Origin: Candidatus Uhrbacteria bacterium | GTDB taxonomy: Bacteria > Patescibacteriota > Patescibacteriia > UBA9934 | Length of the DNA: 64,000 nucleotides | NCBI GenBank assembly: GCA_018673485.1 | Contig: JABHCP010000011.1 | Span: 5,417 to 69,416 of the forward strand | Reading direction: 5' to 3' | Part shown: positions 1 to 64,000 of the stretch, in pieces | How positions within the stretch are numbered: the first letter of the stretch is position 1 | Layout: the number at the start of each line of letters is the position of its first letter | Made by a program: the position numbers and the translations under genes | Notes under the pieces: generated by a model | Database searches by the model: none | The model's input: only the letters and a program-made list of their open reading frames with translations | What the model was told of the DNA's origin: nothing

Positions 1-2
1 CG

Positions 3-866
3 ACAGATATTGGTTACCGGATTGGGCCAAGAATTAATGCGTCAGGAAGAATACGAGAGGCAAAGATCGCTTTCGACGCGATAAATGCAATGGATGCTAA
101 TGAGGCGACAAAGTTTGCGCTCGAGCTTGAGATGATAAATAGAGAGCGACAGAGATTATCCGACGCAGCGTATAAGGAAGCTCGAGTATTGATCGATTTG
201 GATAGGCATGTGCATGTTATTTGGGATCAAACATGGGCACCGGGAATCGTCGGACTCGTAGCAGGCAAGATCGCGCACGAGACTAACACGTCGACATTTG
301 CTCTAACAATCTCTGGAGATCAGTATGTTGGTTCAGGTCGCTCTGCGCGTGGACTTCATTTGGTCGAGGCCATGCACTCATGCGGTGATATTTTTGTAAA
401 AGCAGGCGGGCATCCGGAAGCATGTGGACTAACATTCGAGAGCCTCGAGATGGTTGAGCTGTTTAAAATTAAAGTTAATGAATTCGCTAAGGATCGATTG
501 GCGTTAGCTGAGGAAATGCAGGAGCTACTGATCGACTCAGAGGTCAGCTTTGAGGATATCGATTGGGCGCTCCATGAGCAGGTAGAGAAGTTCGCTCCTT
601 TCGGCAAGGGTAACAGCGAGCCAATTTTTTCCTTGATGAACGTAAGAGTCGCCTCGGTTAAAGTAATTGGGCAAACCGGAAAACATCTTAAGTTACGAGT
701 TGGTTCTGAAGCCCGATCAATCGACTGCATCGGATTTGGTTTCGGAGATTTAGGAACATCACTCAAGATCGGATCAAACATCGACCTCGCCTTTAAGATA
801 GGAGTCAATGAATGGAACGGACAACGTAATCTGCAGTTAATAATTGAGGATATTGTGATAAAATAG
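3..866 (+). CDS. recJ: single-stranded-DNA-specific exonuclease RecJ, C-terminal part (gene continues upstream of window)
   Basis: DHHA1 motif KAGGHPEACG and RecJ-type C-terminal OB tail ...EWNGQRNLQLIIEDI; frame open to window edge, first listed Met at 90. Confidence 0.7.
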   Translation, partial: TDIGYRIGPRINASGRIREAKIAFDAINAMDANEATKFALELEMINRERQRLSDAAYKEARVLIDLDRHVHVIWDQTWAPGIVGLVAGKIAHETNTSTFALTISGDQYVGSGRSARGLHLVEAMHSCGDIFVKAGGHPEACGLTFESLEMVELFKIKVNEFAKDRLALAEEMQELLIDSEVSFEDIDWALHEQVEKFAPFGKGNSEPIFSLMNVRVASVKVIGQTGKHLKLRVGSEARSIDCIGFGFGDLGTSLKIGSNIDLAFKIGVNEWNGQRNLQLIIEDIVIK

Positions 867-872
867 GCGCAT

Positions 873-1292
873 ATGCATGTACGATTATATTCTGATGGTG
901 GAGCGAGAGGGAATCCAGGGCCGGCTGGGGCGGGTTATATTATTTATGCAGTTGATGAGGATGGGAATCAAACGGATAGGCTTTTCGAAGGCAATGAGTA
1001 CATGGGCGTGGCTACAAATAACCAGGCTGAATATCACGCTATTGTGATTGGGCTCGAGAAGGCTCTTGAGCTTAACGCGACGAGCGTTGATTCGGTGCTT
1101 GATTCTGAGCTTTGCGTGAAGCAGTTGAATCGCGAGTATAAGGTTAAGAATGAAATTTTAGCGAAAAAATTTATTGAGGTTTATAACCTGCAGACTAAGT
1201 TTGAAAAAGTTACGTTCAGACATGTCCGGCGTGAGTATAATAAGGAGGCGGACGCTCAAGTTAATATCGCAATTGATGAAGCACTAAAGTAG
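873..1292 (+). CDS. rnhA: ribonuclease HI
   Basis: SDGGARGNPGPAG...TNNQAEY RNase H type-1 motifs, 139 aa. Confidence 0.8.
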   Translation: MHVRLYSDGGARGNPGPAGAGYIIYAVDEDGNQTDRLFEGNEYMGVATNNQAEYHAIVIGLEKALELNATSVDSVLDSELCVKQLNREYKVKNEILAKKFIEVYNLQTKFEKVTFRHVRREYNKEADAQVNIAIDEALK

Positions 1293-1390
1293 CGTCGAAT
1301 TTTACTGCAATCTTTGCTATAATCGAGGTGCAACGAAACTCTATTTTTATTATGAAATTTTTTTCAAAAAAGGATCAGGCAGGCGCGGGC

Positions 1391-2497
1391 ATGATGGGTG
1401 TTGATATTGGCGCTGGCGGAATTAAGATAGTTGAAATTTTACCGCAGAAAGGTAGAGCAAAGCTTTCAACCTATGGTCATGCACAACGTAAGACTCATAC
1501 AGATGGTGCATTGATCGATCAACCACAAAAGGCTGCTAAGTTAATCAGCGCGGTTGTCAAAAAAGCTGGAATGAAATCCGGGCGAGTTAACGCTGCACTT
1601 CCGTCGCAGGCTGTTTTTCATGCCATAGTTACAATTCCGCAACCAAAAAGTAAAAAGGATGATTTGAAGCCATTAATTGAGGCTCAGGTGACAAAACTCT
1701 TACCAAGACCAATCGGCGAGATGATTCTTGATTCGACTGTGATAGACAAGCATTTGCTACCAAAGGATGAATCGGTTAAAGCTAAGAAATCAAAAGATAA
1801 AAAAGACGATAAAAAGTCTGAAGAGATTTTAAAGGCAAAAGAGCGCAAACATATACGAGTTTTGGTGTCAGGTGCTCCGAAAGTTTTGGTACAAAAATAC
1901 GTCGATATATTCAAAGTCGCAAAATTGGAATTGGCGTCTCTGGAGACTGAGGCGTTTGCACTAATCAGATCGTTGGTTGGAAAGGATATGTCTAAAATAA
2001 TGATTGTAGACATTGGTTACGAACGAACTAACATAACCATTGTGAGTCATGGTATTCCATTTTTGCATCGATCAATTAAAGCCGGAGGAATAAATGTAAC
2101 ACAGGCAATCGCAAAACAAATGGGAATATCGCCAGCACAAGCCGAGCAGGTTAAATTTGATTTGGCAATTGGTGCGCAGAAGGAGCAGAAGATGCCAAAT
2201 ATTATCCGTGAATCTGTGATGCCAATATTGCACGAGGTGAAATATGCGCTTGAGCTATACGATCAGCAGGATTTTCATGAGCACTCAGTAGTCGATAAAA
2301 TAATTCTCACCGGTGGGTCTGCACACTTACCATTTCTGGATCCATTCTTGACAGAGGCACTCAATATTAATGTTTACTTGGGTAATCCATGGGCAAGAAT
2401 CGCAACTCCGGAAGGTTCACAGGAGGTATTGAGTGAGATTGGCCCAAGAATGGCAGTTGCTGCCGGTTTAGCCATGAAAGTATCAAAGAATTCATAA
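1391..2497 (+). CDS. pilM: type IV pilus assembly ATPase-like protein PilM (alternative start 1328)
   Basis: actin-like ATPase fold start MMGVDIGAGGIKIVEI, position upstream of pilin and prepilin peptidase; contains K-rich insertion. Confidence 0.7.
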   Translation: MMGVDIGAGGIKIVEILPQKGRAKLSTYGHAQRKTHTDGALIDQPQKAAKLISAVVKKAGMKSGRVNAALPSQAVFHAIVTIPQPKSKKDDLKPLIEAQVTKLLPRPIGEMILDSTVIDKHLLPKDESVKAKKSKDKKDDKKSEEILKAKERKHIRVLVSGAPKVLVQKYVDIFKVAKLELASLETEAFALIRSLVGKDMSKIMIVDIGYERTNITIVSHGIPFLHRSIKAGGINVTQAIAKQMGISPAQAEQVKFDLAIGAQKEQKMPNIIRESVMPILHEVKYALELYDQQDFHEHSVVDKIILTGGSAHLPFLDPFLTEALNINVYLGNPWARIATPEGSQEVLSEIGPRMAVAAGLAMKVSKNS

Positions 2498-2498
2498 T

Positions 2499-2861
2499 AT
2501 GCGTTCGATCTTAATCATTGCGTGCGATTTTTACCTGGCCGGTATATACGGCCGAAAGTTTGAGCACGATGGTTGGGATGTCGAGATTGCTGAGTCGATA
2601 GCTGACGGTAAGACGATGATCGCAAAAATGCAGCCGGACGTTGTATTGCTTGAGAAGGATTGCACAAAAGATATTGTTGATTTGGTGCGAGAACTCAAGG
2701 GCTTGCCAACGATGCAATCTGCTAAGCTAGTTATTTTAGCCAAAGAATCAGATCGTGATGAAATTCAAAAAGCACGAAACGCGGGTGCCGATCAATACCT
2801 TCTTCTGGGACACTTCGTTCCACATGAGGCAGTTGAAAAAATAAGACAACTTGTATCGTGA
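2499..2861 (+). CDS. response-regulator receiver-like (pseudo-receiver) domain protein
   Basis: REC-like layout ILIIACD...PDVVLLEKD...LVILAKES...GADQYLL; the phospho-acceptor Asp position appears to be Glu. Confidence 0.45.
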   Translation: MRSILIIACDFYLAGIYGRKFEHDGWDVEIAESIADGKTMIAKMQPDVVLLEKDCTKDIVDLVRELKGLPTMQSAKLVILAKESDRDEIQKARNAGADQYLLLGHFVPHEAVEKIRQLVS

Positions 2862-2875
2862 TATAATCACAACAT

Positions 2876-3382
2876 ATGTATAAAAGCGGATTTACAAAAA
2901 TTGAGATTCTAATTATTGCGACCATTGTTGGTGTGCTAGGGCTGAGTGCTGTTTTTGCAGTAACGACTGCCAGATCACGAACTCGTGACGCTGTGAGGAT
3001 GTCCGATGTACGACAAGTGCAAGCGGGCCTTGAGGTTTACTTTATAGGCAACAATGCCTATCCGGAGTCGTTGGATTATATGGCGCTAGGAACAGCTACA
3101 ACTAAATGCCTTACTCAAAATGGATTTACATCAAATTGCACGAGCGGTGCATATTTGGAGGCAGTGCCGAGCGCGCCGAGCGCTGGTCTTGCCGGGCTTT
3201 CATCTTGCTTAGGGGTATCTGACGCTTATTGCTATTTAGCTCAAAATGGAGACTATAGAATTCAATTTGAACTTGAACACAATAATAGTTTAGTAGGACT
3301 TCAAAAAGGAGCAAATTGCGCAACTCAAGATGGATTAAAATCTGGCGAGTGTAGTGCTTTGCCAATTGGTGGATCTAATTAG
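2876..3382 (+). CDS. type IV pilin / pseudopilin
   Basis: prepilin N-terminus MYKSGFTKIEILIIATIVG (G/FT-IE class III signal) followed by hydrophobic helix. Confidence 0.7.
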   Translation: MYKSGFTKIEILIIATIVGVLGLSAVFAVTTARSRTRDAVRMSDVRQVQAGLEVYFIGNNAYPESLDYMALGTATTKCLTQNGFTSNCTSGAYLEAVPSAPSAGLAGLSSCLGVSDAYCYLAQNGDYRIQFELEHNNSLVGLQKGANCATQDGLKSGECSALPIGGSN

Positions 3383-3387
3383 AGATT

Positions 3388-4179
3388 ATGACTGAGATCA
3401 TTTGGACAATATTAGTTAGCTTGGGTGGAATCTGCATTGGATCACTTTTAAACACAGTTGTATTTAGGGTGCAGAAAAACATCCCCATCAAAGAACGTTC
3501 AAAATGCATGAAGTGCTTGAAGCCGATTCACTGGGTAGACAAGGTGCCGATTGTAAGCTTCTTCAATCTAAAAGGACGATGTAGAAATTGTTCAGATGTT
3601 ATTTCATGGCAGTACCCAATCATCGAGATGACGACTGGAATACTCATCGGCCTGCTCTTTGTACGTGCACTATTCGGATTCGGATTTTTCGGCTTCGAGG
3701 ATCACACCGAGTGGCTGATCGTATTTGCTCGTGATGCAATAATCGCATGTCTTCTACTTATCATATTTATATATGATTATAAGTATTCGATAATCTTGGA
3801 TCGATTTTCTGTGCCAGCGATTGGTGTCGCGATTGTCTTTAACGTCATTCTTGGCGCAAGTTCGATGGAAATGTTACTTTCTGGTCTTTTGATCGGTGCA
3901 TTCTTCGCATTTCAGTTCTTAGTATCACGTGGAAGATGGGTTGGCTCGGGCGACATTCGTATGGGACTTTTGATCGGGGTCTTATTCGGTGCAAAGCTTG
4001 GAATAGTGGCCTTGCTTCTTTCGTACATTCTGGGTGCATTCGCGGGAGTCTTCTTGATAGTATTCAAGAAAAGAAAACTGGAAAGCCATGTACCATTTGG
4101 TACATTCATGACTTTGGCAATGATACTAACGTTATTCTTCGGAGAGATGCTGGTAGACTGGTACTTGGGAATGTTATAA
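3388..4179 (+). CDS. pilD: prepilin peptidase (A24 family)
   Basis: CxxC...CxxC zinc motif (CMKC...CRNC) followed by multi-TM peptidase domain; directly downstream of pilin. Confidence 0.8.
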   Translation: MTEIIWTILVSLGGICIGSLLNTVVFRVQKNIPIKERSKCMKCLKPIHWVDKVPIVSFFNLKGRCRNCSDVISWQYPIIEMTTGILIGLLFVRALFGFGFFGFEDHTEWLIVFARDAIIACLLLIIFIYDYKYSIILDRFSVPAIGVAIVFNVILGASSMEMLLSGLLIGAFFAFQFLVSRGRWVGSGDIRMGLLIGVLFGAKLGIVALLLSYILGAFAGVFLIVFKKRKLESHVPFGTFMTLAMILTLFFGEMLVDWYLGML

Positions 4180-4192
4180 AATATTTGATAAC

Positions 4193-4338
4193 TAAAAAAC
4201 CACCGCTTACACTGTCCCATCCAGAACGAATGTGAGGGATCTTCTTAGCTCGATCGAAACGAGAAGATTTCTCCCCCTCGACAAGCTCAGGATCTAACGA
4301 CTGGACGTCGAAATGGAAGTGTGAGTGGTGGTTTTTTA
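4193..4338. repeat. structured element A: A-run, long closing stem, internal hairpin atcttct-tagctCGATCGaaacg-agaagat, T-run; paralogous to element at 10863-10992
   Basis: aaaaaaccaccgc...gagtggtggtttttt closing pair; internal sequence alignable with element B. Confidence 0.6.
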
Positions 4339-4362
4339 TTATCAATGTAAATATCTTCTTTT

Positions 4363-4390
4363 CATCATATGTTCGTTCGAACATATGATG
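4363..4390. repeat. perfect inverted repeat catcatatgttcg-tt-cgaacatatgatg
   Basis: 13-bp arms reverse-complementary, read directly. Confidence 0.7.
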
Positions 4391-4440
4391 AAAATTTGTA
4401 TTTCGACAAAAGTCCTTAAAATTAACATCAAAGCAGTTTT

Positions 4441-4482
4441 TTATATTCAACATATGTCCGATCGGACATATGTTGAATATAA
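4441..4482. repeat. 42-bp perfect palindrome with CGATCG centre (ttatattcaacatatgtccgat|cggacatatgttgaatataa)
   Basis: 20-bp arms exactly reverse-complementary; member of CGATCG-centred palindrome family. Confidence 0.75.
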
Positions 4483-4539
4483 AAAAATGATCCCTACTAA
4501 TTGTAAGGATCACCTTATATCACTCAGGTTATTTTATTT

Positions 4540-5181
4540 TTAAAAATCATCAGCTGAAAGTGTTGGTACGGACTCAAGTTCTTTGTATAGATTAGCTTTT
4601 GCTTTTTCTAAATCTTTTGCATCTAATTTTTTGTATTCCGTTTCAATGTACGTATCGACCTTGGCAGCCATTTCCTTTGCGCGTTCAAGCTCGAGTTCAA
4701 GCTCCTGACCTTCAGTTTCAAGTGGCCCATAATTAAGTTCCATGTTTAGCTTAGAGTCTGCGGTGACAATTGTTCCAAGATCGATCGAGTGCCGTCTTAC
4801 ATTGCTTAAATCGCTGGTCGCAGCTCCGATTCGCTGTCGCAGTCCTTTGGATCCATTATGCAATCTAAGAATCGCATCTTTGTGACCAATATCAAATTGA
4901 TCAGCGAGTGTTCCATTTTGAGCTAATTCAGAAAGTTGCTCTAAGCTCATCTTTACGTCACCACCACCAATATTGAACTGATCAGTAATGTTGCTTAGCG
5001 AAGCGATTTCTCGTTTTGCATCCGCAAGGTCTAGTTTTAAATCCTGCATTAGATCTTTACCTTGCTCAAGAGAAGTTTTTTCAACTTGAGCCGCTTTGGG
5101 TGCAATATCAACGATTGGAGTGGCAGTATCAACAGTCGTAGTATCAACATCAGTGCTCGAAGTTCCACCGTCTAAAACCAT
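4540..5181 (-). CDS. hypothetical coiled-coil protein
   Basis: 213-aa ORF, no recognised domain. Confidence 0.5.
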   Translation of the reverse strand: MVLDGGTSSTDVDTTTVDTATPIVDIAPKAAQVEKTSLEQGKDLMQDLKLDLADAKREIASLSNITDQFNIGGGDVKMSLEQLSELAQNGTLADQFDIGHKDAILRLHNGSKGLRQRIGAATSDLSNVRRHSIDLGTIVTADSKLNMELNYGPLETEGQELELELERAKEMAAKVDTYIETEYKKLDAKDLEKAKANLYKELESVPTLSADDF

Positions 5182-5230
5182 ATAAAATTTGTTACTTATT
5201 ACAAGATTATTGTAGCAGTTTTATCAATTA

Positions 5231-5470
5231 GTGCGAGTTTTATCCACAGGAAGCTTACCCCCTGAGAGTCCAACTCCCGAGAGTTCGACTCTGGTTTTGT
5301 TGAGCTATGACTATATCCATAGAATGATAAACCCCCACGTCACGATGACGCGGGGGCGAGGTGCGGCGCTAGGTGTTGTCCTGGCTGCGGAACGGGGCGG
5401 TCAGCTCGATCTCCAAGCGGCCCTTACGGGTCTTGGAGTTGCAGAAACACGGTGTATATTTGGTTCTTAA
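5231..5470. ncRNA. GC-rich structured segment, candidate ncRNA of unknown class (possibly RNase P-like; not confirmed) or GC-rich mosaic repeat
   Basis: about 60 percent GC island in AT-rich intergenic region between two minus-strand genes; multiple stems (cccccacg/cgcggggg, ctccaag/cttggag); segments weakly resembling RNase P CR-I and CR-IV but P4 pairing not satisfied; overlapping ORF 5231-5470 judged spurious. Confidence 0.3.
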
Positions 5471-5486
5471 CATAAAAAATATATCC

Positions 5487-5516
5487 CTGCGTTCGGTGAC
5501 GTAGGGATATATTTTG
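5487..5516. terminator. hairpin with flanking A/T runs, likely terminator of minus-strand gene 5530-6132
   Basis: atatccct...agggatat stem followed by atttt. Confidence 0.5.
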
Positions 5517-5529
5517 GATTTTGATGTTC

Positions 5530-6132
5530 TTATTTTGCGCTTAGCTCAGCTTCTTTTCTTGCTGCATAATCTTCGATCTTCTTCATTTCAGCAAGGAATG
5601 CCTTTGCTTGCTCTATGCTTGCTAAGACTTCTTCAAGATACGGTCGTTCGACGCTTAAGTCTTCTTCAAGATACGGTTGTTCCGTGTTGGTCTTTTCCGA
5701 ATCTTTAATAGCTTGTGCGTATCTCTCTGCTGCTTCTAGTGAATTAATAATCTCTTCTGCATCACTGAGCTGTGCCTCCATTTGTCCTTTTGCGTAATCA
5801 AGAAATTGATTCATTGCATCTACATAGCCACGTGCAGGCTGCTTGATGTCCTCAGCGGCACTATCAATCATGTCCATGGCAAGCTCGAAGGCGACTTTGT
5901 ATCCCCCAATTCCTTCAGGTACAGAGTGACGTTTATTCCCTGGATTTAAATCTCGAATATTGAAACGATATCTTTCATTTTTTTTTAAGGCTTCGTATGT
6001 GGCATCTGCATGTCCAAGTGCGCCAGTAAGTCGATTGTTTGCGGCTACTTCGTCGTCATATACCTGTCTCTCAGCATCATTGTCCAAGGTTCGTTTCTGA
6101 CTAATTTTTTCCAGCTCAGGTTTTGTGTCCAT
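5530..6132 (-). CDS. hypothetical protein (contains short tandem PYLEE repeat)
   Basis: 200-aa ORF; DNA repeat tcttcaagatacggt x2 at 5636-5690. Confidence 0.5.
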   Translation of the reverse strand: MDTKPELEKISQKRTLDNDAERQVYDDEVAANNRLTGALGHADATYEALKKNERYRFNIRDLNPGNKRHSVPEGIGGYKVAFELAMDMIDSAAEDIKQPARGYVDAMNQFLDYAKGQMEAQLSDAEEIINSLEAAERYAQAIKDSEKTNTEQPYLEEDLSVERPYLEEVLASIEQAKAFLAEMKKIEDYAARKEAELSAK

Positions 6133-6286
6133 AATTGAATGTGTGTTAATTATAGTTCAATATTAACATATTTTCCCCTGCAAAAAAGTCTTATCCACAC
6201 CATTATAACCAAGGGTAAAAGCGTATTATTTTTTTGGATATAGATACACACAGACTTCGTTTCGTAGATGAGGTGAGATTTGATAA

Positions 6287-8347
<2,061 letters not shown>

Positions 8348-8350
8348 AAT

Positions 8351-8644
8351 ATGCCTAATATAGAATTTGACATAGATCACGTTGCAAAGTTAGCAATGCT
8401 CGACATTAATGATGAAGAGCGCGCTATGTTTGCAGAGCAGCTACCGTCCATTCTTGCATACGTAGGTAAACTGGCAGAAGTTGACACTGAAGGAGTTGAT
8501 TCTTCAGCGTATATTTCTGATCTTCAAGATGTAATGCGTAAGGATGAAGAGGTTAGATCATCTAATGAGCTTCGAGCGAGCCTTATAAAATCATTTCCAA
8601 AAGAGTCAGGTGGTGCGCTTGAAGTGCCAGCGGTTTTTGAATAA
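8351..8644 (+). CDS. gatC: Asp-tRNA(Asn)/Glu-tRNA(Gln) amidotransferase subunit C
   Basis: 97 aa, typical GatC N-terminus, immediately upstream of gatA. Confidence 0.8.
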   Translation: MPNIEFDIDHVAKLAMLDINDEERAMFAEQLPSILAYVGKLAEVDTEGVDSSAYISDLQDVMRKDEEVRSSNELRASLIKSFPKESGGALEVPAVFE

Positions 8645-8649
8645 TAGAT

Positions 8650-10074
8650 ATGGAATATACAACAGCAGTACAAATTAGAAATGCGATTGAAAATAAGAAG
8701 GTGACAGCCATTGAAGTGTTGGAGCACTATTTGGATATTATCGCGCAGAAAGATAAAGAGATCGGTGCGTTTTTAGAAGTGTTTGAAGACGACGCTCGTG
8801 CTCAGGCAAAAAAGATAGATGAGATGGTAGCCTCTGGTGAATCATTGCCACGCATGGCCGGAGTGCCAATTGCGGTCAAGGATAATATTTTAGTGAAGGG
8901 GCACATTGCGAGCGCTGGCTCTAAGATACTCGAGAATCACGTTGCGACGTATGATGCAACTGCAGTCGCAAATCTTAAAGAAGCTGGAGCGGTCATTATA
9001 GGACGAACGAACATGGATGAGTTTGCGATGGGATCTTCTACTGAAACTAGTTTTTGGCAGGTGACAAAAAACCCAGTTGATACAACCAAGGTTCCGGGTG
9101 GGTCTTCAGGTGGTTCAGTGGCAGCAGTTGCCGCTGGAATGGTCCCAGTAGCTCTAGGATCAAGCACAGGGGGCTCTATACAACAACCTGCGTCATTGTG
9201 TGGAGTTTATGGAATGAAGCCAACATACGGCTTTGTATCGCGTTATGGTTTGATTGCGCTTGGTTCAAGTTTGGATCAAATTGGCGCGATTACTAATGAC
9301 GCGAAAGATATGGCGCTTGTTTTGGAAGTTATAGAGGGTATTGATGAGCATGATGCAACCAGCGTTGATATTCCTGAGGTTGTAACACATGAGCTTTTGC
9401 AAGACAATTTTGAAGGTATGACGTTTGGAGTTCCAAAAGAATACTTCGTTGACGAGATGGATGCTGATGTGAAGAAATTAGTGGAAGAGGCGATCGAGAA
9501 GATAAAAAGTGCAGGTGGTACAATTAAAGAAGTTAGCTTACCACTTACTGAGTACGCGCTTCCGGCTTATTACATTATCCAGCCTGCTGAGGCGAGCTCT
9601 AACCTGGGACGATTCGATGGAATGCGATATGGAACGCGAGCTCAATCTGACAAGCTTAAGGAAAGTTACTTGATGTCTCGCGGTGGGGGATTTGGAAAAG
9701 AGGTAAAAAGACGAATAATGATCGGTACCTATGTTCTCTCAGCCGGTTATTATGACGCGTATTACAAAAAGGCGCTTCAAATCAGGCAGATGATCTCTAA
9801 AGACTTCGAGCGTGTTTTTGAGGAAGTTGATGTACTTGTGGGACCAACCTCACCGGTCGTTGCTTGGGGACTTGGGGATAAGTTTGACGACCCAATTGCG
9901 ATGTATCTGGCTGATATTTTCACAGTTTCGGTTAACATTGCAGGAATTTCTAGTATTTCAGTACCGTGTGGTTTAGCCAAAGGGCTTCCAGTCGGTTTAC
10001 AGTTTTTGGCAGGAGCCGGACAAGATGGTAAAATTTTGCGTGCAGCAGCAGCCTTTGAGGCGCTGACAAAATAA
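8650..10074 (+). CDS. gatA: Glu-tRNA(Gln) amidotransferase subunit A (amidase)
   Basis: amidase signature GGSSGGSVAAVAAG. Confidence 0.9.
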   Translation: MEYTTAVQIRNAIENKKVTAIEVLEHYLDIIAQKDKEIGAFLEVFEDDARAQAKKIDEMVASGESLPRMAGVPIAVKDNILVKGHIASAGSKILENHVATYDATAVANLKEAGAVIIGRTNMDEFAMGSSTETSFWQVTKNPVDTTKVPGGSSGGSVAAVAAGMVPVALGSSTGGSIQQPASLCGVYGMKPTYGFVSRYGLIALGSSLDQIGAITNDAKDMALVLEVIEGIDEHDATSVDIPEVVTHELLQDNFEGMTFGVPKEYFVDEMDADVKKLVEEAIEKIKSAGGTIKEVSLPLTEYALPAYYIIQPAEASSNLGRFDGMRYGTRAQSDKLKESYLMSRGGGFGKEVKRRIMIGTYVLSAGYYDAYYKKALQIRQMISKDFERVFEEVDVLVGPTSPVVAWGLGDKFDDPIAMYLADIFTVSVNIAGISSISVPCGLAKGLPVGLQFLAGAGQDGKILRAAAAFEALTK

Positions 10075-10134
10075 GCACATGTATGGCTCGATATGAGCTG
10101 TACGGGGGAAATTAATAAACTAAATATTTGTTCT

Positions 10135-10845
10135 ATGGAAGAAAAATCAAATGGATTTTTTGACGCAAACCCAAAGATGTTGTTCGTTTTCGGACTTGTC
10201 TGTGGTATTGCGGTTACATTAATAATCGGAGGGGCGTGGCCTGACTTTGATTCGCTGGGTGATGATTCCGACGACGACATAGTTGTGGTTGATGCGGGAT
10301 CAGATCTACCAGATGAGGAGCCTGCAGTTCTCGCAACGGTAACTGAGGATGATCATATTCGAGGAGATATCAATAACGCTAAGGTAGTAATTATCGAGTA
10401 CTCTGACTTTGAGTGCCCATACTGCAGTAACCATCATCCAACATTGGTTGATGTAAGCGAGACATATGGTGACGATGTTGCGTGGGTGTACCGACACTTC
10501 CCACTCTCATTCCACGCAGAGGCAGTGCCATCAGCGCTTGCGTCTGAGTGTGCAGCAGATCAAGACATGTTCTGGGACTACGCTGACGCTCTTTACGAGA
10601 ATCAGTCTGAGCTAGGAGATGATCTATATGTTGAATTAGCAACTGACTTAGGGCTTGACGTGAGTCAGTTCTCTGATTGCTACGAAAGCGAGAAGTACAT
10701 GGATGATATCCAAGAAGACTTGGATAGCGGAGCCGCTGCAGGAGTTACTGGAACCCCAGGAAACTTTGTTAACGGAATCGCAGTATCAGGCGCGCAACCT
10801 GCCTCAGTATTCGAAGGTTTGATTGATCAAATACTAGCTGAGTAA
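10135..10845 (+). CDS. membrane-anchored DsbA-family thiol:disulfide oxidoreductase (ORF opens at 10093)
   Basis: TM helix then thioredoxin fold with FECPYC active site. Confidence 0.7.
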   Translation: MEEKSNGFFDANPKMLFVFGLVCGIAVTLIIGGAWPDFDSLGDDSDDDIVVVDAGSDLPDEEPAVLATVTEDDHIRGDINNAKVVIIEYSDFECPYCSNHHPTLVDVSETYGDDVAWVYRHFPLSFHAEAVPSALASECAADQDMFWDYADALYENQSELGDDLYVELATDLGLDVSQFSDCYESEKYMDDIQEDLDSGAAAGVTGTPGNFVNGIAVSGAQPASVFEGLIDQILAE

Positions 10846-10862
10846 GTTCAATACAGAATTAA

Positions 10863-10992
10863 GAAAAACCGCCCTAATCACCATTTCGAAGGCCGTTCGA
10901 CGGTCGAGAAATCTTCTGACTTCGATCGAACTCAAGAAGATCTCTCACCCCTTCGGGGATTCGAGATGGAAGATCAGTTGGCGGTTTTTTGG
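10863..10992. repeat. structured element B (paralog of element A): A-run, closing stem aaaaaccgcc/ggcggttttt, hairpin atcttct-gacttCGATCGaactca-agaagat, C(UUCG)G tetraloop hairpin, T-run
   Basis: direct alignment to 4193-4338; likely elaborate bidirectional terminator or small RNA. Confidence 0.6.
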
Positions 10993-11013
10993 TCTAACTT
11001 TAGCGCCTTACTA

Positions 11014-11042
11014 TTGACAAAAGTGCTTTTTTGTGTTATATT
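11014..11042 (+). promoter_or_regulatory. sigma-70-type promoter TTGACA-17-TATATT
   Basis: near-consensus hexamers read directly; AGGAGA RBS 9 nt before ATG at 11092. Confidence 0.55.
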
Positions 11043-11091
11043 TGTTTGTTCGAGAAAATCAATCACACCCACCTATAGGAGATGGCAAGCC

Positions 11092-11463
11092 ATGAGTGCT
11101 ACCCATCAGTACACTGAAAAGAGGCTGGCAGTTCGCTGGTACGACTACTACAGCGACAACACATCTGCTGACCAGTTCCTAGTGAGCATCCACCACTGGG
11201 ATATCGAAGACTTGGAGCGGGAGCTCGAGGGTAAGAAGGTCCCGGGACCAGATGGAACCTCCCGCACGGTCATGGCCGGTCCGGATCGTCACGGCCGCGT
11301 CATGTTCGAGGATGGCTCTGAGGCTTTCCTCCACTGCGAGCACTTTTTCGGGCAAGATACGCTCGAGGGTCGCATTGAAGTGCGACGCCAGGATCGTCAG
11401 CTCCGTGAGGAAGCCGGCCTGGTCTGGGACGCATCGAAGTGCGCCCCACGCTCCACCCTGTAA
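11092..11463 (+). CDS. hypothetical protein, GC-rich foreign-composition gene
   Basis: about 58 percent GC versus AT-rich surroundings; own promoter and RBS; ORF track start 10966 lies in AT-rich repeat and is unlikely. Confidence 0.5.
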   Translation: MSATHQYTEKRLAVRWYDYYSDNTSADQFLVSIHHWDIEDLERELEGKKVPGPDGTSRTVMAGPDRHGRVMFEDGSEAFLHCEHFFGQDTLEGRIEVRRQDRQLREEAGLVWDASKCAPRSTL

Positions 11464-11532
11464 CAGCGCCCACGTGTCGCAAGACGCATCTTCTTCACCC
11501 GCATCATCCGTGATGTGGGTGATGTTTTTTAA

Positions 11533-11556
11533 AAAGGCCTTGCGGCCTTTGTTTAT
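11533..11556 (+). terminator. rho-independent terminator aaaaaggccttgcggcctttgttt
   Basis: aggcc/ggcct stem plus T-run. Confidence 0.55.
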
Positions 11557-11870
11557 TTTGGATTTTTTATGCACCAGTTTACCCAGCCTGTGATTCTCAT
11601 TAATTCTTTTTCGACAACCGGGGAATCGTATTCAGCATTGTGCATGTGGCCTCCGCCATAGCCTGGTTTTTTTTGGTCGATGTGAAGATCAAAGGTGACT
11701 TTATCTGCTGATTTTTTTAGATACAAATGAAACCTTGGGTAGAATCCAGAAGTTAGTCGAAGAATGAAGCTCTCGTTTTTTGTGCGAGGGTCAACAAAAG
11801 GCGAATACCCAGCTTTGCGAAGAACTGCTAGAGGGTTAGGAACGTGCAGGGTTTGGAATGACGCTTTCAT
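11553..11870 (-). CDS. hypothetical protein (ORF extends to 11921 but overlaps udk; shorter start assumed)
   Basis: ORF only; start uncertain. Confidence 0.35.
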   Translation of the reverse strand: MKASFQTLHVPNPLAVLRKAGYSPFVDPRTKNESFILRLTSGFYPRFHLYLKKSADKVTFDLHIDQKKPGYGGGHMHNAEYDSPVVEKELMRITGWVNWCIKNPK

Positions 11871-12510
11871 ACGACTTTGGGTGATAAAGATGTTCAACTT
11901 TTGATTTTTGGAACTTATCAACTTTTACTTGTTTGAAGTGGCTGTGAATTACATTGATGCATTGTTCGGCAACACCGGTAGGATTCATCTCTGCGTTTAT
12001 TACGTAGTCTGCATATTGTTTTGTGGGCGCAATGAACTCACGAGCGGCAGGAAGCATGATCGAGTGCAGATAATCATCCTGCACCCATGGCTGACGCATT
12101 TTCCGTCGCTTTACCTGACTGTCCTCAGATAGATCGAAATAAAGTTTTAGATCTATTAATTCGCGAAGTTCAGGGTTGACTAAGGTCATGAATCCATCAA
12201 ACAGCATGACATCGGCTGGAAACACACACTTCTCACCCACGCACCTATCTTCTTTACGTGAGTAGTGCGGAACCATTGCATGTTGACCAGATTTCAAATC
12301 CTGCGCCGCCTTAATCATTGGATCCCATTTCAAGCTATCCGGATGATCCCAGTTAACGCAACCATCAATCACTGGCACGTCTTGGATGTCTCTGAAGAAA
12401 TCATCAAGCTTAAGACGGGAAACATTTGAATACCTTGATTGCAATATACGACAAAACAACGACTTACCACCCCCCGACGGTCCCGCAACTGCAATAAAAT
12501 AAGGTTTCAT
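11836..12510 (-). CDS. udk: uridine kinase / phosphoribulokinase-family nucleoside kinase
   Basis: P-loop AVAGPSGGGKS at N-terminus, 224 aa. Confidence 0.75.
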   Translation of the reverse strand: MKPYFIAVAGPSGGGKSLFCRILQSRYSNVSRLKLDDFFRDIQDVPVIDGCVNWDHPDSLKWDPMIKAAQDLKSGQHAMVPHYSRKEDRCVGEKCVFPADVMLFDGFMTLVNPELRELIDLKLYFDLSEDSQVKRRKMRQPWVQDDYLHSIMLPAAREFIAPTKQYADYVINAEMNPTGVAEQCINVIHSHFKQVKVDKFQKSKVEHLYHPKSYESVIPNPARS

Positions 12511-12530
12511 AGCATAAACATTATATCATT

Positions 12531-12574
12531 AAATAAAGCATGTAAGCGACGATCGTCACTTATGTGCTTTATTG
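12531..12574. repeat. near-perfect 44-bp palindrome with CGATCG centre (aaataaagcatgtaagcgacgat|cgtcacttatgtgctttatt) in divergent promoter region
   Basis: arms reverse-complementary with 2-3 mismatches; CACTTATGTG arm shared with palindromes at 46110 and 46184. Confidence 0.6.
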
Positions 12575-12657
12575 TGCCTAGTCCAATTGACGAGCGCGTG
12601 ACCCTGTTGTGTCTCAGCTCATTAGTTAGCTCAAATAATTACATTTTGATAGAATTC

Positions 12658-13092
12658 ATGTATAAATTATTAGTAATAACTGCAACTATGAAAAGTGCAA
12701 CTTCGTTTGCTATAAAGGCGAACATTGCGTCCTGGATTTTTTTCTTGCTAATTATGGTGGTGATAACATTTCTTCTTGGAGAAAACACCGTTGTGTTGAT
12801 GGCGAATAAATTATTCGCTGGTATTCTTAGCGTCGCTGCTATATTTGTTTCACTATATGTTGCCGCAAGGACGTTACTTAAGAATTCAAAGTTAACCGGT
12901 AAGAATAAAGCCGCTGCTTTGCAGAGCACGTGGTATACATTCATTATCATAACTTTAGTGTTTCTAGTGTTTGGATTTAAAGATACAGTCACACAATTCG
13001 GGTTCCTATATCAGTTGATCGCACTAGTTGCACAAATCGCCGCAGCCTACTTAGCAGTTTGGCTACTAATGGATAAGCCGTCAGCAAAATAA
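12658..13092 (+). CDS. small multi-pass membrane protein (ORF opens at 12439 inside udk)
   Basis: hydrophobic helices; Met at 12658 after divergent intergenic region. Confidence 0.5.
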   Translation: MYKLLVITATMKSATSFAIKANIASWIFFLLIMVVITFLLGENTVVLMANKLFAGILSVAAIFVSLYVAARTLLKNSKLTGKNKAAALQSTWYTFIIITLVFLVFGFKDTVTQFGFLYQLIALVAQIAAAYLAVWLLMDKPSAK

Positions 13093-13132
13093 AATCTCAA
13101 TTAGCCCAGTCTCACAACAGTAAGCTACTTTT

Positions 13133-13313
13133 GGGGTCAGGTCGTTAATTGTAGCGTTTACTACTTTTACAAGGAGTTATTCATTTTTTCGGTTTTATAA
13201 AAAAATTCAACAAAACGATGACGGTTTGTTTTCCCTTTAAAAACATCAAAACGCTACAATTAACGACCTGACCCCACGATGTACTACAATTAACGACCTG
13301 ACCCCACGATGTA
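13133..13313. repeat. inverted-repeat element: 24-bp IRs ggggtcaggtcgttaattgtagcg / cgctacaattaacgacctgacccc around an AT-rich spacer, right end carries perfect 30-bp tandem duplication
   Basis: read directly; lies 90 bp upstream of tRNA-Ser. Confidence 0.65.
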
Positions 13314-13402
13314 AAATAAATGCTTCACATTCGACGCGATCGTGACACATTTGAAACATTATTCTTGATATTTTTTTGATAAATGCTATCATCGCGACAC
13401 AC

Positions 13403-13525
<123 letters not shown>

Positions 13526-14050
13526 TTATTTGATGAGATTTTTCGATTTTAGCTCATCTACTATTTGGCGGGTTATTCTTTGTTTGCCACGTTGGTAGAT
13601 TGAGTCTATTAGTTCTTGGGCTTCTTCGTAGTTTGTCCATTTGTGATGGTCAAATTCTGTTTTTTCTATGTCAAGCTCTGTGGTTGAGGATTCAGACGCC
13701 AGGACGAAGTAGACTTTGCCTTTCATGAAGATGTCTTGGCCATCATCGGTCTTGAGTGATCGTGATCCTTGTTTTGCTGGTGGGAAGGTGCTCTGATCTT
13801 CTAGGATGAAATTCAAGTTTCGATCAAACTTATCAACAAACTCATTACCGAGCTCTTCGCCCATTTCACGCCAAAAGGCCACCTCGAGGCTTTCCCCGTT
13901 GTCTATCCCACCCTGTGGAAACATCCAAAGGTCGTATTCTTTGTGGTATACAAAGAGAACCTTACTGTCATTGGTAGTAATACCAATGACTTGCGGTCTG
14001 TAGCCGCTTTTTCGAATATCGTTGATTTCACTTTGGGATAGGTCTAGCAT
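13526..14050 (-). CDS. NUDIX hydrolase (RppH-like)
   Basis: Nudix box GGIDNGESLEVAFWREMGEELG. Confidence 0.8.
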   Translation of the reverse strand: MLDLSQSEINDIRKSGYRPQVIGITTNDSKVLFVYHKEYDLWMFPQGGIDNGESLEVAFWREMGEELGNEFVDKFDRNLNFILEDQSTFPPAKQGSRSLKTDDGQDIFMKGKVYFVLASESSTTELDIEKTEFDHHKWTNYEEAQELIDSIYQRGKQRITRQIVDELKSKNLIK

Positions 14051-14084
14051 ATGTTTATATTTGTTATCAAATGATAAACTATAT

Positions 14085-14543
14085 ATGCATATGTTTGCAA
14101 ATCGAAGCTATAGAAAAAGTAATAGAACAAAGAAGGTTCATTTTAAGATATCTGAGCTTGCCTACGGCATTTCGGCAGAAATTCTACAAAGTTCCGAGGT
14201 TGATCACAGGCAAAGACTCAGCACTGAGCTTTTGGACGAATTGTGTGACTTAGCACGGATCGATATAGTGAATGTGGAAATCTCAAGCGCTAAACAGCAT
14301 CATAGAAGATCAAAGGGTAGGGTGTCGATGAGACAATACGGTTACTATAAGCCTGATGTTCGCTATATCTATATTACAAATCACACAGCAGTGCGTGGCC
14401 AGCCCTTGGCCGCAAAGACGTTTTTGAATACACTGTTGCATGAGTGGATGCATCACTACGATACTCACAAATTAAAAATTAACTCGATGCACACTAAAGG
14501 ATTTTATTTACGATTAGGACAACTCGAAAAGAACTTGAGATAA
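14085..14543 (+). CDS. putative HExxH zinc metallopeptidase (SprT/WLM/DUF45-like)
   Basis: LLHEWMHH motif; start chosen at MHMFAN, ORF opens 14022. Confidence 0.4.
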   Translation: MHMFANRSYRKSNRTKKVHFKISELAYGISAEILQSSEVDHRQRLSTELLDELCDLARIDIVNVEISSAKQHHRRSKGRVSMRQYGYYKPDVRYIYITNHTAVRGQPLAAKTFLNTLLHEWMHHYDTHKLKINSMHTKGFYLRLGQLEKNLR

Positions 14544-14546
14544 TTT

Positions 14547-15704
14547 ATGAAAGATAGCCTTCACAAAGAAATAATGGAAATGACCCAAGCCCTTGTTCGT
14601 ATACCTTCAAGAACAGAGAAGGAGTCTGAGCAAGTTATAGCTGGTTATGTAAAACGTAAACTTGAAGAGTTTGGATTTTCACCAGAATATATTGGACCCC
14701 AAACACAGCCTTCGGTTATGTGTTACATCGAGAAAGATCCAGAAGCTAAAACTATTTGGCTCGAAGCTCCATTGGACACCTCCAGATCATCTGACGCTGG
14801 TGCTTGGAAGTATCCGCCTTTTGAAGGGGTGGTCGATGGAGACAAAATGTACGGCTGCGGTGTAGCCAGTTGCAAAATTGCAATCGCGATGTATAGCTTG
14901 CTGGCGCGCGAGCTTGCCAACGATCCAGATTTTAAGGGAAACATATTTCTAGCGTTTAATGCCGATGAGCAGTGCGGTAGTTTAACGGGAGCTCGTGAAA
15001 TAATACATCGCGCACCTAAAGCTGATATTTGTTTACTTGGGTATCAGGGCAACAAAGAGATATCAATTGGTGCTCGTGGGTGGCTCCGAATGCATGTTCA
15101 GACTATGGGTAAATCGCATCACACCGGTGCACGCTCTGCTAAGGGAGTTAATGCCATTCATTCAATGTCACGGATTATCAACGCTATTAGCTCACTTAGC
15201 TTAAAGTTTAAAAAAGATACGTTCTTTTGGTTCGGTCCATCGATCCATGTAACCACCATTCGTGGGGGCGTTGCTATGAATATTGTTCCAGATTATTGCC
15301 GTGTTAATATCGACATTCGACTTGTGCCTGGCCAAGATGACAAGTCAGTGATCAAGCAGGTGGAGCGTGAGCTTGAGAAAATGAAAAAGAGAGATAAAAA
15401 CTTCGAATACCTACTAGATGTCTTCCAATATCAGAGCGCATATTTAACCGATCCAACACATCCGTTTATTAATATCCTGCAATCAAAAATAAAGGACTCC
15501 ACTGGGTCAAGAGTTCCGCTTGTTGCTAGTGGGCACGGGAGCGCTGGAAATTTGATTAGTGAGCTTGGAGTGCCGATCATTAACGCCTTCGGAGTTGAGG
15601 GTGGGGAAGAACATTCACCTGATGAATGGGTTAGTGTAAAGAGTATTGCACAAACTTTTGATATACTAAGTGCATCACTAAGTGAGTTTACAAAAGAAAA
15701 ATAA
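14547..15704 (+). CDS. M20-family metallopeptidase (ArgE/DapE-like deacylase)
   Basis: 385 aa, M20 layout with N-terminal LVRIPS motif and metal-binding H/D/E positions. Confidence 0.65.
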   Translation: MKDSLHKEIMEMTQALVRIPSRTEKESEQVIAGYVKRKLEEFGFSPEYIGPQTQPSVMCYIEKDPEAKTIWLEAPLDTSRSSDAGAWKYPPFEGVVDGDKMYGCGVASCKIAIAMYSLLARELANDPDFKGNIFLAFNADEQCGSLTGAREIIHRAPKADICLLGYQGNKEISIGARGWLRMHVQTMGKSHHTGARSAKGVNAIHSMSRIINAISSLSLKFKKDTFFWFGPSIHVTTIRGGVAMNIVPDYCRVNIDIRLVPGQDDKSVIKQVERELEKMKKRDKNFEYLLDVFQYQSAYLTDPTHPFINILQSKIKDSTGSRVPLVASGHGSAGNLISELGVPIINAFGVEGGEEHSPDEWVSVKSIAQTFDILSASLSEFTKEK

Positions 15705-15707
15705 ACT

Positions 15708-16688
15708 ATGGAGGTTTTTACAAATATAATATTCCTGCTCGCCGGCTTTTTCATGCTCATTAAGGGAGCGGACTATCTGATCGACGGTGCTAGCTCGATA
15801 GCAAAGCGCTTCGGTATTCCGACATTGGTTATCGGGCTTACCGTTGTTGCCTTCGGTACCTCGGCTCCAGAGATTGTTGTTAACTTGGTGGCGGCCATAG
15901 GCGGTAATCCAGAAATAGCACTTGGAAACATTAACGGAACTGTAATTGCGAATACACTATTGATCCTTGGAATCGGGGCATTTATTTCAAAAATTCCAGT
16001 GAAAAGCAGAACTGTTGTAAAGGAGATTCCATTCATGATTCTGGCTGCTCTTGTGCTTTTGATTTTTACGCTCGATCAATTTATCAACGGAGATGCGCAA
16101 GCAGTATTATCAAGAATTGATGGAATCATCATGATATTGATCTTCGGTGTATTTTTGTACTATCTATTTCTTTCAGTTAAGGGCTCGCCATTTGCCAAAG
16201 AGAAAACTAAGATGCGCGTTCCAAAAGCAATCGGGCTTACACTTTTTGGATTGTTGGGCCTAATGCTCGGTGCACACCTAACTGTTGACGGAGCGTCGGG
16301 GCTCGCTATCGCTGCAGGAGTGTCAGAGTCTTTAGTTGCTCTAACAGTGGTGGCGCTCGGTACGTCACTACCAGAGCTCACGGCGGCAATCATGGCAGCG
16401 CGTAAGGGTGAGATGGATTTGGCAGTTGGTTCGGTTGTAGGATCTAACATCTTTGATATTTTGCTTGGGCTTGGGCTCTCAGCTGTAATTGCTCCAATGG
16501 TAATCTCGAACTCTACAATAATCGATGTCGCGATTGTTCTTGCCTCACTTACAATATTGCTGATTGCACTTTTCATAACGCGAAGAAATGCAGACGATGG
16601 TGAACATCGAGTGCTTGATAGACGTGAAGGTATTATCCTTTTAAGCCTGTACGTGCTCTATATTGTGTATGTTGTAATTAGAGGCTAG
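15708..16688 (+). CDS. Ca2+/Na+ antiporter, CaCA family
   Basis: duplicated alpha-repeat motifs GTSAPE and GTSLPE in a 10-TM protein. Confidence 0.8.
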   Translation: MEVFTNIIFLLAGFFMLIKGADYLIDGASSIAKRFGIPTLVIGLTVVAFGTSAPEIVVNLVAAIGGNPEIALGNINGTVIANTLLILGIGAFISKIPVKSRTVVKEIPFMILAALVLLIFTLDQFINGDAQAVLSRIDGIIMILIFGVFLYYLFLSVKGSPFAKEKTKMRVPKAIGLTLFGLLGLMLGAHLTVDGASGLAIAAGVSESLVALTVVALGTSLPELTAAIMAARKGEMDLAVGSVVGSNIFDILLGLGLSAVIAPMVISNSTIIDVAIVLASLTILLIALFITRRNADDGEHRVLDRREGIILLSLYVLYIVYVVIRG

Positions 16689-16706
16689 AGGCGGTAAAGT
16701 AGTAGC

Positions 16707-18524
16707 ATGCTAGACCCAAAAGATGAGATAAAACAAAGGCTCGATGTAGTTGAGATAATTTCGGAATATTTACCGCTCAAACCAGCTGGTTCGAGCGGCT
16801 TTAAAGCATGCTGTCCTTTTCATGGCGAAAAGACTCCATCTTTCCACGTATCTCGCGAAAAACAGATTTGGCATTGCTTTGGTTGCAATAAGGGCGGAGA
16901 TCTTTTTGCTTTTGTGATGGATCTTGAAGGTATGAATTTTCCTAGTGTACTCGAGCTAATGGCTGGAAAAGCTGGAGTCAAGTTACCAGAGCGTACGCAA
17001 AGTCAGGCGTCAAAAGAGTCCAAAAAAGAACGTGATGTACTGCTTGACCTGCACATAATTGCGCAAAAGTTTTACACAAAGATTTTGACAGAGCATGAGT
17101 ACGGCGCCGACGCTCGTAAGTACTTGAAAGATCGAGGCATTACAGATGACTTGATTGAGAAGTTTGGTTTGGGATTTGCATCAGATCAGTGGAGCATGAT
17201 GGCGAACTATCTTCAAAAAAGGGATTACGACGATGAGCTAATAATCAAGAGTGGTCTCGCGAAAAAGAAATTATCAGGTGACGGTATTATCGACAGGTTT
17301 AGAAATCGAATACTTGTTCCCCTTCATGACGCGCGTGGAAGGGTAATTGGATTTACCGGGCGGTCTCTTGTTGAGACTGATAAGAGTGGGCCAAAGTATT
17401 TAAACTCGCCTGAAACTGATATTTACAATAAGCGAGCGGTGCTTTATGGTTTGCATTTGGCGAAAACTGCAATAAGACAAAATAAGTCGGTAATTATCGT
17501 TGAAGGCAACTTGGACGTAATTGCGTCACACAAAGCAGGAGTTGAAAATATTGTGGCTAGTTCAGGAACAGCGCTTACTGACATTCAACTGCAAACTTTA
17601 AAAAAACTTACCAATCATTTAATCTTCTGTTTTGATTCTGACAATGCTGGCTTTGAAGCGGCGCGAAGAGGAATCCGCTTAGCTCAGCAAATGGACTTTG
17701 ATGTCCACGTTATTTTAATTCCGGATGAAATGGGCAAGGATCCAGATGATGTAGTACAAAACGATCCAGAAAAATGGGTGCAGATCGCAAGTAAGCCAAT
17801 TCATATAATCAAATATTATTTTAATCGGATTTTTGCAAAGAGCGACATATCAAATATCACACAGAAAAAAGAAGCCACGAAGTTCATGCTTTCAGAGATT
17901 GCTCAGTATACCGACGCGGTTGAACGTGAGCATTGGTTAATGCAACTCTCTGATAGGACAATGATTGGAATAGATGTACTGCGCAGTGAGATAAAAAAGC
18001 ATGCTCAGACTCAAAAAACACCAGAAGCTAAAGCTCCAATCAAGCCGTCTGAGCAAAAAAAGACAAGAAATGATTCAGTGGTGAGCTTTCTTTTAGGAGT
18101 CTTGCTTGTTCACCCGCAGTATTTTGATGATATTTCCAATAATCTTAGCCAAGAGACAATTAAAAGCGATCAGCTCAGAGTGGTTTACAAAGATATCAAG
18201 TCAGCGTATACTCAAGCCAATACGCCATCAACCACGCAAAAAACTACTTTCTCAATCCTCTCTGCGCTCTATAAGCAGGAACAAAGGACAGACGATGCGA
18301 ACTGCATTAATGCCTTAACCCTCAAAACTGAGCAAATATTAGATGGATTCCAAGAGAAACAGGTGCGTGAAGAAATTGATAGGCATTTAGAAATTTTAGT
18401 CCAAGCTCCGCGCAAGGCGCATCTTTTGGAGCTGGAGAGCAATATTCGCCAGGCAGAAATGGCTGGTGATAAACAGCGCGCTCGTCAACTTACTGATGAG
18501 TATTTAGAAGTACTCAAGTCATAA
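16707..18524 (+). CDS. dnaG: DNA primase
   Basis: CHC2 zinc finger CPFHGEKTPSFHVS...CFGC, Toprim domain. Confidence 0.9.
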   Translation: MLDPKDEIKQRLDVVEIISEYLPLKPAGSSGFKACCPFHGEKTPSFHVSREKQIWHCFGCNKGGDLFAFVMDLEGMNFPSVLELMAGKAGVKLPERTQSQASKESKKERDVLLDLHIIAQKFYTKILTEHEYGADARKYLKDRGITDDLIEKFGLGFASDQWSMMANYLQKRDYDDELIIKSGLAKKKLSGDGIIDRFRNRILVPLHDARGRVIGFTGRSLVETDKSGPKYLNSPETDIYNKRAVLYGLHLAKTAIRQNKSVIIVEGNLDVIASHKAGVENIVASSGTALTDIQLQTLKKLTNHLIFCFDSDNAGFEAARRGIRLAQQMDFDVHVILIPDEMGKDPDDVVQNDPEKWVQIASKPIHIIKYYFNRIFAKSDISNITQKKEATKFMLSEIAQYTDAVEREHWLMQLSDRTMIGIDVLRSEIKKHAQTQKTPEAKAPIKPSEQKKTRNDSVVSFLLGVLLVHPQYFDDISNNLSQETIKSDQLRVVYKDIKSAYTQANTPSTTQKTTFSILSALYKQEQRTDDANCINALTLKTEQILDGFQEKQVREEIDRHLEILVQAPRKAHLLELESNIRQAEMAGDKQRARQLTDEYLEVLKS

Positions 18525-18543
18525 AAAATGACCAAAAATTAGT

Positions 18544-19797
18544 ATGCCCGCAAAAAAGGCAAGCAAAAAAACAATCGTGAAGAAAAAGACAGCTAAAAAG
18601 GTAGTTAAAAAGGCAGAGAAAAAACCTGCTAAAAAGGCTACAAAGAAAATAGTGGCTAAAAAGCCAAGAGTAGTTCGAAAAAAGGTTCCAAAAGAAAGAT
18701 ATAAGAAATCAGCGCCACCGACTGAGGAAGTTTTAGATAGAATAATAGAGCGCGGATTTGCAAAAGGTTTCGTAACTGATACGGAGGTGGTATTTGCATT
18801 TGGGCAAATTGAAGATCATATTGATATCTTTGAGGAATTTTTGGATCAGCTCGAAATCGATGGTGTTCATTTTGTAGAGATGAAGGAAGGCTTTTTAGGA
18901 CACGAAAAATCAGCTGAGGAAATTTACGGAAAACTACGCGTTAAAAGTGAGCCAAGAGGAGACGTATCAGAAGCTACTCAAGATTCAATTCAAATGTACT
19001 TGCGTGAAATCGGAAAGATTCCATTACTTACCGCAGAGGAAGAAATCGCGCTAGCAAAACGAAAAGAGGTTAATGATAAAGAGGCTGAGCGACGACTCAT
19101 CGAGGCAAACCTTAGATTGGTTGTATCAATTGCTAAGAAATTCGTTGGAAAGCAACTTTCACTTCTTGATTTGATTCAGGAGGGAAATGTTGGACTTTTC
19201 AGAGCTGTTAAAAAATTCGAATACAGAAAAGGATATAAGTTCTCAACGTATGCCACTTGGGGGATTCGTCAGGCAATTACCCGTGCGCTTGCTGATCAGT
19301 CCAGAACCATTCGAATTCCTGTGCACATGGTCGAGACCATTAATAAGTTCAAACAAATTCAGCGTCGGTTGATTCAGGATCTTGGACGAGAGCCGCTTCC
19401 AGAGGAAATGTCCTCTGAGATGGACTTGCCAGTTGCGAAAGTTCGGCACATCAAAAAGATTTCACAAGAAACTGTATCGCTTGAAACTTCAGTTGGAGAC
19501 GATGACGAGGATTCAAAGCTTCAGGATTTCATTGAAGACACTAAGACCATCTCGCCTGACAAGGCCGCTGCTCGTGAGTTGCTAAGTGAGTACGTAAAGA
19601 TCGGAATGAGGGATCTGACTCCAAGAGAGCAAAAGATTCTAGAAATGAGATTTGGACTAACCGACGGTGTTAGTCATACGCTCGAAGAAGTTGGACGAGA
19701 GTTTGATGTTACACGTGAGCGTATTCGTCAGATTGAGGCGAAGGCTTTGGAGAAGATTCAACAAAAAGAAATCATTCACAAACTTAGAGATTACTAA
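18544..19797 (+). CDS. rpoD: RNA polymerase sigma-70 factor with lysine-rich N-terminal extension
   Basis: regions 2-4 conserved (region 4 [15 protein letters not shown]); N-terminal KKxxKK tail. Confidence 0.9.
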
Positions 19798-19798
19798 T

Positions 19799-20461
19799 AT
19801 GAAAAAACTAATTTTGGGATTAACGGCATTGACACTTGTTGTGTCAGGGTGCGGTCTAACAGACTCGGCTCCAGTATCTGATGAGGGTTATTGGAAAATT
19901 ACGTTTACAGCCGATGTTTCAGTTTACAATGATGGATCCATTCCAGAGACTACCGGTGGTGGGCCAGTTGCGTGTTTTGCCGATGGCTACATCGGGTCTG
20001 TGCTTTATTTTCCATTCGAAGGTGGGGAAGTCGTAGCGCAAGAATCATTTGTCACCATGAACAATGTTAATTGCATTGAATGCACCAGTGAAATCGCTTC
20101 AAACGCAGTCGAGATACCAATCACCCTAAGCTCAGTTCTTGATATCACAAGCGTGGACGTTCAGGAGGAAGGTAGCGAGATGGTATTTACATACGATGAC
20201 TTTAGAGTTTGGATGGAGAAACCATCGGTATATCCAGTTGATATTCTATACTCATGCCCTGGAGGAACGCCGGGAGTTGCGTCAGACTACGGTGGTTACA
20301 TTTCTCAAATTGTTTCACCACTGTTGACTCAGGTTTGGTCGTTCGCACCAACATACGGTGAGCTAAACACGTCGACATTCCAAGCATATGAGTTCCCGCC
20401 GACGTATATGGCCGATATAGAGTTCAACATCATTGAAGAATACGTTAAGACAATCGACTAA
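19799..20461 (+). CDS. putative lipoprotein (ORF opens 19667 inside rpoD)
   Basis: signal peptide MKKLILGLTALTLVVSGC with lipobox; ATG overlaps rpoD stop (TAATATG). Confidence 0.6.
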   Translation: MKKLILGLTALTLVVSGCGLTDSAPVSDEGYWKITFTADVSVYNDGSIPETTGGGPVACFADGYIGSVLYFPFEGGEVVAQESFVTMNNVNCIECTSEIASNAVEIPITLSSVLDITSVDVQEEGSEMVFTYDDFRVWMEKPSVYPVDILYSCPGGTPGVASDYGGYISQIVSPLLTQVWSFAPTYGELNTSTFQAYEFPPTYMADIEFNIIEEYVKTID

Positions 20462-20463
20462 TT

Positions 20464-21714
20464 ATGATTAAGAAAATACTAATAGCCTTGGTTCTTTCGC
20501 TCGCAATAGTGTCACCAGTTGTGGCACAAGTAAATCCGATTGAAGAATCTGATCAATACGAGGCTCATCTTTATATTTTTCACAGCGAGTCATGTCCGCA
20601 TTGCGTCGCTGAGTTAGAGTTCTTGGTAGGGCTTGCAAAAGAAGAGGCGTATCAGAACGTTCAGTTCTTAGAGTTTGAGGTCACACAAAACGATGACAAC
20701 CTTCAGCTATTTAGGGAAGTAGGCGCAGCGCTGGACATAGATATTTCCGGCGTTCCGTTTACCATTGTTGGATCAGAGGCGATAGCCGGATATTCAACCG
20801 ACGAAACAACGGGGGCACAAATCAGAAATGCACTTGATTATGTGCTTGAAAACGGTGACCCAGATTTAGTGGGTGCGATAATTACAGGTGAAGGTATTGA
20901 TACGACCCCGATTCAAGACGATACCTCAAATGACGAGGTGGATCAAAACGCAAGTACATCCATTCCAGAATCTGTCAGCGTGCCTTTTTTTGGTGAAGTA
21001 AAAACTGCTAATCTTTCATTACCAGCTTTGTCGGTCCTATTAGGATTTATCGATGGCTTTAATCCATGCGCAATGTGGGTATTAGTTTTCCTCATCTCAT
21101 TGATGATTGGAATGAAGGACAGGAAGCGAATGTGGGTTCTTGGAACAACGTTCATCATCGCCTCAGGAGTTGTATATTACTTCTTCATGGCAGCATGGTT
21201 GAATATTTTGCTATTCATCGGATTCCTGTTTGCCGTGCGATTAGTTATTGGATTGGTTGCAATCGGTGGAGGTGCGTATAGCATTCATGATTACTACACA
21301 AACAAAGATGCGGAGTGTAAGGTGGGTGACTTGAGCGAGAAGAAGAAGACAATGGACAAGATGCGAGCTGTCATAAATAAGCCATCATTCATTGCAGCAT
21401 TCTTTGGAATCATTGCGCTCGCTGCCGCTGTTAACATGGTGGAGCTAGTTTGCTCAGCTGGAATCCCAGCAGTGTTCACGCAGATCCTGAACATGGCCGA
21501 CATATCAACTATCGGACGTTACGCGTACATGGCACTCTACATACTGCTCTACATGATCGATGACATCGTCGTGTTCGTAATAGCTATGCTAACACTTCAA
21601 ATTAGTGGAGTCACAGCAAAATACACTCGAGCAACACGATTAATAGGGGGTATCCTAATGGTACTAATTGGTGTACTAATGATCCTGAAGCCAGAGTGGT
21701 TAATGTTCGGATAA
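20464..21714 (+). CDS. thioredoxin-like domain fused to CcdA/DsbD-type membrane thiol-disulfide transporter
   Basis: N-terminal SCPHC thioredoxin motif; membrane core with GFNPC and VCSAGIP cysteines typical of CcdA/DsbD. Confidence 0.65.
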   Translation: MIKKILIALVLSLAIVSPVVAQVNPIEESDQYEAHLYIFHSESCPHCVAELEFLVGLAKEEAYQNVQFLEFEVTQNDDNLQLFREVGAALDIDISGVPFTIVGSEAIAGYSTDETTGAQIRNALDYVLENGDPDLVGAIITGEGIDTTPIQDDTSNDEVDQNASTSIPESVSVPFFGEVKTANLSLPALSVLLGFIDGFNPCAMWVLVFLISLMIGMKDRKRMWVLGTTFIIASGVVYYFFMAAWLNILLFIGFLFAVRLVIGLVAIGGGAYSIHDYYTNKDAECKVGDLSEKKKTMDKMRAVINKPSFIAAFFGIIALAAAVNMVELVCSAGIPAVFTQILNMADISTIGRYAYMALYILLYMIDDIVVFVIAMLTLQISGVTAKYTRATRLIGGILMVLIGVLMILKPEWLMFG

Positions 21715-21780
21715 AATAAAATAGAACCACATAGGTCCTACTTGTTAATTCAGGTGGGGCTTATTTGTTTAGTGTTCGCG

Positions 21781-21818
21781 TCCCCCTTCCCAAGGGGGAC
21801 AACAGGGGGTTGCCGTTA
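21781..21818 (+). repeat. GC-rich palindromic repeat R1 (tcccccttcccaagggggacaacagggggttgccgtta); includes stop codon of DUF559 gene
   Basis: ccccc/ggggg hairpin plus GTTGCCGTTA tail; homologous copies R2-R4 nearby. Confidence 0.75.
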
Positions 21819-22166
21819 CTCTAAATAACTTCTGATTTCACTTAACACATTCTCTAAATCGAAATAAATGTCCTGATTTGTGAATCGAATCACTTTAATT
21901 GAATTCTTATTAAAATATTGGGTTCTTATATCATCCAAGTTCTGTGCGCTTTGTTCAAAGTGTGAATCTCCATCGATCTCCACAATTAATTTCTTTGCAG
22001 GACAATAGAAGTCTACAATATATCGACCGATGCCATGCTGTCTGCGAAATCGATATCCGAGCTTAGATGACTTTAGGTGATTCCAGAGTTGGCGTTCTGC
22101 GATCGTTGAGTCTTGCCGGAGCTTTTTTCGAAGATCTTTCTGATCTCTTCTGTTAAAAACTTTCAT
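21816..22166 (-). CDS. DUF559 endonuclease-domain protein (Vsr/PD-(D/E)xK-like)
   Basis: YIVDFYCPAKKLIVEIDGDSH motif; gene bracketed by inverted copies of repeat R. Confidence 0.7.
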   Translation of the reverse strand: MKVFNRRDQKDLRKKLRQDSTIAERQLWNHLKSSKLGYRFRRQHGIGRYIVDFYCPAKKLIVEIDGDSHFEQSAQNLDDIRTQYFNKNSIKVIRFTNQDIYFDLENVLSEIRSYLE

Positions 22167-22170
22167 AAAA

Positions 22171-22213
22171 TAACGGCAACCTCCCCTAGCCCCTCCTTGG
22201 GAAGGAGGGGGAC
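22171..22213 (-). repeat. GC-rich palindromic repeat R2 (inverse orientation of R1)
   Basis: reverse complement gtccccctccttcccaaggaggggctaggggaggttgccgtta; abuts DUF559 start codon and encodes last 9 codons plus TAG stop of lgt. Confidence 0.75.
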
Positions 22214-23061
22214 TTTAGAACTATATAGATAAACCAACCGATTGAATATACGATGAAAGGCACGCTCAACCACTGGCCCATAGTAAGTCCGGCCTCGAGT
22301 GTGTGGTATTCCTTTACGAATTCGATGAGGAAACGTGTTGAAAAATAGAGAAAAATAAAAGTATGGGTCGGAACTAAATTGAAACCTCCCCACTTCCCCT
22401 GCCTCGCCGGCAGGCAGGCAAGGGGGGACAGAGGGGGGTTGCCGTCATTCGATTTCCTATACATCCACAGCAAAACTCCAAAGATCGCAAAAGCTATCAA
22501 CGCCTCATAAATCTGAGAAGGGTGCCGACCAATCGCACTGAGCTCGAAAAGAGGGAATTGCACTGCCCATGGCAGATCAGTAGCACGTCCAACAATCTCG
22601 GAGTTAAAGAAGTTACCGATACGAATAAACCCAGCAACAAGCGGAATCGGAACTACAAGCAGGTCAGCGTACCTGCGCCACTCGACCCTCCCCCTTCCCA
22701 AGGGGGAGCTGGAGGGGGTTGCCGTTATTCGCATGTAAACCACAAACGCGACTATCAATCCAAAAGTCATCCCATGACTCGACAACCCACCGTGATGGAT
22801 CATGATTACCTCGATTGGATTAGACAGGTAGTAATCGAGATTATAAAAAACAATGTGCCCGATGCGCGCACCAAGGAGTCCACCAATGGTAAGCCATACT
22901 CCGACATTTAAAGCATCATCTGGATTAAGTCCTCTAGATTTAAATAGTTTCATCAAAATCCACAGAGCCAAGCCAGCACTCATACCCAAGAATAGTCCGT
23001 ACCACCGGATTTCAAAAACGCCAACTTCCAGCAAAACTGGGTCGATATTGTTAATAAACAT
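22186..23061 (-). CDS. lgt: prolipoprotein diacylglyceryl transferase carrying two in-frame repeat-derived insertions
   Basis: Lgt signature GFIRIGNFFNSE and conserved H/Y/R positions; two segments (R3, R4) without counterpart in Lgt from other bacteria as recalled. Confidence 0.8.
   Translation of the reverse strand: MFINNIDPVLLEVGVFEIRWYGLFLGMSAGLALWILMKLFKSRGLNPDDALNVGVWLTIGGLLGARIGHIVFYNLDYYLSNPIEVIMIHHGGLSSHGMTFGLIVAFVVYMRITATPSSSPLGRGRVEWRRYADLLVVPIPLVAGFIRIGNFFNSEIVGRATDLPWAVQFPLFELSAIGRHPSQIYEALIAFAIFGVLLWMYRKSNDGNPPLSPLACLPARQGKWGGFNLVPTHTFIFLYFSTRFLIEFVKEYHTLEAGLTMGQWLSVPFIVYSIGWFIYIVLKSPSFPRRG
22386..22448 (+). repeat. repeat R3 (long variant with nested cctgcc...ggcagg hairpin) inside lgt frame, 63 nt
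   Basis: ctccccacttcccctgcctcgccggcaggcaggcaaggggggacagaggggggttgccgtcatt; translates as DGNPPLSPLACLPARQGKWGG within Lgt. Confidence 0.7.
22688..22728 (+). repeat. repeat R4 inside lgt frame
   Basis: ctcccccttcccaagggggagctggagggggttgccgttat; translates as TATPSSSPLGRGRVEW within Lgt. Confidence 0.7.
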
Positions 23062-23063
23062 AT

Positions 23064-23297
23064 CTATAAAATTATAAACAAAGATGCGATCACGATCACA
23101 GCGGCGAGCACCATCGAGCAGCCTCCAGAGCGCTCAAAAAGCACTTTACGCGGGTGCGGAGCGCCAAAGCGCTTAATAGGTCGAAGTGGCCGACGTCTAA
23201 GCCCATGAAGCCTTTTCCTAGAACCTCTTCTGGGCCCTCCAACCTTACCTATCTTTCCCATCGGTCGATTACGTTTCATATAATTGAAGTATATCAA
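23064..23297 (-). CDS. small Arg-rich protein with C-terminal TM helix, hypothetical
   Basis: ORF only, immediately upstream of lgt. Confidence 0.3.
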   Translation of the reverse strand: MIYFNYMKRNRPMGKIGKVGGPRRGSRKRLHGLRRRPLRPIKRFGAPHPRKVLFERSGGCSMVLAAVIVIASLFIIL

Positions 23298-23349
23298 ACT
23301 CTTGCTCTACCAACAGAACCATGATATAGTTTTCGCGCAATTCAAAACA

Positions 23350-23424
23350 ATCCGGGGTAGCTCAGCGGCAGAGCAGCTGACTGTTAATCAGCGGGTCGTG
23401 GGTTCGAACCCCACCCCCGGAGCC
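23350..23424 (+). tRNA. tRNA-Asn (anticodon GTT), CCA encoded
   Basis: acceptor tccgggg/ccccgga, anticodon loop ctGTTaa, T-loop ttcgaac. Confidence 0.85.
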
Positions 23425-24961
23425 AAGTGGAACGATCAGTAGAAGTGCTGATCGTTTTACTTTTGAGTGATGCTAAATCTAGCACGTAATTAAAAGGTTT
23501 TCTTAACTCAAAGACCAGTTCTCGATCCTTCATTTTCGGGTTCTGAACAAGGAAATTTATGAATTGCTGTTTTTCGTGCAATTCAGAACCGTCAAAGATT
23601 TCCTTAGCTCTGCGTGCAACAGAAAGTACTGTACCTACAGTTGTTTTATAGTCGTAGTCTGCTTTTGAGTGTTCTTCTAGTTCAATTCCGAGTTGCTGTA
23701 TGCGGTCATTGAGCTGCTGCAACTTTTTGTCATAGTCTTGCTTAGTAATACTCGGTTCTGGCTTTGTGATCTCATCTAAATAGAAGTCCAGTAACGCATC
23801 TTTTCTTTGCGTTAGCATATTGTGATCTTTTTGGATGCGTGCAACTTGTGCCTTGTGAAAACGTACTTCAGCCTCAGAGGTCTTTCTAAGCTCTTCTACG
23901 AGCTTCTGTTGGGTCTTTTCGGTTATTGTACCGAATCGATCGAGTAATTCATTTATCGGCTGTAGAAGAACTTCCTCATTCACGTATTGTCGTTTACAGT
24001 TACCCTTGGAATTGGTACAGCTATAGTAATTCCGTTTCCAGCCATTTTTTTTACGTTTTTCTTCTGGCGATATAGCACAGCCACAATCAGCACAGGTGAG
24101 TAGACCTGCAAAGATAAAATCCTTCGTTGGTTGCTTGCTACGAGTTTTTCTACGCTTATTACTCACATCCTTACATTTATCAAAGAGTTTTCTGTCAATG
24201 AGTCGAGAATATGGATGTGGGTGTCTTGAATCATACTTCTTAGAATAAAAAATTCCGTAATAATATGACTCGTTTAATATTCTGTGGATTGTGCTAGGTG
24301 AAAGAGGGTTTCCTTTTCTGCTTCTCAGTCCTAGATTCTCAACCTCAGCAGCGATAGATTTTAGTGAATGTAGACCCGTAGCGTACATTTCAAAGATTTT
24401 GATAATTAGGTGCGCACGTTTTGGATCAGGAATAATAGTTTTGTTACCAGATAAATCCTCTGTATTCAAATACCCAATAGGGCAATAGCCCATTGTTTCA
24501 CCTTTACGACGCTTTGTTTCAAATGCTCGCTTTACATTGTCCGAAATAACGTTCGAATAATAACCTGCCATTACGAGATTCATTTCGAAATGCGTTTTCT
24601 GACCAGCAGATAGATCTGAGTTAATAACTTGTCCATCAGAAACAAAATGAAGTTCAATCTTTCCAGCTTTAGCCTGTTCATAGAGTTCAGCAACTCTACG
24701 ATCAAAGATGTTTCTAGAAAAACGATCAACTTTGTCAAAACAGACGGCAATTTTTTCGTCCGTCTGTTTCAAATAGTCCAGTATCTTGTCAAATTCATCT
24801 CGTTTTGTTTTGTAGGCACTTTCGTCGAAACTGAATGTTTCTGCGACTTCAAATTGCTTTCTTTCGCAATAATCTTCGATGCGCTTAATCTGTGCTGGGA
24901 GTGAATTGCCAGCATCTTTTTGTTCTTCGGTAGATACCCGTGCGAGGATTACTGCTTTCAT
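23384..24961 (-). CDS. large serine recombinase (phage-integrase type)
   Basis: N-terminal resolvase catalytic domain AVILARVSTEEQ, recombinase domain, zinc ribbon CADCGCA, coiled-coil; C-terminal 14 codons overlap tRNA-Asn. Confidence 0.85.
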   Translation of the reverse strand: MKAVILARVSTEEQKDAGNSLPAQIKRIEDYCERKQFEVAETFSFDESAYKTKRDEFDKILDYLKQTDEKIAVCFDKVDRFSRNIFDRRVAELYEQAKAGKIELHFVSDGQVINSDLSAGQKTHFEMNLVMAGYYSNVISDNVKRAFETKRRKGETMGYCPIGYLNTEDLSGNKTIIPDPKRAHLIIKIFEMYATGLHSLKSIAAEVENLGLRSRKGNPLSPSTIHRILNESYYYGIFYSKKYDSRHPHPYSRLIDRKLFDKCKDVSNKRRKTRSKQPTKDFIFAGLLTCADCGCAISPEEKRKKNGWKRNYYSCTNSKGNCKRQYVNEEVLLQPINELLDRFGTITEKTQQKLVEELRKTSEAEVRFHKAQVARIQKDHNMLTQRKDALLDFYLDEITKPEPSITKQDYDKKLQQLNDRIQQLGIELEEHSKADYDYKTTVGTVLSVARRAKEIFDGSELHEKQQFINFLVQNPKMKDRELVFELRKPFNYVLDLASLKSKTISTSTDRSTWLRGWGSNPRPAD

Positions 24962-26115
24962 AATTTCAAAAGGTTTTCAAGGAAGTCATTGCCGTTATTC
25001 AAATCAATAGCATTGTTTGGTTTCTTGATAAGTTTTCGTATTGTTTCTCCTTTGAATTGCGTAACGCCACGAGAATTTCTGCCCGCCCAATGTTTTAATA
25101 CGATTGTATTTTTTAGAAGGTCTTTTTGGAAAATTGATACAAGTACCTGATTAGCGATCCCGTCTGGCTCAATGCCTATAAAGTAGAAAAGGAAGACACT
25201 TTGTTCTTTAGAAAGAAATTCAAGTAATTTATCGATATTGTAGGCCTTTGGATTTGAATTTAGAACAAGAACCTTTGTTTTAATGTCTGTACACGTCTTA
25301 AAGTCATCAAAATTTCGCAAATAATCACCAAGTTGGTTGTTGGTGGAAAATTTCTTTACCTTAGTACTTTGATCTTTAATAGCTTTTACTATTTCCTGCT
25401 TTACGTTATCGTCGTTGCCCGCTATTAGATATTCAATAAGTCGCCCTCTGAGATTCACGTTCTCAATGAAGCTAGCTAGGAGGATTTCATTTCTGTATTT
25501 ATTACATCGCTCGTCAAGATCTTTTTTGAGAGTCAAGTAATCATTAGAATGTGAAAAATCGATCGATCGTTCTACTGCATTTGTAATATTACTTAATTCT
25601 TCTGAATCAGGCTGAAACTTCCTTCCACTTGCAACGATATCATTGGTAGCCGAAACCAGCCTTGCCAGATTTCCTTCAAAGCCAATCTCTTTATGGATTG
25701 CAAATAGCTCATCAAAATTGCTTGGCTCATTCGAGATTCCATTAAATGTCTTTTCAATATCAGAACCATTAAAGCTACCCCTGATATTATCGATTCTCAG
25801 CTCTTGAGAACTGTGACTAATTTTTTTCAGAAATGTAGAATTTGCCAGCATTAGGTAGTTTTTTTCAGGGGTAGCAAGGCAGACTATAAAAGGAAGTTCA
25901 TCGAATTTATGAAGGTTAGATAGAGATAGAACCGTGTTTGAAAAACTTTTACTTTTAGATGAACTGAACCTGATTGCAAATTCATCATTGTAATATACAG
26001 ACCTGTCTTTTGTTAGTGAAAACCTTTCCGAAACAAGCTTAGCTAGGCTAGATTTATTCATCTTGCCTGCACTGCCGTTTATTACCTCTAATAGGTCTTT
26101 TATAAAATTCATCAT
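24958..26115 (-). CDS. putative Type II restriction endonuclease (by operon context)
   Basis: 385-aa ORF immediately downstream of and overlapping the methyltransferase gene; no recognised motif. Confidence 0.35.
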   Translation of the reverse strand: MMNFIKDLLEVINGSAGKMNKSSLAKLVSERFSLTKDRSVYYNDEFAIRFSSSKSKSFSNTVLSLSNLHKFDELPFIVCLATPEKNYLMLANSTFLKKISHSSQELRIDNIRGSFNGSDIEKTFNGISNEPSNFDELFAIHKEIGFEGNLARLVSATNDIVASGRKFQPDSEELSNITNAVERSIDFSHSNDYLTLKKDLDERCNKYRNEILLASFIENVNLRGRLIEYLIAGNDDNVKQEIVKAIKDQSTKVKKFSTNNQLGDYLRNFDDFKTCTDIKTKVLVLNSNPKAYNIDKLLEFLSKEQSVFLFYFIGIEPDGIANQVLVSIFQKDLLKNTIVLKHWAGRNSRGVTQFKGETIRKLIKKPNNAIDLNNGNDFLENLLKL

Positions 26116-26117
26116 AT

Positions 26118-27056
26118 TTATTTCTGATCAGACAAGGAATTGCGTTCCCAAAACACACCGTCTTTATATCCTTGAATATCTGGTGATTCATCGGCCATGG
26201 TCAACCTTTTTTCAGCCAAGCAACAATATTCCTCGTTTAATTCAATTCCTATATATTTTCTACCAAGCTTTTTGGCAACAACGGCAGTTGTGCCTGATCC
26301 GATAAATGGATCTAAAACTAAATCATTTTCATTGGTTGAAGCTAATATGGTTTTAGCGACAAGCTTTTCTGGTTTTTGAGTTGGGTGATCGGTATTTTCT
26401 GGCATTGACCAAAAGGGGATCGTTATATCCGTCCATAAGTTGGAAGGGTGTGTGAGTCTGAATTTCTGACCTGCTTCGTGTTGCCAATCTTTCGCTTCTC
26501 CATTGACACGATAAGGTGCAATGACTTTTCTTTTAAGTTTCACAGCATCAACATTGAAAATATAGTCACTAGATAATGTTGCAAACCAGACATCTTCAGA
26601 ACAATTTTTCCAGTTTGATTTAGCTCCTCTACCTTTTTCACGTTCCCAAGTTATTCGGTTCTGCACGATTACATGCCTCTTCAGTACATTAAAAATCGCT
26701 TGAGACGTTTTCCAATCACAACAAACATAAATGGAGGCTGTCGTCTTTAATTTTGGTAAAAGTAGAAGAAACCAATTTTCAAAGATACTTTCATATTTTG
26801 ACTGTTTTGTTTGTTTGAACGTGTTGTTACCATAGTCCTTTGTGAGGTTGTATGGCGGATCGAGAAACAGGAGATCGACAGAATTATCCTCAACCAATCC
26901 AATCCCATCTTCCATGCTAAGATTGATAATCTTATTGAGTGGACTAGTATTCTTGCTGGATTTTGAGAGTAAATGTTTTTTTAGATCGCTTATTTCTTCT
27001 TCAGCAACGAATGTAGTCCGATTATTTTTTGCCCGTTTTTTTTCGTAATTTTTCAT
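26118..27056 (-). CDS. beta-class DNA methyltransferase (N6-adenine or N4-cytosine)
   Basis: motif IV DPPY (LLFLDPPYNL) N-terminal to motif I (DPFIGSGTT) = beta permutation. Confidence 0.8.
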   Translation of the reverse strand: MKNYEKKRAKNNRTTFVAEEEISDLKKHLLSKSSKNTSPLNKIINLSMEDGIGLVEDNSVDLLFLDPPYNLTKDYGNNTFKQTKQSKYESIFENWFLLLLPKLKTTASIYVCCDWKTSQAIFNVLKRHVIVQNRITWEREKGRGAKSNWKNCSEDVWFATLSSDYIFNVDAVKLKRKVIAPYRVNGEAKDWQHEAGQKFRLTHPSNLWTDITIPFWSMPENTDHPTQKPEKLVAKTILASTNENDLVLDPFIGSGTTAVVAKKLGRKYIGIELNEEYCCLAEKRLTMADESPDIQGYKDGVFWERNSLSDQK

Positions 27057-27060
27057 AATG

Positions 27061-27240
27061 TTACTTTTTTGAATCCTCTAAAAATTTACTAAAATCCTTC
27101 TTCATAATTCTGTATTCTTTACCAATCTTATAAGCATTTAGTCTCCTTGATTTTATGTATCGGTAGATTGTCATGATATTAACCTGCAATAGCTCTGCAA
27201 GATCTTCGGCTTTATAGAACTCTTTTTCTTTCTTGGCCAT
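27061..27240 (-). CDS. excisionase-family helix-turn-helix DNA-binding protein (59 aa; not in ORF track)
   Basis: MAKKEKEFYKAEDLAELLQVNIMTIYRYIKSRRLNAYKIGKEYRIMKKDFSKFL matches excisionase/MerR-type HTH pattern; sits 5 nt upstream of methyltransferase. Confidence 0.55.
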   Translation of the reverse strand: MAKKEKEFYKAEDLAELLQVNIMTIYRYIKSRRLNAYKIGKEYRIMKKDFSKFLEDSKK

Positions 27241-27256
27241 ACTCTAATATTATACT

Positions 27257-27520
27257 TTACTTTTCTTTACAGAGCCAGTTATCTAAAACCCCTTTGCCAT
27301 TCTTAAAATCTTCGTCAATGTCATCCCATTGACCGTCCGAGTTGTCGATAGCATCTTTTCCAGCGTGGTACATCATGTCCATGACCGCTGAATCGACCTT
27401 CTCATTTTCTATCAAGGCCATTTTCATTCTATTTAGTTCAAGGGGACTTAGACGTCTGTCTAGATTAGCCTCAAGAAAATCCTGAGCATAGTCCTCCCAT
27501 AGATAAAATAAGCAATCCAT
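27257..27520 (-). CDS. hypothetical acidic protein
   Basis: ORF only. Confidence 0.4.
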   Translation of the reverse strand: MDCLFYLWEDYAQDFLEANLDRRLSPLELNRMKMALIENEKVDSAVMDMMYHAGKDAIDNSDGQWDDIDEDFKNGKGVLDNWLCKEK

Positions 27521-27523
27521 ATA

Positions 27524-28642
27524 TTATTTGTTAATTCTTAATGGTTTATAGTTATTTATTTGATACTCTAAGTCTTTTACCCAATTGCGCAATCTGCCAG
27601 CTGACACAATCTCGCTTATTGATCTATATTCACAAATAAGCCTACTCCAAGTTCGAGTGTCAGCTTTTTTACATATAACCTCTCTCAGTTCCCGTAATCC
27701 GTTGCTTGATTGAGCCATGAGGATTATGCCAGTTAGAAAGATTAGCTGCTTTGGCTTTGTGCTTGGCTTATTGGCGGAGATTCGTTTTAGAAGTTCAATT
27801 GGACTTAATTCAAGCATGAATGAAGCCAAATTTTTTGATTTAACAATATTATTCCAATAGGTCATTAAGACTTCATTGCTAATTTTTGAGCTGAATATAT
27901 CCTTAAAGCATGGGTTCTGCGTAAGTTTAAGTTGCCTAAATACTGAATTCATTTTCTGCTTCTTAGATAGCCTGACCTCCATTCGCAGTACCTCTCTAGC
28001 ATCATTCCTGTTTTTCAGCTCATCAAATAGACTTGTTTGATAGGCTGTTCGATCACGGTCGATTGCTCGTTTTTTACCTTTATTCAAGTCAGCTATTTTG
28101 TCGTAAAAAACTAGTTCATGTGAAGATGTGTGGCAGCAAAGACTTTGACCATCATTGATATATCTAGCTCTTGCGAAATCAAAGCTCTTTCTTAAATCGA
28201 TCCGTCCTATTTGTGAAAGTATGTTCGTTGAAGTTTGCCCTCCCGACAGCATGATATTTCGGCTGTAATGCACAGATGTCACAGGGGCTTCAATTAAGTA
28301 CTTTTTGAATATGGTGACTCCCATACGTCGTAGCCTGTCTTGCAAAGTATCAATGACTTGATCAAAATCCTTATCTGCAAGTTCGTCAAGATTATTTAAG
28401 AAAAGTAGCTTTGGTGCAGAGAATTCAATTTTAATTTGCTGTTCAGGTTGGTATTTTCTGCTATATGCAGTAATTCTAGGGAAGTAAAGTCCAGTATCCT
28501 TTTCGGATTTAGAAGGGTTTCTTACATGTTTCGTGTAATGCTCAGTCCGTGAATATAAATTCCAATTGGGAATCATATTATTGTTTTCATCCATAAGAAT
28601 GATGTTTCGCTCAGGAATGCTCAGACATACGGTATCAATCAT
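27524..28642 (-). CDS. putative rolling-circle replication initiator (Rep_trans-like)
   Basis: HELVFYDK motif resembling the catalytic-Tyr YDK block of Rep_trans family; context in mobile element. Confidence 0.35.
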   Translation of the reverse strand: MIDTVCLSIPERNIILMDENNNMIPNWNLYSRTEHYTKHVRNPSKSEKDTGLYFPRITAYSRKYQPEQQIKIEFSAPKLLFLNNLDELADKDFDQVIDTLQDRLRRMGVTIFKKYLIEAPVTSVHYSRNIMLSGGQTSTNILSQIGRIDLRKSFDFARARYINDGQSLCCHTSSHELVFYDKIADLNKGKKRAIDRDRTAYQTSLFDELKNRNDAREVLRMEVRLSKKQKMNSVFRQLKLTQNPCFKDIFSSKISNEVLMTYWNNIVKSKNLASFMLELSPIELLKRISANKPSTKPKQLIFLTGIILMAQSSNGLRELREVICKKADTRTWSRLICEYRSISEIVSAGRLRNWVKDLEYQINNYKPLRINK

Positions 28643-28842
28643 AAGATTCAGGGTTAATTCTCTTGTCTACGGATATCAAGAGATCGAAGAAGCTAACTAA
28701 AGACTCAAAATCAGGTGCTTCTGATTCATCTTCAATATCTTTAGGTTGTTCTTCTTGTTGATTTAACATAAAAGCCAAGAGCTTTTGCTCCCAGCTTAAA
28801 TGAACGGCTATTTATAAATGTTTGTCTTAATTTATAAACGAT

Positions 28843-29997
28843 TTATAAATCTGGATTTTTATATCGGGGATTGATTCTAAATTTCATAGTTGACCCTTCG
28901 ATGAAATCATCAATTCCTGTAATTCGGTCAACCTCATCATTTATTTTACTCTTTGCGTAATATACTTTATTTTTTGAAGCACGTTGTCGATCATCCTTGG
29001 TGAGACCCCAATCTTCTAAGATTTCTCCACGTTCCATCCATTCATCGTCCTCAGCTTTCATTAAAGATTCCATTAGCCTAGCTGCATCGGTCTTTTTATT
29101 TCCTTTTTGCAGCAAGATCTCCTCATCTGCGAAAGTAATCCGACCCGAATCCTCATCGTAGCATTCAACAACTTGAGAGGGATTATCTTTACGATAGTTG
29201 GAGTCAAGCTCATAAATAAATATATCATTTAATACGAGATTGATTTTGATTCTGCGAATGTCGTCTTTTCTCGCATACTCTTTTTCTGGCCAAAAATCTT
29301 GCACTCCCAAATAGCCCATTTTCTCTAAAGCAAAACAGATCTGTAGCAGTGAAAAGTCGGGCAATGTTTTTGGATTACCGTAGTTGTCAATTTCATCTGA
29401 GACTATAAAGTTATATCCGTAGGTAGTTAGCATTTTTTCCTTCTCGATCTTACGCATTAAAACAAATTTCTGCATCTCAAAAGCGTAAAAATTCTTTCTA
29501 TCAACTAAAAGCCTATCCTCTACAAAGTCCTCCAAGTATTCATCAATTTTCTTGCCTAGTTTAGCTAGAGCCTCCTTGTCTATATTTTTCACTTCAAAAA
29601 CAGCTTTTTTGTAAACTTCCACCCAGACCCAAGAAAGCTGACTGACACGATCTATCGATATAGGCTTTGATTGCTTGATTAGCTCTAAGGTTTTATCAAT
29701 TTCTTTACGTTGTTTATTATTCTTCTTTGCCAATTCATCCGCATCTAATCTTGATTCTATATCAGCAACCTTTCTCACAGTTACTTTCAAATTGAGGCTA
29801 CGGCAAATATTTTCAATATCGCAATAAACGGTTCCTGGATCCTCACCATAATATCGTAAATCCCATAGGGTAAATCCATGCTTCGTTTTGGGGTACTCGC
29901 TCTCACTTTCTTTCTTTTCACTACAAAAATCATAAAGGCACCTAAACCTAAAGAACCTTTCGTCTGTTAGAAATTTTTTGCTATATTCAAAGCTCAT
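28843..29997 (-). CDS. hypothetical protein
   Basis: 384-aa ORF, divergent from nuclease gene with shared operator. Confidence 0.5.
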   Translation of the reverse strand: MSFEYSKKFLTDERFFRFRCLYDFCSEKKESESEYPKTKHGFTLWDLRYYGEDPGTVYCDIENICRSLNLKVTVRKVADIESRLDADELAKKNNKQRKEIDKTLELIKQSKPISIDRVSQLSWVWVEVYKKAVFEVKNIDKEALAKLGKKIDEYLEDFVEDRLLVDRKNFYAFEMQKFVLMRKIEKEKMLTTYGYNFIVSDEIDNYGNPKTLPDFSLLQICFALEKMGYLGVQDFWPEKEYARKDDIRRIKINLVLNDIFIYELDSNYRKDNPSQVVECYDEDSGRITFADEEILLQKGNKKTDAARLMESLMKAEDDEWMERGEILEDWGLTKDDRQRASKNKVYYAKSKINDEVDRITGIDDFIEGSTMKFRINPRYKNPDL

Positions 29998-29999
29998 GG

Positions 30000-30039
30000 C
30001 TATACTTTACTCCATGCAGTAAACAATAGTAAAGTATAG
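30000..30039. promoter_or_regulatory. operator-like inverted repeat ctatactttact-N16-agtaaagtatag in 48-bp divergent intergenic region
   Basis: 12-bp perfect arms; third half-site tatactttact at 27251-27261. Confidence 0.55.
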
Positions 30040-30045
30040 ATCAAT

Positions 30046-31530
30046 ATGCACATCACAAAAACTGACTATCTTGAATATACCTATTGCAAAAAGAATCTCT
30101 GGCTTAAAAAGTATAAACCAGAGCTTTTTGATGGAGTTGAGCTATCCGAGTTTGAGAAGAAGATTATAAAAGAAGGTAATGATGCGGATGAAGCGGCTCG
30201 GAATTTGTTTCCTGATGGTGAATTAGTAGAAATAGTAGGAGTAAATGGCATTCCAATAACAAAAGTATTTCTAGCTAGGAATACATCAACTATCTTTCAA
30301 GGAGCTTTTGAGCATGATGAATTCTTCATTCAAGCTGATGTATTGAAATATAACGATGTTTTGAAAGGTTGGGAGTTGTATGAGGTTAAGGCGACTAATG
30401 ACGTCAAAAGAACTATTCCGCATCATCATGTAAACGACTTGGCTTTTCAGAAGACTGTTATTGAAAATAACGGCGTAGAAATCGTGAAGGCTGGAGTCAT
30501 ACACCTTAATGGCGAGTATAGAAAGCTAAAGAAAGTGAATTACGATGAGCTATTTATTATTGCAGATTTAACAGATGAGGTGCTTGAGGCTCAAGATGAG
30601 GTTAAGCAACAAATGGCTGACCTGAAAACCTATTTGCACATGCCAGAGGAGAAGGGTTGTGAATGCTTGTACAGAGGAAATAATGCTCAATGTACGACTT
30701 TTGAATATTCAAATCCAGACGTGCCAGAGTATTCAGTCCATAATATAAATAGAATTGGTGGAAGTAAAAAGCTGTTTTACGACTGGATTGATCGGGGGAT
30801 ATACCATATTGCAGATATAGATAATCCTGAGAAGCTCACAGGCGCTAAAAAAGCGCAGTATAACGCTTACATGGCTGGAAAGCCGACAGTTGACCATGGA
30901 GCGATAAAAGAAGCGTTAGACGGGCTTACATTCCCTTTGCAGTTCTTTGACTATGAGGGATACTCAAGTGCCATTCCTAGATTTAGAGGCTTTGGTGCAT
31001 ATGAGCAAGTTCCTTTTCAATACTCACTCCATATTTTGCATGAAGACGGTAAGTTGGAGCATAAAGAATACCTAATTACCGATCCGCAAGACGATCTGAC
31101 TCTGCCTTTGATTGAGCAGATGAAAAAAGACTTTGATGAAAATGGCTCGGTAATTTCATGGTACAAGTCTTACGAGTCTCAACGCAATAATAAACTTGCT
31201 GAGCTTCATCCTAATCATGCTGATTTTCTTGAAGCGATGAACGACAGGATGTTTGACTTGATGACGATATTCTCAAAAAATATGTACGTCGACGCTGCAT
31301 TTAAGGGTAGCGCTAGTATTAAGAATGTTTTACCAGTGCTGGTACCTGAGTTGTCTTATAACGCTCTGAATGTACAAAAAGGTGATCAGGCCGTTGAGCG
31401 TTGGGAGAAGATGATCGACTCGAATACACCTAAGGAAGAAAAAGAGCAAATCGCCAAAGATTTGCTCGAATATTGTAAGCTAGACACGATGGCCATGGTT
31501 GAAATTTATAGGTTTTTACTGAGACTGTGA
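30046..31530 (+). CDS. Cas4/RecB-like PD-(D/E)xK nuclease fused to RNase H-like/DEDD-like domain (DUF2779-like)
   Basis: N-terminus TDYLEYTYCKKNLWLKKY resembles Cas4 start; Cys cluster CECLYRGNNAQC; C-terminal FFDYEGYS exonuclease-like motif. Confidence 0.45.
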   Translation: MHITKTDYLEYTYCKKNLWLKKYKPELFDGVELSEFEKKIIKEGNDADEAARNLFPDGELVEIVGVNGIPITKVFLARNTSTIFQGAFEHDEFFIQADVLKYNDVLKGWELYEVKATNDVKRTIPHHHVNDLAFQKTVIENNGVEIVKAGVIHLNGEYRKLKKVNYDELFIIADLTDEVLEAQDEVKQQMADLKTYLHMPEEKGCECLYRGNNAQCTTFEYSNPDVPEYSVHNINRIGGSKKLFYDWIDRGIYHIADIDNPEKLTGAKKAQYNAYMAGKPTVDHGAIKEALDGLTFPLQFFDYEGYSSAIPRFRGFGAYEQVPFQYSLHILHEDGKLEHKEYLITDPQDDLTLPLIEQMKKDFDENGSVISWYKSYESQRNNKLAELHPNHADFLEAMNDRMFDLMTIFSKNMYVDAAFKGSASIKNVLPVLVPELSYNALNVQKGDQAVERWEKMIDSNTPKEEKEQIAKDLLEYCKLDTMAMVEIYRFLLRL

Positions 31531-31594
31531 TGTGTAAAAAATACGTCAGGCCGCTAATTCTCCCAGTATATAAATATTAATAAAAGTATTTACT

Positions 31595-31828
31595 ATGATA
31601 AAAAAGAATCCATTTAAGGCCTATCTTGAGGCCAATAATCTAACGGCATACAAGGTTACCAAGGTAGTTCCATCGGAGTTTTGCGCTACCATCTATCGAC
31701 TAGCCACTCTTAAGTACCCCAGTGAATTGTCCCGCAAAAAAATAGAAGTGATCGCAATGCTTAAATGTAAAACGGGGGTCGATATGTTTGAGTGGTATGT
31801 AGAGTATCTTAAAGATCAGGAAAAATAA
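31595..31828 (+). CDS. hypothetical small protein
   Basis: ORF only. Confidence 0.35.
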   Translation: MIKKNPFKAYLEANNLTAYKVTKVVPSEFCATIYRLATLKYPSELSRKKIEVIAMLKCKTGVDMFEWYVEYLKDQEK

Positions 31829-31855
31829 GTTTATCTAGAATATCAATTCTTAATT

Positions 31856-32134
31856 TTAAAACATCACTACTTTATATTCATCTGTAATTAATCGGCCACC
31901 TTCGCAGCTATAACAGGGCAGGTCATATTCCGTTGACATATATTCACCACCACAAAATTTGCAAACATCAGCCTCTCCTTTTTCAATTTTGGATTTTTTA
32001 TAACAATCTAGGCAATATTTTTGCTCCATCGCTTTTCCATGTACTTCCACTAGCATAGTTTCCCGTTCACTCCTTTGTGAAAGTGTTAGTTGCGATTTGC
32101 ATTTATTGCATTTATATATTTGTGTACTTGCCAT
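31856..32134 (-). CDS. Cys-rich zinc-ribbon protein
   Basis: CNKC...CLDC...CKFC...CYSC pairs. Confidence 0.45.
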   Translation of the reverse strand: MASTQIYKCNKCKSQLTLSQRSERETMLVEVHGKAMEQKYCLDCYKKSKIEKGEADVCKFCGGEYMSTEYDLPCYSCEGGRLITDEYKVVMF

Positions 32135-32210
32135 ATAGTTTATAGTCCCGCATTTTTAATTATAAATCAAACAAACCTACAGAATACCGGCTCTAATTCT
32201 TGCCAGTTAA

Positions 32211-32262
32211 CAGTTCTGAACCCGTTCAGTATTCGGAGCCAGTGGGACTCGAACTAGTAATG
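32211..32262 (+). promoter_or_regulatory. upstream module U1: palindrome CTGAACCCGTTCAG + TATTCGGAGCCA + hairpin/T-run, precedes gene 32306
   Basis: shared with modules at 32941, 34345, 35475. Confidence 0.55.
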
Positions 32263-32305
32263 GTTCGAGTTTTGCTTTATAGTTAGAAAAGAATTTAGAT
32301 CTGAA

Positions 32306-32887
32306 ATGAATTTTATGAAAATACTCGACCATTTATCAAGTAATTGGACCAGACTTTCTACCGCAAAGAAAATGCTGGTTATTTTCTTGTTTGTGCTATT
32401 TTTTCTAAATTCTAATATTACAGCAATAAATCGTGGCCCATGCGTTTCATCACCTTGTGGCGGTGAAAGTTTTAGTTTTTCAGATTCAATGGTCGATATA
32501 GGTAGTAATCCGAGTTATTACATTCACACCGAATCAAACCCAATTCTTGCCCCTACTTCGTTGTTGTTATTATTAACCCCCTATGAAAAAGAGGTTGGAT
32601 TTAGTTTTCTGCAATTTCTTGCTATCGGGTTTGACAACAATCCAGATCATGAAATCGATAAAGCAGATGATGAGAACCGGGCAAGAGTAGCTTACATATT
32701 AGTTAAGGCAATTATCTTACTAAGTTTTCCATTTTGGCTGCTCGTTTCATTGTTGATTGTTAAGAAATGGTATTTCATCGTTCCTGCAATACTAGTTCTA
32801 TTTATAATTTCGTTTTTATCATTCTTCAATTTGTTTGTAATTTCTGATATGGGGGTAACAACAGCAACGTGGAACTGGCTATTTTGA
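32306..32887 (+). CDS. hypothetical membrane protein
   Basis: ORF with TM helices. Confidence 0.5.
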   Translation: MNFMKILDHLSSNWTRLSTAKKMLVIFLFVLFFLNSNITAINRGPCVSSPCGGESFSFSDSMVDIGSNPSYYIHTESNPILAPTSLLLLLTPYEKEVGFSFLQFLAIGFDNNPDHEIDKADDENRARVAYILVKAIILLSFPFWLLVSLLIVKKWYFIVPAILVLFIISFLSFFNLFVISDMGVTTATWNWLF

Positions 32888-32940
32888 TTTATAGATTTGA
32901 TACTTGATTAATTGCAAGCTCAAGCTGATCCCATCTCACC

Positions 32941-32998
32941 GTCCTGAACCCGTTCAGTATTCGAGGCCAACGATAAGCCTCAGTTTTCACTGAGGTTT
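32941..32998 (+). promoter_or_regulatory. upstream module U2: CTGAACCCGTTCAG + tattcgaggcca + terminator hairpin cctcagttttcactgagg-ttttt; TATAAT 5 nt before ATG 33071
   Basis: read directly. Confidence 0.55.
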
Positions 32999-33070
32999 TT
33001 CGTTTATAAATCCACTGACCCCGGATGGGGTTCGAACTGTGATAGAATTATTTGTGAAATATAATCATTT

Positions 33071-34270
33071 ATGAAAAATTCAGAAATACAATCTTTCCAA
33101 CCTGAAAGTGGTGAATCTAAAAAAGAACTTCTTCCAGAGCAGAAACGTAGACTTTCAGAGGTTTGGGAAAGTGTTATATTGGGAACGGATAAAAAAACCG
33201 AGCAAGATGTTGAATCCTTGTCGTCAGTAGAATTAAGAGATTTGTTGCACGGGCTACTTATGCAAGAAGGTGAAGCTCTTCTTGAGGAATGGGGTATTCA
33301 AGTTGACGAGAGTTTGACTGAACGAATTCAACAAGAAGAAGATGAAGTAGAGAAGGCTCAGCTAGAACTGCATTACATTAGACAAATACACGAACAGATA
33401 GATGGGCTAGTGCAGGAATTTGACCGTTCCAAGCCTAAAAGTACAAAGTGGAATTCTTGGCCAGATAGAATGCGTGAGAAAAAAGAATTCAATTGTGTTG
33501 GTGCTATGTTATTAGGTTCTGCTTTACTTGAAAAAGCAGGAATACAGCAGTTTACGGGAAATCCCCCAAGTCATGTTGTAAATATCGTTCGTTTATCAAA
33601 TGGTGATTGGTGGTATGTTGATTTTATGAACGGAAAAAATAATGCACAGCGAATTGAACCAACTGAAAAAGAAATTGCTGGACATCGAGTATTGGATATT
33701 AATCATCCCACGATTGATTATCGTTTAATTCCAATAACACCAAAAGAGGAGGTTGGCACTTATGTAATTGGCAACTTGGCCAGTTTGCAAAAAGACGCTT
33801 ACGACGCAATCGATGATGAACAAAGTGATGATATTGAGGTTGAAGAGGCTGTTAAATATGCGAAGAAACACAATCTATTGGAAATGGATGATTTGAGTGA
33901 ATATGGTGCATATTTATTTCCTCACGATGTGCATATTAATGAAACAGCAGAAATGAAAGAGGAGTCAGTAAGGATTGAAAGAATTCATGACAGAGACGGC
34001 ATTGCAAAAGATTCTATCGCTGGATTGTCAAGAGAGAAAATCATAGAGATGATGCAAGAAATTTCTAAAAGAGAAAGTGAGATTAGAAAATTCTTTTATG
34101 AAGATGATGATTCTGTTATAGGAAAGGCTACACCAGAACTAAAAAAGTTTTTGAATACATATCGTGACGGTTTGGTAGATTTGAAGGAGTCACAACGGGA
34201 AGAATATGAAGAAGCGATAGAAAGGATGTTAAAAAAAGTTATTTTGTTTGTAGTAAAAGAGGAAGATTAA
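33071..34270 (+). CDS. transglutaminase-like cysteine protease-fold protein
   Basis: Cys-His-Asp layout NCVGAMLLGSALLEKAGI...SHVVNIV...GDWWYVDFMNG. Confidence 0.5.
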   Translation: MKNSEIQSFQPESGESKKELLPEQKRRLSEVWESVILGTDKKTEQDVESLSSVELRDLLHGLLMQEGEALLEEWGIQVDESLTERIQQEEDEVEKAQLELHYIRQIHEQIDGLVQEFDRSKPKSTKWNSWPDRMREKKEFNCVGAMLLGSALLEKAGIQQFTGNPPSHVVNIVRLSNGDWWYVDFMNGKNNAQRIEPTEKEIAGHRVLDINHPTIDYRLIPITPKEEVGTYVIGNLASLQKDAYDAIDDEQSDDIEVEEAVKYAKKHNLLEMDDLSEYGAYLFPHDVHINETAEMKEESVRIERIHDRDGIAKDSIAGLSREKIIEMMQEISKRESEIRKFFYEDDDSVIGKATPELKKFLNTYRDGLVDLKESQREEYEEAIERMLKKVILFVVKEED

Positions 34271-34344
34271 ACAGTAGTAAAAGGCATTTGCTGAAACCTA
34301 TCCATACTGATTTTAACTATTTTATAAATCCCACACAGTTCGGT

Positions 34345-34423
34345 AATCAGGTAATCCTTGGAGCCAATAATCCTGCGCTAATTTCAGTGGAGGATTTTTG
34401 ATACCCAAATGTAATTCAGAACT
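34345..34423 (+). promoter_or_regulatory. upstream module U3 (degenerate palindrome, ggagccaataatcct hairpin, T-run, TGgTAAAAT extended -10)
   Basis: near-identical to U4 over about 70 nt. Confidence 0.55.
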
Positions 34424-34444
34424 ATGGTAAAATATTTGTGTATG

Positions 34445-35434
34445 AATGAATTTTTGAAAAGTCCTGAAGCTAAAAAATCGGAGCCAGAAGTTAAGTTTTT
34501 CTTTTCAGCACATGGAACACCTGAAGACTATAGGGGTATCGAGCAGGCATTCAGTGAAGCTGATATTTACGTACTTGAATCTCATGCTTGGAAAGATGGC
34601 GATCTCGAAGAATTAAGATCAATCGCAAGTGGGGACACTGTCCCAACTCATATTAGTGAGGGACGAGAACCGAAGGATGCTATAGAATACGAGGAGGAGC
34701 TTTTATATAAGAGCGGAAAGCGGGTTGAGATCGTAGATGTGCCAATGGAGCATGAATTAGCTAATGAAGATGATGGCTCGAGCAAATACAATGATATTGT
34801 AGATCGGTTTGTAGCACAGGGGGATTTAAATAGCTCAGTAGAGAGCTTGCAGGATACGGCAAGGCAAAATGCTGACTACATAAAAAAGAAAGATGATTAT
34901 GTAGAAAAAGAACTCAAAAAACTCATAGACCAGATTGCAGACGAGTCCCCAGAGGCAAAGATACTTGTACAAATGGGTTCTTCACATTCGGGAATCTCGC
35001 ATAAATTAAGAAAAGAGGGCGTGGCTAAGCGAGTAATGAATGAAGTTCGTTATGATTTCAACGATGAGCTTTTACGAACTTTTCGCTTCAATAAGGAGCC
35101 GAATACGGAGTTAATTTCAAGATCATTAATTGAACAGACAATAAAACGATTCTTTTTTGATGAAATGATAAAGGTTCCATATTTATTAAGAAATAAATTT
35201 TTCAGAGATACTCTTTCGGACATTTCCACTGAACAAGTCCAACAAATGGGACAGATTATGGAGTCTAGATACTTTGACGAAATGATTATGGGAGGCGGTG
35301 ATGATACGCCCGAAACAAATAGAGTGATATTCGTCTATGCATGGGAGGCTGTGATAGGGTCTGATATAAATCTTCTAATATCCCAACTTGAAATGCAGGT
35401 CTCTAACGATGACAAGAAGGAAGATGATGTTTAG
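34445..35434 (+). CDS. hypothetical acidic protein (ORF track start 34424 lies within the -10 element)
   Basis: ORF; leaderless arrangement. Confidence 0.45.
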   Translation, partial: NEFLKSPEAKKSEPEVKFFFSAHGTPEDYRGIEQAFSEADIYVLESHAWKDGDLEELRSIASGDTVPTHISEGREPKDAIEYEEELLYKSGKRVEIVDVPMEHELANEDDGSSKYNDIVDRFVAQGDLNSSVESLQDTARQNADYIKKKDDYVEKELKKLIDQIADESPEAKILVQMGSSHSGISHKLRKEGVAKRVMNEVRYDFNDELLRTFRFNKEPNTELISRSLIEQTIKRFFFDEMIKVPYLLRNKFFRDTLSDISTEQVQQMGQIMESRYFDEMIMGGGDDTPETNRVIFVYAWEAVIGSDINLLISQLEMQVSNDDKKEDDV

Positions 35435-35474
35435 GCGAATCGATGCATACTTTGATTAACTCTACCCCAATCAA

Positions 35475-35579
35475 CAGTCCTGAACCCGTTCAGTATTCGG
35501 AGCCAATAATCCTTCGCTAATTTCAGCGGAGGATTATTTATACCAAAATATAATTCAGAACTGGTATAATATTTCGTGT
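35475..35579 (+). promoter_or_regulatory. upstream module U4: CTGAACCCGTTCAG + tattcggagccaataatcc hairpin + T-run + TGgTATAAT extended -10, 9 nt before ATG
   Basis: read directly. Confidence 0.6.
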
Positions 35580-36302
35580 ATGGATAAAAATAAGCACAAG
35601 ATGATAGTCACCGCATCCTTTTTTAGCATTTTTCTTCTTTGCATATTAAATATAGGAATTATTTTTCTCGATTCACATGTAAGCTTCTGGGAAATGAGCC
35701 TTATGGTTGGATTTATATTATTAATACAAAGTATCTATCTACTCACACGAACTAAATATATTAAGGTAATATTTTTCATTCTGCTTGTGGTAGTTTCAAT
35801 AACATTATTTTTTGTAAATTCGCCATGGAAATTAATCGATACCTCTCAAATGTACTGGATTTGGCAGTATGAGAATTTAGAACCATATTCTTTTACTTTA
35901 TCTGGGCTTGATTTTGAAGCCCCATGCCCCTCCAGCCCCACAATAACTGATACTCAATTTAATTGTGAGAATGGTTTATTGAAAATCGACGTTACTCAAG
36001 ACAACGGCTTTGCTTTTGCGCTTGCAAGTAATGGAGTGTCCATAGGTCATGCACCGATGACTTACCCAGTCCTACATGGAATGTCGCCATTTTCTAGCAT
36101 ATCACTGCATCTGGATGAAGATAATTGCATAACGGCATTACCCCTAATCGCATATGAAGATGTTAGAATTGATTTTTCAGCAAAAGTTTGCGGAGATGAA
36201 GGTGATACTAAGGGTGCAATAACCTCACTTTGGGAACAACGTGCCGAACCTTTAATGAAAGGGGTATCATTCCCAGATGGAGGATACATTTCGGAGTATT
36301 AG
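35580..36302 (+). CDS. hypothetical membrane protein
   Basis: N-terminal TM helices. Confidence 0.5.
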   Translation: MDKNKHKMIVTASFFSIFLLCILNIGIIFLDSHVSFWEMSLMVGFILLIQSIYLLTRTKYIKVIFFILLVVVSITLFFVNSPWKLIDTSQMYWIWQYENLEPYSFTLSGLDFEAPCPSSPTITDTQFNCENGLLKIDVTQDNGFAFALASNGVSIGHAPMTYPVLHGMSPFSSISLHLDEDNCITALPLIAYEDVRIDFSAKVCGDEGDTKGAITSLWEQRAEPLMKGVSFPDGGYISEY

Positions 36303-36311
36303 ACTACATCA

Positions 36312-36929
36312 ATGATTAATATGACAAAGCAAATCAATAAAGTGAACTTCCTTATTCATCCTGGTTGGTTTTATGAATATGCAGTTCAAGATGCGGTGCA
36401 TTATGAAGGCAGTATAGATGAACAGGTTAGAGAAGCGGGTGAGAAGATGCTCGATAGTTATTTGAAACATGTGAAGAGCATTGGGGAAGATGAGATACTT
36501 TTTGTTTTCGCTACTTCATCAGTAGAAAGTATGTTGAACATGAAGGATGAGGGTTTTGGTAAGTCACTCGATACTCTGAGGGAAATAAAAGGTCAACTGG
36601 GAAGGCGTGCAATTATCATCACCGATCCTTTAATAGAAATTAGCAGTGGTGGCGAGAACGTATACAAGAAAGCAAGGCAAATGGCCTTAGCTAGAGGATT
36701 TGAATTTGGCAAGGATGTAACGAGTGAGGCATTTGGTGAGCAGTTGGGTAATTGTGTGGAAAATGGGGCAGAAAAATTCAATGAGATTGAAGGTTTTAGT
36801 ATAAAGACCCTTATTAGACCAGAGCTTTCTGACGCTCCCCATGAACTATTCGGTGAGTACGATCCCAAAGCTCATGAGAAGGAGATGCTCGAAGGTGAAG
36901 ATGGACTTAAAAGAGTTCGTTACAATTAG
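36312..36929 (+). CDS. hypothetical protein
   Basis: ORF only. Confidence 0.45.
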   Translation: MINMTKQINKVNFLIHPGWFYEYAVQDAVHYEGSIDEQVREAGEKMLDSYLKHVKSIGEDEILFVFATSSVESMLNMKDEGFGKSLDTLREIKGQLGRRAIIITDPLIEISSGGENVYKKARQMALARGFEFGKDVTSEAFGEQLGNCVENGAEKFNEIEGFSIKTLIRPELSDAPHELFGEYDPKAHEKEMLEGEDGLKRVRYN

Positions 36930-36944
36930 CCAATCAGCATTGAT

Positions 36945-37106
36945 ATGAATATTAAAATCAAAGTTTTACTTTTCATCTTAGCAATATTGACGGGTGTATT
37001 TATGTTCGTATATGCTGGAATAGATGACAGCCCAGGTGGGCAGTTAATCGGAGTCATAGTATCTATCTTTGGTGCCGTTAGTTTGATAGGGATTAAGAAT
37101 AAGTAA
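36945..37106 (+). CDS. small 2-TM membrane protein (53 aa), paralog of 40122-40298
   Basis: MNIKIKVLLFILAILTGVFMFVYAGIDDSPGGQLIGVIVSIFGAVSLIGIKNK; ORF-track antisense ORF 36926-37114 rejected. Confidence 0.5.
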   Translation: MNIKIKVLLFILAILTGVFMFVYAGIDDSPGGQLIGVIVSIFGAVSLIGIKNK

Positions 37107-37128
37107 GATTTCATTAAAGTAATGTTAT

Positions 37129-37785
37129 ATGAATAGGCGACAAAATGGCCATGATAGTTTCAAAAATCCAAACGATATTCATGACTCCACAACAAAGGAG
37201 GAGATTGAGCGCGAAGTAGATCAAGAAGTGCTCATGAAACAAGCCACCTTCGAGTTTGATGTGGAAGATTTGGATGCTAACAAGGCCAGGCTTTTAGAAA
37301 GTCTGGAGGCAGATATTTTGCGCATTCTTGAAGAATGGAATGTAGCAGTTGGTGATTTGCTGGAGCGCGAATCACGAATAAGTCCAAGGATGAGAGATTT
37401 TATTGAGAAGAGCAATCTTGATCTTCCAACGTTCACCGTTCAATTAAAAGAGCGGTCTGATGAATTTTTGAAAGAGGTGAGCATAGATGCTGAAATTGAT
37501 GATGGTAGTTTTTTGGTCACTTTCAACCTTCCTAAGCCAATGGGTCAATTTTGGTGGAAAGGTGGCGCCCATGAATGGGGTCAGGCCGCCAAAGATGTCC
37601 GTGAAATGGTTATTGAATGGGGGCGTATGTATAGACGTCTTATACCGATCGTATGGAGTGCAACAGATAATGCTGACGTTTACTATCAACGTATTAATCC
37701 GATTGGAATGCATGATCCTAAAAAATATTACTACATTTGGGAAATGAGCGATGAACCTGCGGACTCTTATGACGCAGATTGGTAA
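37129..37785 (+). CDS. hypothetical protein
   Basis: ORF only. Confidence 0.45.
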   Translation: MNRRQNGHDSFKNPNDIHDSTTKEEIEREVDQEVLMKQATFEFDVEDLDANKARLLESLEADILRILEEWNVAVGDLLERESRISPRMRDFIEKSNLDLPTFTVQLKERSDEFLKEVSIDAEIDDGSFLVTFNLPKPMGQFWWKGGAHEWGQAAKDVREMVIEWGRMYRRLIPIVWSATDNADVYYQRINPIGMHDPKKYYYIWEMSDEPADSYDADW

Positions 37786-37849
37786 TAGATTGGATATTTT
37801 AATAAACAAAAAAGATAGCATAAGGCCTATCTTTTTTGTTTATCCGTAA

Positions 37850-38995
37850 CTATTTAAGCTTTTGAACTTGGTCGTATAGTAGTCCGAGGATTGAGCCTAG
37901 AACTGTTACGTATACTATGCAAACTGCTAGCCAGCCGATAATAGGGATTAGTGTTAGTAATGACATTAGTACAACACCGAGTAGGATTCCGTACCATGTT
38001 ATCGCTGTGTTGCTTTGCTTTTTGAACATTCTAATGATCACATTACCAAGCACTGTACCCGTGTAAGCTGTGGCGATAATTGTCAGCAAGCATGCTGCTG
38101 GGGCGAGAGCTGTTGCAAAGGGCCAACCTATGGCGCTAATTAACAAGAGTATTGTTGCAACTGGCACAACGATAACTGTAACGAGCCCAGTCATGAGGCT
38201 GATTGCAAACTTCTTGGTAGAACGATCAGCAATTAATGATGCTGTCTTTGGCCACACTAATCCAACGATCATGCTAATAACTAATATACCGAGGAACTTA
38301 ATAAAAAGTGCGAGTGAGCTAAGTGCTGAGAGAGGTCCGCTAATGTCATCAAGGCCGAAGTCTGATTTAACATTTGTCGCGGCAACACTTTCAACAAAGA
38401 CAACTTCACTGATGTTTGCGTCACCAAAATCAACTTCTTCATCTGTGTGATAAGTCAAAATTCCATCAATCTGCGCTCCGGAACCGATTGTAATTTCGTC
38501 TACATATGCAACGACGTTTCCTAGCACTGTTCCGTTGATGATCGCACTTCCCGCGCCAAGAACCAGGTCGCCATGGATTGTCCCGTCGATAATTACAGCC
38601 GCTGCACCAATGTGCGCGTCACCTTGAACTTCCGAAGTTACCTGCACCAGACTTCCAGCTGCAAAAAGCTCATCTCCAATATTTCCACCTATAATAACGC
38701 TACTTCCTCCAATGCGGGCATCACCTGCAATGTCACCGGTAATAATAACTTGCGATCCAGCTGCAAAAAGGTCCTCTGACACATCGCTCGTCACGTTAAC
38801 ACTGGCACCGGCCACAAACACATCGCTACTCACGGGCGCTGATACGGTAACCATACTTGCCGCCACATAAACATCCTCAGACATCGCCTCATTCACCGAA
38901 ACCTGCTCTCCTGACTCAAAATACGCAGCTGACGCCGTTATTGGCAACGAGAGCGCGATAAAGAGCATCAGAGATACTTTCATTACATTCTTCAT
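37850..38995 (-). CDS. secreted beta-helical repeat protein (bactofilin-like repeats) with C-terminal multi-TM domain
   Basis: signal peptide; repeated V..G..V...GD..G units; hydrophobic C-terminal third. Confidence 0.5.
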   Translation of the reverse strand: MKNVMKVSLMLFIALSLPITASAAYFESGEQVSVNEAMSEDVYVAASMVTVSAPVSSDVFVAGASVNVTSDVSEDLFAAGSQVIITGDIAGDARIGGSSVIIGGNIGDELFAAGSLVQVTSEVQGDAHIGAAAVIIDGTIHGDLVLGAGSAIINGTVLGNVVAYVDEITIGSGAQIDGILTYHTDEEVDFGDANISEVVFVESVAATNVKSDFGLDDISGPLSALSSLALFIKFLGILVISMIVGLVWPKTASLIADRSTKKFAISLMTGLVTVIVVPVATILLLISAIGWPFATALAPAACLLTIIATAYTGTVLGNVIIRMFKKQSNTAITWYGILLGVVLMSLLTLIPIIGWLAVCIVYVTVLGSILGLLYDQVQKLK

Positions 38996-39058
38996 ACAAT
39001 TTTTAAAGATTTATCTATGTATAAAAGTATAGCACTTATGTAATACGGAGCGCAGACT

Positions 39059-40108
39059 ATGATAAAATGTATTCATATGAGAAAACTTTTTTCAGTTATT
39101 GGTATTAGTTCGATGATCATCCTTTCTGCTGTGTTTGCAGTAAATGCGAATGCTAATTCGAATGTTGATGGACGTATTCTTTTGCAGGTAGAAGAAAACG
39201 GAGAGGCTTGGTACGTGTTACCAGATACTAGCGAACGTTTTTATCTTGCCGATGGTGACATTGCCTATGCGGGACTTAGAACATTTGGGCTTGGTATCAC
39301 AAATAGTGACCTCGATAAGATTCCTGTGGGACTCGCGCTCGAGTCCGGTGGGGAAGACAGTGATGGTGACGGACTATCTGATCAACTCGAAGAAGCATTA
39401 CACAGTTCATTAACTGAAATTGATTCCGATCATGATGGGTATGATGATAAGACCGAAATCGAGGGTGGGTATAATCCGATAGCACTTGGTGCTATGGAGT
39501 TCGATAGTGAGCTCACCGAGCGACTCAAAGGTCAGATCCTGATTCAGGTTGAGGACTTGGGGCAAGCATGGTACCTGAATCCCGATGATGGGAAACGATA
39601 TTATATGAAAGACGGTGACGCAGCCTATGAGATCATGCGGTATTTGAGTTTAGGTATAACAAATGACGATCTTGCTACAATCACAACCGACAACAGTATG
39701 CTCGATTGCGGAGACAATAAGGCCTGCCTGGTATCCGCAGTTGAGAAAAATTACTGGGTGTCTGGTGATACCAGAATTATTAATGCAGGCGTATACATTT
39801 ATGACGTTATTTTCACGAACAATCAAACTTCGATTGATCCATACGAGGCAACCTTTACGATCGAGTTTGTAAATTGGGATTTTACAGAAGAATTTTATGA
39901 AGATTCGATTGGGTATGGAAAAACAGAGGAAGAAATTCGTGCGATGGTTCAAGAAGATAGCGCTGATTTATCTGGGTATATAGAGTCATGTAGTACGAAT
40001 GATAAAGACTCACTCCTTATATACGTTGAGAATTCGGACATCAATGAAATGTTTGATTCAATCTTGCAACCCGTAGACTTCGCAACATGCGTAGAACTCG
40101 TGTCTTGA
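39059..40108 (+). CDS. secreted protein with duplicated about 55-aa domain and TSP3-like Ca-binding DxDxDG motifs
   Basis: signal peptide; DSDGDGLSD and DSDHDGYDD motifs; internal repeat ILLQVEENGEAWYV / ILIQVEDLGQAWYL. Confidence 0.5.
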   Translation: MIKCIHMRKLFSVIGISSMIILSAVFAVNANANSNVDGRILLQVEENGEAWYVLPDTSERFYLADGDIAYAGLRTFGLGITNSDLDKIPVGLALESGGEDSDGDGLSDQLEEALHSSLTEIDSDHDGYDDKTEIEGGYNPIALGAMEFDSELTERLKGQILIQVEDLGQAWYLNPDDGKRYYMKDGDAAYEIMRYLSLGITNDDLATITTDNSMLDCGDNKACLVSAVEKNYWVSGDTRIINAGVYIYDVIFTNNQTSIDPYEATFTIEFVNWDFTEEFYEDSIGYGKTEEEIRAMVQEDSADLSGYIESCSTNDKDSLLIYVENSDINEMFDSILQPVDFATCVELVS

Positions 40109-40121
40109 TAATATCGATCCT

Positions 40122-40298
40122 ATGAGTATAAAGATCAAAATTCCAATATTCATCTTGATGATGTTGCTCGGTGTGCTCATGTTCGTATACGCCGGAGTAG
40201 ACGATAGCCCCGGAGGGCAATTGATAGGAGTTGTCGTTGTTATCCTTGGGATCGTTGGTTTGGTAAGGATCATTATTCGATGGAAAAATAATAAATGA
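40122..40298 (+). CDS. small 2-TM membrane protein (58 aa), paralog of 36945-37106
   Basis: MSIKIKIPIFILMMLLGVLMFVYAGVDDSPGGQLIGVVVVILGIVGLVRIIIRWKNNK. Confidence 0.5.
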   Translation: MSIKIKIPIFILMMLLGVLMFVYAGVDDSPGGQLIGVVVVILGIVGLVRIIIRWKNNK

Positions 40299-41290
40299 AT
40301 ATGATGAAAGAGAATGGCTACAGGGAAAAAATAGCATCTTATGCCAGATCTGCCATGGACAGGTTTGGTGAAGCTCGTAGGGAAGAAGTTGTAGTCACCG
40401 TACCATATTTAAAGCATGAAAATAGTTTTAGTGAAGCTCGTAGGGAAGAAGTTGTTTTAATGGTCAATGAATCCATTTCAGATGAGATAAGAGGCGCCAG
40501 CAGAGAAGAGCTCGAGACGATGCGTGGCGATTTAGATAAAGAACCATTTATTACAAGTGCGGAGGCGCATGAGCTTTTTATGTGTGACGCTGAAGATGAA
40601 GGGGTCGCTTTAGTTGATACAAAGGCTATTGTTGGAACTGTATCTGGAGCATTTAAAAATTGGGGTGATGAATATCAGTCAAGGAAGGGTCAGGTTGTAG
40701 ATGTTGCCGAATCCCTTATAAGCGGATCAGATGGGGATGTAGAACGGGTTTTTCATATGAATAGTCCGACGGGTGGTGTAAAGCTCAGAAAAATATCTGG
40801 ACCTAGCGGTGATTTATTTTTTTGTATTGATGGAACACATAGAACTGCCAGCGCGAAGTTGGTAAATCTTGGCGAGATGCCAGCCCGTGTTGAAAATGCA
40901 ACAAATCCAGAGTCTGTTAGTACAAGTGATAAATACGTAAAACGTGAATGGGAAGATAGGATCAAAAGAGGGCTCATAAAGGGGCGTATAGAAAAAGACG
41001 AATATGCTGAAGGTCATGATTCATATTCTCTTATCATTGAGTCTCAGGTATTACCTTGGATGGTGCTTTCACGTCACGGAATGAAGAAAATGACACGGGT
41101 ATATTTAGAAAAATATCCAGGATCGTTGGACGACTTAACAACTTTGGATGGTGAAAAAATACCGCCAGAAGCTTTAGTTGATGAGATAGCCATGAATTTT
41201 TTTATTGCAGGGGAGTGGGATGAATATACACGCAGACAAGAAGAGAAGAAGCTTAGAGAAGCAAGGGCTAATGCTAAGAGCGTTGTTTGA
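40295..41290 (+). CDS. ParB/Srx-fold nuclease-domain protein (DGxHR motif) with N-terminal tandem repeat
   Basis: FFCIDGTHRTASAKL matches ParB-like idGhHRl.Aa block; DNA repeat gaagctcgtagggaagaagttgt x2. Confidence 0.4.
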   Translation: MNMMKENGYREKIASYARSAMDRFGEARREEVVVTVPYLKHENSFSEARREEVVLMVNESISDEIRGASREELETMRGDLDKEPFITSAEAHELFMCDAEDEGVALVDTKAIVGTVSGAFKNWGDEYQSRKGQVVDVAESLISGSDGDVERVFHMNSPTGGVKLRKISGPSGDLFFCIDGTHRTASAKLVNLGEMPARVENATNPESVSTSDKYVKREWEDRIKRGLIKGRIEKDEYAEGHDSYSLIIESQVLPWMVLSRHGMKKMTRVYLEKYPGSLDDLTTLDGEKIPPEALVDEIAMNFFIAGEWDEYTRRQEEKKLREARANAKSVV

Positions 41291-41296
41291 CGTTGT

Positions 41297-41590
41297 GTGC
41301 GGATCTCGCCATTGCATAATTCTAGTTCGATATCGTTATTATCAAGTCATATGACAGACTGGTCAAGGATTTCCAGAAAAAAACAAACCATGCCTGGCTT
41401 TGTCTGCAAAGCTTTGCTTGAGGGTGGTTTAAGTAATGCATTTCAGCAAAGACCAGCGTATCAACAAAATGATTATCTATCATGGATTAAGCGAGCAAAA
41501 AGAAAGGAGACAACGGAAAAGCGCTTAAACCAACTTATTGAAGAATTGCGAAGTGGGGATACATATATGAACATGTATTGGAAAAAATAA
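41297..41590 (+). CDS. YdeI/OmpD-associated family (DUF1801-like) protein
   Basis: NDYLSWIKRAKRKETTEKRLNQLIEELRSG pattern. Confidence 0.45.
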   Translation: MRISPLHNSSSISLLSSHMTDWSRISRKKQTMPGFVCKALLEGGLSNAFQQRPAYQQNDYLSWIKRAKRKETTEKRLNQLIEELRSGDTYMNMYWKK

Positions 41591-41593
41591 TAA

Positions 41594-42187
41594 ATGAATA
41601 TGAGTATAGATATAAAGTACTTTGCATTTGATGCGGCTAAGGCCGATAAAAAATGGGACGAACTACTTCCCAATGTTGAGCGGCTTAGAAATCAGGAACC
41701 TGAACGTGGGGGTTCTGAGGAGGATTTTCGCATTCATGATTGGTTGAATAATAGGGATCCAAATCAGCGGGATCGCCATATTCAGTCTCTTGATCTAATG
41801 TTTGGTGATGTCGCCAGCGGAGTGATCGAAGAAGGAAAAAAGGAATACGGATTGGTTGAAATTCTTTCAGAGATTTTTTATAACAACAAAGCCTTCGAGC
41901 CAACGCGGGACTTAATTCTGAAAACTGCTGACATAACAGAGGAGCAGAAGGCATCAGCGGTCGAGGCGATCAAACAAGAGTTTGATTGTAATGATGACGA
42001 CGCACTCTACTTTCTAAGTCTCTACATTGTAGACACATCTGCGGTAGCGCGATCGCTTAAAGCAAATCCAAACTTTTTCTTCATTGTAGAAACAAACGGC
42101 GAAGTGCACTCAGCCGACCCAAGATCTAAAACTATGCTCAATGAAAGACTGGAAAGTTTACGAAATAAAATAGAAAAAGCAACTTAG
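41594..42187 (+). CDS. hypothetical protein
   Basis: ORF only. Confidence 0.45.
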   Translation: MNMSIDIKYFAFDAAKADKKWDELLPNVERLRNQEPERGGSEEDFRIHDWLNNRDPNQRDRHIQSLDLMFGDVASGVIEEGKKEYGLVEILSEIFYNNKAFEPTRDLILKTADITEEQKASAVEAIKQEFDCNDDDALYFLSLYIVDTSAVARSLKANPNFFFIVETNGEVHSADPRSKTMLNERLESLRNKIEKAT

Positions 42188-42209
42188 GCCTGTGATATAA
42201 TCTCTTCAT

Positions 42210-42491
42210 ATGAAAATATCAAAAGTCACCATCATCTCAATAGTACTATCCATAATTCTAGCGTCTCTGTCGACCCTCATAACAAAGGCCTACATTCTCA
42301 TTGAAGGAATGGAGGGGTATACCACCATGGGATTTCCGTTTGCGATGTTTACAGATCATTGGACTGATGTTGATGTGTTGAACAGTTTAGATATTCACTA
42401 TTTGGGAATCTTGGGGAATCTAGCTATTTATTTTGTTCTTGTGTTCGTCCTACTGAGCCTCATAAATAAGTACGGAGCGAAAAAATCATAA
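42210..42491 (+). CDS. small membrane protein
   Basis: two hydrophobic helices. Confidence 0.4.
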   Translation: MKISKVTIISIVLSIILASLSTLITKAYILIEGMEGYTTMGFPFAMFTDHWTDVDVLNSLDIHYLGILGNLAIYFVLVFVLLSLINKYGAKKS

Positions 42492-42506
42492 ATACAATCG
42501 ACAGTT

Positions 42507-43124
42507 ATGACCAAGCCTCAAAAAGAAAAGAAAGCCAACGAACCTAAGAAGTCCAAAAAGAAACTTGCGATAGCGGGGGGATGCTGTGGGATCGCCTTTG
42601 TAATATTTATTGCAGCGATGGTTCTCCTCACCGTACTCATGAGTCAAACATACTGGCCAAATGAAAATCTAGATGAGGTAGAATGGGTGCAATATGAAAA
42701 CTCCAACCTGGGAATCATTATGGACATTCCGAGTACATTTGACTACTTTGGAGGGTCTTACAGCAAGTCTTCATATGATGGCGAAGAATATTTCTACTCA
42801 AACAAAGTAGACGTTTGGTTTCAAGGTGAAACTATAGACGACAAAGGAATAGTTGAGACATATAGACAGTCAATGCAAATCACTGCTCATAATGGAGAAT
42901 TGCAACCATATGAATACGTGCCTCGTTTTTGCTCTTCAACGAAAGGTTGTCGAGACACAGATCAGGGAGACCTTTATACCCGTCCTGTACTGTATTTCAC
43001 CTTCAACAAAGACGGGCGGCGTGTTGATGTTCGGTTCGTAGGAAACTACGAACTCGACCCGATCGAAAAGATTATCTTGGACTCGATCGTAATAACAGAA
43101 GCAACCTTAGCCCCAACGGAATAA
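42507..43124 (+). CDS. hypothetical membrane-anchored protein
   Basis: K-rich N-terminus then TM helix. Confidence 0.45.
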   Translation: MTKPQKEKKANEPKKSKKKLAIAGGCCGIAFVIFIAAMVLLTVLMSQTYWPNENLDEVEWVQYENSNLGIIMDIPSTFDYFGGSYSKSSYDGEEYFYSNKVDVWFQGETIDDKGIVETYRQSMQITAHNGELQPYEYVPRFCSSTKGCRDTDQGDLYTRPVLYFTFNKDGRRVDVRFVGNYELDPIEKIILDSIVITEATLAPTE

Positions 43125-43135
43125 ATAAAACCACC

Positions 43136-43170
43136 AAAAGAGCTCGCACTTAACGCGAGCTCTTTTGTTT
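43136..43170. terminator. bidirectional terminator aaaa-gagctcgc-acttaac-gcgagctc-tttt
   Basis: 8-bp perfect stem with A-run and T-run. Confidence 0.7.
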
Positions 43171-43250
43171 ATTTCAACTAATCAATATTGACAAAAACCC
43201 ATTTCACCGGTAAGTTTTCCCTGAATTCGGACTCTCACATGGAGGTGAAC

Positions 43251-43985
43251 ATGTCCATTCATATCGGGGCCGAGAAGGGGCAGATTGCTTCCATCGTCCT
43301 CATGCCTGGTGACCCTATCCGAGCCCACTTCATCGCCGAGTACTTGTTCGGTCAGGGCGTCGAGCCAGTCCACAACGTCCGTGCGAACCCGTGCTTCACA
43401 GGCAGGGTAACACGCGATGGCGTGGAGCTCGAGGTCTCGGTTCAGGCGTCAGGCATGGGCATGCCTACTCTAGGCATCTACGCTACCGAGCTCTACGATG
43501 AGTTCGGCGTGAAGATCATCATCCGCGTCGGCACCTTCGGCATCATGCAAGCGGATCTGAAGCCTCGTGACCTGGCACTCGCCCAGTGCGCAAGTACGGA
43601 TGCGAGCTTCATCAGCCTTGAGTTCGGTGGTCGGAACTTTGCGCCTGGCGCAAACCCGGAACTCCTGTTCAACGCTCAGCTCGCTGCTCGCGACAAGGGG
43701 TGGAAGGTTCGTGCTGGCAACATCCTCAGCTCGGACTACTTCTACCACAAGCGCGACCCGGATGCCTGGAAGCTCTGGCAGAGCTACGGTGTGCTCGGTG
43801 TCGAGATGGAAGCCGCACGGCTCTACACCCTCGCCGCAGAAAGGGAGGGTTGTCGCGCCCTTGCCGTGCTCACGGCAAGTGATCATCTCGAAACCAATGA
43901 ACAGATGAGCGCTGATGAACGCGCCACCTGCTTCCCACGCATGGTCGAGCTCGCACTTGCGAGCGCGATACCACTCTACCGCTGA
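43251..43985 (+). CDS. deoD: purine nucleoside phosphorylase, DeoD type; GC-rich foreign-composition gene
   Basis: VLMPGDPIRA, GMGMPT, GVEMEAA motifs; GGAGGTG RBS; about 60 percent GC; TTGACA at 43188 about 40 nt upstream. Confidence 0.8.
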   Translation: MSIHIGAEKGQIASIVLMPGDPIRAHFIAEYLFGQGVEPVHNVRANPCFTGRVTRDGVELEVSVQASGMGMPTLGIYATELYDEFGVKIIIRVGTFGIMQADLKPRDLALAQCASTDASFISLEFGGRNFAPGANPELLFNAQLAARDKGWKVRAGNILSSDYFYHKRDPDAWKLWQSYGVLGVEMEAARLYTLAAEREGCRALAVLTASDHLETNEQMSADERATCFPRMVELALASAIPLYR

Positions 43986-44115
43986 TTCTTGACCGACCTG
44001 CTGATCTTCCGCCTTGCTCCTCGAGCTGGGCGGGCTTTTGCTTTAAAATATCGCAACATCTGCACAAGTATTCAGATTAGTGCTATTATTAGATCATTAA
44101 ACATTGAATTATATT

Positions 44116-44181
44116 ATGGCTAAAGGAAAGAATGCTCGTAAAGAGGTGAAGAAACCAAAAAAGAGCGCAAAGAAGAAGTAA
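44116..44181 (+). CDS. candidate leader peptide MAKGKNARKEVKKPKKSAKKK upstream of ABC-F gene
   Basis: 21-codon ORF followed 18 nt later by strong terminator hairpin. Confidence 0.35.
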   Translation: MAKGKNARKEVKKPKKSAKKK

Positions 44182-44198
44182 AAGTATTGGATCGTGAA

Positions 44199-44231
44199 GC
44201 GACGCAGGAGAACCTCGTCGTTTTTCTTTTT
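44199..44231 (+). terminator. attenuator-like rho-independent terminator in ABC-F leader
   Basis: cgacgcagg-agaa-cctcgtcg stem then tttttcttttt. Confidence 0.6.
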
Positions 44232-44268
44232 CGACAAATCATCGATTATTTGATAGATTCTGTTCACT

Positions 44269-46062
44269 ATGGCGCAGCCTTTACTCGAAGTTAATGGCGT
44301 TTCAAAGACCTACGGAAAGCAGGTTGTTCTTAACGATATCTCTTTTCAGATAGCCCAAGGAAAAAAGATTGCACTAATTGGCCGCAACGGAGCAGGGAAG
44401 TCAACTTTGTTGAAAATTCTAATCGATGAAGTTGAAGCTGATACGGGTAGCGTAAAATTATTTGACTGGACAAGAGTCGGTGTCATTCATCAAAATGAAG
44501 TTTTACCAACAAACAAATCATCCTTGGAGTATTTAGAAGAGCTAAGCGCCAAGCCTTCATGGGAAGTGCGTAAATTAGGAGCCAAGTTTGGCCTGCACGA
44601 TGATCACCTCACAAAATCACCCGGACAGCTCTCAGGGGGCTACCAGATGCGAATAAAGCTAACTGGAATGTTTTTGCAAGACCCGAACTTATTGTTCTTG
44701 GACGAGCCTGTCAACTATCTGGACTTGCAAACTATTTTATTGCTTGAAAATGTTTTAGCTGACTACAAGGGCAGTTTTGTTCTTGTAGCGCATGACCGAA
44801 CTTTTCTGCAAAACACTTGTGATGCGGTTTATGAGATTGAACGCGGAAAACTCACAACGTACAATGGTGACATCCAATCATTTTTAAAATGGAAGCAGGA
44901 GCAAGCCGAATTCACACTTCGCACGAATAAAAAGCTAGTAAAAGAAATGAAGCATCATCAAAAATTTGTTGATCGTTTTGGTTCAAAGGCAAGCTTGGCC
45001 AGCCGAGCACAGAATAAGGTGAAGCATATTTCACGACTTCGATCGAAAATTGTAAAAATAGATGTCGACCTCGCAACTACCAATATTTACATTCCTTCAA
45101 AAGAAGCACACCCCGGTGTTGCTTTGCATGTTGAAGATTTGTCCATCGGATATGAAGAGAATGTACTGAGTAAAGACATATCATTTAGTATCAATCGTGG
45201 CGAGAAGGTGGTAATAGTTGGTGAAAACGGAGCAGGGAAGTCAACACTACTGAAAAGCATCGTTGGGAAAATCAAACCACTGAGCGGTGAGGTTAAATGG
45301 TGGAAACATTCAAGTGTTGGATATTACGACCAGTTAACAAGCTCATCACTTGATGACCGTAATACCGTACTCGATCACCTAACTGAAAGTGCCGATAGTG
45401 CAACATCAGCTGAGCAAATACTCATGATGGCAGGAAACTTCTTATTTAAAGGTGACGACTTGGATAAGCGAGTCAACGTTCTGTCAGGTGGTGAACGTGC
45501 ACGGCTCGCACTCGCCGGCGTGCTTTTGAAAACTCACAATGTTCTGATTTTGGACGAGCCCACCAACCACATGGATGTTGAAACTACTGACGGGTTAGCG
45601 CTAGCACTCAAAAACTATAAAGGCACGGTTATATTTGTTTCGCATGCCCGAACTTTCGTAAGTACACTAGTTGATCGAATCATCGAGGTTCGACACGAGT
45701 CAGTTCGAGAATACATGGGAACTTACGATGAGCATGTTGAAAATGTGATGGAGTTGATGCGCGAGGATGTAAGTGATGCAAATTCAGACTTATCAGATGA
45801 GGGTAAAAGTGGAGATCAAGCATCGCGCAAAGAAAATTATGCGCTAGTAAAAGAAAAGCAACGTGAGCTAAAACGAATCGACGCTCAAATTCAAGTGTTC
45901 GAGTTGGAAAAAAGCGACATTCTAAAATTCTTTTTCGAAAATCCCACAGACTACTCACCACCCCGAGCCCAACGACTAGGACAACTAAAAGATGAACTAG
46001 AAGCAATTGAGAGTAAATGGGTGAAAATTTCAGAAGAGATCGAAGCTCTTAGACAAAACTAA
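44269..46062 (+). CDS. ABC-F family ATPase (two ABC domains, no TMD)
   Basis: two Walker A (GRNGAGKST, GENGAGKST) and two LSGG signatures. Confidence 0.85.
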   Translation: MAQPLLEVNGVSKTYGKQVVLNDISFQIAQGKKIALIGRNGAGKSTLLKILIDEVEADTGSVKLFDWTRVGVIHQNEVLPTNKSSLEYLEELSAKPSWEVRKLGAKFGLHDDHLTKSPGQLSGGYQMRIKLTGMFLQDPNLLFLDEPVNYLDLQTILLLENVLADYKGSFVLVAHDRTFLQNTCDAVYEIERGKLTTYNGDIQSFLKWKQEQAEFTLRTNKKLVKEMKHHQKFVDRFGSKASLASRAQNKVKHISRLRSKIVKIDVDLATTNIYIPSKEAHPGVALHVEDLSIGYEENVLSKDISFSINRGEKVVIVGENGAGKSTLLKSIVGKIKPLSGEVKWWKHSSVGYYDQLTSSSLDDRNTVLDHLTESADSATSAEQILMMAGNFLFKGDDLDKRVNVLSGGERARLALAGVLLKTHNVLILDEPTNHMDVETTDGLALALKNYKGTVIFVSHARTFVSTLVDRIIEVRHESVREYMGTYDEHVENVMELMREDVSDANSDLSDEGKSGDQASRKENYALVKEKQRELKRIDAQIQVFELEKSDILKFFFENPTDYSPPRAQRLGQLKDELEAIESKWVKISEEIEALRQN

Positions 46063-46109
46063 AGATAAAAACAACTCAATATCATCTCGGCTTCGTTGAA
46101 ACTACAATT

Positions 46110-46147
46110 TTTTTCACTTATGTCCCGATCGGGACATAAGTGAAAAA
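46110..46147. repeat. 38-bp perfect palindrome tttttcacttatgtcccgat|cgggacataagtgaaaaa
   Basis: read directly; CGATCG centre. Confidence 0.75.
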
Positions 46148-46183
46148 TTACATATTCGATACGATCGCCTCAAATATGTAATA

Positions 46184-46229
46184 TTTTGACTTCACTTAAG
46201 GTCCGATCGGACCTTATGTGAAGTCAAAA
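46184..46229. repeat. 46-bp near-perfect palindrome ttttgacttcacttaaggtccgat|cggaccttatgtgaagtcaaaa
   Basis: one mismatch; CGATCG centre. Confidence 0.75.
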
Positions 46230-46301
46230 GGAAACTCCAATATTGAAAAACGAGAGTTTCCTATAAAAAACAAGCGGTTTTATACCGCTTGTTTTTTTAA
46301 T

Positions 46302-46955
46302 TTACTTTTTCTTTGGTGCCGGCTTCTTCTTTGCTACTGACTTTTTAGCAGGCTTTTTCTTAGCAGGCTTCTTTGGTGCCGGCTTCTTTACTGCTGGCTT
46401 CTTTTCCTTTTTTGGTTTCACTTCTTTCTTAGCTTTCTTTTCAGCTTTCTCAAGCTTCTTAACTTCCTCTTTCTGAACTTCTACCTCGATCTCATCCTCA
46501 TCAAAGTCGTCAGCGTAAAGCTCATCTTCAACTTCAGAGATTGCTCCAGTAAGCTCAGTTAGAAGCTTGATCATGTGATCCATCTTCACAACCATTGTCT
46601 TTAGGTGCTTTTCTACCTCCTTACCACCTGAATCTGGTGCTGGTCGCTGTCCTCGTGACCGGTCATCTCGTCGTGGTCGGTCAGAACCTCTAGATCGGTC
46701 ATTGTCTCGGCCTCGATCTCTATCACCACCCTCATCATCTCTTACGAAACAATCAGAACAGTAAATTGGCTTTCGACCGTTTGGCTTAAATGGAACTTCG
46801 CATGAAGTATTACACTTCGCACACGTTGCAGGATGCATCTGTGGTCGATCGTTTCCGTAACCACCTCGATCAGAACCACGGTTAGAACCACCACCTCTAG
46901 AGTTGCCTCCGCCTCTCCAGTTATCAAAACTCGAATCATTATTGTAATTTCCCAT
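46302..46955 (-). CDS. RG-rich CxxC-x17-CxxC zinc-ribbon protein (VPF-P...RP-YC motif) with acidic linker and histone H1-like KPAxKK tail
   Basis: CAKCNTSCEVPFKPNGRKPIYCSDCF; C-terminal KKPAPKKPAKKKPAKK repeats. Confidence 0.6.
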   Translation of the reverse strand: MGNYNNDSSFDNWRGGGNSRGGGSNRGSDRGGYGNDRPQMHPATCAKCNTSCEVPFKPNGRKPIYCSDCFVRDDEGGDRDRGRDNDRSRGSDRPRRDDRSRGQRPAPDSGGKEVEKHLKTMVVKMDHMIKLLTELTGAISEVEDELYADDFDEDEIEVEVQKEEVKKLEKAEKKAKKEVKPKKEKKPAVKKPAPKKPAKKKPAKKSVAKKKPAPKKK

Positions 46956-46962
46956 ATATTTT

Positions 46963-48420
46963 TTATTTCTTTAGCTTGGACAGGTCTATTGTTTGATTAA
47001 ATTGAATCTGTTTAACAAAGTCTTGCGCGTGACTTACTACTATCAGACACCCTTCATAATTATCTAGTGCGCGAGCGATGACTGGCAGATGCCGGAAGTT
47101 GATGTGATTAGTCGGCTCATCAAAGATTAACAGTCCAGGCTCTTGAAGCACGAATCGAGCAAAGCACAGTAATCCTTTTTGACCTTCGGACAATGCGCCA
47201 ACTGGAGTCGCAAGCGCCGCACCTCCGAGCAAGAACTTGGCACCAGTGTGCCGAATCACTTGATCGTCTGGTTCGTGCATCATTGAGGCAAGGGAAGCAT
47301 ATGCGGTCTGTTCGAAGTCGAGTCCAGAAAAGTCCTGCTTGTAGTATCCAACTTTCACATCCTCTGCGATAACCGCATGTGGATCCTCGCGGGAGTCCAG
47401 CGCACGTAACAGAGTGCTTTTACCAATTCCATTTGGGCCCTCGATTAATACATGATCATCTTTTCTGAAACTGATCTCTACATTAGCTAGGTGGGCTTCA
47501 TGGTTTTCGATAACCTTGACCTGAGTCAGATCAACAACGCTACCTTTAACGTCCTGCGCGGGAATACTAAAGTCTCCGATTGTTCTGTCATCACGTCGCA
47601 CACCGACCATGCTTGACTCTGCCTCAGCTACCTCGTCTCGAAGTTTACTGGCGAGCTTTCTCATTTTTCCACCTTTGTGTGCAAAAAAGTTAATCTTATC
47701 CTTTCTGTCTTGGATTGTTTTGAGCAACTGAGCATTCTTGGCGCGATCACGCTCAACACGTGCAGAAATCTCCTCCACAACATCAGTATAATTACCATCA
47801 TACTTGTCGATTTTCTTATTGTATACATCAAGGTGCAAAACCCCTTCTGTAAAACTGTTTAGAAAATCAGCATCATGAGAAATAACTAACGCTGTTTTTG
47901 GATACATGATCAAAAAGACTGTAAGATGATCAATTCCATCGCGATCAAGATTGTTCGTCGGCTCGTCAAGCAACAAAATGTCTGGCTCCTGAATCAATGC
48001 GTAGGCAAGCAACAGTCGAGCCTGTTGGCCACCGGACAATTCACCCACGACCTTATCAAGCTTAGTGTTGAAGTTTACAACTTCGAGGACATCTGCAATT
48101 CGTTTATCAAGATTATGAGGAACTTCTTCAAAAGACTGGGCAAAATATTCACGCACGGTCCGTTCTAAATCCTCACGCAACATTACCTGCTTGGTTGCAG
48201 CGATGGTTGCATCTTTTGAGAAATGGATCTGACCTTTGTCAGGTTTGAGCTCTCCAGTGATCAATTTAAAGATCGTACTTTTTCCGGCACCGTTTTGACC
48301 CATAAGTGTCAGCTTTGCATCTTCACGTACAGAAAAACAAGCCTCTTTCAAAAGTGGTTTTTCTGTTACATAACCGAAGGTTACATCTTCAAAACGTACA
48401 CTTACTTTTCCTTGTGCCAT
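46963..48420 (-). CDS. ABC-F family ATPase (second paralog; ORF opens 48480)
   Basis: two ABC domains with LSGGQQARLLLA signature. Confidence 0.8.
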   Translation of the reverse strand: MAQGKVSVRFEDVTFGYVTEKPLLKEACFSVREDAKLTLMGQNGAGKSTIFKLITGELKPDKGQIHFSKDATIAATKQVMLREDLERTVREYFAQSFEEVPHNLDKRIADVLEVVNFNTKLDKVVGELSGGQQARLLLAYALIQEPDILLLDEPTNNLDRDGIDHLTVFLIMYPKTALVISHDADFLNSFTEGVLHLDVYNKKIDKYDGNYTDVVEEISARVERDRAKNAQLLKTIQDRKDKINFFAHKGGKMRKLASKLRDEVAEAESSMVGVRRDDRTIGDFSIPAQDVKGSVVDLTQVKVIENHEAHLANVEISFRKDDHVLIEGPNGIGKSTLLRALDSREDPHAVIAEDVKVGYYKQDFSGLDFEQTAYASLASMMHEPDDQVIRHTGAKFLLGGAALATPVGALSEGQKGLLCFARFVLQEPGLLIFDEPTNHINFRHLPVIARALDNYEGCLIVVSHAQDFVKQIQFNQTIDLSKLKK

Positions 48421-48582
48421 AGCAGCGCAATGTATACCACATAATCCAGATGATTGCAATAGCAATACCCACATCGACAACTCTCAATAGTTAGCTAAAC
48501 TTAGGGGGTTTAGCCTTAAAATATGATATTATCAATCTATCGAAAAACATTATCTTTCCATACCCTTAATTTAACAATAAAT

Positions 48583-49914
48583 ATGCGTGATAAGCAGATG
48601 CGTTCAAAGTACTTTTTGAAAACGTCATTGGCAATTTTTGTCTTGGTCGTCATTTCATCTTTTGGGTCACTAAAACAGGCGATTGGATCCGCAGATTGCT
48701 GGAATATACACATGGTCGATCAATATGCGCTATGTAGTCAGGCTGACCTTCAGTGCTCGTATGACTGCATGGATCTTGGGGTACAAGGCGATGAGCTCTA
48801 TGCATGTTGGGACGCATGTGAAGTATCTCGAGCGGCGTGCACTGCGCAAGCCATCGCTGATCACTCAGCATGCGTGTATGGGCCAAGCGAGCCTGAACCT
48901 GAAGCGGTCGAGATAATCGAATATGCAGAACCTGAGATAGAGGTTTATGAATTAATTGAAGAACCCGTAGCAACCGAGCCCGAGGAGCTAGAAGAAGAGG
49001 TGATAGTGCAAGAACCTATTCTCGAGCCTGCTTTAGAAATTCTAGAGACCCCAGAGCAGCCCGAACTTTTTGAGTCAGAAGATGATTTAATAGATGCCAT
49101 TCAATCGAATGAAGAATATCAAGAAGCGCAGGCAGAGCTCGCTGGCACAAATCAGTATGATGTTGAGCTAATCACTGGGGATGTTTTTGGTGAAGATGTT
49201 GTAGATGCCTTGGATCAAGTTAAACAAGATCTCAATCTTACTCCAGAGCAAGAAAAAACAGCTGATGATTATCTGCAGATGTCACGATCAGGACTTGAGA
49301 CTATTCAAGATATGGCGAGTAGGTATAAAGATATTAGTGAATTCAATGACACTATTGAGTTAATCAAAAAAGGTGAACATGGTAAGTATAATAAGCTTGG
49401 CCTACTAACTGACACAGTCAAAACTCTTGTCGACTATGCAGACATGCGAGATAAAGGGGTGTCAGTTGAAAACGCTACAGCAAAAGCGACAATGGATAAT
49501 TTTGGTACCAGCCTTGTAACACTCATCCCTGTTCTAAAAGCAATTGACGTAGTCGCAACAACACCAGATGCTGTTATGGGATACCTTGGAATTGATAAGG
49601 ATAACTTCATACGCAAATACATCACCGCAGGTTTTATAAAAAAATTCGCACCGAGCGATGTGATAAAAGAAACTACAAATTTAATGATTCAAGATGACTG
49701 GTCAGACATCGGCAACGCACTTACTCATGGTTGGAATCAGGTGGTAGATGCTGAAGGATTCGTCGATACCACATTTGAATCTGGTAAATTACTCGCAGGT
49801 AGCTTAGGTGCCGCTGCAGTCGCATCAGTTAGTGTAGTACGCGATGTAGGTACAGGTGTAGTTTACATTGCCGATGCAGTCGTAGGTTTTGTTGGAAACA
49901 TATTCTCATTCTAA
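48583..49914 (+). CDS. secreted Cys-rich protein with acidic Pro/Glu-rich linker
   Basis: signal peptide after MRDKQMRSKYF; PEPE-rich region. Confidence 0.5.
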   Translation: MRDKQMRSKYFLKTSLAIFVLVVISSFGSLKQAIGSADCWNIHMVDQYALCSQADLQCSYDCMDLGVQGDELYACWDACEVSRAACTAQAIADHSACVYGPSEPEPEAVEIIEYAEPEIEVYELIEEPVATEPEELEEEVIVQEPILEPALEILETPEQPELFESEDDLIDAIQSNEEYQEAQAELAGTNQYDVELITGDVFGEDVVDALDQVKQDLNLTPEQEKTADDYLQMSRSGLETIQDMASRYKDISEFNDTIELIKKGEHGKYNKLGLLTDTVKTLVDYADMRDKGVSVENATAKATMDNFGTSLVTLIPVLKAIDVVATTPDAVMGYLGIDKDNFIRKYITAGFIKKFAPSDVIKETTNLMIQDDWSDIGNALTHGWNQVVDAEGFVDTTFESGKLLAGSLGAAAVASVSVVRDVGTGVVYIADAVVGFVGNIFSF

Positions 49915-50999
49915 CGCGCTACTTCTTCTGTTTTAATTTCATCATCAACGAAACGAATCTTAAACCTGACCACACCGATAGTTTGGCCTCTTGAGGTTTG
50001 TACGTTAACCCTCCAAAATCCTTCAGAGAGGGAAGACTTCTGTGAAAATCCGCGGTAGCCCTCATCTCTTCCACCGTAAATCGTGAATCCTAGCTCGTCT
50101 TTTGTCACCCATCGCTTTGTGTCATTGTCAAAATGCTGCCACTCGTGGATGATCTGCGTATTAAGATCAAAGGGTGCAAAAATCGCGGAATATACGTAAA
50201 CGGGTTCACCTTCGCTGACATGTATCACCTCACCCGGAATCATCTTCTCAAGCAAATTCTGACTTTCAGCTTCTAAGATATATCCACCGTTTGATCGCTC
50301 AATGTGATGGTAAACACCGGCCTCGGTAAGTGACAAGGGAATTGGCGGTATCAGGTTTGTGAAATATAAAAGGTTCATCAATCCAAAGATAATCAGGGCG
50401 ATTACTTGCAATCGCTTTTTTATGAATTGAAGTCTGTGTGCATAACTTGCAAGCATCTCCAAATACAAATAACCAATCATTAAACTGAGAATGCCACCAA
50501 GTGCAAAAATCCACGCTGAAATCGAGTTAAATAGATATGGCAACATCAAGGTGATCAATGAAAGGGTGATGAAATAATACACACTCACCTGAATCATCGG
50601 TCTCATGTAATATTTGCGAAATGCCTCATTGGCAATCATGAGTATCGCGATCAAAAACATAAAGGGCCAGCTAACCGAGAAGGAACCTGAAAACCAATAG
50701 AAAATAAATGATGCGCTAAGTGTAGCTCCGAAAGTGAATTGGATGACAAGCGGCGCAATGATGCTGTAATACTTAGATACAATGTTTTGATGTGTTTGCT
50801 CAGATCCATTACTTCTGTGAATGAAAATAATGGTTGCGCCTGCTATTAGCCAATAAATAGCTAATACAATAAATGCGGAGCTAATCTTGATAGTACGAAA
50901 AGTGACGAAATCTACTATCACACCAAAAATCAGCATCGTTGGAATCAAGATGCGCTCGTTCGCCTTATAGAACTGCTTGAGCTTGGTGATAAATTGCAT
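49911..50999 (-). CDS. multi-pass membrane protein with C-terminal beta-domain (DUF2914-like)
   Basis: 8+ TM helices then HEWQHF...YGGRDEGYRGF segment. Confidence 0.4.
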   Translation of the reverse strand: MQFITKLKQFYKANERILIPTMLIFGVIVDFVTFRTIKISSAFIVLAIYWLIAGATIIFIHRSNGSEQTHQNIVSKYYSIIAPLVIQFTFGATLSASFIFYWFSGSFSVSWPFMFLIAILMIANEAFRKYYMRPMIQVSVYYFITLSLITLMLPYLFNSISAWIFALGGILSLMIGYLYLEMLASYAHRLQFIKKRLQVIALIIFGLMNLLYFTNLIPPIPLSLTEAGVYHHIERSNGGYILEAESQNLLEKMIPGEVIHVSEGEPVYVYSAIFAPFDLNTQIIHEWQHFDNDTKRWVTKDELGFTIYGGRDEGYRGFSQKSSLSEGFWRVNVQTSRGQTIGVVRFKIRFVDDEIKTEEVAR

Positions 51000-51107
51000 G
51001 GAATTATTATAACAGATGACTGCAAGATTAGTGAAAAATTATAGTTATTTTAGCCAAATATTTGACATAAACGACTTTCAACGGTATAGTGCTATTCAAA
51101 CAAACAC

Positions 51108-51476
51108 ATGATTAACACAAAGATTACAATCGTTTGCACACACGGGAGAAACTTAAGCAAGTATTTAAAAGAGCACCTAATGGAGAAGGGGATCAAATCA
51201 CATGCTGTAGGCTTGTATTTTAAAAACTTAGCAACGATCCAAAAAATAAAGAATGCGAAAACTATTATCTGTGTTCATCCAGAAATTCAAAAAGAAGTAG
51301 AAGCAGAATTTGATCTTACAAAAAAGTATGTGATCTGCCTAAACGTAAGTGATTGCCCGAACGAATCAGGAACATCAAAAAATCTTACAGGTGACGTATG
51401 GCTAGAGTATCAAAAAGAATACGTTTATCCAGCGCTTGAAAGTCAAATCAAAAAATATTTAAAAAAATTAGCATAA
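51108..51476 (+). CDS. hypothetical protein (degenerate LMW-PTP-like N-terminus)
   Basis: ITIVCTHGRNLS only loosely resembles CX5R loop. Confidence 0.35.
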   Translation: MINTKITIVCTHGRNLSKYLKEHLMEKGIKSHAVGLYFKNLATIQKIKNAKTIICVHPEIQKEVEAEFDLTKKYVICLNVSDCPNESGTSKNLTGDVWLEYQKEYVYPALESQIKKYLKKLA

Positions 51477-51575
51477 AAATTGACGACACAAGTCGTCTTT
51501 TTTGTTTTTCAACTGATGCACGAAACCCGAGCAAGCACGCAGCTTAACTCGGGTCCACGAAACGAAGAGGGCGCT

Positions 51576-52319
51576 CTACCAGGATAGCAGGAAGAAGATC
51601 GCTTCAGCCTTGGCTATCACTTCCCATTCGTACAATCCGTCCACACCCTGGTGCTCGCGGTAGGTCCTCAAGGCATCGGCCCACTCGATCACGTCCTGGT
51701 AGCGGACGTATCCATTCTCGTCAGCCAGATGACGGCAGATCTGCATCTGCATCCAGTCCCTATTGACGCTGTGGTTGCTGTCGAGGTTGAGCTTGTTGTA
51801 TTCGTGCTCAACACTTGCCATGGCACCAACCGTGATGCTAAGGAGGTGAAACTCCATATCTCCCCAGCCGATACCAGCCTGACCGACATTGGGACGTGAC
51901 TCGATCCCTTCGTCGCGCAGGACAACAGCGTCCAAGCTGTCGTACGTCATGCACGTTGTCTGGGTAGAATCGGTGCACTGGGCCATGGAGGACTTCTCCA
52001 CCACGATGCCGTTTGAGGTGATGGTATCTCGCCTGACATCGACCCAGCTCGGATTGTCGGCATCGAGGTGAGCCGTGACGGCTTCGACCTCACCGGTGAG
52101 CTCGGACTTGCCGAACACGATTCCGTCGGGGTAGGCCTCGGCGTAGCGGGGGTTGAGGTCGGACTGCAGCTCCCGATCGAGCTGCGCAAATGCGCTCTCC
52201 ACTTCGCTCCGTTCGACTGGGAGAGTCTTGAGCATGCCCGTGTGGGCGCAGCCCATGAATGCGAACGTGAGACAGGCGAGGATGAGATAGCTGAGATAGC
52301 GCATGGCGCTTCCTTTCAC
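51576..52319 (-). CDS. lipoprotein, GC-rich foreign-composition gene
   Basis: signal peptide with lipobox FMGC; about 58 percent GC. Confidence 0.55.
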   Translation of the reverse strand: MKGSAMRYLSYLILACLTFAFMGCAHTGMLKTLPVERSEVESAFAQLDRELQSDLNPRYAEAYPDGIVFGKSELTGEVEAVTAHLDADNPSWVDVRRDTITSNGIVVEKSSMAQCTDSTQTTCMTYDSLDAVVLRDEGIESRPNVGQAGIGWGDMEFHLLSITVGAMASVEHEYNKLNLDSNHSVNRDWMQMQICRHLADENGYVRYQDVIEWADALRTYREHQGVDGLYEWEVIAKAEAIFFLLSW

Positions 52320-52432
52320 TTTAATGATCGGCTAGCCCTGCCGTAGGGTTGTCTTTGAGACATAAAAGACTACCAAGAAAATCGCTTTTTGTCAAGCACT
52401 ATTGATCAATCGGCGCAATTATATTAAATTGA

Positions 52433-53413
52433 ATGCATATGAAAATACATCAATACGCAATTTTGATGACATTGCTGTGGATAGTCATCATCGCACTCAT
52501 GGTTGTCTATTCGAATAATGATAATGAGTCTATCGAAAATTCGATTATTGAGGTTGCTCAAGAGGTTGAAGAGGATATAGAGGTTGAAGTTGAGACTGAG
52601 GGCCCCAGCGAGCACAAACTAATAGGGAGCAACCAGTGGACTGCTGCCTATTACACGAATGGGTACGATGTATTTTACAAACGAGCCAATTCAGAGGATC
52701 AACTGGCAATACTCGAGGGGGCTGATCTTCAGACATTTGAAACCACTAGTACTTTCACAGCTAGAGATGCATACCACACCTATGTTCAAAATATTATTGT
52801 TGACTTAAATTCATTTGGAATACTCAACAACTATTATTCAAAGGATGAAAATTACGTTTATACAACTAATGGCCTAGGCTCGCAATGGAATACATATCTC
52901 GGAGATATGGACGCCGCATCGTTTGAGGTGATTGATGATCAATACGCAAAAGATGCTTACGGTGTTTATGGACCATGTTATGGATACGAATGGTTATGTA
53001 TGGATGAGATTGAGGGTGCTGATCCTTATAGCTTTGAGATTATCGGTGATGGATTTTCCAGGGATGCTTATAATTTATTCTTTCTTACAGATCTAATCGA
53101 AGGCGCTGACCCAAATTCGTTCACTCTCTTTGAGGCCGCCGAGTCAGTTTCAAACGGGTATTTTTCTGGCAAATTTTACATCGATGTAAATGCAATATAT
53201 TTCCTAGATCCAATGCATGAGTTCAGATCAGAGATTCAAGACATATCATCGCTAACGTTTGAAAAACAGGAGATCAACGAAAGCGACGGGTCATCTGACA
53301 CTTATATCGTTGATCAATACCAAAGATATATTATTAATTTTATTAAAACCGACAACTGTGCGCCATACGGGTGCAAATTAGATATAAGCATCGACATCGA
53401 ATCACTTCAATAA
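52433..53413 (+). CDS. DKNYY-repeat domain protein
   Basis: repeats KDENYVYTTNG, AKDAYGVYG, SRDAYNLFF; N-terminal TM. Confidence 0.55.
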   Translation: MHMKIHQYAILMTLLWIVIIALMVVYSNNDNESIENSIIEVAQEVEEDIEVEVETEGPSEHKLIGSNQWTAAYYTNGYDVFYKRANSEDQLAILEGADLQTFETTSTFTARDAYHTYVQNIIVDLNSFGILNNYYSKDENYVYTTNGLGSQWNTYLGDMDAASFEVIDDQYAKDAYGVYGPCYGYEWLCMDEIEGADPYSFEIIGDGFSRDAYNLFFLTDLIEGADPNSFTLFEAAESVSNGYFSGKFYIDVNAIYFLDPMHEFRSEIQDISSLTFEKQEINESDGSSDTYIVDQYQRYIINFIKTDNCAPYGCKLDISIDIESLQ

Positions 53414-53844
53414 TGAACTCCGATCAAACCGCAATGTTTTTAAATGACGAAAAGCAACCAGCTGATAAATGGTTGCAATTTCATGCCATAATTGTAGACC
53501 GTGGATCAAAATACAGTGTTACTGCTGGGCACATCGAGAACGCCACCGAACTCAATCAATTTTTAAAAAAGCTCAAATCTGATAAAAAGTATCGCAAAGC
53601 TACTCATAACACGTATGCTGCTCGATATATCGAAAATGGCAAAATCATTGATGTAAAAAGTGATGATGGTGAAACGGGTGCAGGAATGATAGTCCTACGT
53701 GAACTTCAAAGATCGAATACAGCGAATATAATCGTAGTAGTAACTCGTTGGTTTGGAGGCGTGATGTTGCATGGTGATAGGTTCAAACATGTGCAAGATG
53801 CGACACGCAAAATACTAGGAGAATTGACTTTTTCAAAAAAATAG
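53413..53844 (+). CDS. IMPACT/YigZ (UPF0029) family protein
   Basis: ATHNTYAARY...SDDGETGAGMIVLREL...VVVTRWFGG motif series; ATG overlaps upstream stop (TAATG). Confidence 0.65.
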   Translation: MNSDQTAMFLNDEKQPADKWLQFHAIIVDRGSKYSVTAGHIENATELNQFLKKLKSDKKYRKATHNTYAARYIENGKIIDVKSDDGETGAGMIVLRELQRSNTANIIVVVTRWFGGVMLHGDRFKHVQDATRKILGELTFSKK

Positions 53845-53858
53845 GCTAGTTTATTGCC

Positions 53859-54755
53859 ATGAACAAACTCAAAAAAATCAATTTATATAATTCAGATAAA
53901 CGATTCCGCAAGGGATTTTTTGAATTTTGTAAAAAATCAAAAGTTGAAGTCCACAATATTAGACTTCGATATTCGATTATTCATCTGAAGAATAAGAAGG
54001 AGATAAAATTCATTCATCAAAACGATGAGTTTAGCGTTGATGACGCATACAACTATATTAGACTGAGGGGAATAGAGTCCCATACTCCGGCACTCATCGC
54101 TATGTATTGCAAGAAGAAGCGGTTAAAGATGAATGACCCGATAAATGAACATCACACAAAGTCGGTAAATAAAATCACCCAGATGCTAATGCTCTGGTTG
54201 AATAAGTTGCCTATTCCAGAAACTATCATTACCACAAAGTACTCTTACAATAAAAACAAGGAATACATTTTAGAAAATACAAACTTCCCATGTGTTCTAA
54301 AAGGGTACGGTGACCGTGGCACAAGTGTTTGGAAGATCGACAACGCCAAAGAGCTTAATAAGCGGATGAAGCTAACCAAGTCAATGAAACGAAAGATGGT
54401 TAAAGCTGGGAAAATCGAAACTTTCATAATTCAGCAATACATACAAAACACTCATGACTTCCGCGTAACCATGTTTGAGCACGAAGTTTTGGGCGTTATA
54501 AAACGAATTTCAAAAGACGGATTTTATAATAACTTTTCGCTCGGTGCCGACTATGAAGTTTCTGAAATCACTAAAGATGAGGAATTGCTAAGTCAAAAAG
54601 CCTGTGACGCATGTGGTATTGATCTAGGTGGAGTTGATTTTGTACGAACAGATGATGGAATAGTATTTTTCGAGATCAACAAATCTCCTCAAATCAATAA
54701 AAAGTATCCAGCGCTCATCGCACAACGTATAACAGAAAAATACCTTCAAAAGTAA
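53859..54755 (+). CDS. ATP-grasp ligase, RimK-like
   Basis: C-terminal GGVDFVRTDDGIVFFEINKSP ATP-grasp block. Confidence 0.55.
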   Translation: MNKLKKINLYNSDKRFRKGFFEFCKKSKVEVHNIRLRYSIIHLKNKKEIKFIHQNDEFSVDDAYNYIRLRGIESHTPALIAMYCKKKRLKMNDPINEHHTKSVNKITQMLMLWLNKLPIPETIITTKYSYNKNKEYILENTNFPCVLKGYGDRGTSVWKIDNAKELNKRMKLTKSMKRKMVKAGKIETFIIQQYIQNTHDFRVTMFEHEVLGVIKRISKDGFYNNFSLGADYEVSEITKDEELLSQKACDACGIDLGGVDFVRTDDGIVFFEINKSPQINKKYPALIAQRITEKYLQK

Positions 54756-54782
54756 TTTTACTCGATATCGTTTAATTATCTT

Positions 54783-55541
54783 ATGGCGATACACAACCTT
54801 TACAAGCCGATCGGAATTTCACCGCTCGATCTAATAGAGAATTTCAAAAAGAAAAATCCCGAGTTGATAAATGAGAAAATGACATACGCTGGCAGACTTG
54901 ACCCAATAGCTGACGGCGTTGTTTTAATTTTAAGTGGAGAGGATAGATTTGATAAAGATGATTTCCTGAAACTTGATAAAAAGTATAAAGCGCAAATTCT
55001 GTTCGGAATTAAGTCGGACACTTTCGATATACTTGGAATGCCATCAGATCCGATCGACACATCAACGCTCGATATTAAATCAAAAGTGAAGCTCGATGAA
55101 CTTATCGGTACGCATAACATCAAGGTACCATCGTACTCATCTGTAATAGTTGGTAAAAAACCATTATTTGAATGGGCACGGTCTAATCAGTTGGATCAGA
55201 TTTCAATTCCAGAGCGTGAGATGACCATCAAGAGCGCTGAGCTCATCGAAAGCTCGACAGTTGAGAGCCAAGATCTATTAAATCAGATCGAAACTAAAAT
55301 TAAACTAGTACAAGGAGACTTTCGACAAGATGAGATCATCGAGTCTTGGCGTAGTATCTTGAGCACAACGAATAGCAAATTCTCGACAATCACAATCGAC
55401 CTTCATGTGACGTCAGGTACATACATCCGCTCAATAGCACACGAGCTTGGCGCGAAGCTCGGCTGTGGTGCGATACTATTTAGCCTGACAAGAACAGCGG
55501 TTGGTAATCATAATATTCATGATTCGGTAAAAACGGTTTAA
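54783..55541 (+). CDS. truB: tRNA pseudouridine(55) synthase
   Basis: catalytic motif AGRLDPIADGVVLIL. Confidence 0.75.
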   Translation: MAIHNLYKPIGISPLDLIENFKKKNPELINEKMTYAGRLDPIADGVVLILSGEDRFDKDDFLKLDKKYKAQILFGIKSDTFDILGMPSDPIDTSTLDIKSKVKLDELIGTHNIKVPSYSSVIVGKKPLFEWARSNQLDQISIPEREMTIKSAELIESSTVESQDLLNQIETKIKLVQGDFRQDEIIESWRSILSTTNSKFSTITIDLHVTSGTYIRSIAHELGAKLGCGAILFSLTRTAVGNHNIHDSVKTV

Positions 55542-55557
55542 TATACTTGTGCGAATA

Positions 55558-55595
55558 AATTACACATCTGAGTCGATCGACTCAGATGTGTAATT
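55558..55595. repeat. 38-bp perfect palindrome aattacacatctgagtcgat|cgactcagatgtgtaatt
   Basis: read directly; CGATCG centre. Confidence 0.75.
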
Positions 55596-55622
55596 ACACC
55601 AGTCAAGTCTGTCAGCCTAAAA

Positions 55623-55653
55623 TAAAAAAACGAGGACAATCCTCGTTTTTTTA
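55623..55653. terminator. bidirectional terminator aaaaaaacgagg-acaat-cctcgttttttt
   Basis: 6-bp stem between A- and T-runs, between convergent genes. Confidence 0.7.
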
Positions 55654-55661
55654 TTTTACCT

Positions 55662-56468
55662 CTATTCGCAACCCATTTCAGTGCAAAGCCATCCTATCTG
55701 ATCATTGCAACTACATTCATTGCAAATATTTTGATAACTATCTCCAACATGATAACTAATGTTATCAGCTTCGCATGTGTATGGTCGGTGAGAAAGTGTC
55801 TTAATCAACTCCCAAGAATCATCGTCCATATCATCACCCATCTCAAATTGATCGATTTCATCTACATAAAAAGTTCTTATGCCCCAGTCATCATATGCCT
55901 GATCGATATGATCTTCTGCATAACGAATTTCCGATCCATCAAAATAATAACTATTTGACGCTGAAGGATCATCAGGATTATAGGCAAATAATAAAGAGCC
56001 TTCAGGTACCTCACCAGCTTCCAATGGTGCGCCTACAGTATATGAGGGCCAGAAAGCCTCTGAAGTATCACGAACGTATGTCCACCATAAATCTCCGTAA
56101 AGCTCTATCGCATCCGACTCAGACGCTATCAATCTAAGCAATCCACCAGGCTCAACTGCATAAACATCATCAGTGCTTGGCATTGTTAATAAATTCGTAC
56201 CAGGTTGAAACGTGACAACACCACCAATCGGGTATGTTGACAACTCATCACAAGAAACGTCGATAACATCGTTGAAATCCATATACCAAGTGAAGTATGT
56301 TGTCTCATCAGGAAAGACCCAACGTTCATCTGCATCTGATAAATAATAGACTGATGAGTAATCCGCGCATTTAATAAGAGAATTGGTCACCAGTGGACGT
56401 AAGGCATATGCAGAGCTAAACACTGACCCAGACAACGCCACCAACAATAAAACAGCAAGTTTTTTCAT
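55662..56468 (-). CDS. secreted protein with Cys-rich C-terminus
   Basis: signal peptide; C-terminal CNECSCNDQIGWLCTEMGC. Confidence 0.5.
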   Translation of the reverse strand: MKKLAVLLLVALSGSVFSSAYALRPLVTNSLIKCADYSSVYYLSDADERWVFPDETTYFTWYMDFNDVIDVSCDELSTYPIGGVVTFQPGTNLLTMPSTDDVYAVEPGGLLRLIASESDAIELYGDLWWTYVRDTSEAFWPSYTVGAPLEAGEVPEGSLLFAYNPDDPSASNSYYFDGSEIRYAEDHIDQAYDDWGIRTFYVDEIDQFEMGDDMDDDSWELIKTLSHRPYTCEADNISYHVGDSYQNICNECSCNDQIGWLCTEMGCE

Positions 56469-56477
56469 AGGATGTGA

Positions 56478-57872
56478 TTAAAAAAGTTTATCAATTATTA
56501 CTATGATACTAAAGAATCCAAAGAATGCGAATATTAATCCCATGATCAACTTGCGCCACAACCTCGCTCGTGCAAATTTTGGCAATGCTTTTTGGTTTAG
56601 GTATGTGACAAGTCCAACATGCACGAACATCGCAAATGCATTAATGACGGCACCAAGCACAATTAGTGTTTTTGGCTCTGAGAAATTAAGTAAAAAGAGC
56701 AGGGAACCAAATGCAATTTGTGCCCAAACAAAACCGAAATAAATTCTAGAAAGACACACGTTCGCATCTTTACCATTTTTTATCTTAGTTATCGCAAGAT
56801 TCTCCGCCATTATCCTTGAGGTCGAATCCATAACACCAAGCTGAGTCTGGAAAAGCATTATCACGACTACTATCAAGAAAAGAACGCCAGCCCAAGGCCC
56901 AATAACAGCGCCGATCGCTGAGCCTTCATGGATCACAAAATTAATACCCTCAGCAGTTCCTTCGACCCCATACGTTGTCGCATAGGCGAGAATCATCAAC
57001 AATAAGATTGAGATAGCCCCAATAAGCCAAAATACTATCGCATGTTCGATGCTAACGCGTCTCCACCACACATTAAAACGTTTTTTCGATTCTGGAGTAA
57101 TCTCAAAATCCTTACCTTCAAGATCGATCTTTTTCTCATTTTTCAATATTTTAAATAATCCTGAAATCTTTTGAGCGTACTTTCCCATTCCATATCCTTT
57201 TTCTTTAATATAAATTGACTGTGTCAGATTTAAGTTTCCACCAGCGCCAGCATAAGCGAATGCTCCTAGGAACGTCGCCAATACAATTCCTTCTGGCATA
57301 AACCTATATCCTTCCCCCAAACCAACCACACCTTGACTAAGTGCAACCCAGTCCGCACCATCGGTGAGAAGTATCACTAAAATAAATACAAATGGAACTC
57401 CCAAAAGAATAATCGTCTTAGTGATTCGCTCCATCATTCCATAAACTGTTTTTCCAGCACTGAGTATCAAGCCAATCAATACTAAGAATCCAATAGCCAC
57501 AAATCGATGATCTTCAAACCCCACGATGGATGAAAAAACCTTCGCTGATGCTGCGATAATTCCCGGTATACCAAATCCTAAAAATGTGGAGAAGATGAAC
57601 CACGCCGGTGCTAACTTCCAAAACTTAGCAATCCCCACAAACACGCTCTCACCCTTCACAAGCGCATAACGCTCAATCTCCATATTCATGAAGTACTGGA
57701 ATGTGATTCCAATCACCGCACCCCAGGCAATACCTAGTCCATAATTTGATGCTAAGTACGGCCACAAAATCACCTCACCCGACCCCAGTCCAAGGGCAAG
57801 TATAATAAAACTCGGTCCGATCAATTTCTTAAGCGGTAGTGCCTTTGGAAATTCTTTTTTCGATTTGGTCAT
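56478..57872 (-). CDS. multi-pass membrane transporter, family unassigned
   Basis: 464 aa, 11-12 predicted TM helices. Confidence 0.45.
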   Translation of the reverse strand: MTKSKKEFPKALPLKKLIGPSFIILALGLGSGEVILWPYLASNYGLGIAWGAVIGITFQYFMNMEIERYALVKGESVFVGIAKFWKLAPAWFIFSTFLGFGIPGIIAASAKVFSSIVGFEDHRFVAIGFLVLIGLILSAGKTVYGMMERITKTIILLGVPFVFILVILLTDGADWVALSQGVVGLGEGYRFMPEGIVLATFLGAFAYAGAGGNLNLTQSIYIKEKGYGMGKYAQKISGLFKILKNEKKIDLEGKDFEITPESKKRFNVWWRRVSIEHAIVFWLIGAISILLLMILAYATTYGVEGTAEGINFVIHEGSAIGAVIGPWAGVLFLIVVVIMLFQTQLGVMDSTSRIMAENLAITKIKNGKDANVCLSRIYFGFVWAQIAFGSLLFLLNFSEPKTLIVLGAVINAFAMFVHVGLVTYLNQKALPKFARARLWRKLIMGLIFAFFGFFSIIVIIDKLF

Positions 57873-58061
57873 ATGAGAACATTATATCAGAATTATTGAC
57901 ATAAATAGCACACCCATATATTATCGCATTAGTATGATAAAGCGATTTAATTCAAATCAACCGCAGCCGATACTGACCATGATGGACAGCTCGGTATTTT
58001 GTTTATAGAAGATCAATTTTAAAAAGAATATAAAGCTGGCCAATCATGGTCAGCTTTTTGC

Positions 58062-58322
58062 ATGGAGACAATCATGCAGCCAACACGTCTCGTGATTGTG
58101 GCCGATGGCCACGATCTGACCAAAATCATCAACGTACTTGAATCCATTGGGATCAAGCCATCACAGGTCCACGTATCTGTCGATCAATGCAGTGATATAT
58201 TGATCGATCGGGGAGTGGCATTCGATATTCCGAAAGGACAAGTCTATGTGCGCAGATCAACTCCAAGGCGTGTGGGGTACGATGGCGTGACCGGCACCTA
58301 CAGCCACCTTGACAACGACTGA
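58062..58322 (+). CDS. hypothetical protein
   Basis: 86-aa ORF, moderately GC-enriched. Confidence 0.4.
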   Translation: METIMQPTRLVIVADGHDLTKIINVLESIGIKPSQVHVSVDQCSDILIDRGVAFDIPKGQVYVRRSTPRRVGYDGVTGTYSHLDND

Positions 58323-58413
58323 CTGTGAGATCGGGTCAAGCTAAAACTGGGGTCACTCGTGACCCCAGTTCCTCACACTAACTATCAAACTATTTATTAA
58401 ATCGATAAAATGA

Positions 58414-58453
58414 ATGTTTCACTAAGGTCTCGATCGAGACCTTAGTGAAACAT
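58414..58453. repeat. 40-bp perfect palindrome atgtttcactaaggtctcgat|cgagaccttagtgaaacat
   Basis: read directly; CGATCG centre; preceded by hairpin aactggggtcac-tc-gtgaccccagtt at 58345-58370. Confidence 0.75.
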
Positions 58454-58455
58454 AT

Positions 58456-58890
58456 ATGATATTATTTGTGTATATGAATAAATCTATACGCATTATTTTT
58501 TACTTACTGTCATCAAACTTCGTTCTACTGCTTGGAGTTTTCTTTGTGCCACAAATGCAAGAACTATTTCAAGGTGAGGCATTCCTCTTGCCGTGCTTTA
58601 CATTTTCAGTGCTTGGCCTAGCTCTTCTAGTCTCATCACTCAAATCTGAAATTAAACTAAAAGAAAAAAGAGCACTGCTCGCTACTTCCATCGGTGCTCT
58701 TGGATTTTTTGTGTCAATTTTTCTGCACAATGCCTTTTATGCTCTCGCTGAGATCTCATCGTCAATTCCAGTATTACCAACTATCTTCGAATTCCTTCAA
58801 ATCATATTCTTCCTTGCTGCGATTTTCTTAAGTCCAATATTGTTCTTGTTCGGAACAATATCGTTCATCGTTATTACTCGATCGAAATAA
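58456..58890 (+). CDS. hypothetical 4-TM membrane protein
   Basis: hydrophobic helices. Confidence 0.45.
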   Translation: MILFVYMNKSIRIIFYLLSSNFVLLLGVFFVPQMQELFQGEAFLLPCFTFSVLGLALLVSSLKSEIKLKEKRALLATSIGALGFFVSIFLHNAFYALAEISSSIPVLPTIFEFLQIIFFLAAIFLSPILFLFGTISFIVITRSK

Positions 58891-59338
58891 CCTCATACTC
58901 CATAATATCTCCAGCGATCTCCACGCTCACCTTATCACTAACTTTTTTACCTATCAAAGCAGATCCGATGGGGGAGAGGTGAGATATCTTTCCTCTAAGT
59001 GGATCGGTCTCGTGTGATCCTAAAATTTCAAACTGTGTCTGTTTGCCGTCGCGTACAACGATCACAATCGACCCGATTTGCACCAGATCATTAGACACTG
59101 GCTTCTTGATAATAATCGCATTCTTGATTCGCTCCTTAAGCCCCTCGATCTGCCCCATGGTTCTCCGCAGCGTAAACTTAGCTTCTTGATAGGCGGCGTT
59201 TTCACTTAAATCACCCATCTCCTGGGTTCTAGTTACCTCAGCCGCTAAATCTCGCAATGATTTTTCTAAACGCTCTAATTTTTTGCACATCTTATCAAAT
59301 GCATTTTGTGTGATGTGGTTGTCAGTTGTGCGAGACAT
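58874..59338 (-). CDS. greA: transcription elongation factor GreA (ORF opens 59377)
   Basis: GDLSENAAYQEAK motif, 154 aa. Confidence 0.8.
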   Translation of the reverse strand: MSRTTDNHITQNAFDKMCKKLERLEKSLRDLAAEVTRTQEMGDLSENAAYQEAKFTLRRTMGQIEGLKERIKNAIIIKKPVSNDLVQIGSIVIVVRDGKQTQFEILGSHETDPLRGKISHLSPIGSALIGKKVSDKVSVEIAGDIMEYEVISIE

Positions 59339-59412
59339 CTGTCTTTCTCTTTCTTTTTTTCTAGTTGGCAATCGCATAGCTCTTTAGTTATAATGAAACA
59401 AATATATCACAT

Positions 59413-59799
59413 ATGCAAAAAGAAAAAACAAAGTCCAATTTTTGGAAGCCTTTATTAATAACAATTGGCGTTTTAATCGGATTAGGGATTATCGCCGTAA
59501 CGATAATTATAGTTACGCTCTTAATCGTTAAACCTTTTGATATTAATCTAGCCGATGTGCCAGGGGCTATAATAAATGCAACCGATACGGAGTCGAGCTA
59601 CGACCATCCTTTACTATCATCCGATCAAGAGGTTATGCTCGAATCAGTAGGAATAGACACAACGCAACTTCCAACAGAAATAACAACAGAGCAAGTAAAC
59701 TGCGGGGTCGAAGCGCTCGGTCAAGAACGAGTTGATGAAATAATGGCCGGCTCACAACCAACGTTTACAGATATACTAAACGCACAACATTGCTATTAG
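59413..59799 (+). CDS. hypothetical membrane-anchored protein
   Basis: N-terminal TM helix. Confidence 0.4.
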   Translation: MQKEKTKSNFWKPLLITIGVLIGLGIIAVTIIIVTLLIVKPFDINLADVPGAIINATDTESSYDHPLLSSDQEVMLESVGIDTTQLPTEITTEQVNCGVEALGQERVDEIMAGSQPTFTDILNAQHCY

Positions 59800-59809
59800 C
59801 AAAAAAAAT

Positions 59810-60337
59810 ATGTCAGATCAACCGATTGTTAGCCTAGTAAGTGACGATGAAATTCAAGGACCAGCTAAAGAACTTTTTGCAAAAATGACCAAAGCTCAAG
59901 GCGGCGTTCCAAAATGGATGCGAGTTATGGCAAACTGTGACGATATCCTCATGCCATTTTTTGGAATGTTTAAGTCGACAATGGACGACTCACCGCTCAA
60001 TCAAACTTTGAAATGGAAAGTGGCGATGCTTGTATCGAAAATTAACGAATGCACCTACTGCGTCAGCGTAGTCGAATCAAAGCTAAAAGGCTTTGGGCTG
60101 ACTGACGAACAAATAAAATCAGTCACAGAGGAACCAGCTGACGACCGCGAACGTCTAGCATTTGAGTTTGCAAAAAATGCCACGCAGAAAGCCTACAATA
60201 TGGATGTCGATCTAATCGAACAAGTTAAAAAGGAATTCTCTGAATGTGAGATCGTTGAACTTACTGCCGTTGTTGGACTTTTCAGTTACATAAATCGTTT
60301 TAACGACGCGTTAAATATCCTACCCGACATTGACTAG
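59810..60337 (+). CDS. carboxymuconolactone decarboxylase/AhpD-like family protein
   Basis: KINECTYCVSV CMD-family active-site block. Confidence 0.55.
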   Translation: MSDQPIVSLVSDDEIQGPAKELFAKMTKAQGGVPKWMRVMANCDDILMPFFGMFKSTMDDSPLNQTLKWKVAMLVSKINECTYCVSVVESKLKGFGLTDEQIKSVTEEPADDRERLAFEFAKNATQKAYNMDVDLIEQVKKEFSECEIVELTAVVGLFSYINRFNDALNILPDID

Positions 60338-60354
60338 ATCGAACTTCAATAAAA

Positions 60355-60508
60355 GAAAAAACCACCTCCGCCCTCCATCTCGAGGAGCCATGCGACGACC
60401 TGCCGGCAGGCAGGGAGATCTACTTAATAGATTTCCCGGCGGAGCCGGGCCAGGCTACGCCCGGCTCCCAAACCTCGAGATGAGAACTAAGAAGTGGTTT
60501 TTTTTAAT
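60355..60508. repeat. GC-rich structured element C: A-run, closing stem aaaaaaccac/gtggtttttttt, inner stems ccatctcgagg/cctcgagatg and cctgccggcaggcagg
   Basis: same outer architecture as elements A and B; interior resembles repeat R3; ORF 60330-60719 judged spurious translation of it. Confidence 0.55.
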
Positions 60509-60514
60509 TCATTA

Positions 60515-60898
60515 CTATGCCAAGAATCCAAGGTACCCAAGTACCAATCCAATGATTAAAACAATAAATGACGATGCGAATAATGCACCACCGGTTTTCA
60601 TCATGCTCTTTGCAAAATTAGTAAACACTTTTGGAATAAGCAACCAAAAAGCTCCTTTAAGAAGAGTTATCCAACCAATTACAGTGATAATTACTGGCCA
60701 CCCTTCCCAAATATTATGAGATACTACCATAGCTGCACCAAGCAATAGCGCCCAGATAGCAATAGAGAACACAGCAGTGGAATTTTTTATCATCCCATCG
60801 ACTACCTTACCCATGGTTTTAGCATTGAACATCATCCCAAAACCAAATACTACAAAGTAAATTGCGAACACCTTAGCGAAAAATATTGATAATTCCAT
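60515..60898 (-). CDS. small multi-pass membrane protein (ORF opens 61003)
   Basis: hydrophobic helices. Confidence 0.45.
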   Translation of the reverse strand: MELSIFFAKVFAIYFVVFGFGMMFNAKTMGKVVDGMIKNSTAVFSIAIWALLLGAAMVVSHNIWEGWPVIITVIGWITLLKGAFWLLIPKVFTNFAKSMMKTGGALFASSFIVLIIGLVLGYLGFLA

Positions 60899-60947
60899 AT
60901 TATAATTTATAGCAGAAAAGGACCCGTTAAGGCCCTTCTCATTTTTC

Positions 60948-61424
60948 TTATCTAACCAAGCTAATTGCAGCTCCGCCCTCTGGGTCACAAGCTCCAACCT
61001 CAATTGTACCGTTTGTTCCCTTCATCAGATAATAATCTGTTAGAAGTGCGGTACCTGTACTTGGGTCTAGAGGAACCGACCCAAGATATCCTTCAGTGAC
61101 TAACGCTGACAGATCAACACATGCATTCTGTGTAGTTTGCGCTGTACATCCAACGTTACATCCCGTTGCCCCGTTTGTTCCGATCGTGTAGTACAGATCA
61201 TCAGTAAGTGCAACAACTGATGCAACGTATGCTCCACCATTGTCAACCTGGTCGGTAACAACTGCAGTTAGTACATTGTTTAGATCATTGAACCGTCGTG
61301 CATCACGAGCTTCTTGGAACCGAGTCACAGGATCCAAAGCTACGAAAATAGCTGCTGCTAAAATTGCAATAACTGCAATTACGATCAGCAATTCAATCTA
61401 AGTAAAACCTTTTTGGTTTTTCAT
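60948..61424 (-). pseudogene. type IV pilin with in-frame TAG at codon 9 of the prepilin leader (MKNQKGFT*IELLIVIAVIAIL)
   Basis: reverse complement atgaaaaaccaaaaaggttttactTAGattgaattgctgatc; TAG occupies the invariant Leu of GFTLIEL. Confidence 0.6.
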
Positions 61425-61507
61425 ATTTTGAAAAGAAAATTATTAAGTGTTTTGAGTATATCATTTGTACAAGCTATTGTGTATAATGTTATTAAGGTTT
61501 TCCACAT

Positions 61508-62815
61508 ATGTTTTCAAAAAAGGAGGATTCGAAAAAAACCAATGATGCCGTAGGGTCAAAAAAGAACGTTCCAATAATCGGGACTTCTGATTTGGAAAAG
61601 ATGATCAAGGCAGCCGGAACAAAGACAGCGCGAGAAACGCTGGTTATTGAGTTTATGGATGCACTCATGCTCTATGCAAATCAAAACAGAGCGTCGGATG
61701 TTCACCTAGAACCAAAGCGTGAAGGTATGGCGATAGTTAGATTGCGAGTGGATGGAATGCTCCGAGATGAATTTGAAATTCCGTATTCACTGCACAGCCA
61801 GTCTGTTGCGCGATTAAAGATCATGACCAACATGCGCTCGGACGAACATCGCGCACCGCAAGATGGACGATTTTCGTTTAAAACACAAGTTGAAACTGTC
61901 GACGTGCGCGCATCGATAATAGCAACCGTATATGGTGAGAAAGTTGTACTTCGACTCCTCTCAGGCGCAACACACGGACTCACACTTGAAGACTTAGGAT
62001 TTTCTGAAACCGACCTGCAAAGATTACGCGCGCAAATCAAGAAGCCGTGGGGAATGATTTTGGCGACTGGTCCAACTGGATCTGGAAAGACAACATCAAT
62101 TTACGCAGTGCTTGAGGAGCTAAACAGGCGAGAAGTAAACATATCCACAATCGAGGATCCGGTCGAATTCAAATTAGGAGACGTAAACCAAAGCCAAGTA
62201 GATAGACCAGCTGAGTTTACATTCGCGACAGGACTGCGCTCTCTTTTACGACAAGACCCGGATATTATTATGGTGGGTGAGATTCGTGACAAAGAAACTG
62301 CAAAAATAGCTGTAAACGCCGCACTTACTGGACATAAAATGTTATCCACACTGCACACCAACGACGCGCCAACAACAATCCCACGTCTTATGGATATGGG
62401 TGTTGAGCCGTATTTGGTTGCATCGACCTTTAATTGTGCTGTAGGCCAACGTCTTATGCGTCGAGTTTGTGAAAAATGCGCAAAAGAGATTTCTTTAACT
62501 AAAGCTGAAGCTGTCAAAAAATTGCCCGAAGCTACAGTCAAGTTAGTATTCAAAGACAAGGATAGCATCGAGATAATGGAAGCTGTAGGGTGTGAAGCTT
62601 GTGGAAAAAGTGGATATCACGGACGAATAGGAATATATGAAGTGCTGGTCAATACACTGGAAATGCAAAGTCTTATCGCTCAACGTGCTGAAAGCACTGT
62701 AATTCGTGAAAAAGCAATCCAGCAGGGAATGACAACCATGGAAGAAGATGGGGCGCGAAAGCTACTACAAAAAGTTTCAACACTTGATGAATTCATGAGA
62801 GTTTTGCATGAGTAA
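61508..62815 (+). CDS. pilB: type IV pilus assembly ATPase, PilB/GspE family (short form)
   Basis: Walker A GPTGSGKTT, Asp/His boxes, C-terminal CxxC...CxxC. Confidence 0.85.
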   Translation: MFSKKEDSKKTNDAVGSKKNVPIIGTSDLEKMIKAAGTKTARETLVIEFMDALMLYANQNRASDVHLEPKREGMAIVRLRVDGMLRDEFEIPYSLHSQSVARLKIMTNMRSDEHRAPQDGRFSFKTQVETVDVRASIIATVYGEKVVLRLLSGATHGLTLEDLGFSETDLQRLRAQIKKPWGMILATGPTGSGKTTSIYAVLEELNRREVNISTIEDPVEFKLGDVNQSQVDRPAEFTFATGLRSLLRQDPDIIMVGEIRDKETAKIAVNAALTGHKMLSTLHTNDAPTTIPRLMDMGVEPYLVASTFNCAVGQRLMRRVCEKCAKEISLTKAEAVKKLPEATVKLVFKDKDSIEIMEAVGCEACGKSGYHGRIGIYEVLVNTLEMQSLIAQRAESTVIREKAIQQGMTTMEEDGARKLLQKVSTLDEFMRVLHE

Positions 62816-63959
62816 AGAAAAATCTCCTAAAATAAAAAAAGAAAAGGTGGAATCAAAATCTACCGATTCCTCTGAACAGGTACCGATAAAAAAGAAAGTC
62901 TCGCTTTCAACAAGGCTCAATGTAAGATTGGGCTCAAAAGAAAAAGTACTTTTTGTAAAGTACATGTCTGTATTACTTGAATCAGGCCTGCCGCTTGATC
63001 AAGCTTTAGACATTTTACTCACCCAATCAAAAGGACCACTCAAAAAAATCTTAGAATCCGTATCAGTAGAGATTCAAAATGGAAAGCAATTAGCTGACGG
63101 TCTTGAGCACTATCCACACATTTTCTCAGAGGTATTCATTAACTTGATTCGTGCTGGTGAAAATACTGGAACACTTAAAGAAAACTTAGCGTACTTGGCC
63201 GAACAAGCACAAAAACAATACGACTTAAAGCAAAGTATCCGCGGCTCAATGATGTACCCAATCATTGTCTTACTCGGTGGCGCGATTGTGAGTGTATTTA
63301 TCATCGTATTCATTTTCCCAAATATCGTAGCCTTGTTTGACACATTAGATGTTGAGCTTCCGTTTGCCACAAAGGTACTACTTTGGATAGCAGATGTATT
63401 TGAAAACTATCCATTGCATTTAATCGCTGGAATTATACTTGCAATAGCTCTATTTATCATTGCTAGAAAAATTAGAACTACTAGATACATTTTAGATGCA
63501 ATGTTTCTTCGTGTTCCGATCGTTGGACGAATACTGCGCGACAGCACACTGTCAAATGTGTTCAGACTACTGGGCACACTACTCGAAAGTGGAATGCCTT
63601 TGAAGAAATCCATCAAGGTCACGCGTTCGACAGCGAATAATATGGTTTTTCAGAAAATGTTTGACGACCTAGAAGACCAAGTTAATCAAGGTGGGGAACT
63701 AGTCACCGTATTGCGCAAGTATGACCATATTGTTCCACTCATGTCAGTGCGGCTTATCCACGTTGGCGCACAAACTGGTAAGCTCGAACACATGCTTTTG
63801 TATCTAGCAAATTTTTACAGCAAGGAAGTAGACGAACTATCAAAGAAGATCTCTGTAGTCATCGAGCCGATACTAATCATTGGAATAGGTTTCATGATTG
63901 GATTTTTGGCATTCGCGATCATAACACCTATTTATCAAGTAATAACTAGCGTTGGGTAA
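62808..63959 (+). CDS. pilC: type IV pilus platform protein, PilC/GspF family
   Basis: duplicated GspF domain, 3 TM, overlaps pilB stop. Confidence 0.8.
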   Translation: MSKEKSPKIKKEKVESKSTDSSEQVPIKKKVSLSTRLNVRLGSKEKVLFVKYMSVLLESGLPLDQALDILLTQSKGPLKKILESVSVEIQNGKQLADGLEHYPHIFSEVFINLIRAGENTGTLKENLAYLAEQAQKQYDLKQSIRGSMMYPIIVLLGGAIVSVFIIVFIFPNIVALFDTLDVELPFATKVLLWIADVFENYPLHLIAGIILAIALFIIARKIRTTRYILDAMFLRVPIVGRILRDSTLSNVFRLLGTLLESGMPLKKSIKVTRSTANNMVFQKMFDDLEDQVNQGGELVTVLRKYDHIVPLMSVRLIHVGAQTGKLEHMLLYLANFYSKEVDELSKKISVVIEPILIIGIGFMIGFLAFAIITPIYQVITSVG

Positions 63960-64000
63960 TGAAAAAACCAGGATTTACATTTCTTGAAATTTTAGTAGTC
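63959..64000 (+). CDS. type IV pilin, N-terminal fragment (continues beyond window)
   Basis: MKKPGFTFLEILVV prepilin leader; ATG overlaps pilC stop (TAATG). Confidence 0.6.
   Translation, partial: MKKPGFTFLEILVV

Follow-up and report, generated by a model that had tools for sequence, protein, structure and literature searches.

We consider it the best explanation, with a probability of roughly 55%, that the CGATCG-centred palindromes dispersed over this piece of DNA are copies of a symmetric, REP-like repeat family of Patescibacteria (candidate phyla radiation, CPR), which are approximately 34-50 bp long and are turned over as DNA. From the roles that the initial annotation had listed for these sites, "REP-like elements" is the one that we retain. 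The window, i.e. the whole analysed stretch of 64,000 nucleotides, originates from a "Candidatus Uhrbacteria" bacterium, a tiny, uncultured member of the Patescibacteria.

Palindromes of the window

A covariance model identified nine family members in the window, two of which (4355..4398 and 13318..13361) were outside its training set. They are given below with two related structured elements; bits and E-values refer to the covariance model, z-scores to the DNA fold.

4355..4398, no strand: member; perfect 17-nt arms at 4359-4394, apex mutated to CGTTCG; 37 bits, E=1.8e-5; -14 kcal/mol, z=-7.7
4434..4489, no strand: member; perfect 50-bp palindrome 4437-4486, TTCAA-CATATGTC-CGATCG-GACATATG-TTGAA; -22 kcal/mol, z=-12.5
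12531..12574, no strand: imperfect member; 3 of 11 inner pairs mismatched, all transitions; 39.5 bits, E=4.9e-6; z=-4.6
13318..13361, no strand: degenerate member; TTCAC-ATTCGACG-CGATCG-TGACACAT-TTGAA; 29 bits, E=1e-3; z=-0.9
46107..46150, no strand: member; perfect 38-bp palindrome 46110-46147, TTTTTCAC-TTATGTCC-CGATCG-GGACATAA-GTGAAAAA; 58 bits; z=-7.7
46143..46186, no strand: decayed member; TACAT-ATTCGATA-CGATCG-CCTCAAAT-ATGTA, 82% complementary; weak local match, 19.5 bits; z=-4.1
46184..46229, no strand: member; 46-bp palindrome with one T/A mismatched pair, CTTCAC-TTAAGGTC-CGATCG-GACCTTAT-GTGAAG; 48 bits; z=-9.6
55558..55595, no strand: member; perfect 38-bp palindrome, TTACAC-ATCTGAGT-CGATCG-ACTCAGAT-GTGTAA; 52 bits; z=-8.7
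58414..58453, no strand: member; perfect 40-bp palindrome, ATGTTTCAC-TAAGGTCT-CGATCG-AGACCTTA-GTGAAACAT; 55 bits; z=-9.1
4190..4340, plus strand: structured element A, related, not a member; multi-stem, central hairpin GAGGGATCTTCT...CGATCG...AGAAGATTTCTC with apex CGATCG at 4251
10880..10968, plus strand: structured element B, related, not a member; same type as A, CGATCG at 10923

The members occur at a density of approximately one per 7 kb, and three of them (4359-4394, 46143-46186 and 13318-13361) extend the six "perfect or near-perfect" palindromes reported initially. Four of these six are indeed perfect over 38-50 bp (4437-4486, 46110-46147, 55558-55595 and 58414-58453) and 46184-46229 has a single mismatched pair, but "near-perfect" is generous for 12531-12574, where 8 of 44 positions are mismatched. 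The first site had been placed at 4441-4482; it is a perfect palindrome there, but its true extent is 4437-4486. The arm sequences quoted in the initial annotation and its mention of CGATCG in the central hairpins of elements A and B are correct. The perfect arms of 19, 19, 20 and 25 nt stand against a maximum of 13 nt in second-order Markov simulations of the window (n=200), hence the sites are real and above chance. DNA hairpins fold with -14 to -22 kcal/mol and z-scores of -7.7 to -12.5; folds are weaker at 12531 and 46143, and at 13318 folding is no longer better than in shuffles. Element A, with an RNA fold of -63.6 kcal/mol for 166 nt, has homologous elements in the relatives L004-L006 and L111 and matched no family in Rfam.

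The intergenic location holds for all nine members: position 4459 overlaps only a spurious 72-aa ORF, and 58414-58453 stops 2 nt short of the ATG at 58456. Each of the 10 intergenic CGATCG of the window is the apex of an inverted repeat, and the remaining 22 belong to coding sequence. It had been suggested that the sites are an R-M related motif, since CGATCG is a PvuI-type site and contains the Dam sequence GATC. We regard such a restriction-modification or methylation motif, or a short iterated palindrome resembling HIP1, as very improbable. CGATCG is found 32 times in the window compared to 12.4 times in dinucleotide shuffles (2.6-fold excess), its number per kb is 2-3 times lower in relatives without the family, and a beta-class amino-methyltransferase gene is present at 26118-27056. 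However, this gene sits in an integrated island, GATC occurs 367 times with 372 expected, and measured against a maximal-order Markov model the number of CGATCG is not reduced and not particularly raised. In that model it is outside the ten most enriched hexamer palindromes of the window and, hence, not globally enriched beyond its context.

Architecture of the repeat

The copies share one layout: an A/T-rich flank, (TG)TTTCAC, N8, CGATCG, N8', GTGAAA(CA) and again an A/T-rich flank. A single strand of each copy folds to a stem of 16-25 bp with a C-G closing pair and a GATC loop. A half-site alignment with logos shows no variation of CGATCG and of the CA step among 47 unique members, and the CA(C)/(G)TG step is kept exactly 8 nt from CGATCG, between copies as well as between distant CPR lineages. 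Members found independently of the search pattern (n=17) have C at -14 and A at -13 in 88% each, and only CA(C), not TGTTT, is conserved among them. Within the copies that have TTTCAC, a T at -19 (53%) and a G at -18 (50%) lengthen this motif to TGTTTCAC. The initial view that the sites belong to one family and can form hairpins or cruciforms is supported, and both the core and an outer motif are conserved.

The N8 sequence is free between copies, but its self-complementarity is kept. Paired cells amount to 86.7% versus 58.8% in shuffles, and the covariation score is 0.682 versus 0.175 (0 of 500 shuffles reach it; 0.09-0.16 in slid registers). Every N8 pair position shows 3-4 Watson-Crick types, and G·U is not enriched, with 7 G·U among 376 cells against 31 non-pairs.

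These features can also be read as duplex binding sites of a dimeric protein, either a ParB/Noc-like chromosome organiser or a global regulator; the outer TGTTTCAC box and the CGA core would then be the contacts of each monomer. The two conserved blocks with fixed 8-bp spacing and dyad symmetry speak for it, as do the copies 12531, 13318 and 58414 in promoter regions. The first of these lies in the divergent spacer between a udk-like gene (start 12510, minus strand) and a 144-aa membrane ORF (start 12658, plus strand), the second just upstream of a promoter-like site (13365-13392) of the tRNA-Ser gene at 13403. However, protein contact leaves the self-complementarity of the non-conserved N8 without a reason, several loci share identical copies, orthologous positions are not conserved, and many sites lie between convergent 3' ends; convergent 3' spacers hold copies as often as promoters. 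For these reasons the proposed global regulator operator family is not supported, and binding of a dimeric protein in general appears unlikely.

Probable symmetry at the DNA level

The small number of G·U pairs and the separate classic terminators that adjoin the copies speak for a symmetry at the level of DNA rather than RNA. An alternative would be that the hairpins are selected as RNA, e.g. as 3' UTR terminators, mRNA stabilisers or processing sites for an RNase such as RNase III. The three tandem copies at 46107-46229, downstream of the ABC-F gene, and the copy at 55558-55595, 17 nt past the truB stop codon and ahead of a bidirectional terminator (55618-55658), are situated between stop codon and real terminator and are, therefore, probably transcribed. 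Furthermore, tandem (19) and convergent (8) spacers account for 27 of the 33 copies that could be classified, the other 6 being divergent, the hairpins are very stable, and three window copies were flagged as terminator-like with weak T tails. Nevertheless, the exact symmetry on both strands with only 7 G·U versus 31 other mismatches argues against this alternative, and a U-tract is missing; the flanks are T-rich on the 5' side and A-rich on the 3' side, the opposite of a bidirectional terminator. The copies at 4355-4489 are flanked by terminator-like ends of two convergent genes, with the minus-strand site 4516-4484 abutting the palindrome 4437-4486, and hence fall outside both neighbouring transcripts. 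Together with the six copies in divergent spacers, the canonical terminators present beside copies and the non-conserved positions, this makes a primary function as RNA rather doubtful.

Distribution across Patescibacteria

In pattern scans this layout, though with another N8, reappeared in further Patescibacteria (Uhrbacteria, Saccharibacteria and others). In an N8-blind test we used the pattern TTTCAC-N8-CGATCG-N8-GTGAAA on a genome collection and on metagenomes. A perfectly palindromic N8, for which the chance is 1.5e-5 per site, was present in 8 of 23 and 24 of 63 matches, respectively, counts that cover copies with TTTCAC, CGATCG and an N8 of exactly 8 on which the scans were anchored. 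The titles of the palindromic matches are Uhrbacteria, Patescibacteria or Saccharibacteria; of three genomes titled "Gammaproteobacteria", the two that were checked (all but L038) have CPR homologues or a CPR contig. The non-palindromic matches have 4-8 mismatches, come from high-GC genomes and are chance matches. Judged by these sequence matches, the repeat family is widespread in the Patescibacteria. We found no report of such repeats in Patescibacteria in the literature, and this CPR hairpin repeat family seems undescribed so far.

Probable turnover and copying

In relatives at 72-84% identity the window copies are absent from the orthologous spacers, and other copies are found elsewhere. 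The spacer between the ABC-F and zf genes measures 44 bp in the 80% relative L003 and holds only a terminator, and in L004 it is occupied by other elements. L071 carries two members at a place where the corresponding window genes overlap; L121 has two ahead of ligA, a place without members in the window, and a perfect member in the spacer that holds the degenerate 13318..13361. No members were detected in L003-5, L119/120 and L123/124. One 34-mer is found unchanged twice on contig FLOH01001375.1, at different loci, and also on four further contigs. Orthologous absence, identical 34-mers at separate loci and mixed spacer contexts together point to DNA turnover and not to fixed operators. Recent insertion polymorphism was not caught, because the same-species contigs are identical (e.g. 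46107..46150 in L001, L002 and L116), and absences at orthologous sites were seen only at 72-84% identity.

The copies also form doublets approximately 80 bp apart (in the window 4355..4398 and the next member, 85 bp away), tandem clusters (the centre of 46143..46186 is 36 bp from the preceding and 42 bp from the following copy) and duplicated modules. A further possibility is that the sites are site-specific recombinase targets, attC-like or dif/lox-like, that bound exchangeable gene cassettes. The boxes of attC sites follow the consensus RYYYAAC / GTTRRRY, and the sites measure roughly 55-140 bp. GTTTCAC / GTGAAAC are each one base from these boxes, and an 11-6-11 or 14-6-14 layout fits tyrosine-recombinase cores (11-14 bp arms, 6-bp centre). 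Moreover, directly repeated palindrome modules bracket single genes (L088, 114 nt; L066, 169 nt; L089, 48 nt), which are small and unrelated to each other, and the udk to tRNA-Ser segment between 12531 and 13318 varies in gene content among relatives. However, its udk-side boundary is without a member in L121, three copies stand 36-42 bp apart without an intervening gene, and an integrase is next to none of the copies among flanking and bracketed ORFs. For attC, extrahelical bases are missing and the stem is too short to hold both R and L boxes; the centre-adjacent arms vary, the reverse of dif/lox. Hence, we judge a role in cassette exchange to be quite improbable.

The REP-like reading implies that the family may have spread and turned over as DNA in the REP/REPIN manner. 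A hairpin intermediate, single-stranded or cruciform, would be recognised by a trans-acting, structure-specific enzyme, for which loop and CAC step would be the signals and pairing alone would suffice in the mid-stem. Perfect complementarity of the arms could be kept by copying of the hairpin intermediate and by template-switch correction inside the palindrome, either alone or together, and slow compensatory selection at each site would be unnecessary. In the initial annotation, the compensated arm changes were taken as selection for structure, which is weaker than stated: the quasipalindrome template-switch correction is an established mechanism that turns imperfect inverted repeats perfect without selection (PMC7202029), and identical copies at several loci show copying rather than site-by-site compensation. 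Effects on the host, for example via hairpins at mRNA 3' ends or the local structure of the DNA, would be secondary and site-dependent. A Pfam analysis of 100 flanking, 10 bracketed and approximately 60 window ORFs revealed no transposase of any kind near members, and neither a target-site duplication nor an insertion boundary could be delimited for the copies. A host function would be consistent, too, with a loop and a CAC step that are kept across class-level CPR lineages.

Comparison with known systems

CGATCG is the core of the cyanobacterial HIP1 (GCGATCGC), and both repeats share this palindromic core, a lineage-wide occurrence and an unexplained function. However, HIP1 is a bare 8-mer that is hyper-abundant also inside genes (PMC5861425), whereas the CPR core is the apex of intergenic palindromes of 34-50 bp, and no more than 5 of 47 members have the flanking G...C of the HIP1 octamer (pair 19/26 G-C).

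The resemblance to parS, which is bound by ParB, lies in the consensus arms. Their outer 8 nt equal both half-sites, TGTTTCAC and GTGAAACA, in the same orientation, exactly so on each side of 58414-58453 (ATGTTTCAC...GTGAAACAT). In the CPR repeat an N8-CGATCG-N8 insert splits the half-sites by 22 bp, whereas they are contiguous in parS, and the TGTTT part is not conserved outside the pattern-selected members. The copy density of the window also differs from the few parS sites near the origin. Contiguous parS was found neither in the window (up to 3 mismatches) nor in 870 kb of fetched loci (up to 2 mismatches), and the Pfam families that are commonest among the flanking ORFs do not include a ParB domain.

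Like integron attC sites, the CPR units have conserved outer boxes and an inner stem that is variable but paired, and recognition would be by structure rather than sequence; they are much shorter, fully paired, and without cassette arrays or an integron integrase nearby. TIGR arrays of TIGR-Tas systems are known from CPR bacteria (PMC12045711; bioRxiv 10.64898/2026.09.09.750476) and have a similar unit of approximately 36 nt (two window copies are also spaced 36 bp), in which conserved edges and a conserved middle enclose two variable parts of 8-9 nt. Unlike the CPR arms, spacers A and B of TIGR lack mutual complementarity, and TIGR has UG...CCA box motifs, arrays of most often 5-15 units and an adjoining tas gene, none of which is a feature of the CPR repeat.

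REP, BIME and REPIN elements of Enterobacteria and Pseudomonas are mobilised by RAYT tyrosine transposases (PMC2817692, PMC3116915, PMC3733652). In contrast, the CPR units occur in Patescibacteria, and no RAYT was found among flanking or bracketed ORFs. They are fully symmetric, often perfect palindromes, hence without orientation, and they lack the asymmetric unpaired GTAG or CGTC tag of classical REPs; what is conserved is the CGATCG loop together with the CAC step at a distance of 8 nt. Neither copy of a doublet is an inverted version of its partner, hence no REPIN-type long hairpin results. Nevertheless, both are short palindromic units (20-40 bp in REP), strictly extragenic and mostly after genes, present in many copies per genome and often as doublets or clusters. 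Both combine a species-specific stem sequence with a small conserved recognition motif, and in both the occupancy varies between related genomes.

Members of the family in the window

The dispersed family of related palindromes centred on CGATCG, which the initial annotation had described, is confirmed and could be extended to nine members in the window and to several Patescibacteria lineages. All six palindromes listed there are present, and the wording perfect or near-perfect holds for five of them, four of which are perfect, whereas 12531-12574 is clearly imperfect. Three additional members came from an inverted-repeat scan and a separate hairpin scan of the window.

CGATCG-centred palindromes of the window (window coordinates)
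4359-4394, added member, perfect 17-nt arms, core mutated to CGTTCG
4437-4486, 25-nt perfect arms, longer than first reported
12531-12574, imperfect, 8/44 positions mismatched
13318-13361, added member, degenerate
46110-46147, 19-nt perfect arms
46143-46186, added member, 82% complementary
46184-46229, palindrome with one mismatched pair
55558-55595, 19-nt perfect arms
58414-58453, 20-nt perfect arms

These units are 34-50 bp in size, all nine in the 64 kb are intergenic, and none is situated between 13.4 and 46 kb. A covariance model built on the family and run unfiltered over the whole window returned exactly nine sites and nothing more, two of which were outside its training set. Chance origin was rejected, because perfect arms never exceeded 13 nt when the window was simulated 200 times with a second-order Markov model. 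When folded as single-stranded DNA, the well-preserved copies gave -14 to -22 kcal/mol (z -7.7 to -12.5). At the gathering score of Rfam, two tRNAs alone passed in the window and no family for the palindromes; permissive Rfam scans of the spacers 4150-4560 and 46050-46310 gave generic hairpin noise alone.

All ten intergenic CGATCG of the window form the apex of an inverted repeat, i.e. of eight members and of two structured elements (4190-4340 and 10880-10968), while the remaining 22 are found within genes. Furthermore, CGATCG does not belong to the ten most enriched hexamer palindromes in a maximal-order Markov model of the window (tenth ratio 1.25). The idea of a restriction-modification related motif, one of the roles first considered, could not be upheld: GATC occurs 367 times versus 372 expected, and CGATCG is neither avoided nor enriched under the same model, which makes a motif of this type or a HIP1-like motif highly improbable.

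Host and distribution across Patescibacteria

The proteins encoded in the window are divergent housekeeping proteins (PilM, prepilin peptidase, LigA, GatA, DnaG, RpoD, Lgt, TruB, ABC-F, GreA, type IV pilus ATPase). Named relatives of the ABC-F protein are Candidatus Uhrbacteria or Patescibacteria, and the udk-like protein has an identical NCBI counterpart from 'Candidatus Uhrbacteria bacterium'. Loci from other genomes and metagenomes carrying homologues or pattern matches are denoted L001 to L124. The same species is found in several metagenomes (L001, L002, L063, L072 and L116, 99.97-100% identity), where the palindromes are unchanged and offer no polymorphism for comparison.

The region 23351-37000 looks like an integrated element adjoining tRNA-Asn, with the following genes:

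23384-24961, - strand, large serine recombinase, overlapping the tRNA-Asn 3' end, sole recombinase in the window
26118-27056, beta-class N6/N4 DNA methyltransferase, within the island

It also encodes a 385-aa ORF containing CGATCGATCG and a DUF2779 protein, and many of its further ORFs had no Pfam match. No PDB relative was found for the neighbour of the methyltransferase. The methyltransferase itself is a beta-class amino-methyltransferase.

Other genomes were scanned with the pattern TTTCAC-N8-CGATCG-N8-GTGAAA, in which N8 was left free, hence providing an unbiased test of pairing; by chance, a site would have a perfect N8 with a probability of 4^-8 (about 1.5e-5) and at most 3 mismatches with one of 2.7%. 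Among the GTDB species-representative genomes 23 matches were obtained, with perfect N8 in 8 and one mismatch in 1, and the other 14 had 4-8 mismatches and belonged mostly to high-GC genomes. The JGI metagenomes contributed 63 sites (N8 perfect in 24, one mismatch in 4, two in 3, three in 12 and 5-8 in 20), and all but one of the perfect sites are on A/T-rich contigs. A viral origin was considered and rejected, as IMG/VR gave 30 non-palindromic chance matches with a 16-base pattern and zero with an 18-base pattern.

According to their record titles, the palindromic GTDB matches come from Candidatus Uhrbacteria (2), Patescibacteria group, Candidatus Saccharibacteria and 'uncultured Gammaproteobacteria' (four loci, three genomes). 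The last label was checked in two of the three genomes, with L038 left out, and was wrong in both: the contig of L056 (CAZIDX010000002.1) carries an Uhrbacteria-like ABC-F, and the named relatives of the L039 protein (L039/L058, CAYVLY010000001.1) are only Parcubacteria, Uhrbacteria or Patescibacteria. Judged by protein homology, these MAG records are Patescibacteria (Parcubacteria/Uhrbacteria-like). Dozens more units occur in other CPR contigs, and members are found in several lineages of Patescibacteria.

Structure of the unit

Half-sites aligned on the centre show a common layout of A/T-rich flank, (TG)TTTCAC, N8, CGATCG, N8', GTGAAA(CA) and A/T-rich flank. Across 47 members that differ from one another, taken from the window and other contigs, neither CGATCG nor the A/T of the CA/TG step ever varies, and the C/G of this step is kept in 46. 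The N8 columns show 3-4 Watson-Crick pair types each and are still paired. Paired N8 cells amount to 86.7% versus 58.8% in shuffles, a percentage biased upward by pre-filtering of the alignment on pairing; the covariation score is 0.682 versus 0.175 in shuffles (0/500 reach 0.682) and falls to 0.09-0.16 in registers slid by 1-3 nt. Since the outer step is also kept in 17 extra members from fetched loci outside the pattern selection (C at -14 in 88%, A at -13 in 88%), the conservation of the CA(C)-N8-CGATCG geometry is genuine and was not created by the query pattern. N8 is wholly different between genomes and recurrent within one genome.

It had been proposed that compensated changes in the arms point to selection. 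The paired variation is real, but selection is not required to explain it, because copying through a hairpin intermediate or template-switch correction gives the same picture. Template-switch correction of quasipalindromes is an established mutational mechanism (e.g. PMC7202029).

In L099, the family core TTTCAC-GCACTAAG-CGATCG is enclosed in a 112-bp palindrome (6692-6803, a single mismatched pair) beside a (TA)n run, thus the symmetry in some genomes reaches far past the 34-bp unit.

The outer arms of the consensus correspond exactly to both parS half-sites, for example 58414-58453 reads ATGTTTCAC...GTGAAACAT. The half-sites TGTTTCAC and GTGAAACA are 22 bp apart in the members, and without this insert they give TGTTTCACGTGAAACA. 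The contiguous 16-bp parS TGTTNCACGTGAAACA was found neither in the window at up to 3 mismatches nor in 870 kb of loci at up to 2, TGTTTCAC by itself shows no enrichment there (window count 5 versus 2.8 expected), and in members outside the pattern selection CA(C) alone is conserved in the outer arm. parS is bound by ParB and present in few copies near the origin; the members occur at about one per 7 kb of window. The match stands as an unexplained coincidence. A distinctly unlikely reading is that of a split parS, i.e. a CPR-wide, structure-gated DNA signal instead of selfish DNA, in which the central 22 bp (N8-CGATCG-N8') would extrude as a small cruciform or hairpin and thereby juxtapose TGTTTCAC and GTGAAACA or present the GATC loop to a conserved host protein (ParB/Noc-type or a hairpin-specific recombinase or nuclease). 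If true, the units would act as scattered sites of loading or recombination that depend on supercoiling, and would also bracket exchangeable single-gene units.

Turnover and copying

The orthologous spacers of the closest relatives lack the copies of the window. The spacer between the ABC-F and zf genes measures 239 bp in the window, where it holds three palindromes; in L003 (ABC-F 80% identical) it is 44 bp with the homologous terminator alone, and in L004-6 (75%) two structured elements take the place of the palindromes. Two members of L071 lie in a spacer whose corresponding window genes overlap, and L121 (udk 83% identical) carries two upstream of ligA, a position without members in the window. 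A further member of L121 is located upstream of tRNA-Ser, in the same spacer as window 13318-13361, with unrelated arms; the alignment of these two upstream copies is ambiguous. L003-5, L119/120 and L123/124 have no members in 9-22 kb each. An operator family, as initially suggested, was rejected on account of this absent positional conservation in relatives.

The exact 34-mer TTTCACATTTGTCCCGATCGGGACAAATGTGAAA is present at two loci on contig FLOH01001375.1 and on four other contigs with differing flanks, and no target-site duplication was evident by eye in the flanks of identical copies. Doublets are common (55-100 bp apart, mostly about 80-88), their partners differ in N8, and the symmetric units have no orientation. 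The tandem cluster of the window has spacings of 36 and 42 bp, and at most 3 units are adjacent. The gene context across loci is tandem in 19, convergent in 8 and divergent in 6 cases. Taken together, these are the dynamics of a proliferating and decaying DNA repeat and not of fixed regulatory sites.

Pfam searches of about 60 window ORFs, of 10 bracketed ORFs and of 100 ORFs that flank members at about 30 CPR loci detected neither transposases (Y1/HUH or DDE) nor an integrase or ParB. The negative result for a transposase/RAYT is weak, because a partner of the REP/RAYT type is single-copy per genome and the scan was confined to these ORFs. That the palindromes are binding sites of a dimeric protein is unlikely, since ParB was not found in the flanking and bracketed ORFs and orthologous positions are not conserved.

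In three loci, directly repeated palindrome-bearing modules bracket single small genes:

L088, 482-595 / 1022-1135
L066, 98-266 / 1249-1417
L089, 1601-1648 / 2039-2086

These genes are of NUDIX, class II aaRS/AsnA-like and nucleoside deoxyribosyltransferase-like type. Gene content between udk and tRNA-Ser, a segment bracketed by window 12531 and 13318, differs from relative to relative. Such bracketing would fit recombination or cassette sites, but no integrase was found in the flanking or bracketed ORFs, and we regard this function as very unlikely.

DNA or RNA level

The symmetry is exact on both strands, and among 376 N8 cells 7 G·U were counted versus 31 other non-pairs, which is no higher than chance. 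The units are preceded by T-rich sequence on the 5' side and followed by A-rich sequence on the 3' side, the reverse of a bidirectional terminator. A G+C-rich stem followed by a T (U) tract, as in an intrinsic terminator, was not found, and a weak terminator-like call was obtained for three window copies alone. Canonical terminators occur separately beside several copies (46265-46297, 55618-55658, 4516-4484), and the two copies at 4355-4489 are flanked on both sides by terminator-like sites. RNA-level side effects of some copies are likely, because these are certainly inside 3' UTRs. The same position would suit hairpins at RNA 3' ends as the primary function, to which we nevertheless give a low probability in view of the symmetry on both strands, the lack of G·U excess and the canonical terminators alongside. 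Overall, it is at the DNA level that the family seems to have been shaped.

Other repeats in these genomes

The structured elements represent a second repeated element of these Uhrbacteria, which also occurs in L004 (11780-12040) and L111 (230-275). It is multi-stem, with an outer stem CCATYTCGA...TCGAGATGG and a central hairpin GAGARATCTTCT-N5-6-CGATCG-N5-6-AGAAGATYTCTC carrying CGATCG at the apex, and had no match to an Rfam family. In L004 it fills the same ABC-F/zf spacer as three window palindromes.

Between a 144-aa membrane ORF and the tRNA-Ser promoter, window 13135-13313 contains a 24-nt inverted repeat (GGGGTCAGGTCGTTAATTGTAGCG / CGCTACAATTAACGACCTGACCCC) over about 90 nt, followed by an exact 30-nt tandem duplication (CTACAATTAACGACCTGACCCCACGATGTA x2); the GGGGTCAC hairpin at 58345-58370 looks related. 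L003 has an identical 24-bp perfect palindrome GCCATGCACCGTACGGTGCATGGC at 1105-1128 and 5044-5067, directly 3' of each of two GIY-YIG domain genes. A related metagenomic genome carries another palindrome family, (GG)CACGTCRT-TCGCGA-AYGACGTG(CC) (L065 1084, 4355, 4530, 11730; L108 12966, 13128), again with CAC...GTG as the outer step, which in this case is 5 nt away from the 6-bp palindromic centre. Per kb, CGATCG is 2-3 times less frequent in relatives without the family (0.15-0.16 in L003 and L123 versus 0.50-0.67 in the window and L121), based on small counts. L123 carries m5C methyltransferase and restriction-like genes nearby.

Interpretation and comparison with known systems

We favour, with a probability of about 0.55, a REP-like, hairpin-forming dispersed repeat that is propagated and homogenised as DNA and recognised by some factor via the CGATCG apex and the CAC step. 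Spread and homogenisation of the arms would take place at the DNA level, possibly by copying through a hairpin intermediate, and the candidate factor would recognise the apex plus the CAC step. The same loop and CAC step from Uhrbacteria to Saccharibacteria, with a stem free to change, would imply a conserved factor reading DNA (or RNA) hairpins, which could be a handle for a new hairpin-specific transposase, recombinase or binding protein. Dispersed repeats are unexpected in the streamlined CPR/Patescibacteria genomes of about 1 Mb, and a literature search of limited breadth found neither a published description of such repeats nor a report of REP-like elements in CPR bacteria. With such a factor, the family could also serve as a marker for CPR strain typing and genome dynamics and as a natural data set on the upkeep of perfect palindromes.

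Compared with known systems, the octamer HIP1 (GCGATCGC) is over-represented genome-wide including within genes and has the CGATCG core alone in common with the family; it was seen once in the window, at 42050, and G...C flanks occur in 5/47 members. attC sites have R''/R' boxes RYYYAAC / GTTRRRY, extrahelical bases and cassette arrays with intI. The members differ from them by outer boxes that are one base off, perfectly paired stems, a size of 34-50 bp and no integrase nearby. Readings as attC-like and also as dif/lox-like sites are weak. TIGR arrays, which are known from CPR, show a superficial likeness in their 36-nt layout of edge, spacer, loop and spacer. However, they have non-complementary spacers, UG/CCA boxes and a location beside a tas (Nop-domain) gene (PMC12045711; bioRxiv 10.64898/2026.09.09.750476), and were rejected on account of mutually complementary N8 arms, at most 3 adjacent units and no box motifs.

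REP superfamilies are characterised by an unpaired GTAG or CGTC tag at one stem end (PMC3733652), while GTAG, CTAC, CGTC or GACG occurs within 8 nt of the stem ends in 5/48 members, judged to be about chance level, and no RAYT (Y1_Tnp), the Y1 HUH transposase whose gene is flanked by REPs, was seen in the window, flanking and bracketed ORFs examined. BIME and REPIN are doublets in inverted orientation; here the doublets consist of orientation-free units with differing N8. Nevertheless, REP are small (20-40 bp) palindromic repeated extragenic units, similar to the 34-50 bp intergenic units reported here, and REP/BIME/REPIN elements are the closest in behaviour.

What the first reader, a model, noticed from the sequence alone, without database searches (positions are those of the whole stretch)
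23350..32140. Integrated element at tRNA-Asn: serine integrase plus Type II R-M operon, Rep_trans-like protein and a Cas4-like/DEDD nuclease
A 525-aa large serine recombinase is encoded antisense to tRNA-Asn and overlaps its 3' end by 41 nt. That layout is the hallmark of site-specific integration that reconstitutes the tRNA. Downstream lies an operon: excisionase-type HTH (59 aa, missed by the ORF track), a beta-class DNA methyltransferase (DPPY before FxGxG), and a 385-aa partner that is probably the cognate endonuclease. Further genes include a Rep_trans-like protein (HELVFYDK) and a divergent pair, a 384-aa unknown protein and a 494-aa Cas4-like plus exonuclease-like fusion. The latter pair could be an uncharacterised defence or anti-defence module riding on the element.
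Basis: partly seen in the sequence, partly recalled or inferred. Interest (0 to 1): 0.6.

Follow-up and report, generated by a model that had tools for sequence, protein, structure and literature searches.

The report
Integrative plasmid-like element at tRNA-Asn
An 8.8-kb mobile element carrying a restriction-modification system sits in the 3' end of tRNA-Asn of a Patescibacteria genome, and its serine integrase has its attachment site inside its own gene, so integration swaps the enzyme's C-terminus for a peptide read antisense from the tRNA, a layout shared by thousands of related integrases.

Summary
A large serine recombinase (23384-24961, minus) overlaps tRNA-Asn(GTT) by 42 nt. Upstream of it on the same strand lie a Type II REase/MTase pair, an HTH_17 protein, a gpII/Rep_trans-like initiator and a DUF2779 (Cas4-like plus DEDDy-like) nuclease.

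New here:
- The right end (attR) is at 32190-32276; only GGAGCCA is shared with attL. The element is 8,816 bp.
- attP lies inside the integrase ORF. Integration replaces a conserved native tail (WLR-ILNGFRTVNW...) with antisense-tRNA sequence (WLR-GWGSNPRPAD).
- Two circular relatives (L081, L176) keep the native tail and have no tRNA. In a survey of 85 related loci, 35 integrases overlapped tRNA-Asn.
- A second integrase clade, only 26% identical, shows the same layout.
- Motif spacing at the sites fits the published 5-bp attP/attB offset for serine integrases.
- Three further attR scars (32969, 34366, 35505) bound single-gene remnants.
- The backbone (integrase, HTH_17, initiator) is conserved; the R-M cargo varies between relatives.

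The 384-aa/DUF2779 "pair" is not a co-conserved module. No empty site or excision product of this copy was found. I rate it a new variant of a known kind.

The parts
23351..23425 (+). tRNA-Asn(GTT). It is intact; its last few nucleotides and its terminator are supplied by the element.
   Evidence: ARAGORN. Acceptor and T stems pair perfectly.
23401..23446 (.). attL (B-O-P'): T-loop GTTCGAA at 23402-23408, shared core GGAGCCA at 23419-23425, and a P' arm that forms a terminator hairpin. Predicted crossover dinucleotide GA at 23420-23421 (inferred).
   Evidence: Alignment of attL and attR. Family-wide attL alignment. Hairpin -21.3 kcal/mol, z -7.6. Geometry compared with PMC3783163.
23384..24961 (-). 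Large serine recombinase (integrase), 525 aa in the integrated state. Residues 516-525 (GWGSNPRPAD) are the antisense reading of the tRNA.
   Evidence: Pfam Resolvase, Recombinase and Zn_ribbon_recom; phrog_95; tail analysis.
24958..26115 (-). Type II restriction endonuclease, 385 aa (cargo).
   Evidence: PADLOC REase_II PDLC03461, E 4.5e-142, model positions 2-383 of 384. Absent from 86 related loci.
26118..27056 (-). Beta-class N6A/N4C DNA methyltransferase, 312 aa (cargo).
   Evidence: Pfam N6_N4_Mtase 1.6e-44; PADLOC MTase_II 7.9e-61; DPPY before FxGxG.
27061..27240 (-). 59-aa HTH_17 / excisionase-family DNA-binding protein. It is a backbone gene and the candidate recombination directionality factor or regulator (role inferred).
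   Evidence: HTH_17 4.7e-12; TIGR01764 5.3e-11. Conserved in 55 of 86 related loci; where gene calls are available it lies just upstream of the integrase or of the cargo.
27257..27520 (-). 87-aa acidic backbone protein, function unknown.
   Evidence: No family hits. Homologs in 6 related loci at the same position.
27524..28642 (-). 372-aa rolling-circle-type replication initiator of the gpII / Rep_trans superfamily. Invariant H171, H175, Y180, D181 and K182 lie in HELVFYDK.
   Evidence: More than 1,000 homologs. 3 of 30 hit Phage_CRI or Rep_trans at about 1e-6. AF2 pLDDT 87.6. BFVD Foldseek hits E 1e-9 to 2e-6, including Inoviridae G2P.
28635..28769 (-). 44-aa ORF overlapping the initiator gene's start by 8 nt. 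An ORF of 41-48 aa holds this position in relatives.
   Evidence: Gene calls; translation.
28843..29997 (-). 384-aa protein of unknown function. Its C-terminal domain of about 110 aa recurs in a small family.
   Evidence: 125 representative clusters. No Pfam hits. Homologs upstream of the initiator in L081, L106 and L107.
30046..31530 (+). 494-aa DUF2779 nuclease. N-terminal Cas4-like PD-(D/E)xK part with 4 Cys (C14, C205, C207, C216); C-terminal DEDDy-like exonuclease part (FFDYE, YCKLD).
   Evidence: DUF2779 1.8e-37; Cas4 6e-5; TM0106 RecB-like 7.6e-7; motif conservation. 77-79% identical in L082, L084 and L085.
31595..32134 (.). Two small ORFs at the right end: 77 aa (31595-31828, +) and 92 aa (31856-32134, -, CxxC-rich). 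Function unknown.
   Evidence: ORF list. No family hits. No homologs in related loci.
32190..32276 (.). attR (s1): P arm with GTTCTGAA at 32213-32220, which encodes the integrase's native tail ILNGFRTVNWQELEPVFCRFV on the minus strand; core GGAGCCA at 32235-32241; then a terminator hairpin.
   Evidence: (repeat family D1).
32242..32969 (.). Remnant 2: one ORF (193 aa, 32306-32887, +) ending at attR-type scar s2 (core GAGGCCA at 32963-32969).
   Evidence: Hairpin -17.8 kcal/mol.
32970..34366 (.). Remnant 3: one ORF (399 aa, 33071-34270, +) ending at the degenerate scar s2b (core 34360-34366; antisense reading WLQGLPDYRTVW). It also contains an inverted attL-like fragment at 33013-33040.
   Evidence: (family D2).
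34367..35505 (.). Remnant 4: one ORF (336 aa, 34424-35434, +) ending at scar s3 (core 35499-35505). The terminator after s3 is probably the original tRNA trailer (inferred).
   Evidence: Hairpin -17.4 kcal/mol.

Best explanation
Region 23421-32236 is one integrated copy (8,816 bp) of a family of small plasmid-like integrative elements of Patescibacteria.

Shown or inferred, step by step:
1. Free form (shown in relatives, not for this copy). The element exists as a circle of about 9.5-10.5 kb. It encodes a gpII/Rep_trans-type initiator, so it probably replicates by a rolling-circle mechanism (inferred).
2. attP position (shown). attP lies inside the 3' end of the element's large serine integrase gene.
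3. Integration (inferred from the junctions). The integrase recombines attP with an attB made of the T-arm, the 3' acceptor strand/CCA and the trailer of tRNA-Asn. Exchange happens within the shared GGAGCCA. From site symmetry I predict the crossover at the GA of tRNA positions 70-71.
4. tRNA repair (shown). The element supplies the last nucleotides of the tRNA and a new terminator hairpin, so the tRNA stays intact.
5. C-terminal swap (shown). Integration cuts off the integrase's conserved native C-terminal peptide, which ends up encoded at attR. The prophage-state ORF instead reads antisense into the tRNA and stops in the anticodon loop.
6. Excision (inferred). It presumably needs a directionality factor. 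The conserved 59-aa HTH_17 protein just upstream is the candidate.
7. Cargo. Between the backbone genes this copy carries a Type II REase/beta-class MTase pair. Relatives carry Type IIG or Type III-like systems in its place. Such cargo should protect the host and stabilise the element (inferred).
8. Older scars (shown as sequence). Three more attR-type scars downstream mark earlier integrations at the same tRNA, or small passengers.
For: Junctions in the window:
- attL and three attR-type sites share only (C)GGAGCCA.
- To its left they have either the tRNA (attL) or a conserved P arm encoding W(L/P)RILNGFRTV.W on the integrase strand (attR). The repeat finder recovers them independently as family D1, and a fourth site through D2.
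- Each core is followed by a strong hairpin and a U-run.

Free forms:
- L081 (9,580 bp) and L176 (10,528 bp) each close on a 30-bp terminal overlap and have no tRNA.
- Both carry a full-length native-tail integrase and the initiator homolog; L176 also has the HTH_17 gene.

Generality:
- In 85 related loci, 35 integrases overlap tRNA-Asn(GTT) by 40-43 nt, 2 overlap tRNA-His, 1 tRNA-Gln and 1 tRNA-Trp. About 19 have native tails and no tRNA.
- attR scars without an integrase body lie 5.5-11 kb upstream in 8 loci.
- Tandem arrays, with an internal native-tail integrase, occur in L082, L106, L111 and L115.
- Among the 120 best homologs of the window integrase, at least 77 end in tRNA-antisense tails and 17 in native tails.
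- In a second clade only 26% identical (L001 type), the counts are 100 and 8 of 120.

Geometry:
- With the centre between tRNA positions 70 and 71, the P-arm GTTCTGAA falls at half-site bp 17-24 and the T-loop GTTCGAA at bp 13-19.
- Inner GTYC and GGAC motifs mirror each other about that centre.
- This matches the published zinc-ribbon-domain motif positions of 16-24 in attP and 11-19 in attB (PMC3783163).

Native tail is constrained as protein: Arg and Thr of FRT are invariant while their codons vary, and third codon positions vary most beyond the motif.

Backbone and cargo. Initiator. R-M pair.

Mobility across species: the closest relative genome (L001) is syntenic on the lgt/rpoD/dnaG side but has a different element at the same tRNA.
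Against: - No empty tRNA-Asn site and no excised circle of this particular copy were found. Every contig from the same population carries the element. The one apparent alternative, L169, is an assembly chimera.
- Circularity of L081 and L176 rests on assembly-graph terminal overlaps only.
- The crossover dinucleotide, the role of HTH_17 and rolling-circle replication are inferred. No origin or nick site was identified.
- The window's own initiator does not reach any Pfam threshold, and Foldseek found no solved-structure match.
- Serine integrases are not expected to use attL as a target, so how tandem arrays and scars arise is unexplained.
- The AF2 model gives the native tail low confidence (pLDDT 45-57), so there is no structural hint of what the tail does.
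Confidence: 0.8

Rival explanations
1. It is a prophage: a small temperate phage, an inovirus-like filamentous phage or a phage satellite, rather than a plasmid-like element.
For: The integrase's best PHROG is a phage integrase family. The initiator's best structural matches are Inoviridae G2P-type proteins. Inoviruses have been reported in the Candidate Phyla Radiation and can carry serine recombinases (PMC6813254). Several small ORFs remain unassigned.
Against: None of the 10 larger ORFs (59 aa or more) matches a capsid, tail, terminase, coat or pI/Zot morphogenesis family in Pfam, PHROGs or NCBIfam. At 8.8 kb, 2.1 kb is R-M cargo. A scan of IMG/VR with the integrase profile found only two weak relatives, against more than 500 in metagenomes. 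The gene calls of the circular relatives L081 and L176 list no virion-type Pfam family.
Confidence: 0.1
2. It is a fixed, no longer mobile island. On this view the integrase/tRNA overlap is only an accidental read-through, and the integrase is inactive in this copy.
For: Every same-population contig carries the element, and no empty site or circle of this copy was seen. The prophage-state integrase lacks its conserved native tail.
Against: All backbone ORFs are intact and tightly packed. attL and attR are well preserved compared with the degenerate scars s2 and s2b. The same layout recurs across thousands of integrases together with free circular forms, so the overlap follows from where attP lies and is not an accident. 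The tail is restored on excision.
Confidence: 0.1
3. The stretch 32242-35505 is not decay debris. It is an array of small single-gene cassettes, each bounded by an attR-type site, which element integrases mobilise in trans in an integron-like way.
For: Each of the three units holds exactly one plus-strand ORF between a hairpin and a P arm plus core. The 64-85 nt right flank of s3 is duplicated at s2b at 88-91% identity, which simple decay does not predict. Similar bodiless sites occur in relatives.
Against: The three ORFs have no homologs in 86 related loci. Serine integrases are not known to recombine attR with attR. s2 and s2b are degenerate (GAGGCCA; WLQGLPDYRTVW). No free circle of such a cassette was seen.
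Confidence: 0.15
4. The C-terminal swap has no function. The native tail is conserved only because it overlaps the DNA site that the integrase binds.
For: The most conserved tail residues (FRT) coincide with the GTTCTGAA motif placed where the zinc-ribbon domain should bind. Prophage-state tails vary in length and sequence. AF2 gives the tail low confidence.
Against: Arg and Thr are invariant as amino acids while their codons vary (AGA, CGA, CGG; Thr third base 50% identical). A subfamily keeps about 20 further residues (NWxSIKSELQFSGIL) beyond a 25-bp half-site, and there third codon positions vary most.
Confidence: 0.45

Closest known systems
Phage-type large serine integrases (Listeria A118/LI, phiC31, Bxb1)
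   Same: Same domain set: resolvase catalytic domain with an invariant Ser10 in the alignments, recombinase domain, and zinc ribbon with inserted long helices. Short att sites with no long repeat. The outer motif lies 5 bp further out in attP than in attB, as described for LI integrase (PMC3783163).
   Different: The target is a tRNA gene's T-arm, acceptor end and trailer, not a protein-coding gene. attP lies inside the integrase's own coding sequence, so the protein's C-terminus changes on integration. The carrier is a small initiator-encoding element, not a tailed phage. The 10,000-scale LSR survey I checked mentions neither tRNA targets nor Patescibacteria (PMC10083194).
SSV-type 'suicidal' tyrosine integrases of archaeal viruses and plasmids
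   Same: The recombination site lies inside the integrase ORF, so integration alters the integrase gene (PMC7253208). From my own knowledge, they also target tRNA genes.
   Different: They are tyrosine recombinases, and the gene is split into two inactive halves. Here the enzyme is a serine recombinase and only the last 21 residues (about 20-30 in relatives) are exchanged. All catalytic and DNA-binding domains remain on one ORF.
Actinomycete integrative elements such as pSAM2 and SLP1 (from my own knowledge)
   Same: Small elements that integrate at the 3' end of a tRNA gene. They carry int, an excisionase-type gene and a rolling-circle-type rep gene, and exist as both a free circle and an integrated copy.
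   Different: Those use tyrosine integrases with att identity segments of 40-110 bp, carry conjugation genes, and occur in Actinobacteria. No transfer genes were identified here.
Mycobacteriophage integration-dependent immunity (BPs/Brujita type; from my own knowledge)
   Same: attP lies inside a coding sequence, so integration changes the C-terminus, and thereby the behaviour, of the encoded protein.
   Different: There the gene affected is the repressor and the integrase is a tyrosine recombinase. Here the integrase itself is affected, and any functional consequence is untested.
phiRSM-type inoviruses (from my own knowledge)
   Same: A gpII-type initiator together with a serine recombinase that integrates at a tRNA gene.
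   Different: phiRSM uses a small resolvase-type recombinase and has filamentous-phage coat and assembly genes. None were found here.

Membership tests
Large serine recombinase (serine integrase) | N-terminal resolvase catalytic domain with the nucleophilic serine | tested here: met
   PF00239 at 1.5e-20, residues 3-155. R8, V9 and S10 are invariant across 28 homologs.
Large serine recombinase (serine integrase) | C-terminal recombinase domain plus a zinc ribbon with a coiled-coil insertion | tested here: met
   PF07508 at 2.5e-13 and PF13408 at 8.5e-9. Invariant Cys290, Cys293, Cys295, Cys315 and Cys322. Long helices at 348-434 in the AF2 model of homolog P0005.
Large serine recombinase (serine integrase) | Short attP/attB sites that share only a small core, with the outer motif shifted 5 bp between attP and attB | tested here: met
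   The shared core is GGAGCCA. The P-arm GTTCTGAA lies 5 nt further from the core than the T-loop GTTCGAA, as in PMC3783163. The centre itself is inferred.
Large serine recombinase (serine integrase) | Catalyses attP x attB recombination with a 2-bp staggered cut; reversal needs a directionality factor | not testable with these tools
   Needs biochemistry or junction reads.
Type II restriction-modification system | Separate methyltransferase with catalytic (D/S)PP(Y/F) and AdoMet FxGxG motifs | tested here: met
   N6_N4_Mtase at 1.6e-44. LFLDPPYNL and DPFIGSGTT are in the translation.
Type II restriction-modification system | Adjacent stand-alone endonuclease related to known Type II enzymes | tested here: met
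   PADLOC REase_II PDLC03461 at 4.5e-142, full length. A 2-nt gap separates it from the MTase gene. No Pfam, PDB or plasmid match.
Type II restriction-modification system | Cognate recognition sequence that is cut and methylated | not testable with these tools
   Needs methylome data or enzyme assays.
Rep_trans / Phage_CRI (gpII) rolling-circle initiators | Sequence match to the Pfam models above the gathering threshold | tested here: not met
   The window protein has no hit. Only 3 of 30 homologs hit, at about 1e-6.
Rep_trans / Phage_CRI (gpII) rolling-circle initiators | Shared fold | tested here: met
Rep_trans / Phage_CRI (gpII) rolling-circle initiators | Catalytic tyrosine and a cognate nick site or origin | tested here: inconclusive
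   Y180 is invariant within HELVFYDK. No origin or nick site was identified.
Cas4 (CRISPR-associated PD-(D/E)xK nuclease) | PD-(D/E)xK motif plus four cluster-binding cysteines | tested here: met
   QADVL...ELYEVK and C14, C205, C207, C216 are conserved in 5 homologs. PADLOC Cas4 gives only a weak match, 6e-5.
Cas4 (CRISPR-associated PD-(D/E)xK nuclease) | Association with a CRISPR-cas adaptation module | tested here: not met
   No cas genes lie in the element or in related elements. It resembles Cas4 but is not a Cas4. It is a DUF2779-family protein (PF11074, 1.8e-37).
Inovirus (filamentous phage) | pI/Zot-type morphogenesis ATPase and small coat proteins | tested here: not met
   No such hits among the element's 10 larger ORFs in Pfam, PHROGs or NCBIfam.
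Integron | IntI tyrosine integrase, attI and attC-bounded cassettes | tested here: not met
   The recombinase is a serine enzyme. The repeated sites are attR-type copies of its own attP arm.

The most novel reading that the evidence does not exclude
Integration-coupled exchange of the integrase C-terminus works as a built-in state switch. The free element makes a full-length enzyme whose conserved tail (h-h-D/N-x-F/V-R-T-x-N-W...) is needed for, or tunes, attP x attB integration, stability or autoinhibition. The integrated copy makes a tail-swapped enzyme that cannot re-integrate or is controlled differently. This would be a serine-recombinase counterpart of the archaeal 'suicidal' integrases. 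It would be coupled to recognition of the tRNA T-loop by the zinc-ribbon domain, and it is used by thousands of Patescibacteria elements.
Probability: 0.3. Interest if true: 0.8.

Novelty: new variant of a known kind. Interest (0 to 1): 0.62.

Why it matters
1. It gives base-precise ends, a free circular form and a conserved backbone for a family of mobile elements in Patescibacteria. I found no description of such an element for this group in the searched library.
2. It points to a very large natural set of serine integrases (thousands of database proteins in two deeply divergent clades) whose attP and attB can be read directly from genomes, because attP lies in the gene and attB is a tRNA end. 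That is useful raw material for recombinase engineering.
3. It explains a systematic oddity in protein databases. Most of these integrases carry C-termini such as ...WLRGWDSNPRP that are antisense tRNA, not native protein sequence. That matters for annotation, alignment and structure prediction.
4. It makes a simple question testable: does changing a serine integrase's C-terminus on integration control its activity or direction?
5. It shows that these small elements carry restriction-modification systems of several types between small-genome bacteria.

Tried and rejected
- Direct-repeat search. I searched for a repeat of the tRNA 3' region of 14 nt or more and found none. The 12-mer found (33037, inverted) is at chance level. 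The boundary was found through the displaced tail-coding sequence instead.
- Empty site. The genome-contig scan with Lgt gave L001, which is also occupied, by a different element. Exact-protein look-ups of Lgt and of the 240-aa right-flank protein returned only occupied copies. L169 looked like an alternative junction but is a chimera: it is high-GC beyond tRNA position 42, has an acceptor-stem mismatch and has 2x coverage.
- attR in L084 and L085. Not found within the 10-kb flank; those elements are probably longer.
- REase identity. A tblastn of the REase against plasmids found no match, so its specificity remains unknown.
- Native-tail integrase model. In the AF2 model the tail has low confidence, which is uninformative.
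- 384-aa protein. An exhaustive search found 125 clusters with a shared C-terminal domain but no Pfam family.
- Replication origin. The inverted-repeat scan of the element found no convincing candidate.
- Literature. Six full-text searches found no description of tRNA-targeting large serine recombinases in Patescibacteria, or of attP inside a serine integrase gene. This covers only the open-access library searched.

Full report
**1. The observation**

ARAGORN finds tRNA-Asn(GTT) at 23351-23425 on the plus strand. On the minus strand, an ORF at 23384-24961 encodes a 525-aa protein with Resolvase, Recombinase and Zn_ribbon_recom domains. Its best PHROG is an integrase family at 1.6e-71. The ORF overlaps the tRNA by 42 nt, and its stop codon lies in the anticodon loop.

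Upstream of it on the minus strand, in a tight chain with gaps of -8 to +73 nt, lie:
- a 385-aa protein that matches PADLOC's Type II REase model PDLC03461 end to end at 4.5e-142;
- a 312-aa beta-class N6_N4 methyltransferase;
- a 59-aa HTH_17/excisionase-family protein;
- an 87-aa protein;
- a 372-aa protein;
- a 44-aa ORF;
- a 384-aa protein.

A 494-aa DUF2779 protein is encoded divergently. GC is 0.369 in this block against 0.43 and 0.42 in the flanks. The host is a Magasanikbacteria-like member of the Patescibacteria. The description is therefore accurate; only the right-hand coordinate is about 100 bp short.

**2. Finding the other end**

No repeat of 14 nt or more exists. The clue came from relatives.

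In the closest genome available (L001; host proteins 67-91% identical and syntenic on the lgt/rpoD/dnaG side), a serine recombinase only 26% identical overlaps that genome's tRNA-Asn by the same 42 nt. It ends in the same peptide...SWLRGW(G/D)SNPRPxx, which is simply the antisense reading of the tRNA.

Among the 120 best homologs of the window integrase, most end in such tRNA-antisense tails after a conserved W-L-R. A minority continue instead with a different but conserved peptide, W-L-R-I-L-N-E-F-R-T-x-N-W.... If attP lies inside the integrase gene, that 'native' tail should be encoded at the far end of an integrated copy.

It is. The minus strand encodes WLRILNGFRTVNWQELEPVFCRFV at 32241, with two more copies at 32969 and 35505. 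At the DNA level each site reads, on the plus strand:
- a conserved P arm (CAGTyCTGAACCCGTTCAGTAT);
- then TCGGAGCCA, which matches the tRNA's CCGGAGCCA;
- then its own hairpin and U-run.

The repeat finder recovers the same three sites without prior assumptions, and also reveals a fourth, degenerate one at 34360-34366.

So attL is the tRNA/integrase junction and attR is at 32235-32241. The element is 8,816 bp. Integration replaces the last 21 residues of a 536-aa native integrase with GWGSNPRPAD.

**3. Tests on relatives**

Two circular relatives exist. L081 (9,580 bp) and L176 (10,528 bp) each close on a 30-bp terminal overlap and have no tRNA. Both encode a native-tail integrase whose 3' end contains P arm, GCGGAGCCA and then a P' arm (a clear hairpin in L081). 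Both carry the 372-aa homolog, and L176 also has the HTH_17 gene.

In a survey of 85 related loci:
- 35 integrases overlap tRNA-Asn(GTT) by 40-43 nt;
- 4 overlap tRNA-His, Gln or Trp;
- 14 run off their contig;
- about 19 have native tails with no tRNA nearby.

Eight integrated loci have a bodiless attR-type site 5.5-11 kb upstream. Four loci have a second, upstream integrase with a native tail, as expected for tandem copies whose internal junction is attP-like.

The same two kinds of tail occur in the L001-type clade: 100 of 120 are tRNA-type and 8 are native. The layout therefore spans integrases that share only 26% identity, and thousands of database proteins. The family is almost absent from IMG/VR.

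**4. Site geometry**

Exchange must fall within the block shared by attL and attR (GGAGCCA).
- The inner motifs GTYC (P arm) and GGAC (P' arm) mirror each other about a centre between tRNA positions 70 and 71.
- With that centre, the invariant P-arm motif GTTCTGAA occupies half-site base pairs 17-24.
- The T-loop GTTCGAA occupies base pairs 13-19.

For Listeria LI integrase, the zinc-ribbon-domain motif sits at base pairs 16-24 in attP and 11-19 in attB, a 5-bp shift (PMC3783163). The fit supports reading the tRNA T-loop as the outer recognition motif of attB, and GA (23420-23421) as the crossover. Both points are inferences.

**5. Is the native tail a protein feature or only a DNA site?**

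Across 21 distinct tails, Arg and Thr of F-R-T are invariant as amino acids while their codons vary. Beyond the motif, identity at codon positions 1, 2 and 3 is 0.46, 0.50 and 0.38. One subfamily keeps about 20 more residues, beyond any 25-bp half-site. This argues for some protein-level constraint, but the effect is modest. An AF2 model gives the tail low confidence. Whether the swap matters functionally is open.

**6. The other genes**

*372-aa protein.* It has more than 1,000 unnamed Patescibacteria homologs. Three of 30 touch Pfam Phage_CRI or Rep_trans at about 1e-6. A confident model (pLDDT 87.6) matches Inoviridae G2P-type proteins at E 1e-9 to 2e-6, though nothing in the PDB by Foldseek. 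H171, H175, Y180, D181 and K182, in HELVFYDK, are invariant. The protein is probably a rolling-circle-type initiator.

*DUF2779 protein.* It has a conserved D...E-V-K motif, four conserved cysteines, and DxE and Y-x3-D exonuclease motifs. It is 77-79% identical in close relatives, more conserved than the integrase itself. In this sub-lineage it is therefore a backbone gene and not cargo.

*384-aa protein.* It belongs to a small family defined by a C-terminal domain of about 110 aa, with no known domain. It recurs next to the initiator in L081, which has no DUF2779 gene. DUF2779 in turn recurs with unrelated neighbours. The 'pair' is not a module.

*R-M pair.* The REase is absent from all 86 related loci, and the MTase has only distant relatives there. 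Relatives carry an Eco57I-like Type IIG enzyme, or N6_N4 Mod plus ResIII helicase genes, instead. R-M systems are thus interchangeable cargo.

*Virion genes.* No capsid, tail, terminase, coat or Zot-type genes were found.

**7. The scars**

Sites s2 (32969), s2b (34366) and s3 (35505) delimit units of 728, 1,397 and 1,139 bp. Each unit holds one plus-strand ORF with no homologs in related loci. They are most simply the remains of earlier integrations at the same tRNA.

Two things are not explained by simple decay:
- 64-85 nt of the s3 right flank is duplicated at s2b;
- an inverted attL-like fragment lies at 33013-33040.

How a serine integrase would integrate repeatedly at a site that has already become an attL is also unexplained.

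**8. Limits**

I found no empty site and no excision product for this copy. Circularity of the relatives rests on assembly overlaps. The following are all inferred:
- the crossover position;
- the directionality-factor role of HTH_17;
- rolling-circle replication;
- any function of the tail swap.

**9. Verdict**

What is unusual is the integrase's arrangement. It is a large serine recombinase that targets a tRNA end, and its attP lies inside its own gene, so its C-terminus depends on whether the element is free or integrated. In the literature I could search, the nearest parallel is the archaeal SSV-type tyrosine integrases (PMC7253208). A large survey of serine recombinases mentions neither tRNA targets nor Patescibacteria.

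I rate it a new variant of a known kind. Interest is moderate to high, mainly because the layout is so widespread and leads directly to experiments.

Noticed in passing
window 33013-33040: An inverted, degraded attL-like fragment lies just after scar s2. Its reverse complement is GTTCGAACCCCATCCGGGGTCAGTGGA (T-loop, acceptor strand and start of a P' arm). By score it is no better than chance, but its position suggests a past inversion or rearrangement between sites.
   Followed up: partly
window 34360-34444 and 35499-35582: The GGAGCCA core and about 85 nt to its right (hairpin plus the region upstream of the next ORF's start) are duplicated at 88-91% identity. As a result the 336-aa ORF unit is flanked by direct repeats of the 'chromosomal' side of the site. 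Simple decay of an old element does not explain this.
   Followed up: partly
L082:1-718, L106:2043-3635, L111:3063-4703, L115:3-1460: Several relatives have a second integrase upstream of the tRNA-proximal element, and this one has a native-type tail. This indicates tandem arrays whose internal junction is attP-like. How a serine integrase integrates next to an existing attL is unclear.
   Followed up: partly
L091, L130, L133, L139: A few family members overlap tRNA-Gln, tRNA-His or tRNA-Trp by 63 nt instead of tRNA-Asn by 42 nt. These are natural switches of target within the family.
   Followed up: no
proteins P0001-P0120 and P0241-P0360: Most database entries for these integrases end in peptides such as WLRGWDSNPRPIG that are antisense tRNA. 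Many others stop right after WLRG because of a stop codon within the tRNA. Gene callers and protein clusters treat these as genuine C-termini.
   Followed up: yes
L169 (ENA ERZ508549, NODE_22325): This contig is 99.8% identical to the window from lgt up to tRNA position 57 (about 42 by direct tRNA comparison), and then switches to high-GC foreign sequence. Its tRNA has an acceptor-stem mismatch. It is a metagenome assembly chimera joined within a tRNA gene, and could be mistaken for an empty site.
   Followed up: yes
L168 and L172 (ENA ERZ27245997), window 31366-31381: In this sample the assembly breaks inside the DUF2779 gene, and the two contigs overlap by only 16 nt. This may reflect population variation at that point.
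   Followed up: no
window 21816-22166: A 116-aa DUF559 (Vsr-like endonuclease domain) protein is encoded right next to lgt on the host side of the tRNA.
   Followed up: no
window 43188-43985: A purine/uridine phosphorylase-family gene (PNP_UDP_1) lies in a 1-kb window with GC 0.558, in a genome of about 0.42. It is a candidate for recent horizontal acquisition.
   Followed up: no
L001:3065-10001: In the closest relative genome, about 7 kb of genes lie between tRNA-Asn and lgt. Several of them are most similar to window genes located elsewhere. The window has only 290 bp at this position. This is a rearrangement or insertion on the 5' side of the tRNA.
   Followed up: no

Follow-up and report, generated by a model that had tools for sequence, protein, structure and literature searches.

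A composite island at a tRNA-Asn gene of a Candidatus Uhrbacteria bacterium, probably built by repeated insertion of large serine recombinase elements

We analysed a window of 64,000 nucleotides from a Candidatus Uhrbacteria bacterium (NCBI GenBank assembly GCA_018673485.1, contig JABHCP010000011.1, positions 5,417 to 69,416). A tRNA-Asn (GTT) gene, the integration target, lies on the plus strand at 23351-23425 (ARAGORN; Rfam tRNA, 69.4 bits); reading of the sequence places the core CGGAGCCA at 23418-23425 within it. An ORF for a large serine recombinase (LSR) of 525 aa, with the Pfam domains Resolvase, Recombinase, and Zn_ribbon_recom, overlaps the tRNA gene on the minus strand (23384-24961). 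A hairpin with a T-run, supplied by the element, directly follows the tRNA gene (23426-23461, plus strand; MFE -21.3 kcal/mol, z = -7.2), and the minus strand of this segment doubles as LSR coding sequence, with the translated residues ..KTISTSTDRST. The LSR belongs to an intact element of 8.8 kb (23426-32241), whose minus-strand cargo includes a type II restriction-modification system (24958-27056), consisting of a REase (24958-26115; PADLOC REase_II, E = 4.5e-142) and an N6/N4 methyltransferase (26118-27056; PF01555 on the precomputed gene call), and an HTH_17 (excisionase-type helix-turn-helix) protein of 59 aa (27061-27240; PF12728 on the gene call). The HTH_17 protein is a candidate directionality factor, and its gene is also found in the element of L027 (related loci in other Patescibacteria contigs are given L numbers here). 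On the plus strand, the element carries a gene for a DUF2779/RecB-Cas4-like nuclease (30046-31530; Pfam, E = 1.8e-37). The GC content of the island is 0.36 (versus 0.42-0.45).

The intact element is followed by at least three single-gene units without an LSR; the LSR-less units occupy 32242-32969, 32970-34366, and 34367-35505, and another begins at 35506. The right end of the intact element, scar 1 (32167-32241, minus strand; nhmmer E = 2.5e-14), encodes a displaced native LSR tail, WLRILNGFRTVNWQELEPVFCRFV and a stop, and includes a 14-mer repeat at 32216-32229 and the terminal core CGGAGCCA at 32234-32241. Unit 2 opens with a terminator-like hairpin (32242-32276, plus strand; 16 pairs in the consensus scan, z = -5.5), followed by cargo gene 1, a plus-strand ORF for a hydrophobic protein of 193 aa (32306-32887). 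Scar 2 (32889-32969, minus strand; nhmmer E = 2.3e-9; peptide WPRILNGFRTVRWDQLELAINQVSNL and a stop) has the 14-mer at 32944-32957 and a core mutated to CGAGGCCA. The next plus-strand region (32970-33065) comprises a hairpin (32970-33003, z = -6.0) and then a promoter region, with a T-arm-like motif, GGGGTTCGAACTG, at 33026-33038, and precedes cargo gene 2 (399 aa; 33071-34270, plus strand), which has no family match. The initial annotation had described its product as transglutaminase-like; no such signal appeared in searches of Pfam, NCBIfam, and PADLOC, in which all four cargo proteins gave zero matches.

The diverged scar 4' (34322-34366, minus strand; nhmmer E = 0.011; peptide WLQGLPDYRTVWDL and a stop) lacks the 14-mer and has GGAGCCA (34360-34366) as its core. 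It is followed on the plus strand by a left end of the type designated T3 (34367-34433), made up of a hairpin (34369-34396, z = -3.2), a TTCAGAAC motif, and the extended -10 sequence TGGTAAAAT, and by cargo gene 3 (34442-35434, plus strand), which encodes an acidic protein of 330 aa and starts at 34442, not at 34445 as first annotated. This is the sole cargo gene with homologues, and those in L001 and L029 likewise form single-gene units. Scar 3 (35431-35505, minus strand; nhmmer E = 2.9e-11; peptide WLRILNGFRTVDWGRVNQSMHRFA and a stop) has the 14-mer at 35480-35493 and the core CGGAGCCA. A second T3 left end (35506-35570, plus strand; hairpin 35506-35537, z = -7.0; TTCAGAAC motif; extended -10 TGGTATAAT) precedes cargo gene 4, an ORF for a protein of 240 aa with a hydrophobic N-terminus (35580-36302, plus strand). 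No scar was detectable to the right of this gene before the PNP gene at 43188.

A module with a perfect 14-bp palindrome had been reported upstream of all four cargo genes. The repeat is real, but the exact 14-mer CTGAACCCGTTCAG (CTGAAC-CC-GTTCAG) occurs at only three of the sites (32216, 32944, and 35480) and nowhere else in the window. Its symmetry is that of a 6-2-6 inverted repeat, two 6-bp arms around a non-palindromic CC, as its reverse complement, CTGAACGGGTTCAG, makes clear. When up to two mismatches were allowed, 0.30 matches were expected by chance, and none of 100 shuffles reached 6. The three copies are members of a 52-nt direct-repeat family with 75-77% identity. The fourth site, before the gene at 34442, shares a 64-nt block (91% identity), comprising GGAGCCA, the hairpin, and the promoter region, with the copy at 35499-35562; its left part, compared as peptide, is homologous but diverged (WLQGLPDYRTVWDL versus WLRILNGFRTV...). 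The reported recurring part TATTCGGAGCCA is exact in two copies, but reads TATTCGAGGCCA in copy 2. GGAGCCA does match the 3' end of tRNA-Asn, as noted, and the identity covers 8 nt: CGGAGCCA is common to the scars, apart from the mutation in copy 2 and the shorter GGAGCCA at the fourth site.

On the minus strand, copies of the 14-mer type read WLRILNGFRTV.W... and then a stop in 18 of 18 distinct copies (pattern search and translation). This peptide is the native C-terminal tail of an LSR family common in Patescibacteria, and the palindrome represents the codons for L-N-G-F-R inside it. Substitutions among the copies fall mostly at third codon positions (minority bases at positions 1/2/3: 16/9/38; permutation p = 0.03), as in the ACN and GTN codons, which differ between copies but always encode T and V. 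Where family members have other tails, the palindrome is absent and the peptide motif is kept; for example, GTTCTAACATCCTCCACGATGCGGAGCCA encodes IVEDVRT. The palindrome, once suggested as a recombination or operator site, is thus better read as LSR-tail codons. The invariance of a 20-mer core across loci is an artefact, since that exact 20-mer was the search query.

The final 13 codons of the LSR in the window (WLRGWGSNPRPAD and a stop) are antisense to tRNA-Asn, and the ORF is the integrated (attL) form. Because the LSR ends in antisense tRNA, its ORF spans attP, so that integration at the 8-bp core CGGAGCCA would swap the tail and strand the native one at the far junction. We found 2397 LSR homologues with E <= 1e-20; among the best 120 of these, about 57 had a tail reading through the tRNA, 27 stopped directly after WLR, and 18 had a native tail (for example, WLRILNGFRTTNRKEW and WLRLLDGFRTTNWKEWNMAMAQVAL). 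The modules are junctions of this tRNA-Asn-targeting LSR system.

In the right half of the module, a strong hairpin directly follows GCCA at all four sites (z of -3.2 to -7.0 versus shuffles), in agreement with the initial annotation, although only two are picked up by a simple scan for consensus terminators. Flanks opening with such a hairpin were seen in 32 of 32 examined (median z = -5.5). The -10 elements said to lie 5-9 nt before each ATG are present at three sites: TATAAT at 33060-33065, 5 nt from the ATG of cargo gene 2; TGGTAAAAT at 34425-34433, 8 nt from that of cargo gene 3; and TGGTATAAT at 35562-35570, 9 nt from that of cargo gene 4. The -10-like site before 32306 is weaker. Leaderless mRNAs from the four genes would be compatible with the sequence; we infer no more than this, because a -35/-10 consensus scan called none of the four boxes. 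When the right halves were compared with LSR 3' ends, blastx scored no better than with shuffles, and nhmmer was significant in 2 of 27. Parts of the right half are highly conserved in front of other genes: 34389-34435 and 34389-34433 of the window are 95.7% and 95.6% identical to L029 1906-1952 and 5845-5889, respectively, each of which precedes a different gene there. This 95.7% identity of a promoter segment before unrelated genes, between genomes whose common genes are about 74% identical, is not accounted for by simple insertion and decay.

Comparable arrays are also present on other contigs from Patescibacteria. The DUF2779 gene is a marker of the element family, with 78-83% identity in L002, L003, L004, L011, and L018, and lies upstream of a scar in all five. 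Intact attP-type junctions, in which a native-tail LSR adjoins the DUF2779 end of the element, are present in L004, L025, L026, and L027. L027 contains two full elements in tandem, in the order tRNA-Asn, LSR#1 (read-through tail), DUF2779, LSR#2 (native tail). JAQCKO01 has at least 10 scars downstream of tRNA-Asn, mostly bounding single-gene units, together with two LSR pseudogene remnants, and L029 has at least 8 core sites in its array. L029 is syntenic with the window on either side of the array and differs inside it, as expected of cassettes with variable content. The 330-aa cargo family of cargo gene 3 occurs in three different arrays, each time as a single-gene unit between scars. The array of the window itself is carried by four contigs with an identical arrangement in all four, and the population that they represent shows no evidence of ongoing movement.

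We consider it very probable that the island is a composite, built by repeated site-specific insertion of LSR elements at the 3' end of tRNA-Asn, and that the modules are scars of these events. In the free (attP) form, the LSR ORF would cross the attachment site and end in the conserved tail WL(R/P)-h-h-(N/D/E)-x-(F/V)-R-T.... Crossover would take place in or directly beside the 8-bp core TGGCTCCG, the reverse complement of CGGAGCCA; its position is deduced solely from the common 8-nt core, because neither a circular form nor an empty attB site was recovered. After insertion, the LSR gene adjoining the tRNA would continue into antisense tRNA (WLRGWGSNPRP...), and the segment coding for the native tail, terminated by the core, would be left at the other end of the element as the left half of the module. 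The right half would be the start of the next unit, with a putative terminator (A-tract, hairpin, T-tract) and an extended -10 sequence 5-9 nt from the ATG of a plus-strand gene. Each element would bring a terminator hairpin directly 3' of the tRNA, in the position of the native one. The occupied tRNA site presumably still resembles the target, and newcomers may insert beside the tRNA and shift older units outward. Recombination between attP and attL is not carried out by canonical serine integrases, and a relaxed specificity would therefore be required for elements to keep inserting at an occupied tRNA. For tyrosine-integrase elements, tandem integration at tRNA genes is known to leave partial tRNAs and fragmented integrases (10.1101/2020.12.28.424599; PMC7192596), and integrase ORFs that cross attP have precedents in Mx8 and SSV (PMC4383910; PMC6070905).

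How the small units arose can be explained in two ways. They may be leftovers of full-size LSR elements after deletion of recombinase and cargo, never having moved by themselves, a reading to which we give close to an even chance. LSR pseudogene fragments (L001 1105-1458 and 7777-7952; L018 2176-2571), a 13-codon stump in L015, the mutated scars 2 and 4', and the full-size tandem elements of L027 all fit such decay, and in the reduced genomes of Patescibacteria the loss of useless integrase genes is expected. However, decay requires many independent deletions, each ending a few nucleotides before a start codon and sparing the hairpin and -10 sequence; LSR debris is absent from most units, and independent deletions would not easily produce conserved left ends before unrelated genes. 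The units could instead be non-autonomous mini-elements (terminator, leaderless promoter, one gene, and LSR-tail half-site) that circle out and re-insert through a resident LSR, either at the core nearest the tRNA or at another scar, as a serine-recombinase analogue of an integron array; this reading, which refines and does not contradict the best explanation, is plausible but somewhat more doubtful. In the window, JAQCKO01, and L029, the units are compact and free of pseudogene debris; the intact tRNA-Asn of L001 is directly adjoined by a single-gene unit, with an older LSR remnant farther on; the single-gene units of the 330-aa family have different neighbours in each of their three arrays; syntenic relatives differ in array content; and conserved left-end types (T2, T3, and FESH-type) recur before at least five unrelated genes in different genomes. 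On the other hand, neither circular junctions nor alternative arrangements were seen, unit types differ in the 20-25 bp on the right-hand side of the core, the expected place of a P' half-site, and known serine integrases are unidirectional and site-pair specific. Nor are flanks and cargo inherited together: the 330-aa gene is flanked by T3/ILNGFRT sequences in the window, but by sequences of the IVEDVRT type in L001 and L029.

With each module read as an insertion scar, the four genes, unrelated as they are, belong to a variable array of insertions and do not form a regulon controlled by an operator. The suggestion of cassette-type recombination pointed in the right direction, the modules being LSR junctions and array content being variable, but a palindrome-based mechanism is unsupported. 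The alternative suggestion, that CTGAAC-CC-GTTCAG is the operator of a dimeric regulator of the four genes, is very improbable and already contradicted: beyond the repetition of a dyad-symmetric 6-2-6 sequence upstream of three genes nothing favours it, and the 14-mer precedes the start codons by 90-130 nt, beyond a strong terminator hairpin, is coding sequence conserved as peptide with synonymous variation adjacent, is present neither in the fourth module nor in the family's other tail types, and occurs within intact LSR genes (L004 and L027). Equally improbable is a tRNA-like 3' element or minihelix ending in GCCA, processed from upstream mRNAs or a small RNA: the module resembles the tRNA-Asn 3' end (GGTTC-GAACCC ... 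CGGAGCCA, then a terminator), could form a stem of 8-9 bp (GGTTCTGAA with TTCGGAGCC), and in L006 is followed 2 nt later by tRNA-Lys, but Rfam matches and ARAGORN calls were both zero, variants disrupt the stem as often as they keep it, 3-nt periodicity and the conserved peptide explain the conservation, and the L006 layout is expected if the host has tRNA-Asn beside tRNA-Lys.

Among known systems, SCC-type islands (SCCmec and related cassettes) are inserted by the Ccr large serine recombinases at the 3' end of rlmH/orfX. The present island shares with them LSR insertion at the 3' end of a conserved host gene and, through repeated insertion, tandem units between core direct repeats, some without a recombinase. 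It differs in that the target is a tRNA gene, the host belongs to Patescibacteria, the LSR ORF crosses attP so that insertion alters its C-terminus, and most units (0.7-2 kb) consist of one gene with a terminator and a -10 box of its own. Cis-mobilisable elements (CIMEs), described for streptococcal tyrosine-integrase ICEs, derive from accretion beside ICEs; they too are att-flanked, recombinase-less units in tandem with an autonomous element, a potential mobiliser, whereas conjugation genes are absent here and mobilisation is putative. As in integrons, mostly single unrelated genes in one orientation are separated by repeats derived from recombination sites, and array content varies between relatives. 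Unlike integrons, with their tyrosine recombinase IntI, attI, and imperfect-hairpin attC, none of which is found here, the units have a promoter-like element each, in place of a common Pc, and the repeats are fragments of an integrase gene.

Islander/TIGER islands and Prochlorococcus tycheposons are tandem islands formed at tRNA genes by tyrosine integrases (10.1101/2020.12.28.424599; PMC7192596; PMC4383910). Similarly, successive insertions at one tRNA displace older elements inward, and junctions show repeats of att fragments, fragmented integrases, and cargo-only remnants. Here, however, the recombinase is a serine integrase, a class for which Islander (2014) states that no targeting of tRNA genes was known. 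What recurs as the marker is for the most part an integrase tail that has been displaced, together with 8 nt of tRNA, in place of a long fragment of the tRNA. Integration also changes or splits the integrase ORF in Mx8 IntP/IntX and SSV-type integrases, and in Mx8 the new 3' end changes the properties of the integrase protein (PMC6070905; PMC4383910). Those are tyrosine recombinases; in the present system it is a serine recombinase whose ORF crosses the site, with exchange limited to its last ~25 codons.

The repeated module upstream of the genes starting at 32306, 33071, 34442, and 35580 is a genuine repeat and not random: three of its copies are good, and the fourth is diverged and lacks the 14-mer CTGAACCCGTTCAG; the initial annotation had the same module before all four genes and placed the third start at 34445, for which 34442 is correct. 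The 14-mer has three exact copies in the 64-kb window, at 32216, 32944, and 35480, where 0.30 matches with up to two mismatches are expected by chance. It had been described as a perfect palindrome; its reverse complement differs at two central bases. The three copies belong to a 52-nt repeat family with 75-77% identity. At the site before the 34442 gene, which is without the 14-mer, a 64-nt block (GGAGCCA, hairpin, and promoter region) is 91% identical to the copy before 35580. With a peptide-pattern scan and an nhmmer profile we found four copies of the left half of the module (the scar) in the window, ending at 32241, 32969, 34366, and 35505. Neither method found further scars elsewhere in the window, and none was found between 35.5 and 43.2 kb by the peptide regular expression or the profile.

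The scars lie downstream of a tRNA-Asn gene (23351-23425), the integration target, which is followed by an intact 8.8-kb element that ends at scar 1. The gene directly adjoining the tRNA encodes a large serine recombinase (LSR) of 525 amino acid residues (23384-24961, minus strand), which has the Resolvase catalytic (PF00239), Recombinase (PF07508), and zinc-ribbon (PF13408) domains of Pfam that characterize large-serine-recombinase elements; its ORF overlaps 42 nt of the tRNA gene. The element is bounded by two junctions with a common core, CGGAGCCA, at 23418-23425 and 32234-32241. Between the LSR and the first module are genes for a type II restriction enzyme (PADLOC REase_II, E = 4.5e-142), a methyltransferase, a small HTH_17 protein, and a DUF2779 RecB/Cas4-like nuclease, as well as several orphan genes. 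The GC content is 0.36 over about 23.4-38 kb, as against 0.42-0.45 outside.

The scars are LSR tails that have been displaced. On the minus strand, each copy of the module translates to WLRILNGFRTV.W... and then reaches a stop within 10-20 codons. The variation just upstream of the invariant module core has a 3-nt period (minority-base counts by codon position of 16/9/38, p = 0.03), and the third positions of the Thr and Val codons vary while the amino acids are fixed. The fourth module gives WLQGLPDYRTVWDL* and is a diverged member of the same family. The near-palindrome itself corresponds to the codons CTG AAC GGG TTC AG(A), and other tail types of the LSR family, such as IVEDVRT encoded by GTTCTAACATCCTCCACGATGCGGAGCCA, are without it.

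The LSR in the window ends in ...STDRST-WLR-GWGSNPRPAD*. Its WLR is encoded by TGGCTCCG, the reverse complement of the last 8 nt of the tRNA, and the residues beyond WLR are the antisense of the T-arm of tRNA-Asn. A search for homologues gave 2397 proteins at E <= 1e-20, and those with a named source were all from Patescibacteria or Paceibacterota. Among the best 120 of the 2397, 57 had such tRNA read-through tails (..WLRGWGSNPRP, WLRGRDSNPRP, WLPRLDSNQ), 27 had a stop right after WLR, and 18 had native tails, that is, the C-terminus of the free (attP) form (WLRILNGFRTTNRKEW.., WLRLLDGFRTTNWKEWNMAMAQVAL, WLRILNEFRTVNW.., WLPLLDKFRTLNW..). Since two classes of tail exist and displaced tails are found at distal junctions, the LSR ORF spans attP. 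Integration at the 3' end of the tRNA swaps the tail of the LSR, and the segment encoding the native tail lands at the distal junction. The read-through tails of the homologues also differ in a patterned way (GWGSNPRP, RLDSNQ, DLDSNQD, QDSNLRP), implying that LSR subfamilies may sit at different tRNA genes sharing an ...AGCCA 3' end.

Junctions of the attP type and stacked elements were seen in other contigs. Searching for exact matches to a 20-mer of the module gave 5 stretches of genome contigs and 13 metagenome contigs; that the 20-mer is perfectly conserved among them follows from its use as the query. In each locus it is followed by a hairpin and T-run of differing sequence. In five of these loci a DUF2779 protein with 78-83% identity is encoded on the same strand, always 0.7-4.4 kb upstream of the module. 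The contig JAQCKO01 has a tRNA-Asn gene 7 kb upstream of the module. In L006, a tRNA-Lys gene begins two bases after the GCCA of the module, as expected if the sequence right of GCCA is the tRNA-cluster context of the host. The viral collection contained no match to the module and no relative of the LSR.

In L004, L025, L026, and L027 the 3' end of an intact LSR gene with a native tail is contiguous with the element end that carries DUF2779, giving an attP-type junction; those in L004, L025, and L026 may be from either circles or tandem junctions, and that in L027 is from a tandem. The order in L027 is tRNA-Asn, a first LSR with a read-through tail, its element, and the 3' end of a second, intact LSR (545 amino acid residues, native tail). 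L027 is thus two full elements in tandem with an internal junction P-O-P'. Just 13 codons of a second LSR remain in L015, and larger pieces of LSR pseudogenes remain in L001 and L018. Also in L001, a 21-nt fragment of the tRNA-Asn 3' end (CGAATCCCACCCCCGGAGCCA, 1104-1125) is joined to an LSR pseudogene (1105-1458) that keeps its read-through tail; the arrangement represents an old attL, displaced and without the 5' part of the tRNA, which a simple model of insertion at one site fails to explain. The element is also present in L002 and L003, whose labels are those of MAGs from Neomarinimicrobiota and Gammaproteobacteria; their DUF2779 proteins are 80-83% identical to that of the window, and L003 also has homologues of core genes of the window at 49.9-55.5 kb. 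This suggests mis-binned contigs of Patescibacteria rather than cross-phylum transfer.

Beyond the intact element, the array in the window consists of short units. Units 2, 3, and 4 contain one gene each, for proteins of 193, 399, and 330 amino acid residues, respectively, and the last unit starts at 35506 and is without a recognisable distal scar. Direct repeats of the att type downstream of one target gene, with recombinase-less units between them, are the arrangement that defines tandem accretion or CIME-like structures, and the four scars of the window show it. The same architecture was found in L029, L016, L012, and L003. The array of JAQCKO01 has at least 10 scars after tRNA-Asn, with one plus-strand gene in most units, and that of L029 has at least 8 core sites. 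The four cargo proteins had no match in Pfam (also at E <= 5), NCBIfam, or PADLOC.

L029 is a relative of the window (their ABC-F proteins are 80% identical in amino acid sequence), and the two are syntenic to the left of the array (92-aa gene, scar 1) and to its right (PNP, ABC-F, and zinc-finger genes). The array of L029 carries RibD_C, GIY-YIG, dCMP deaminase, racemase, and KNTase genes, and the only gene common to both arrays is of the 330-aa family, which in the window, L001, and L029 alike makes up a single-gene unit flanked by scars. The comparison of cassette content proposed in the initial annotation therefore revealed variable content. Taken together, elements stack at tRNA-Asn, their internal junctions are attP-like, and the content of the array varies between relatives.

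The right half of the module begins with a strong A-tract/hairpin/T-tract directly after GCCA, present in 32 of the 32 flanks folded, two of which are genuine tRNA-Asn flanks (median z = -5.5, all below -2). The structure is kept across these flanks and the sequences differ. After the hairpin come a T-arm-like motif, GGGAYTTCAGAACC or GGGGTTCGAACTG, and an extended -10 box (TGnTAnAAT), with the ATG 5-9 nt further on. No purine-rich stretch that could serve as a Shine-Dalgarno sequence precedes the ATGs of the units. The sequence agrees with leaderless mRNAs from the predicted -10 boxes and falls short of proof.

The T-arm-like motif is located about 55-65 nt after the core (33026-33038, 34409-34421, and 35548-35560 in the window) and also occurs in L001 at about 124-138 and in the flanks of L016, L005, and L027. 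As it nearly repeats, in inverted orientation, the GGTTCTGAACCC inside the scar, the module of about 115 nt forms a loose palindrome around the terminator loop; the motif may serve as a promoter element or as an accessory binding site. A perfect 24-nt palindrome, GCCATGCACCGTACGGTGCATGGC, recurs at some junctions, with its start in the core GCCA and another GGAGCC(A)/GGAGG after it (L011, about 2440-2463; L029, 1886-1905, 5431-5457, and 5825-5844; L030, about 3454); it resembles a small insertion or a duplication of the core.

Left-end types recur before unrelated genes. One type (T3, a hairpin with a promoter-like segment) at 34389-34435 of the window matches L029 1906-1952 with 95.7% identity, and its part at 34389-34433 matches L029 5845-5889 with 95.6%, as against about 74% for the genes common to L029 and the window. 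The right flanks could not be traced to decayed LSR 3' ends: blastx did no better than with shuffled sequences, and an nhmmer profile of intact LSR 3' ends clearly matched only L015 and L005_5433.

From these junctions, a route for the growth of the array can be proposed. The crossover would occur in or next to CGGAGCCA. Because attL and attR keep different hairpins, each internally complementary, the exchange point should be left of the hairpin. A crossover in the hairpin loop, which the larger imperfect palindrome centred there might suggest, was rejected since attL and attR each keep perfectly complementary, different arms. An unoccupied attB in a relative, which would define the crossover, was not found. 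The candidate L020 is identical to the window as far as mid-tRNA-Asn, beyond which it has sequence of about 65% GC and a different tRNA-Asn 3' half; it was discarded as a high-GC chimeric contig, in which assembly probably joined two sequences at the conserved tRNA. The idea that GTTC(T)GAACCC, which is 10 nt from the core in the module and 5 nt in the tRNA, follows the half-site spacing rule for the attP and attB of serine integrases was dropped as unsupported. The occupied tRNA-Asn site would stay a target because the element replaces the terminator of the tRNA with a look-alike, and new units would therefore enter adjoining the tRNA.

The single-gene units may still be moved in trans, or they may be reduced remnants of larger elements. 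Mobility is favored by their compactness without debris, the recurrence of the left ends, and the single-gene unit of L001 directly beside the tRNA. Against current mobility in the window array, all contigs of the population show one arrangement (no variants were found, and all contigs with the 399-aa gene or the Lgt gene are arranged alike), the sequence at the expected P' half-site is non-conserved, and the flanks are not co-inherited with the cargo. We propose only tentatively, and with more doubt than confidence, that the arrays are a serine-recombinase counterpart of the integron in Patescibacteria, in which units of a single gene, with terminators of their own and promoters of the leaderless type, are picked up and rearranged at the 3' end of tRNA-Asn and mobilised in trans by a tail-exchanging LSR.

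The initial annotation left two interpretations side by side, a cassette-type recombination system and a regulon under one palindromic operator. The recombination-derived, cassette-like reading is supported in part. The operator reading is contradicted by variation that is codon-periodic with a conserved peptide, and the palindrome lies upstream of the terminator hairpin, not at the promoters. A tRNA-like or other structured RNA was rejected because of the minus-strand reading frame; there was no Rfam match, neither tRNA alignment nor folds of single sequences gave support, and the consensus fold was a single stem without consistent compensatory changes.

The displaced-tail arrays differ from integrons in several respects. 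The integron has the tyrosine recombinase IntI beside attI, whereas the sole recombinase of the island is a serine recombinase. The attC site, with imperfect inverted repeats (R''-L''...L'-R') at the 3' ends of cassettes, is absent, and the repeats of the island are minus-strand coding remnants; as a candidate attC, the module misfits the R''/R' core motifs, has no IntI with it, and carries a 6-2-6 repeat that the members of the family do not all keep. Integron cassettes are promoterless and share a common Pc, whereas each unit here has its own predicted hairpin terminator and -10-like box.

Integrase ORFs crossing attP are known for Mx8 and SSV (PMC4383910; PMC6070905). The LSR resembles them in that the end of its ORF differs between the free and the integrated state; those enzymes are tyrosine recombinases, whereas the domains of the protein in the window are those of a serine recombinase. 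For tyrosine integrases, accretion in tandem at tRNA genes is well documented, including fragmented integrases and partial att repeats (10.1101/2020.12.28.424599; PMC7192596), and the Islander study of 2014 knew of no serine integrase that targets tRNA genes (PMC4383910). In contrast to these systems, the integrases here form a serine family with tRNA 3' ends as targets and with the integrase ORF itself across attP; single-gene units, each with a predicted terminator and -10 box, dominate the arrays, and the hosts are Patescibacteria. No earlier description of tRNA-targeting serine-integrase arrays was found in the literature searched, which does not exclude that one exists. Composite SCC islands, located at rlmH, are an analogue with serine recombinases.

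The reverse-strand peptide WLR-ILNGFRT followed by the tRNA core is useful as a marker of past integrations and unit boundaries in Patescibacteria genomes, whose mobile elements are poorly charted. The analysis documents a large family of serine integrases (at least 2,397 homologues at E <= 1e-20) that target tRNA 3' ends, and such enzymes are also of interest as genome-engineering tools. With the ORF across attP, integration rewrites the tail of the enzyme, which may be a built-in state switch; by analogy with IntP/IntX of Mx8, the exchange might switch activity or directionality. The arrays offer reduced genomes a route to sample orphan and defence genes (RM systems and nucleases), and if the single-gene units are mobile, they would be a second gene-cassette system beside integrons, mechanistically distinct from them.

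Several other repeats were observed in the window. A 150-nt direct repeat (36944-37093 and 40121-40270, 72% identical), located right of the last scar in the variable region, covers two small ORFs of about 53-58 amino acid residues. Just left of tRNA-Asn, a GC-rich 40-nt repeat (CCCCCTTCCCAAGGGGGACA.CAGGGGGTTGCCGTTACTC, 68-75% identical) has three copies around the DUF559 and Lgt genes (21782-21821, 22411-22450, and 22691-22730), one just downstream of the DUF559 gene and two inside the Lgt ORF. A 30-mer is perfectly duplicated in tandem (CTACAATTAACGACCTGACCCCACGATGTA x2, 13254-13313) about 90 nt upstream of tRNA-Ser (13403-13492). In addition, two divergent ABC-F-type ATPase paralogues (44269-46062, plus strand, and 46963-48480, minus strand; 28-32% identical) have a treble-clef zinc-finger gene between them.
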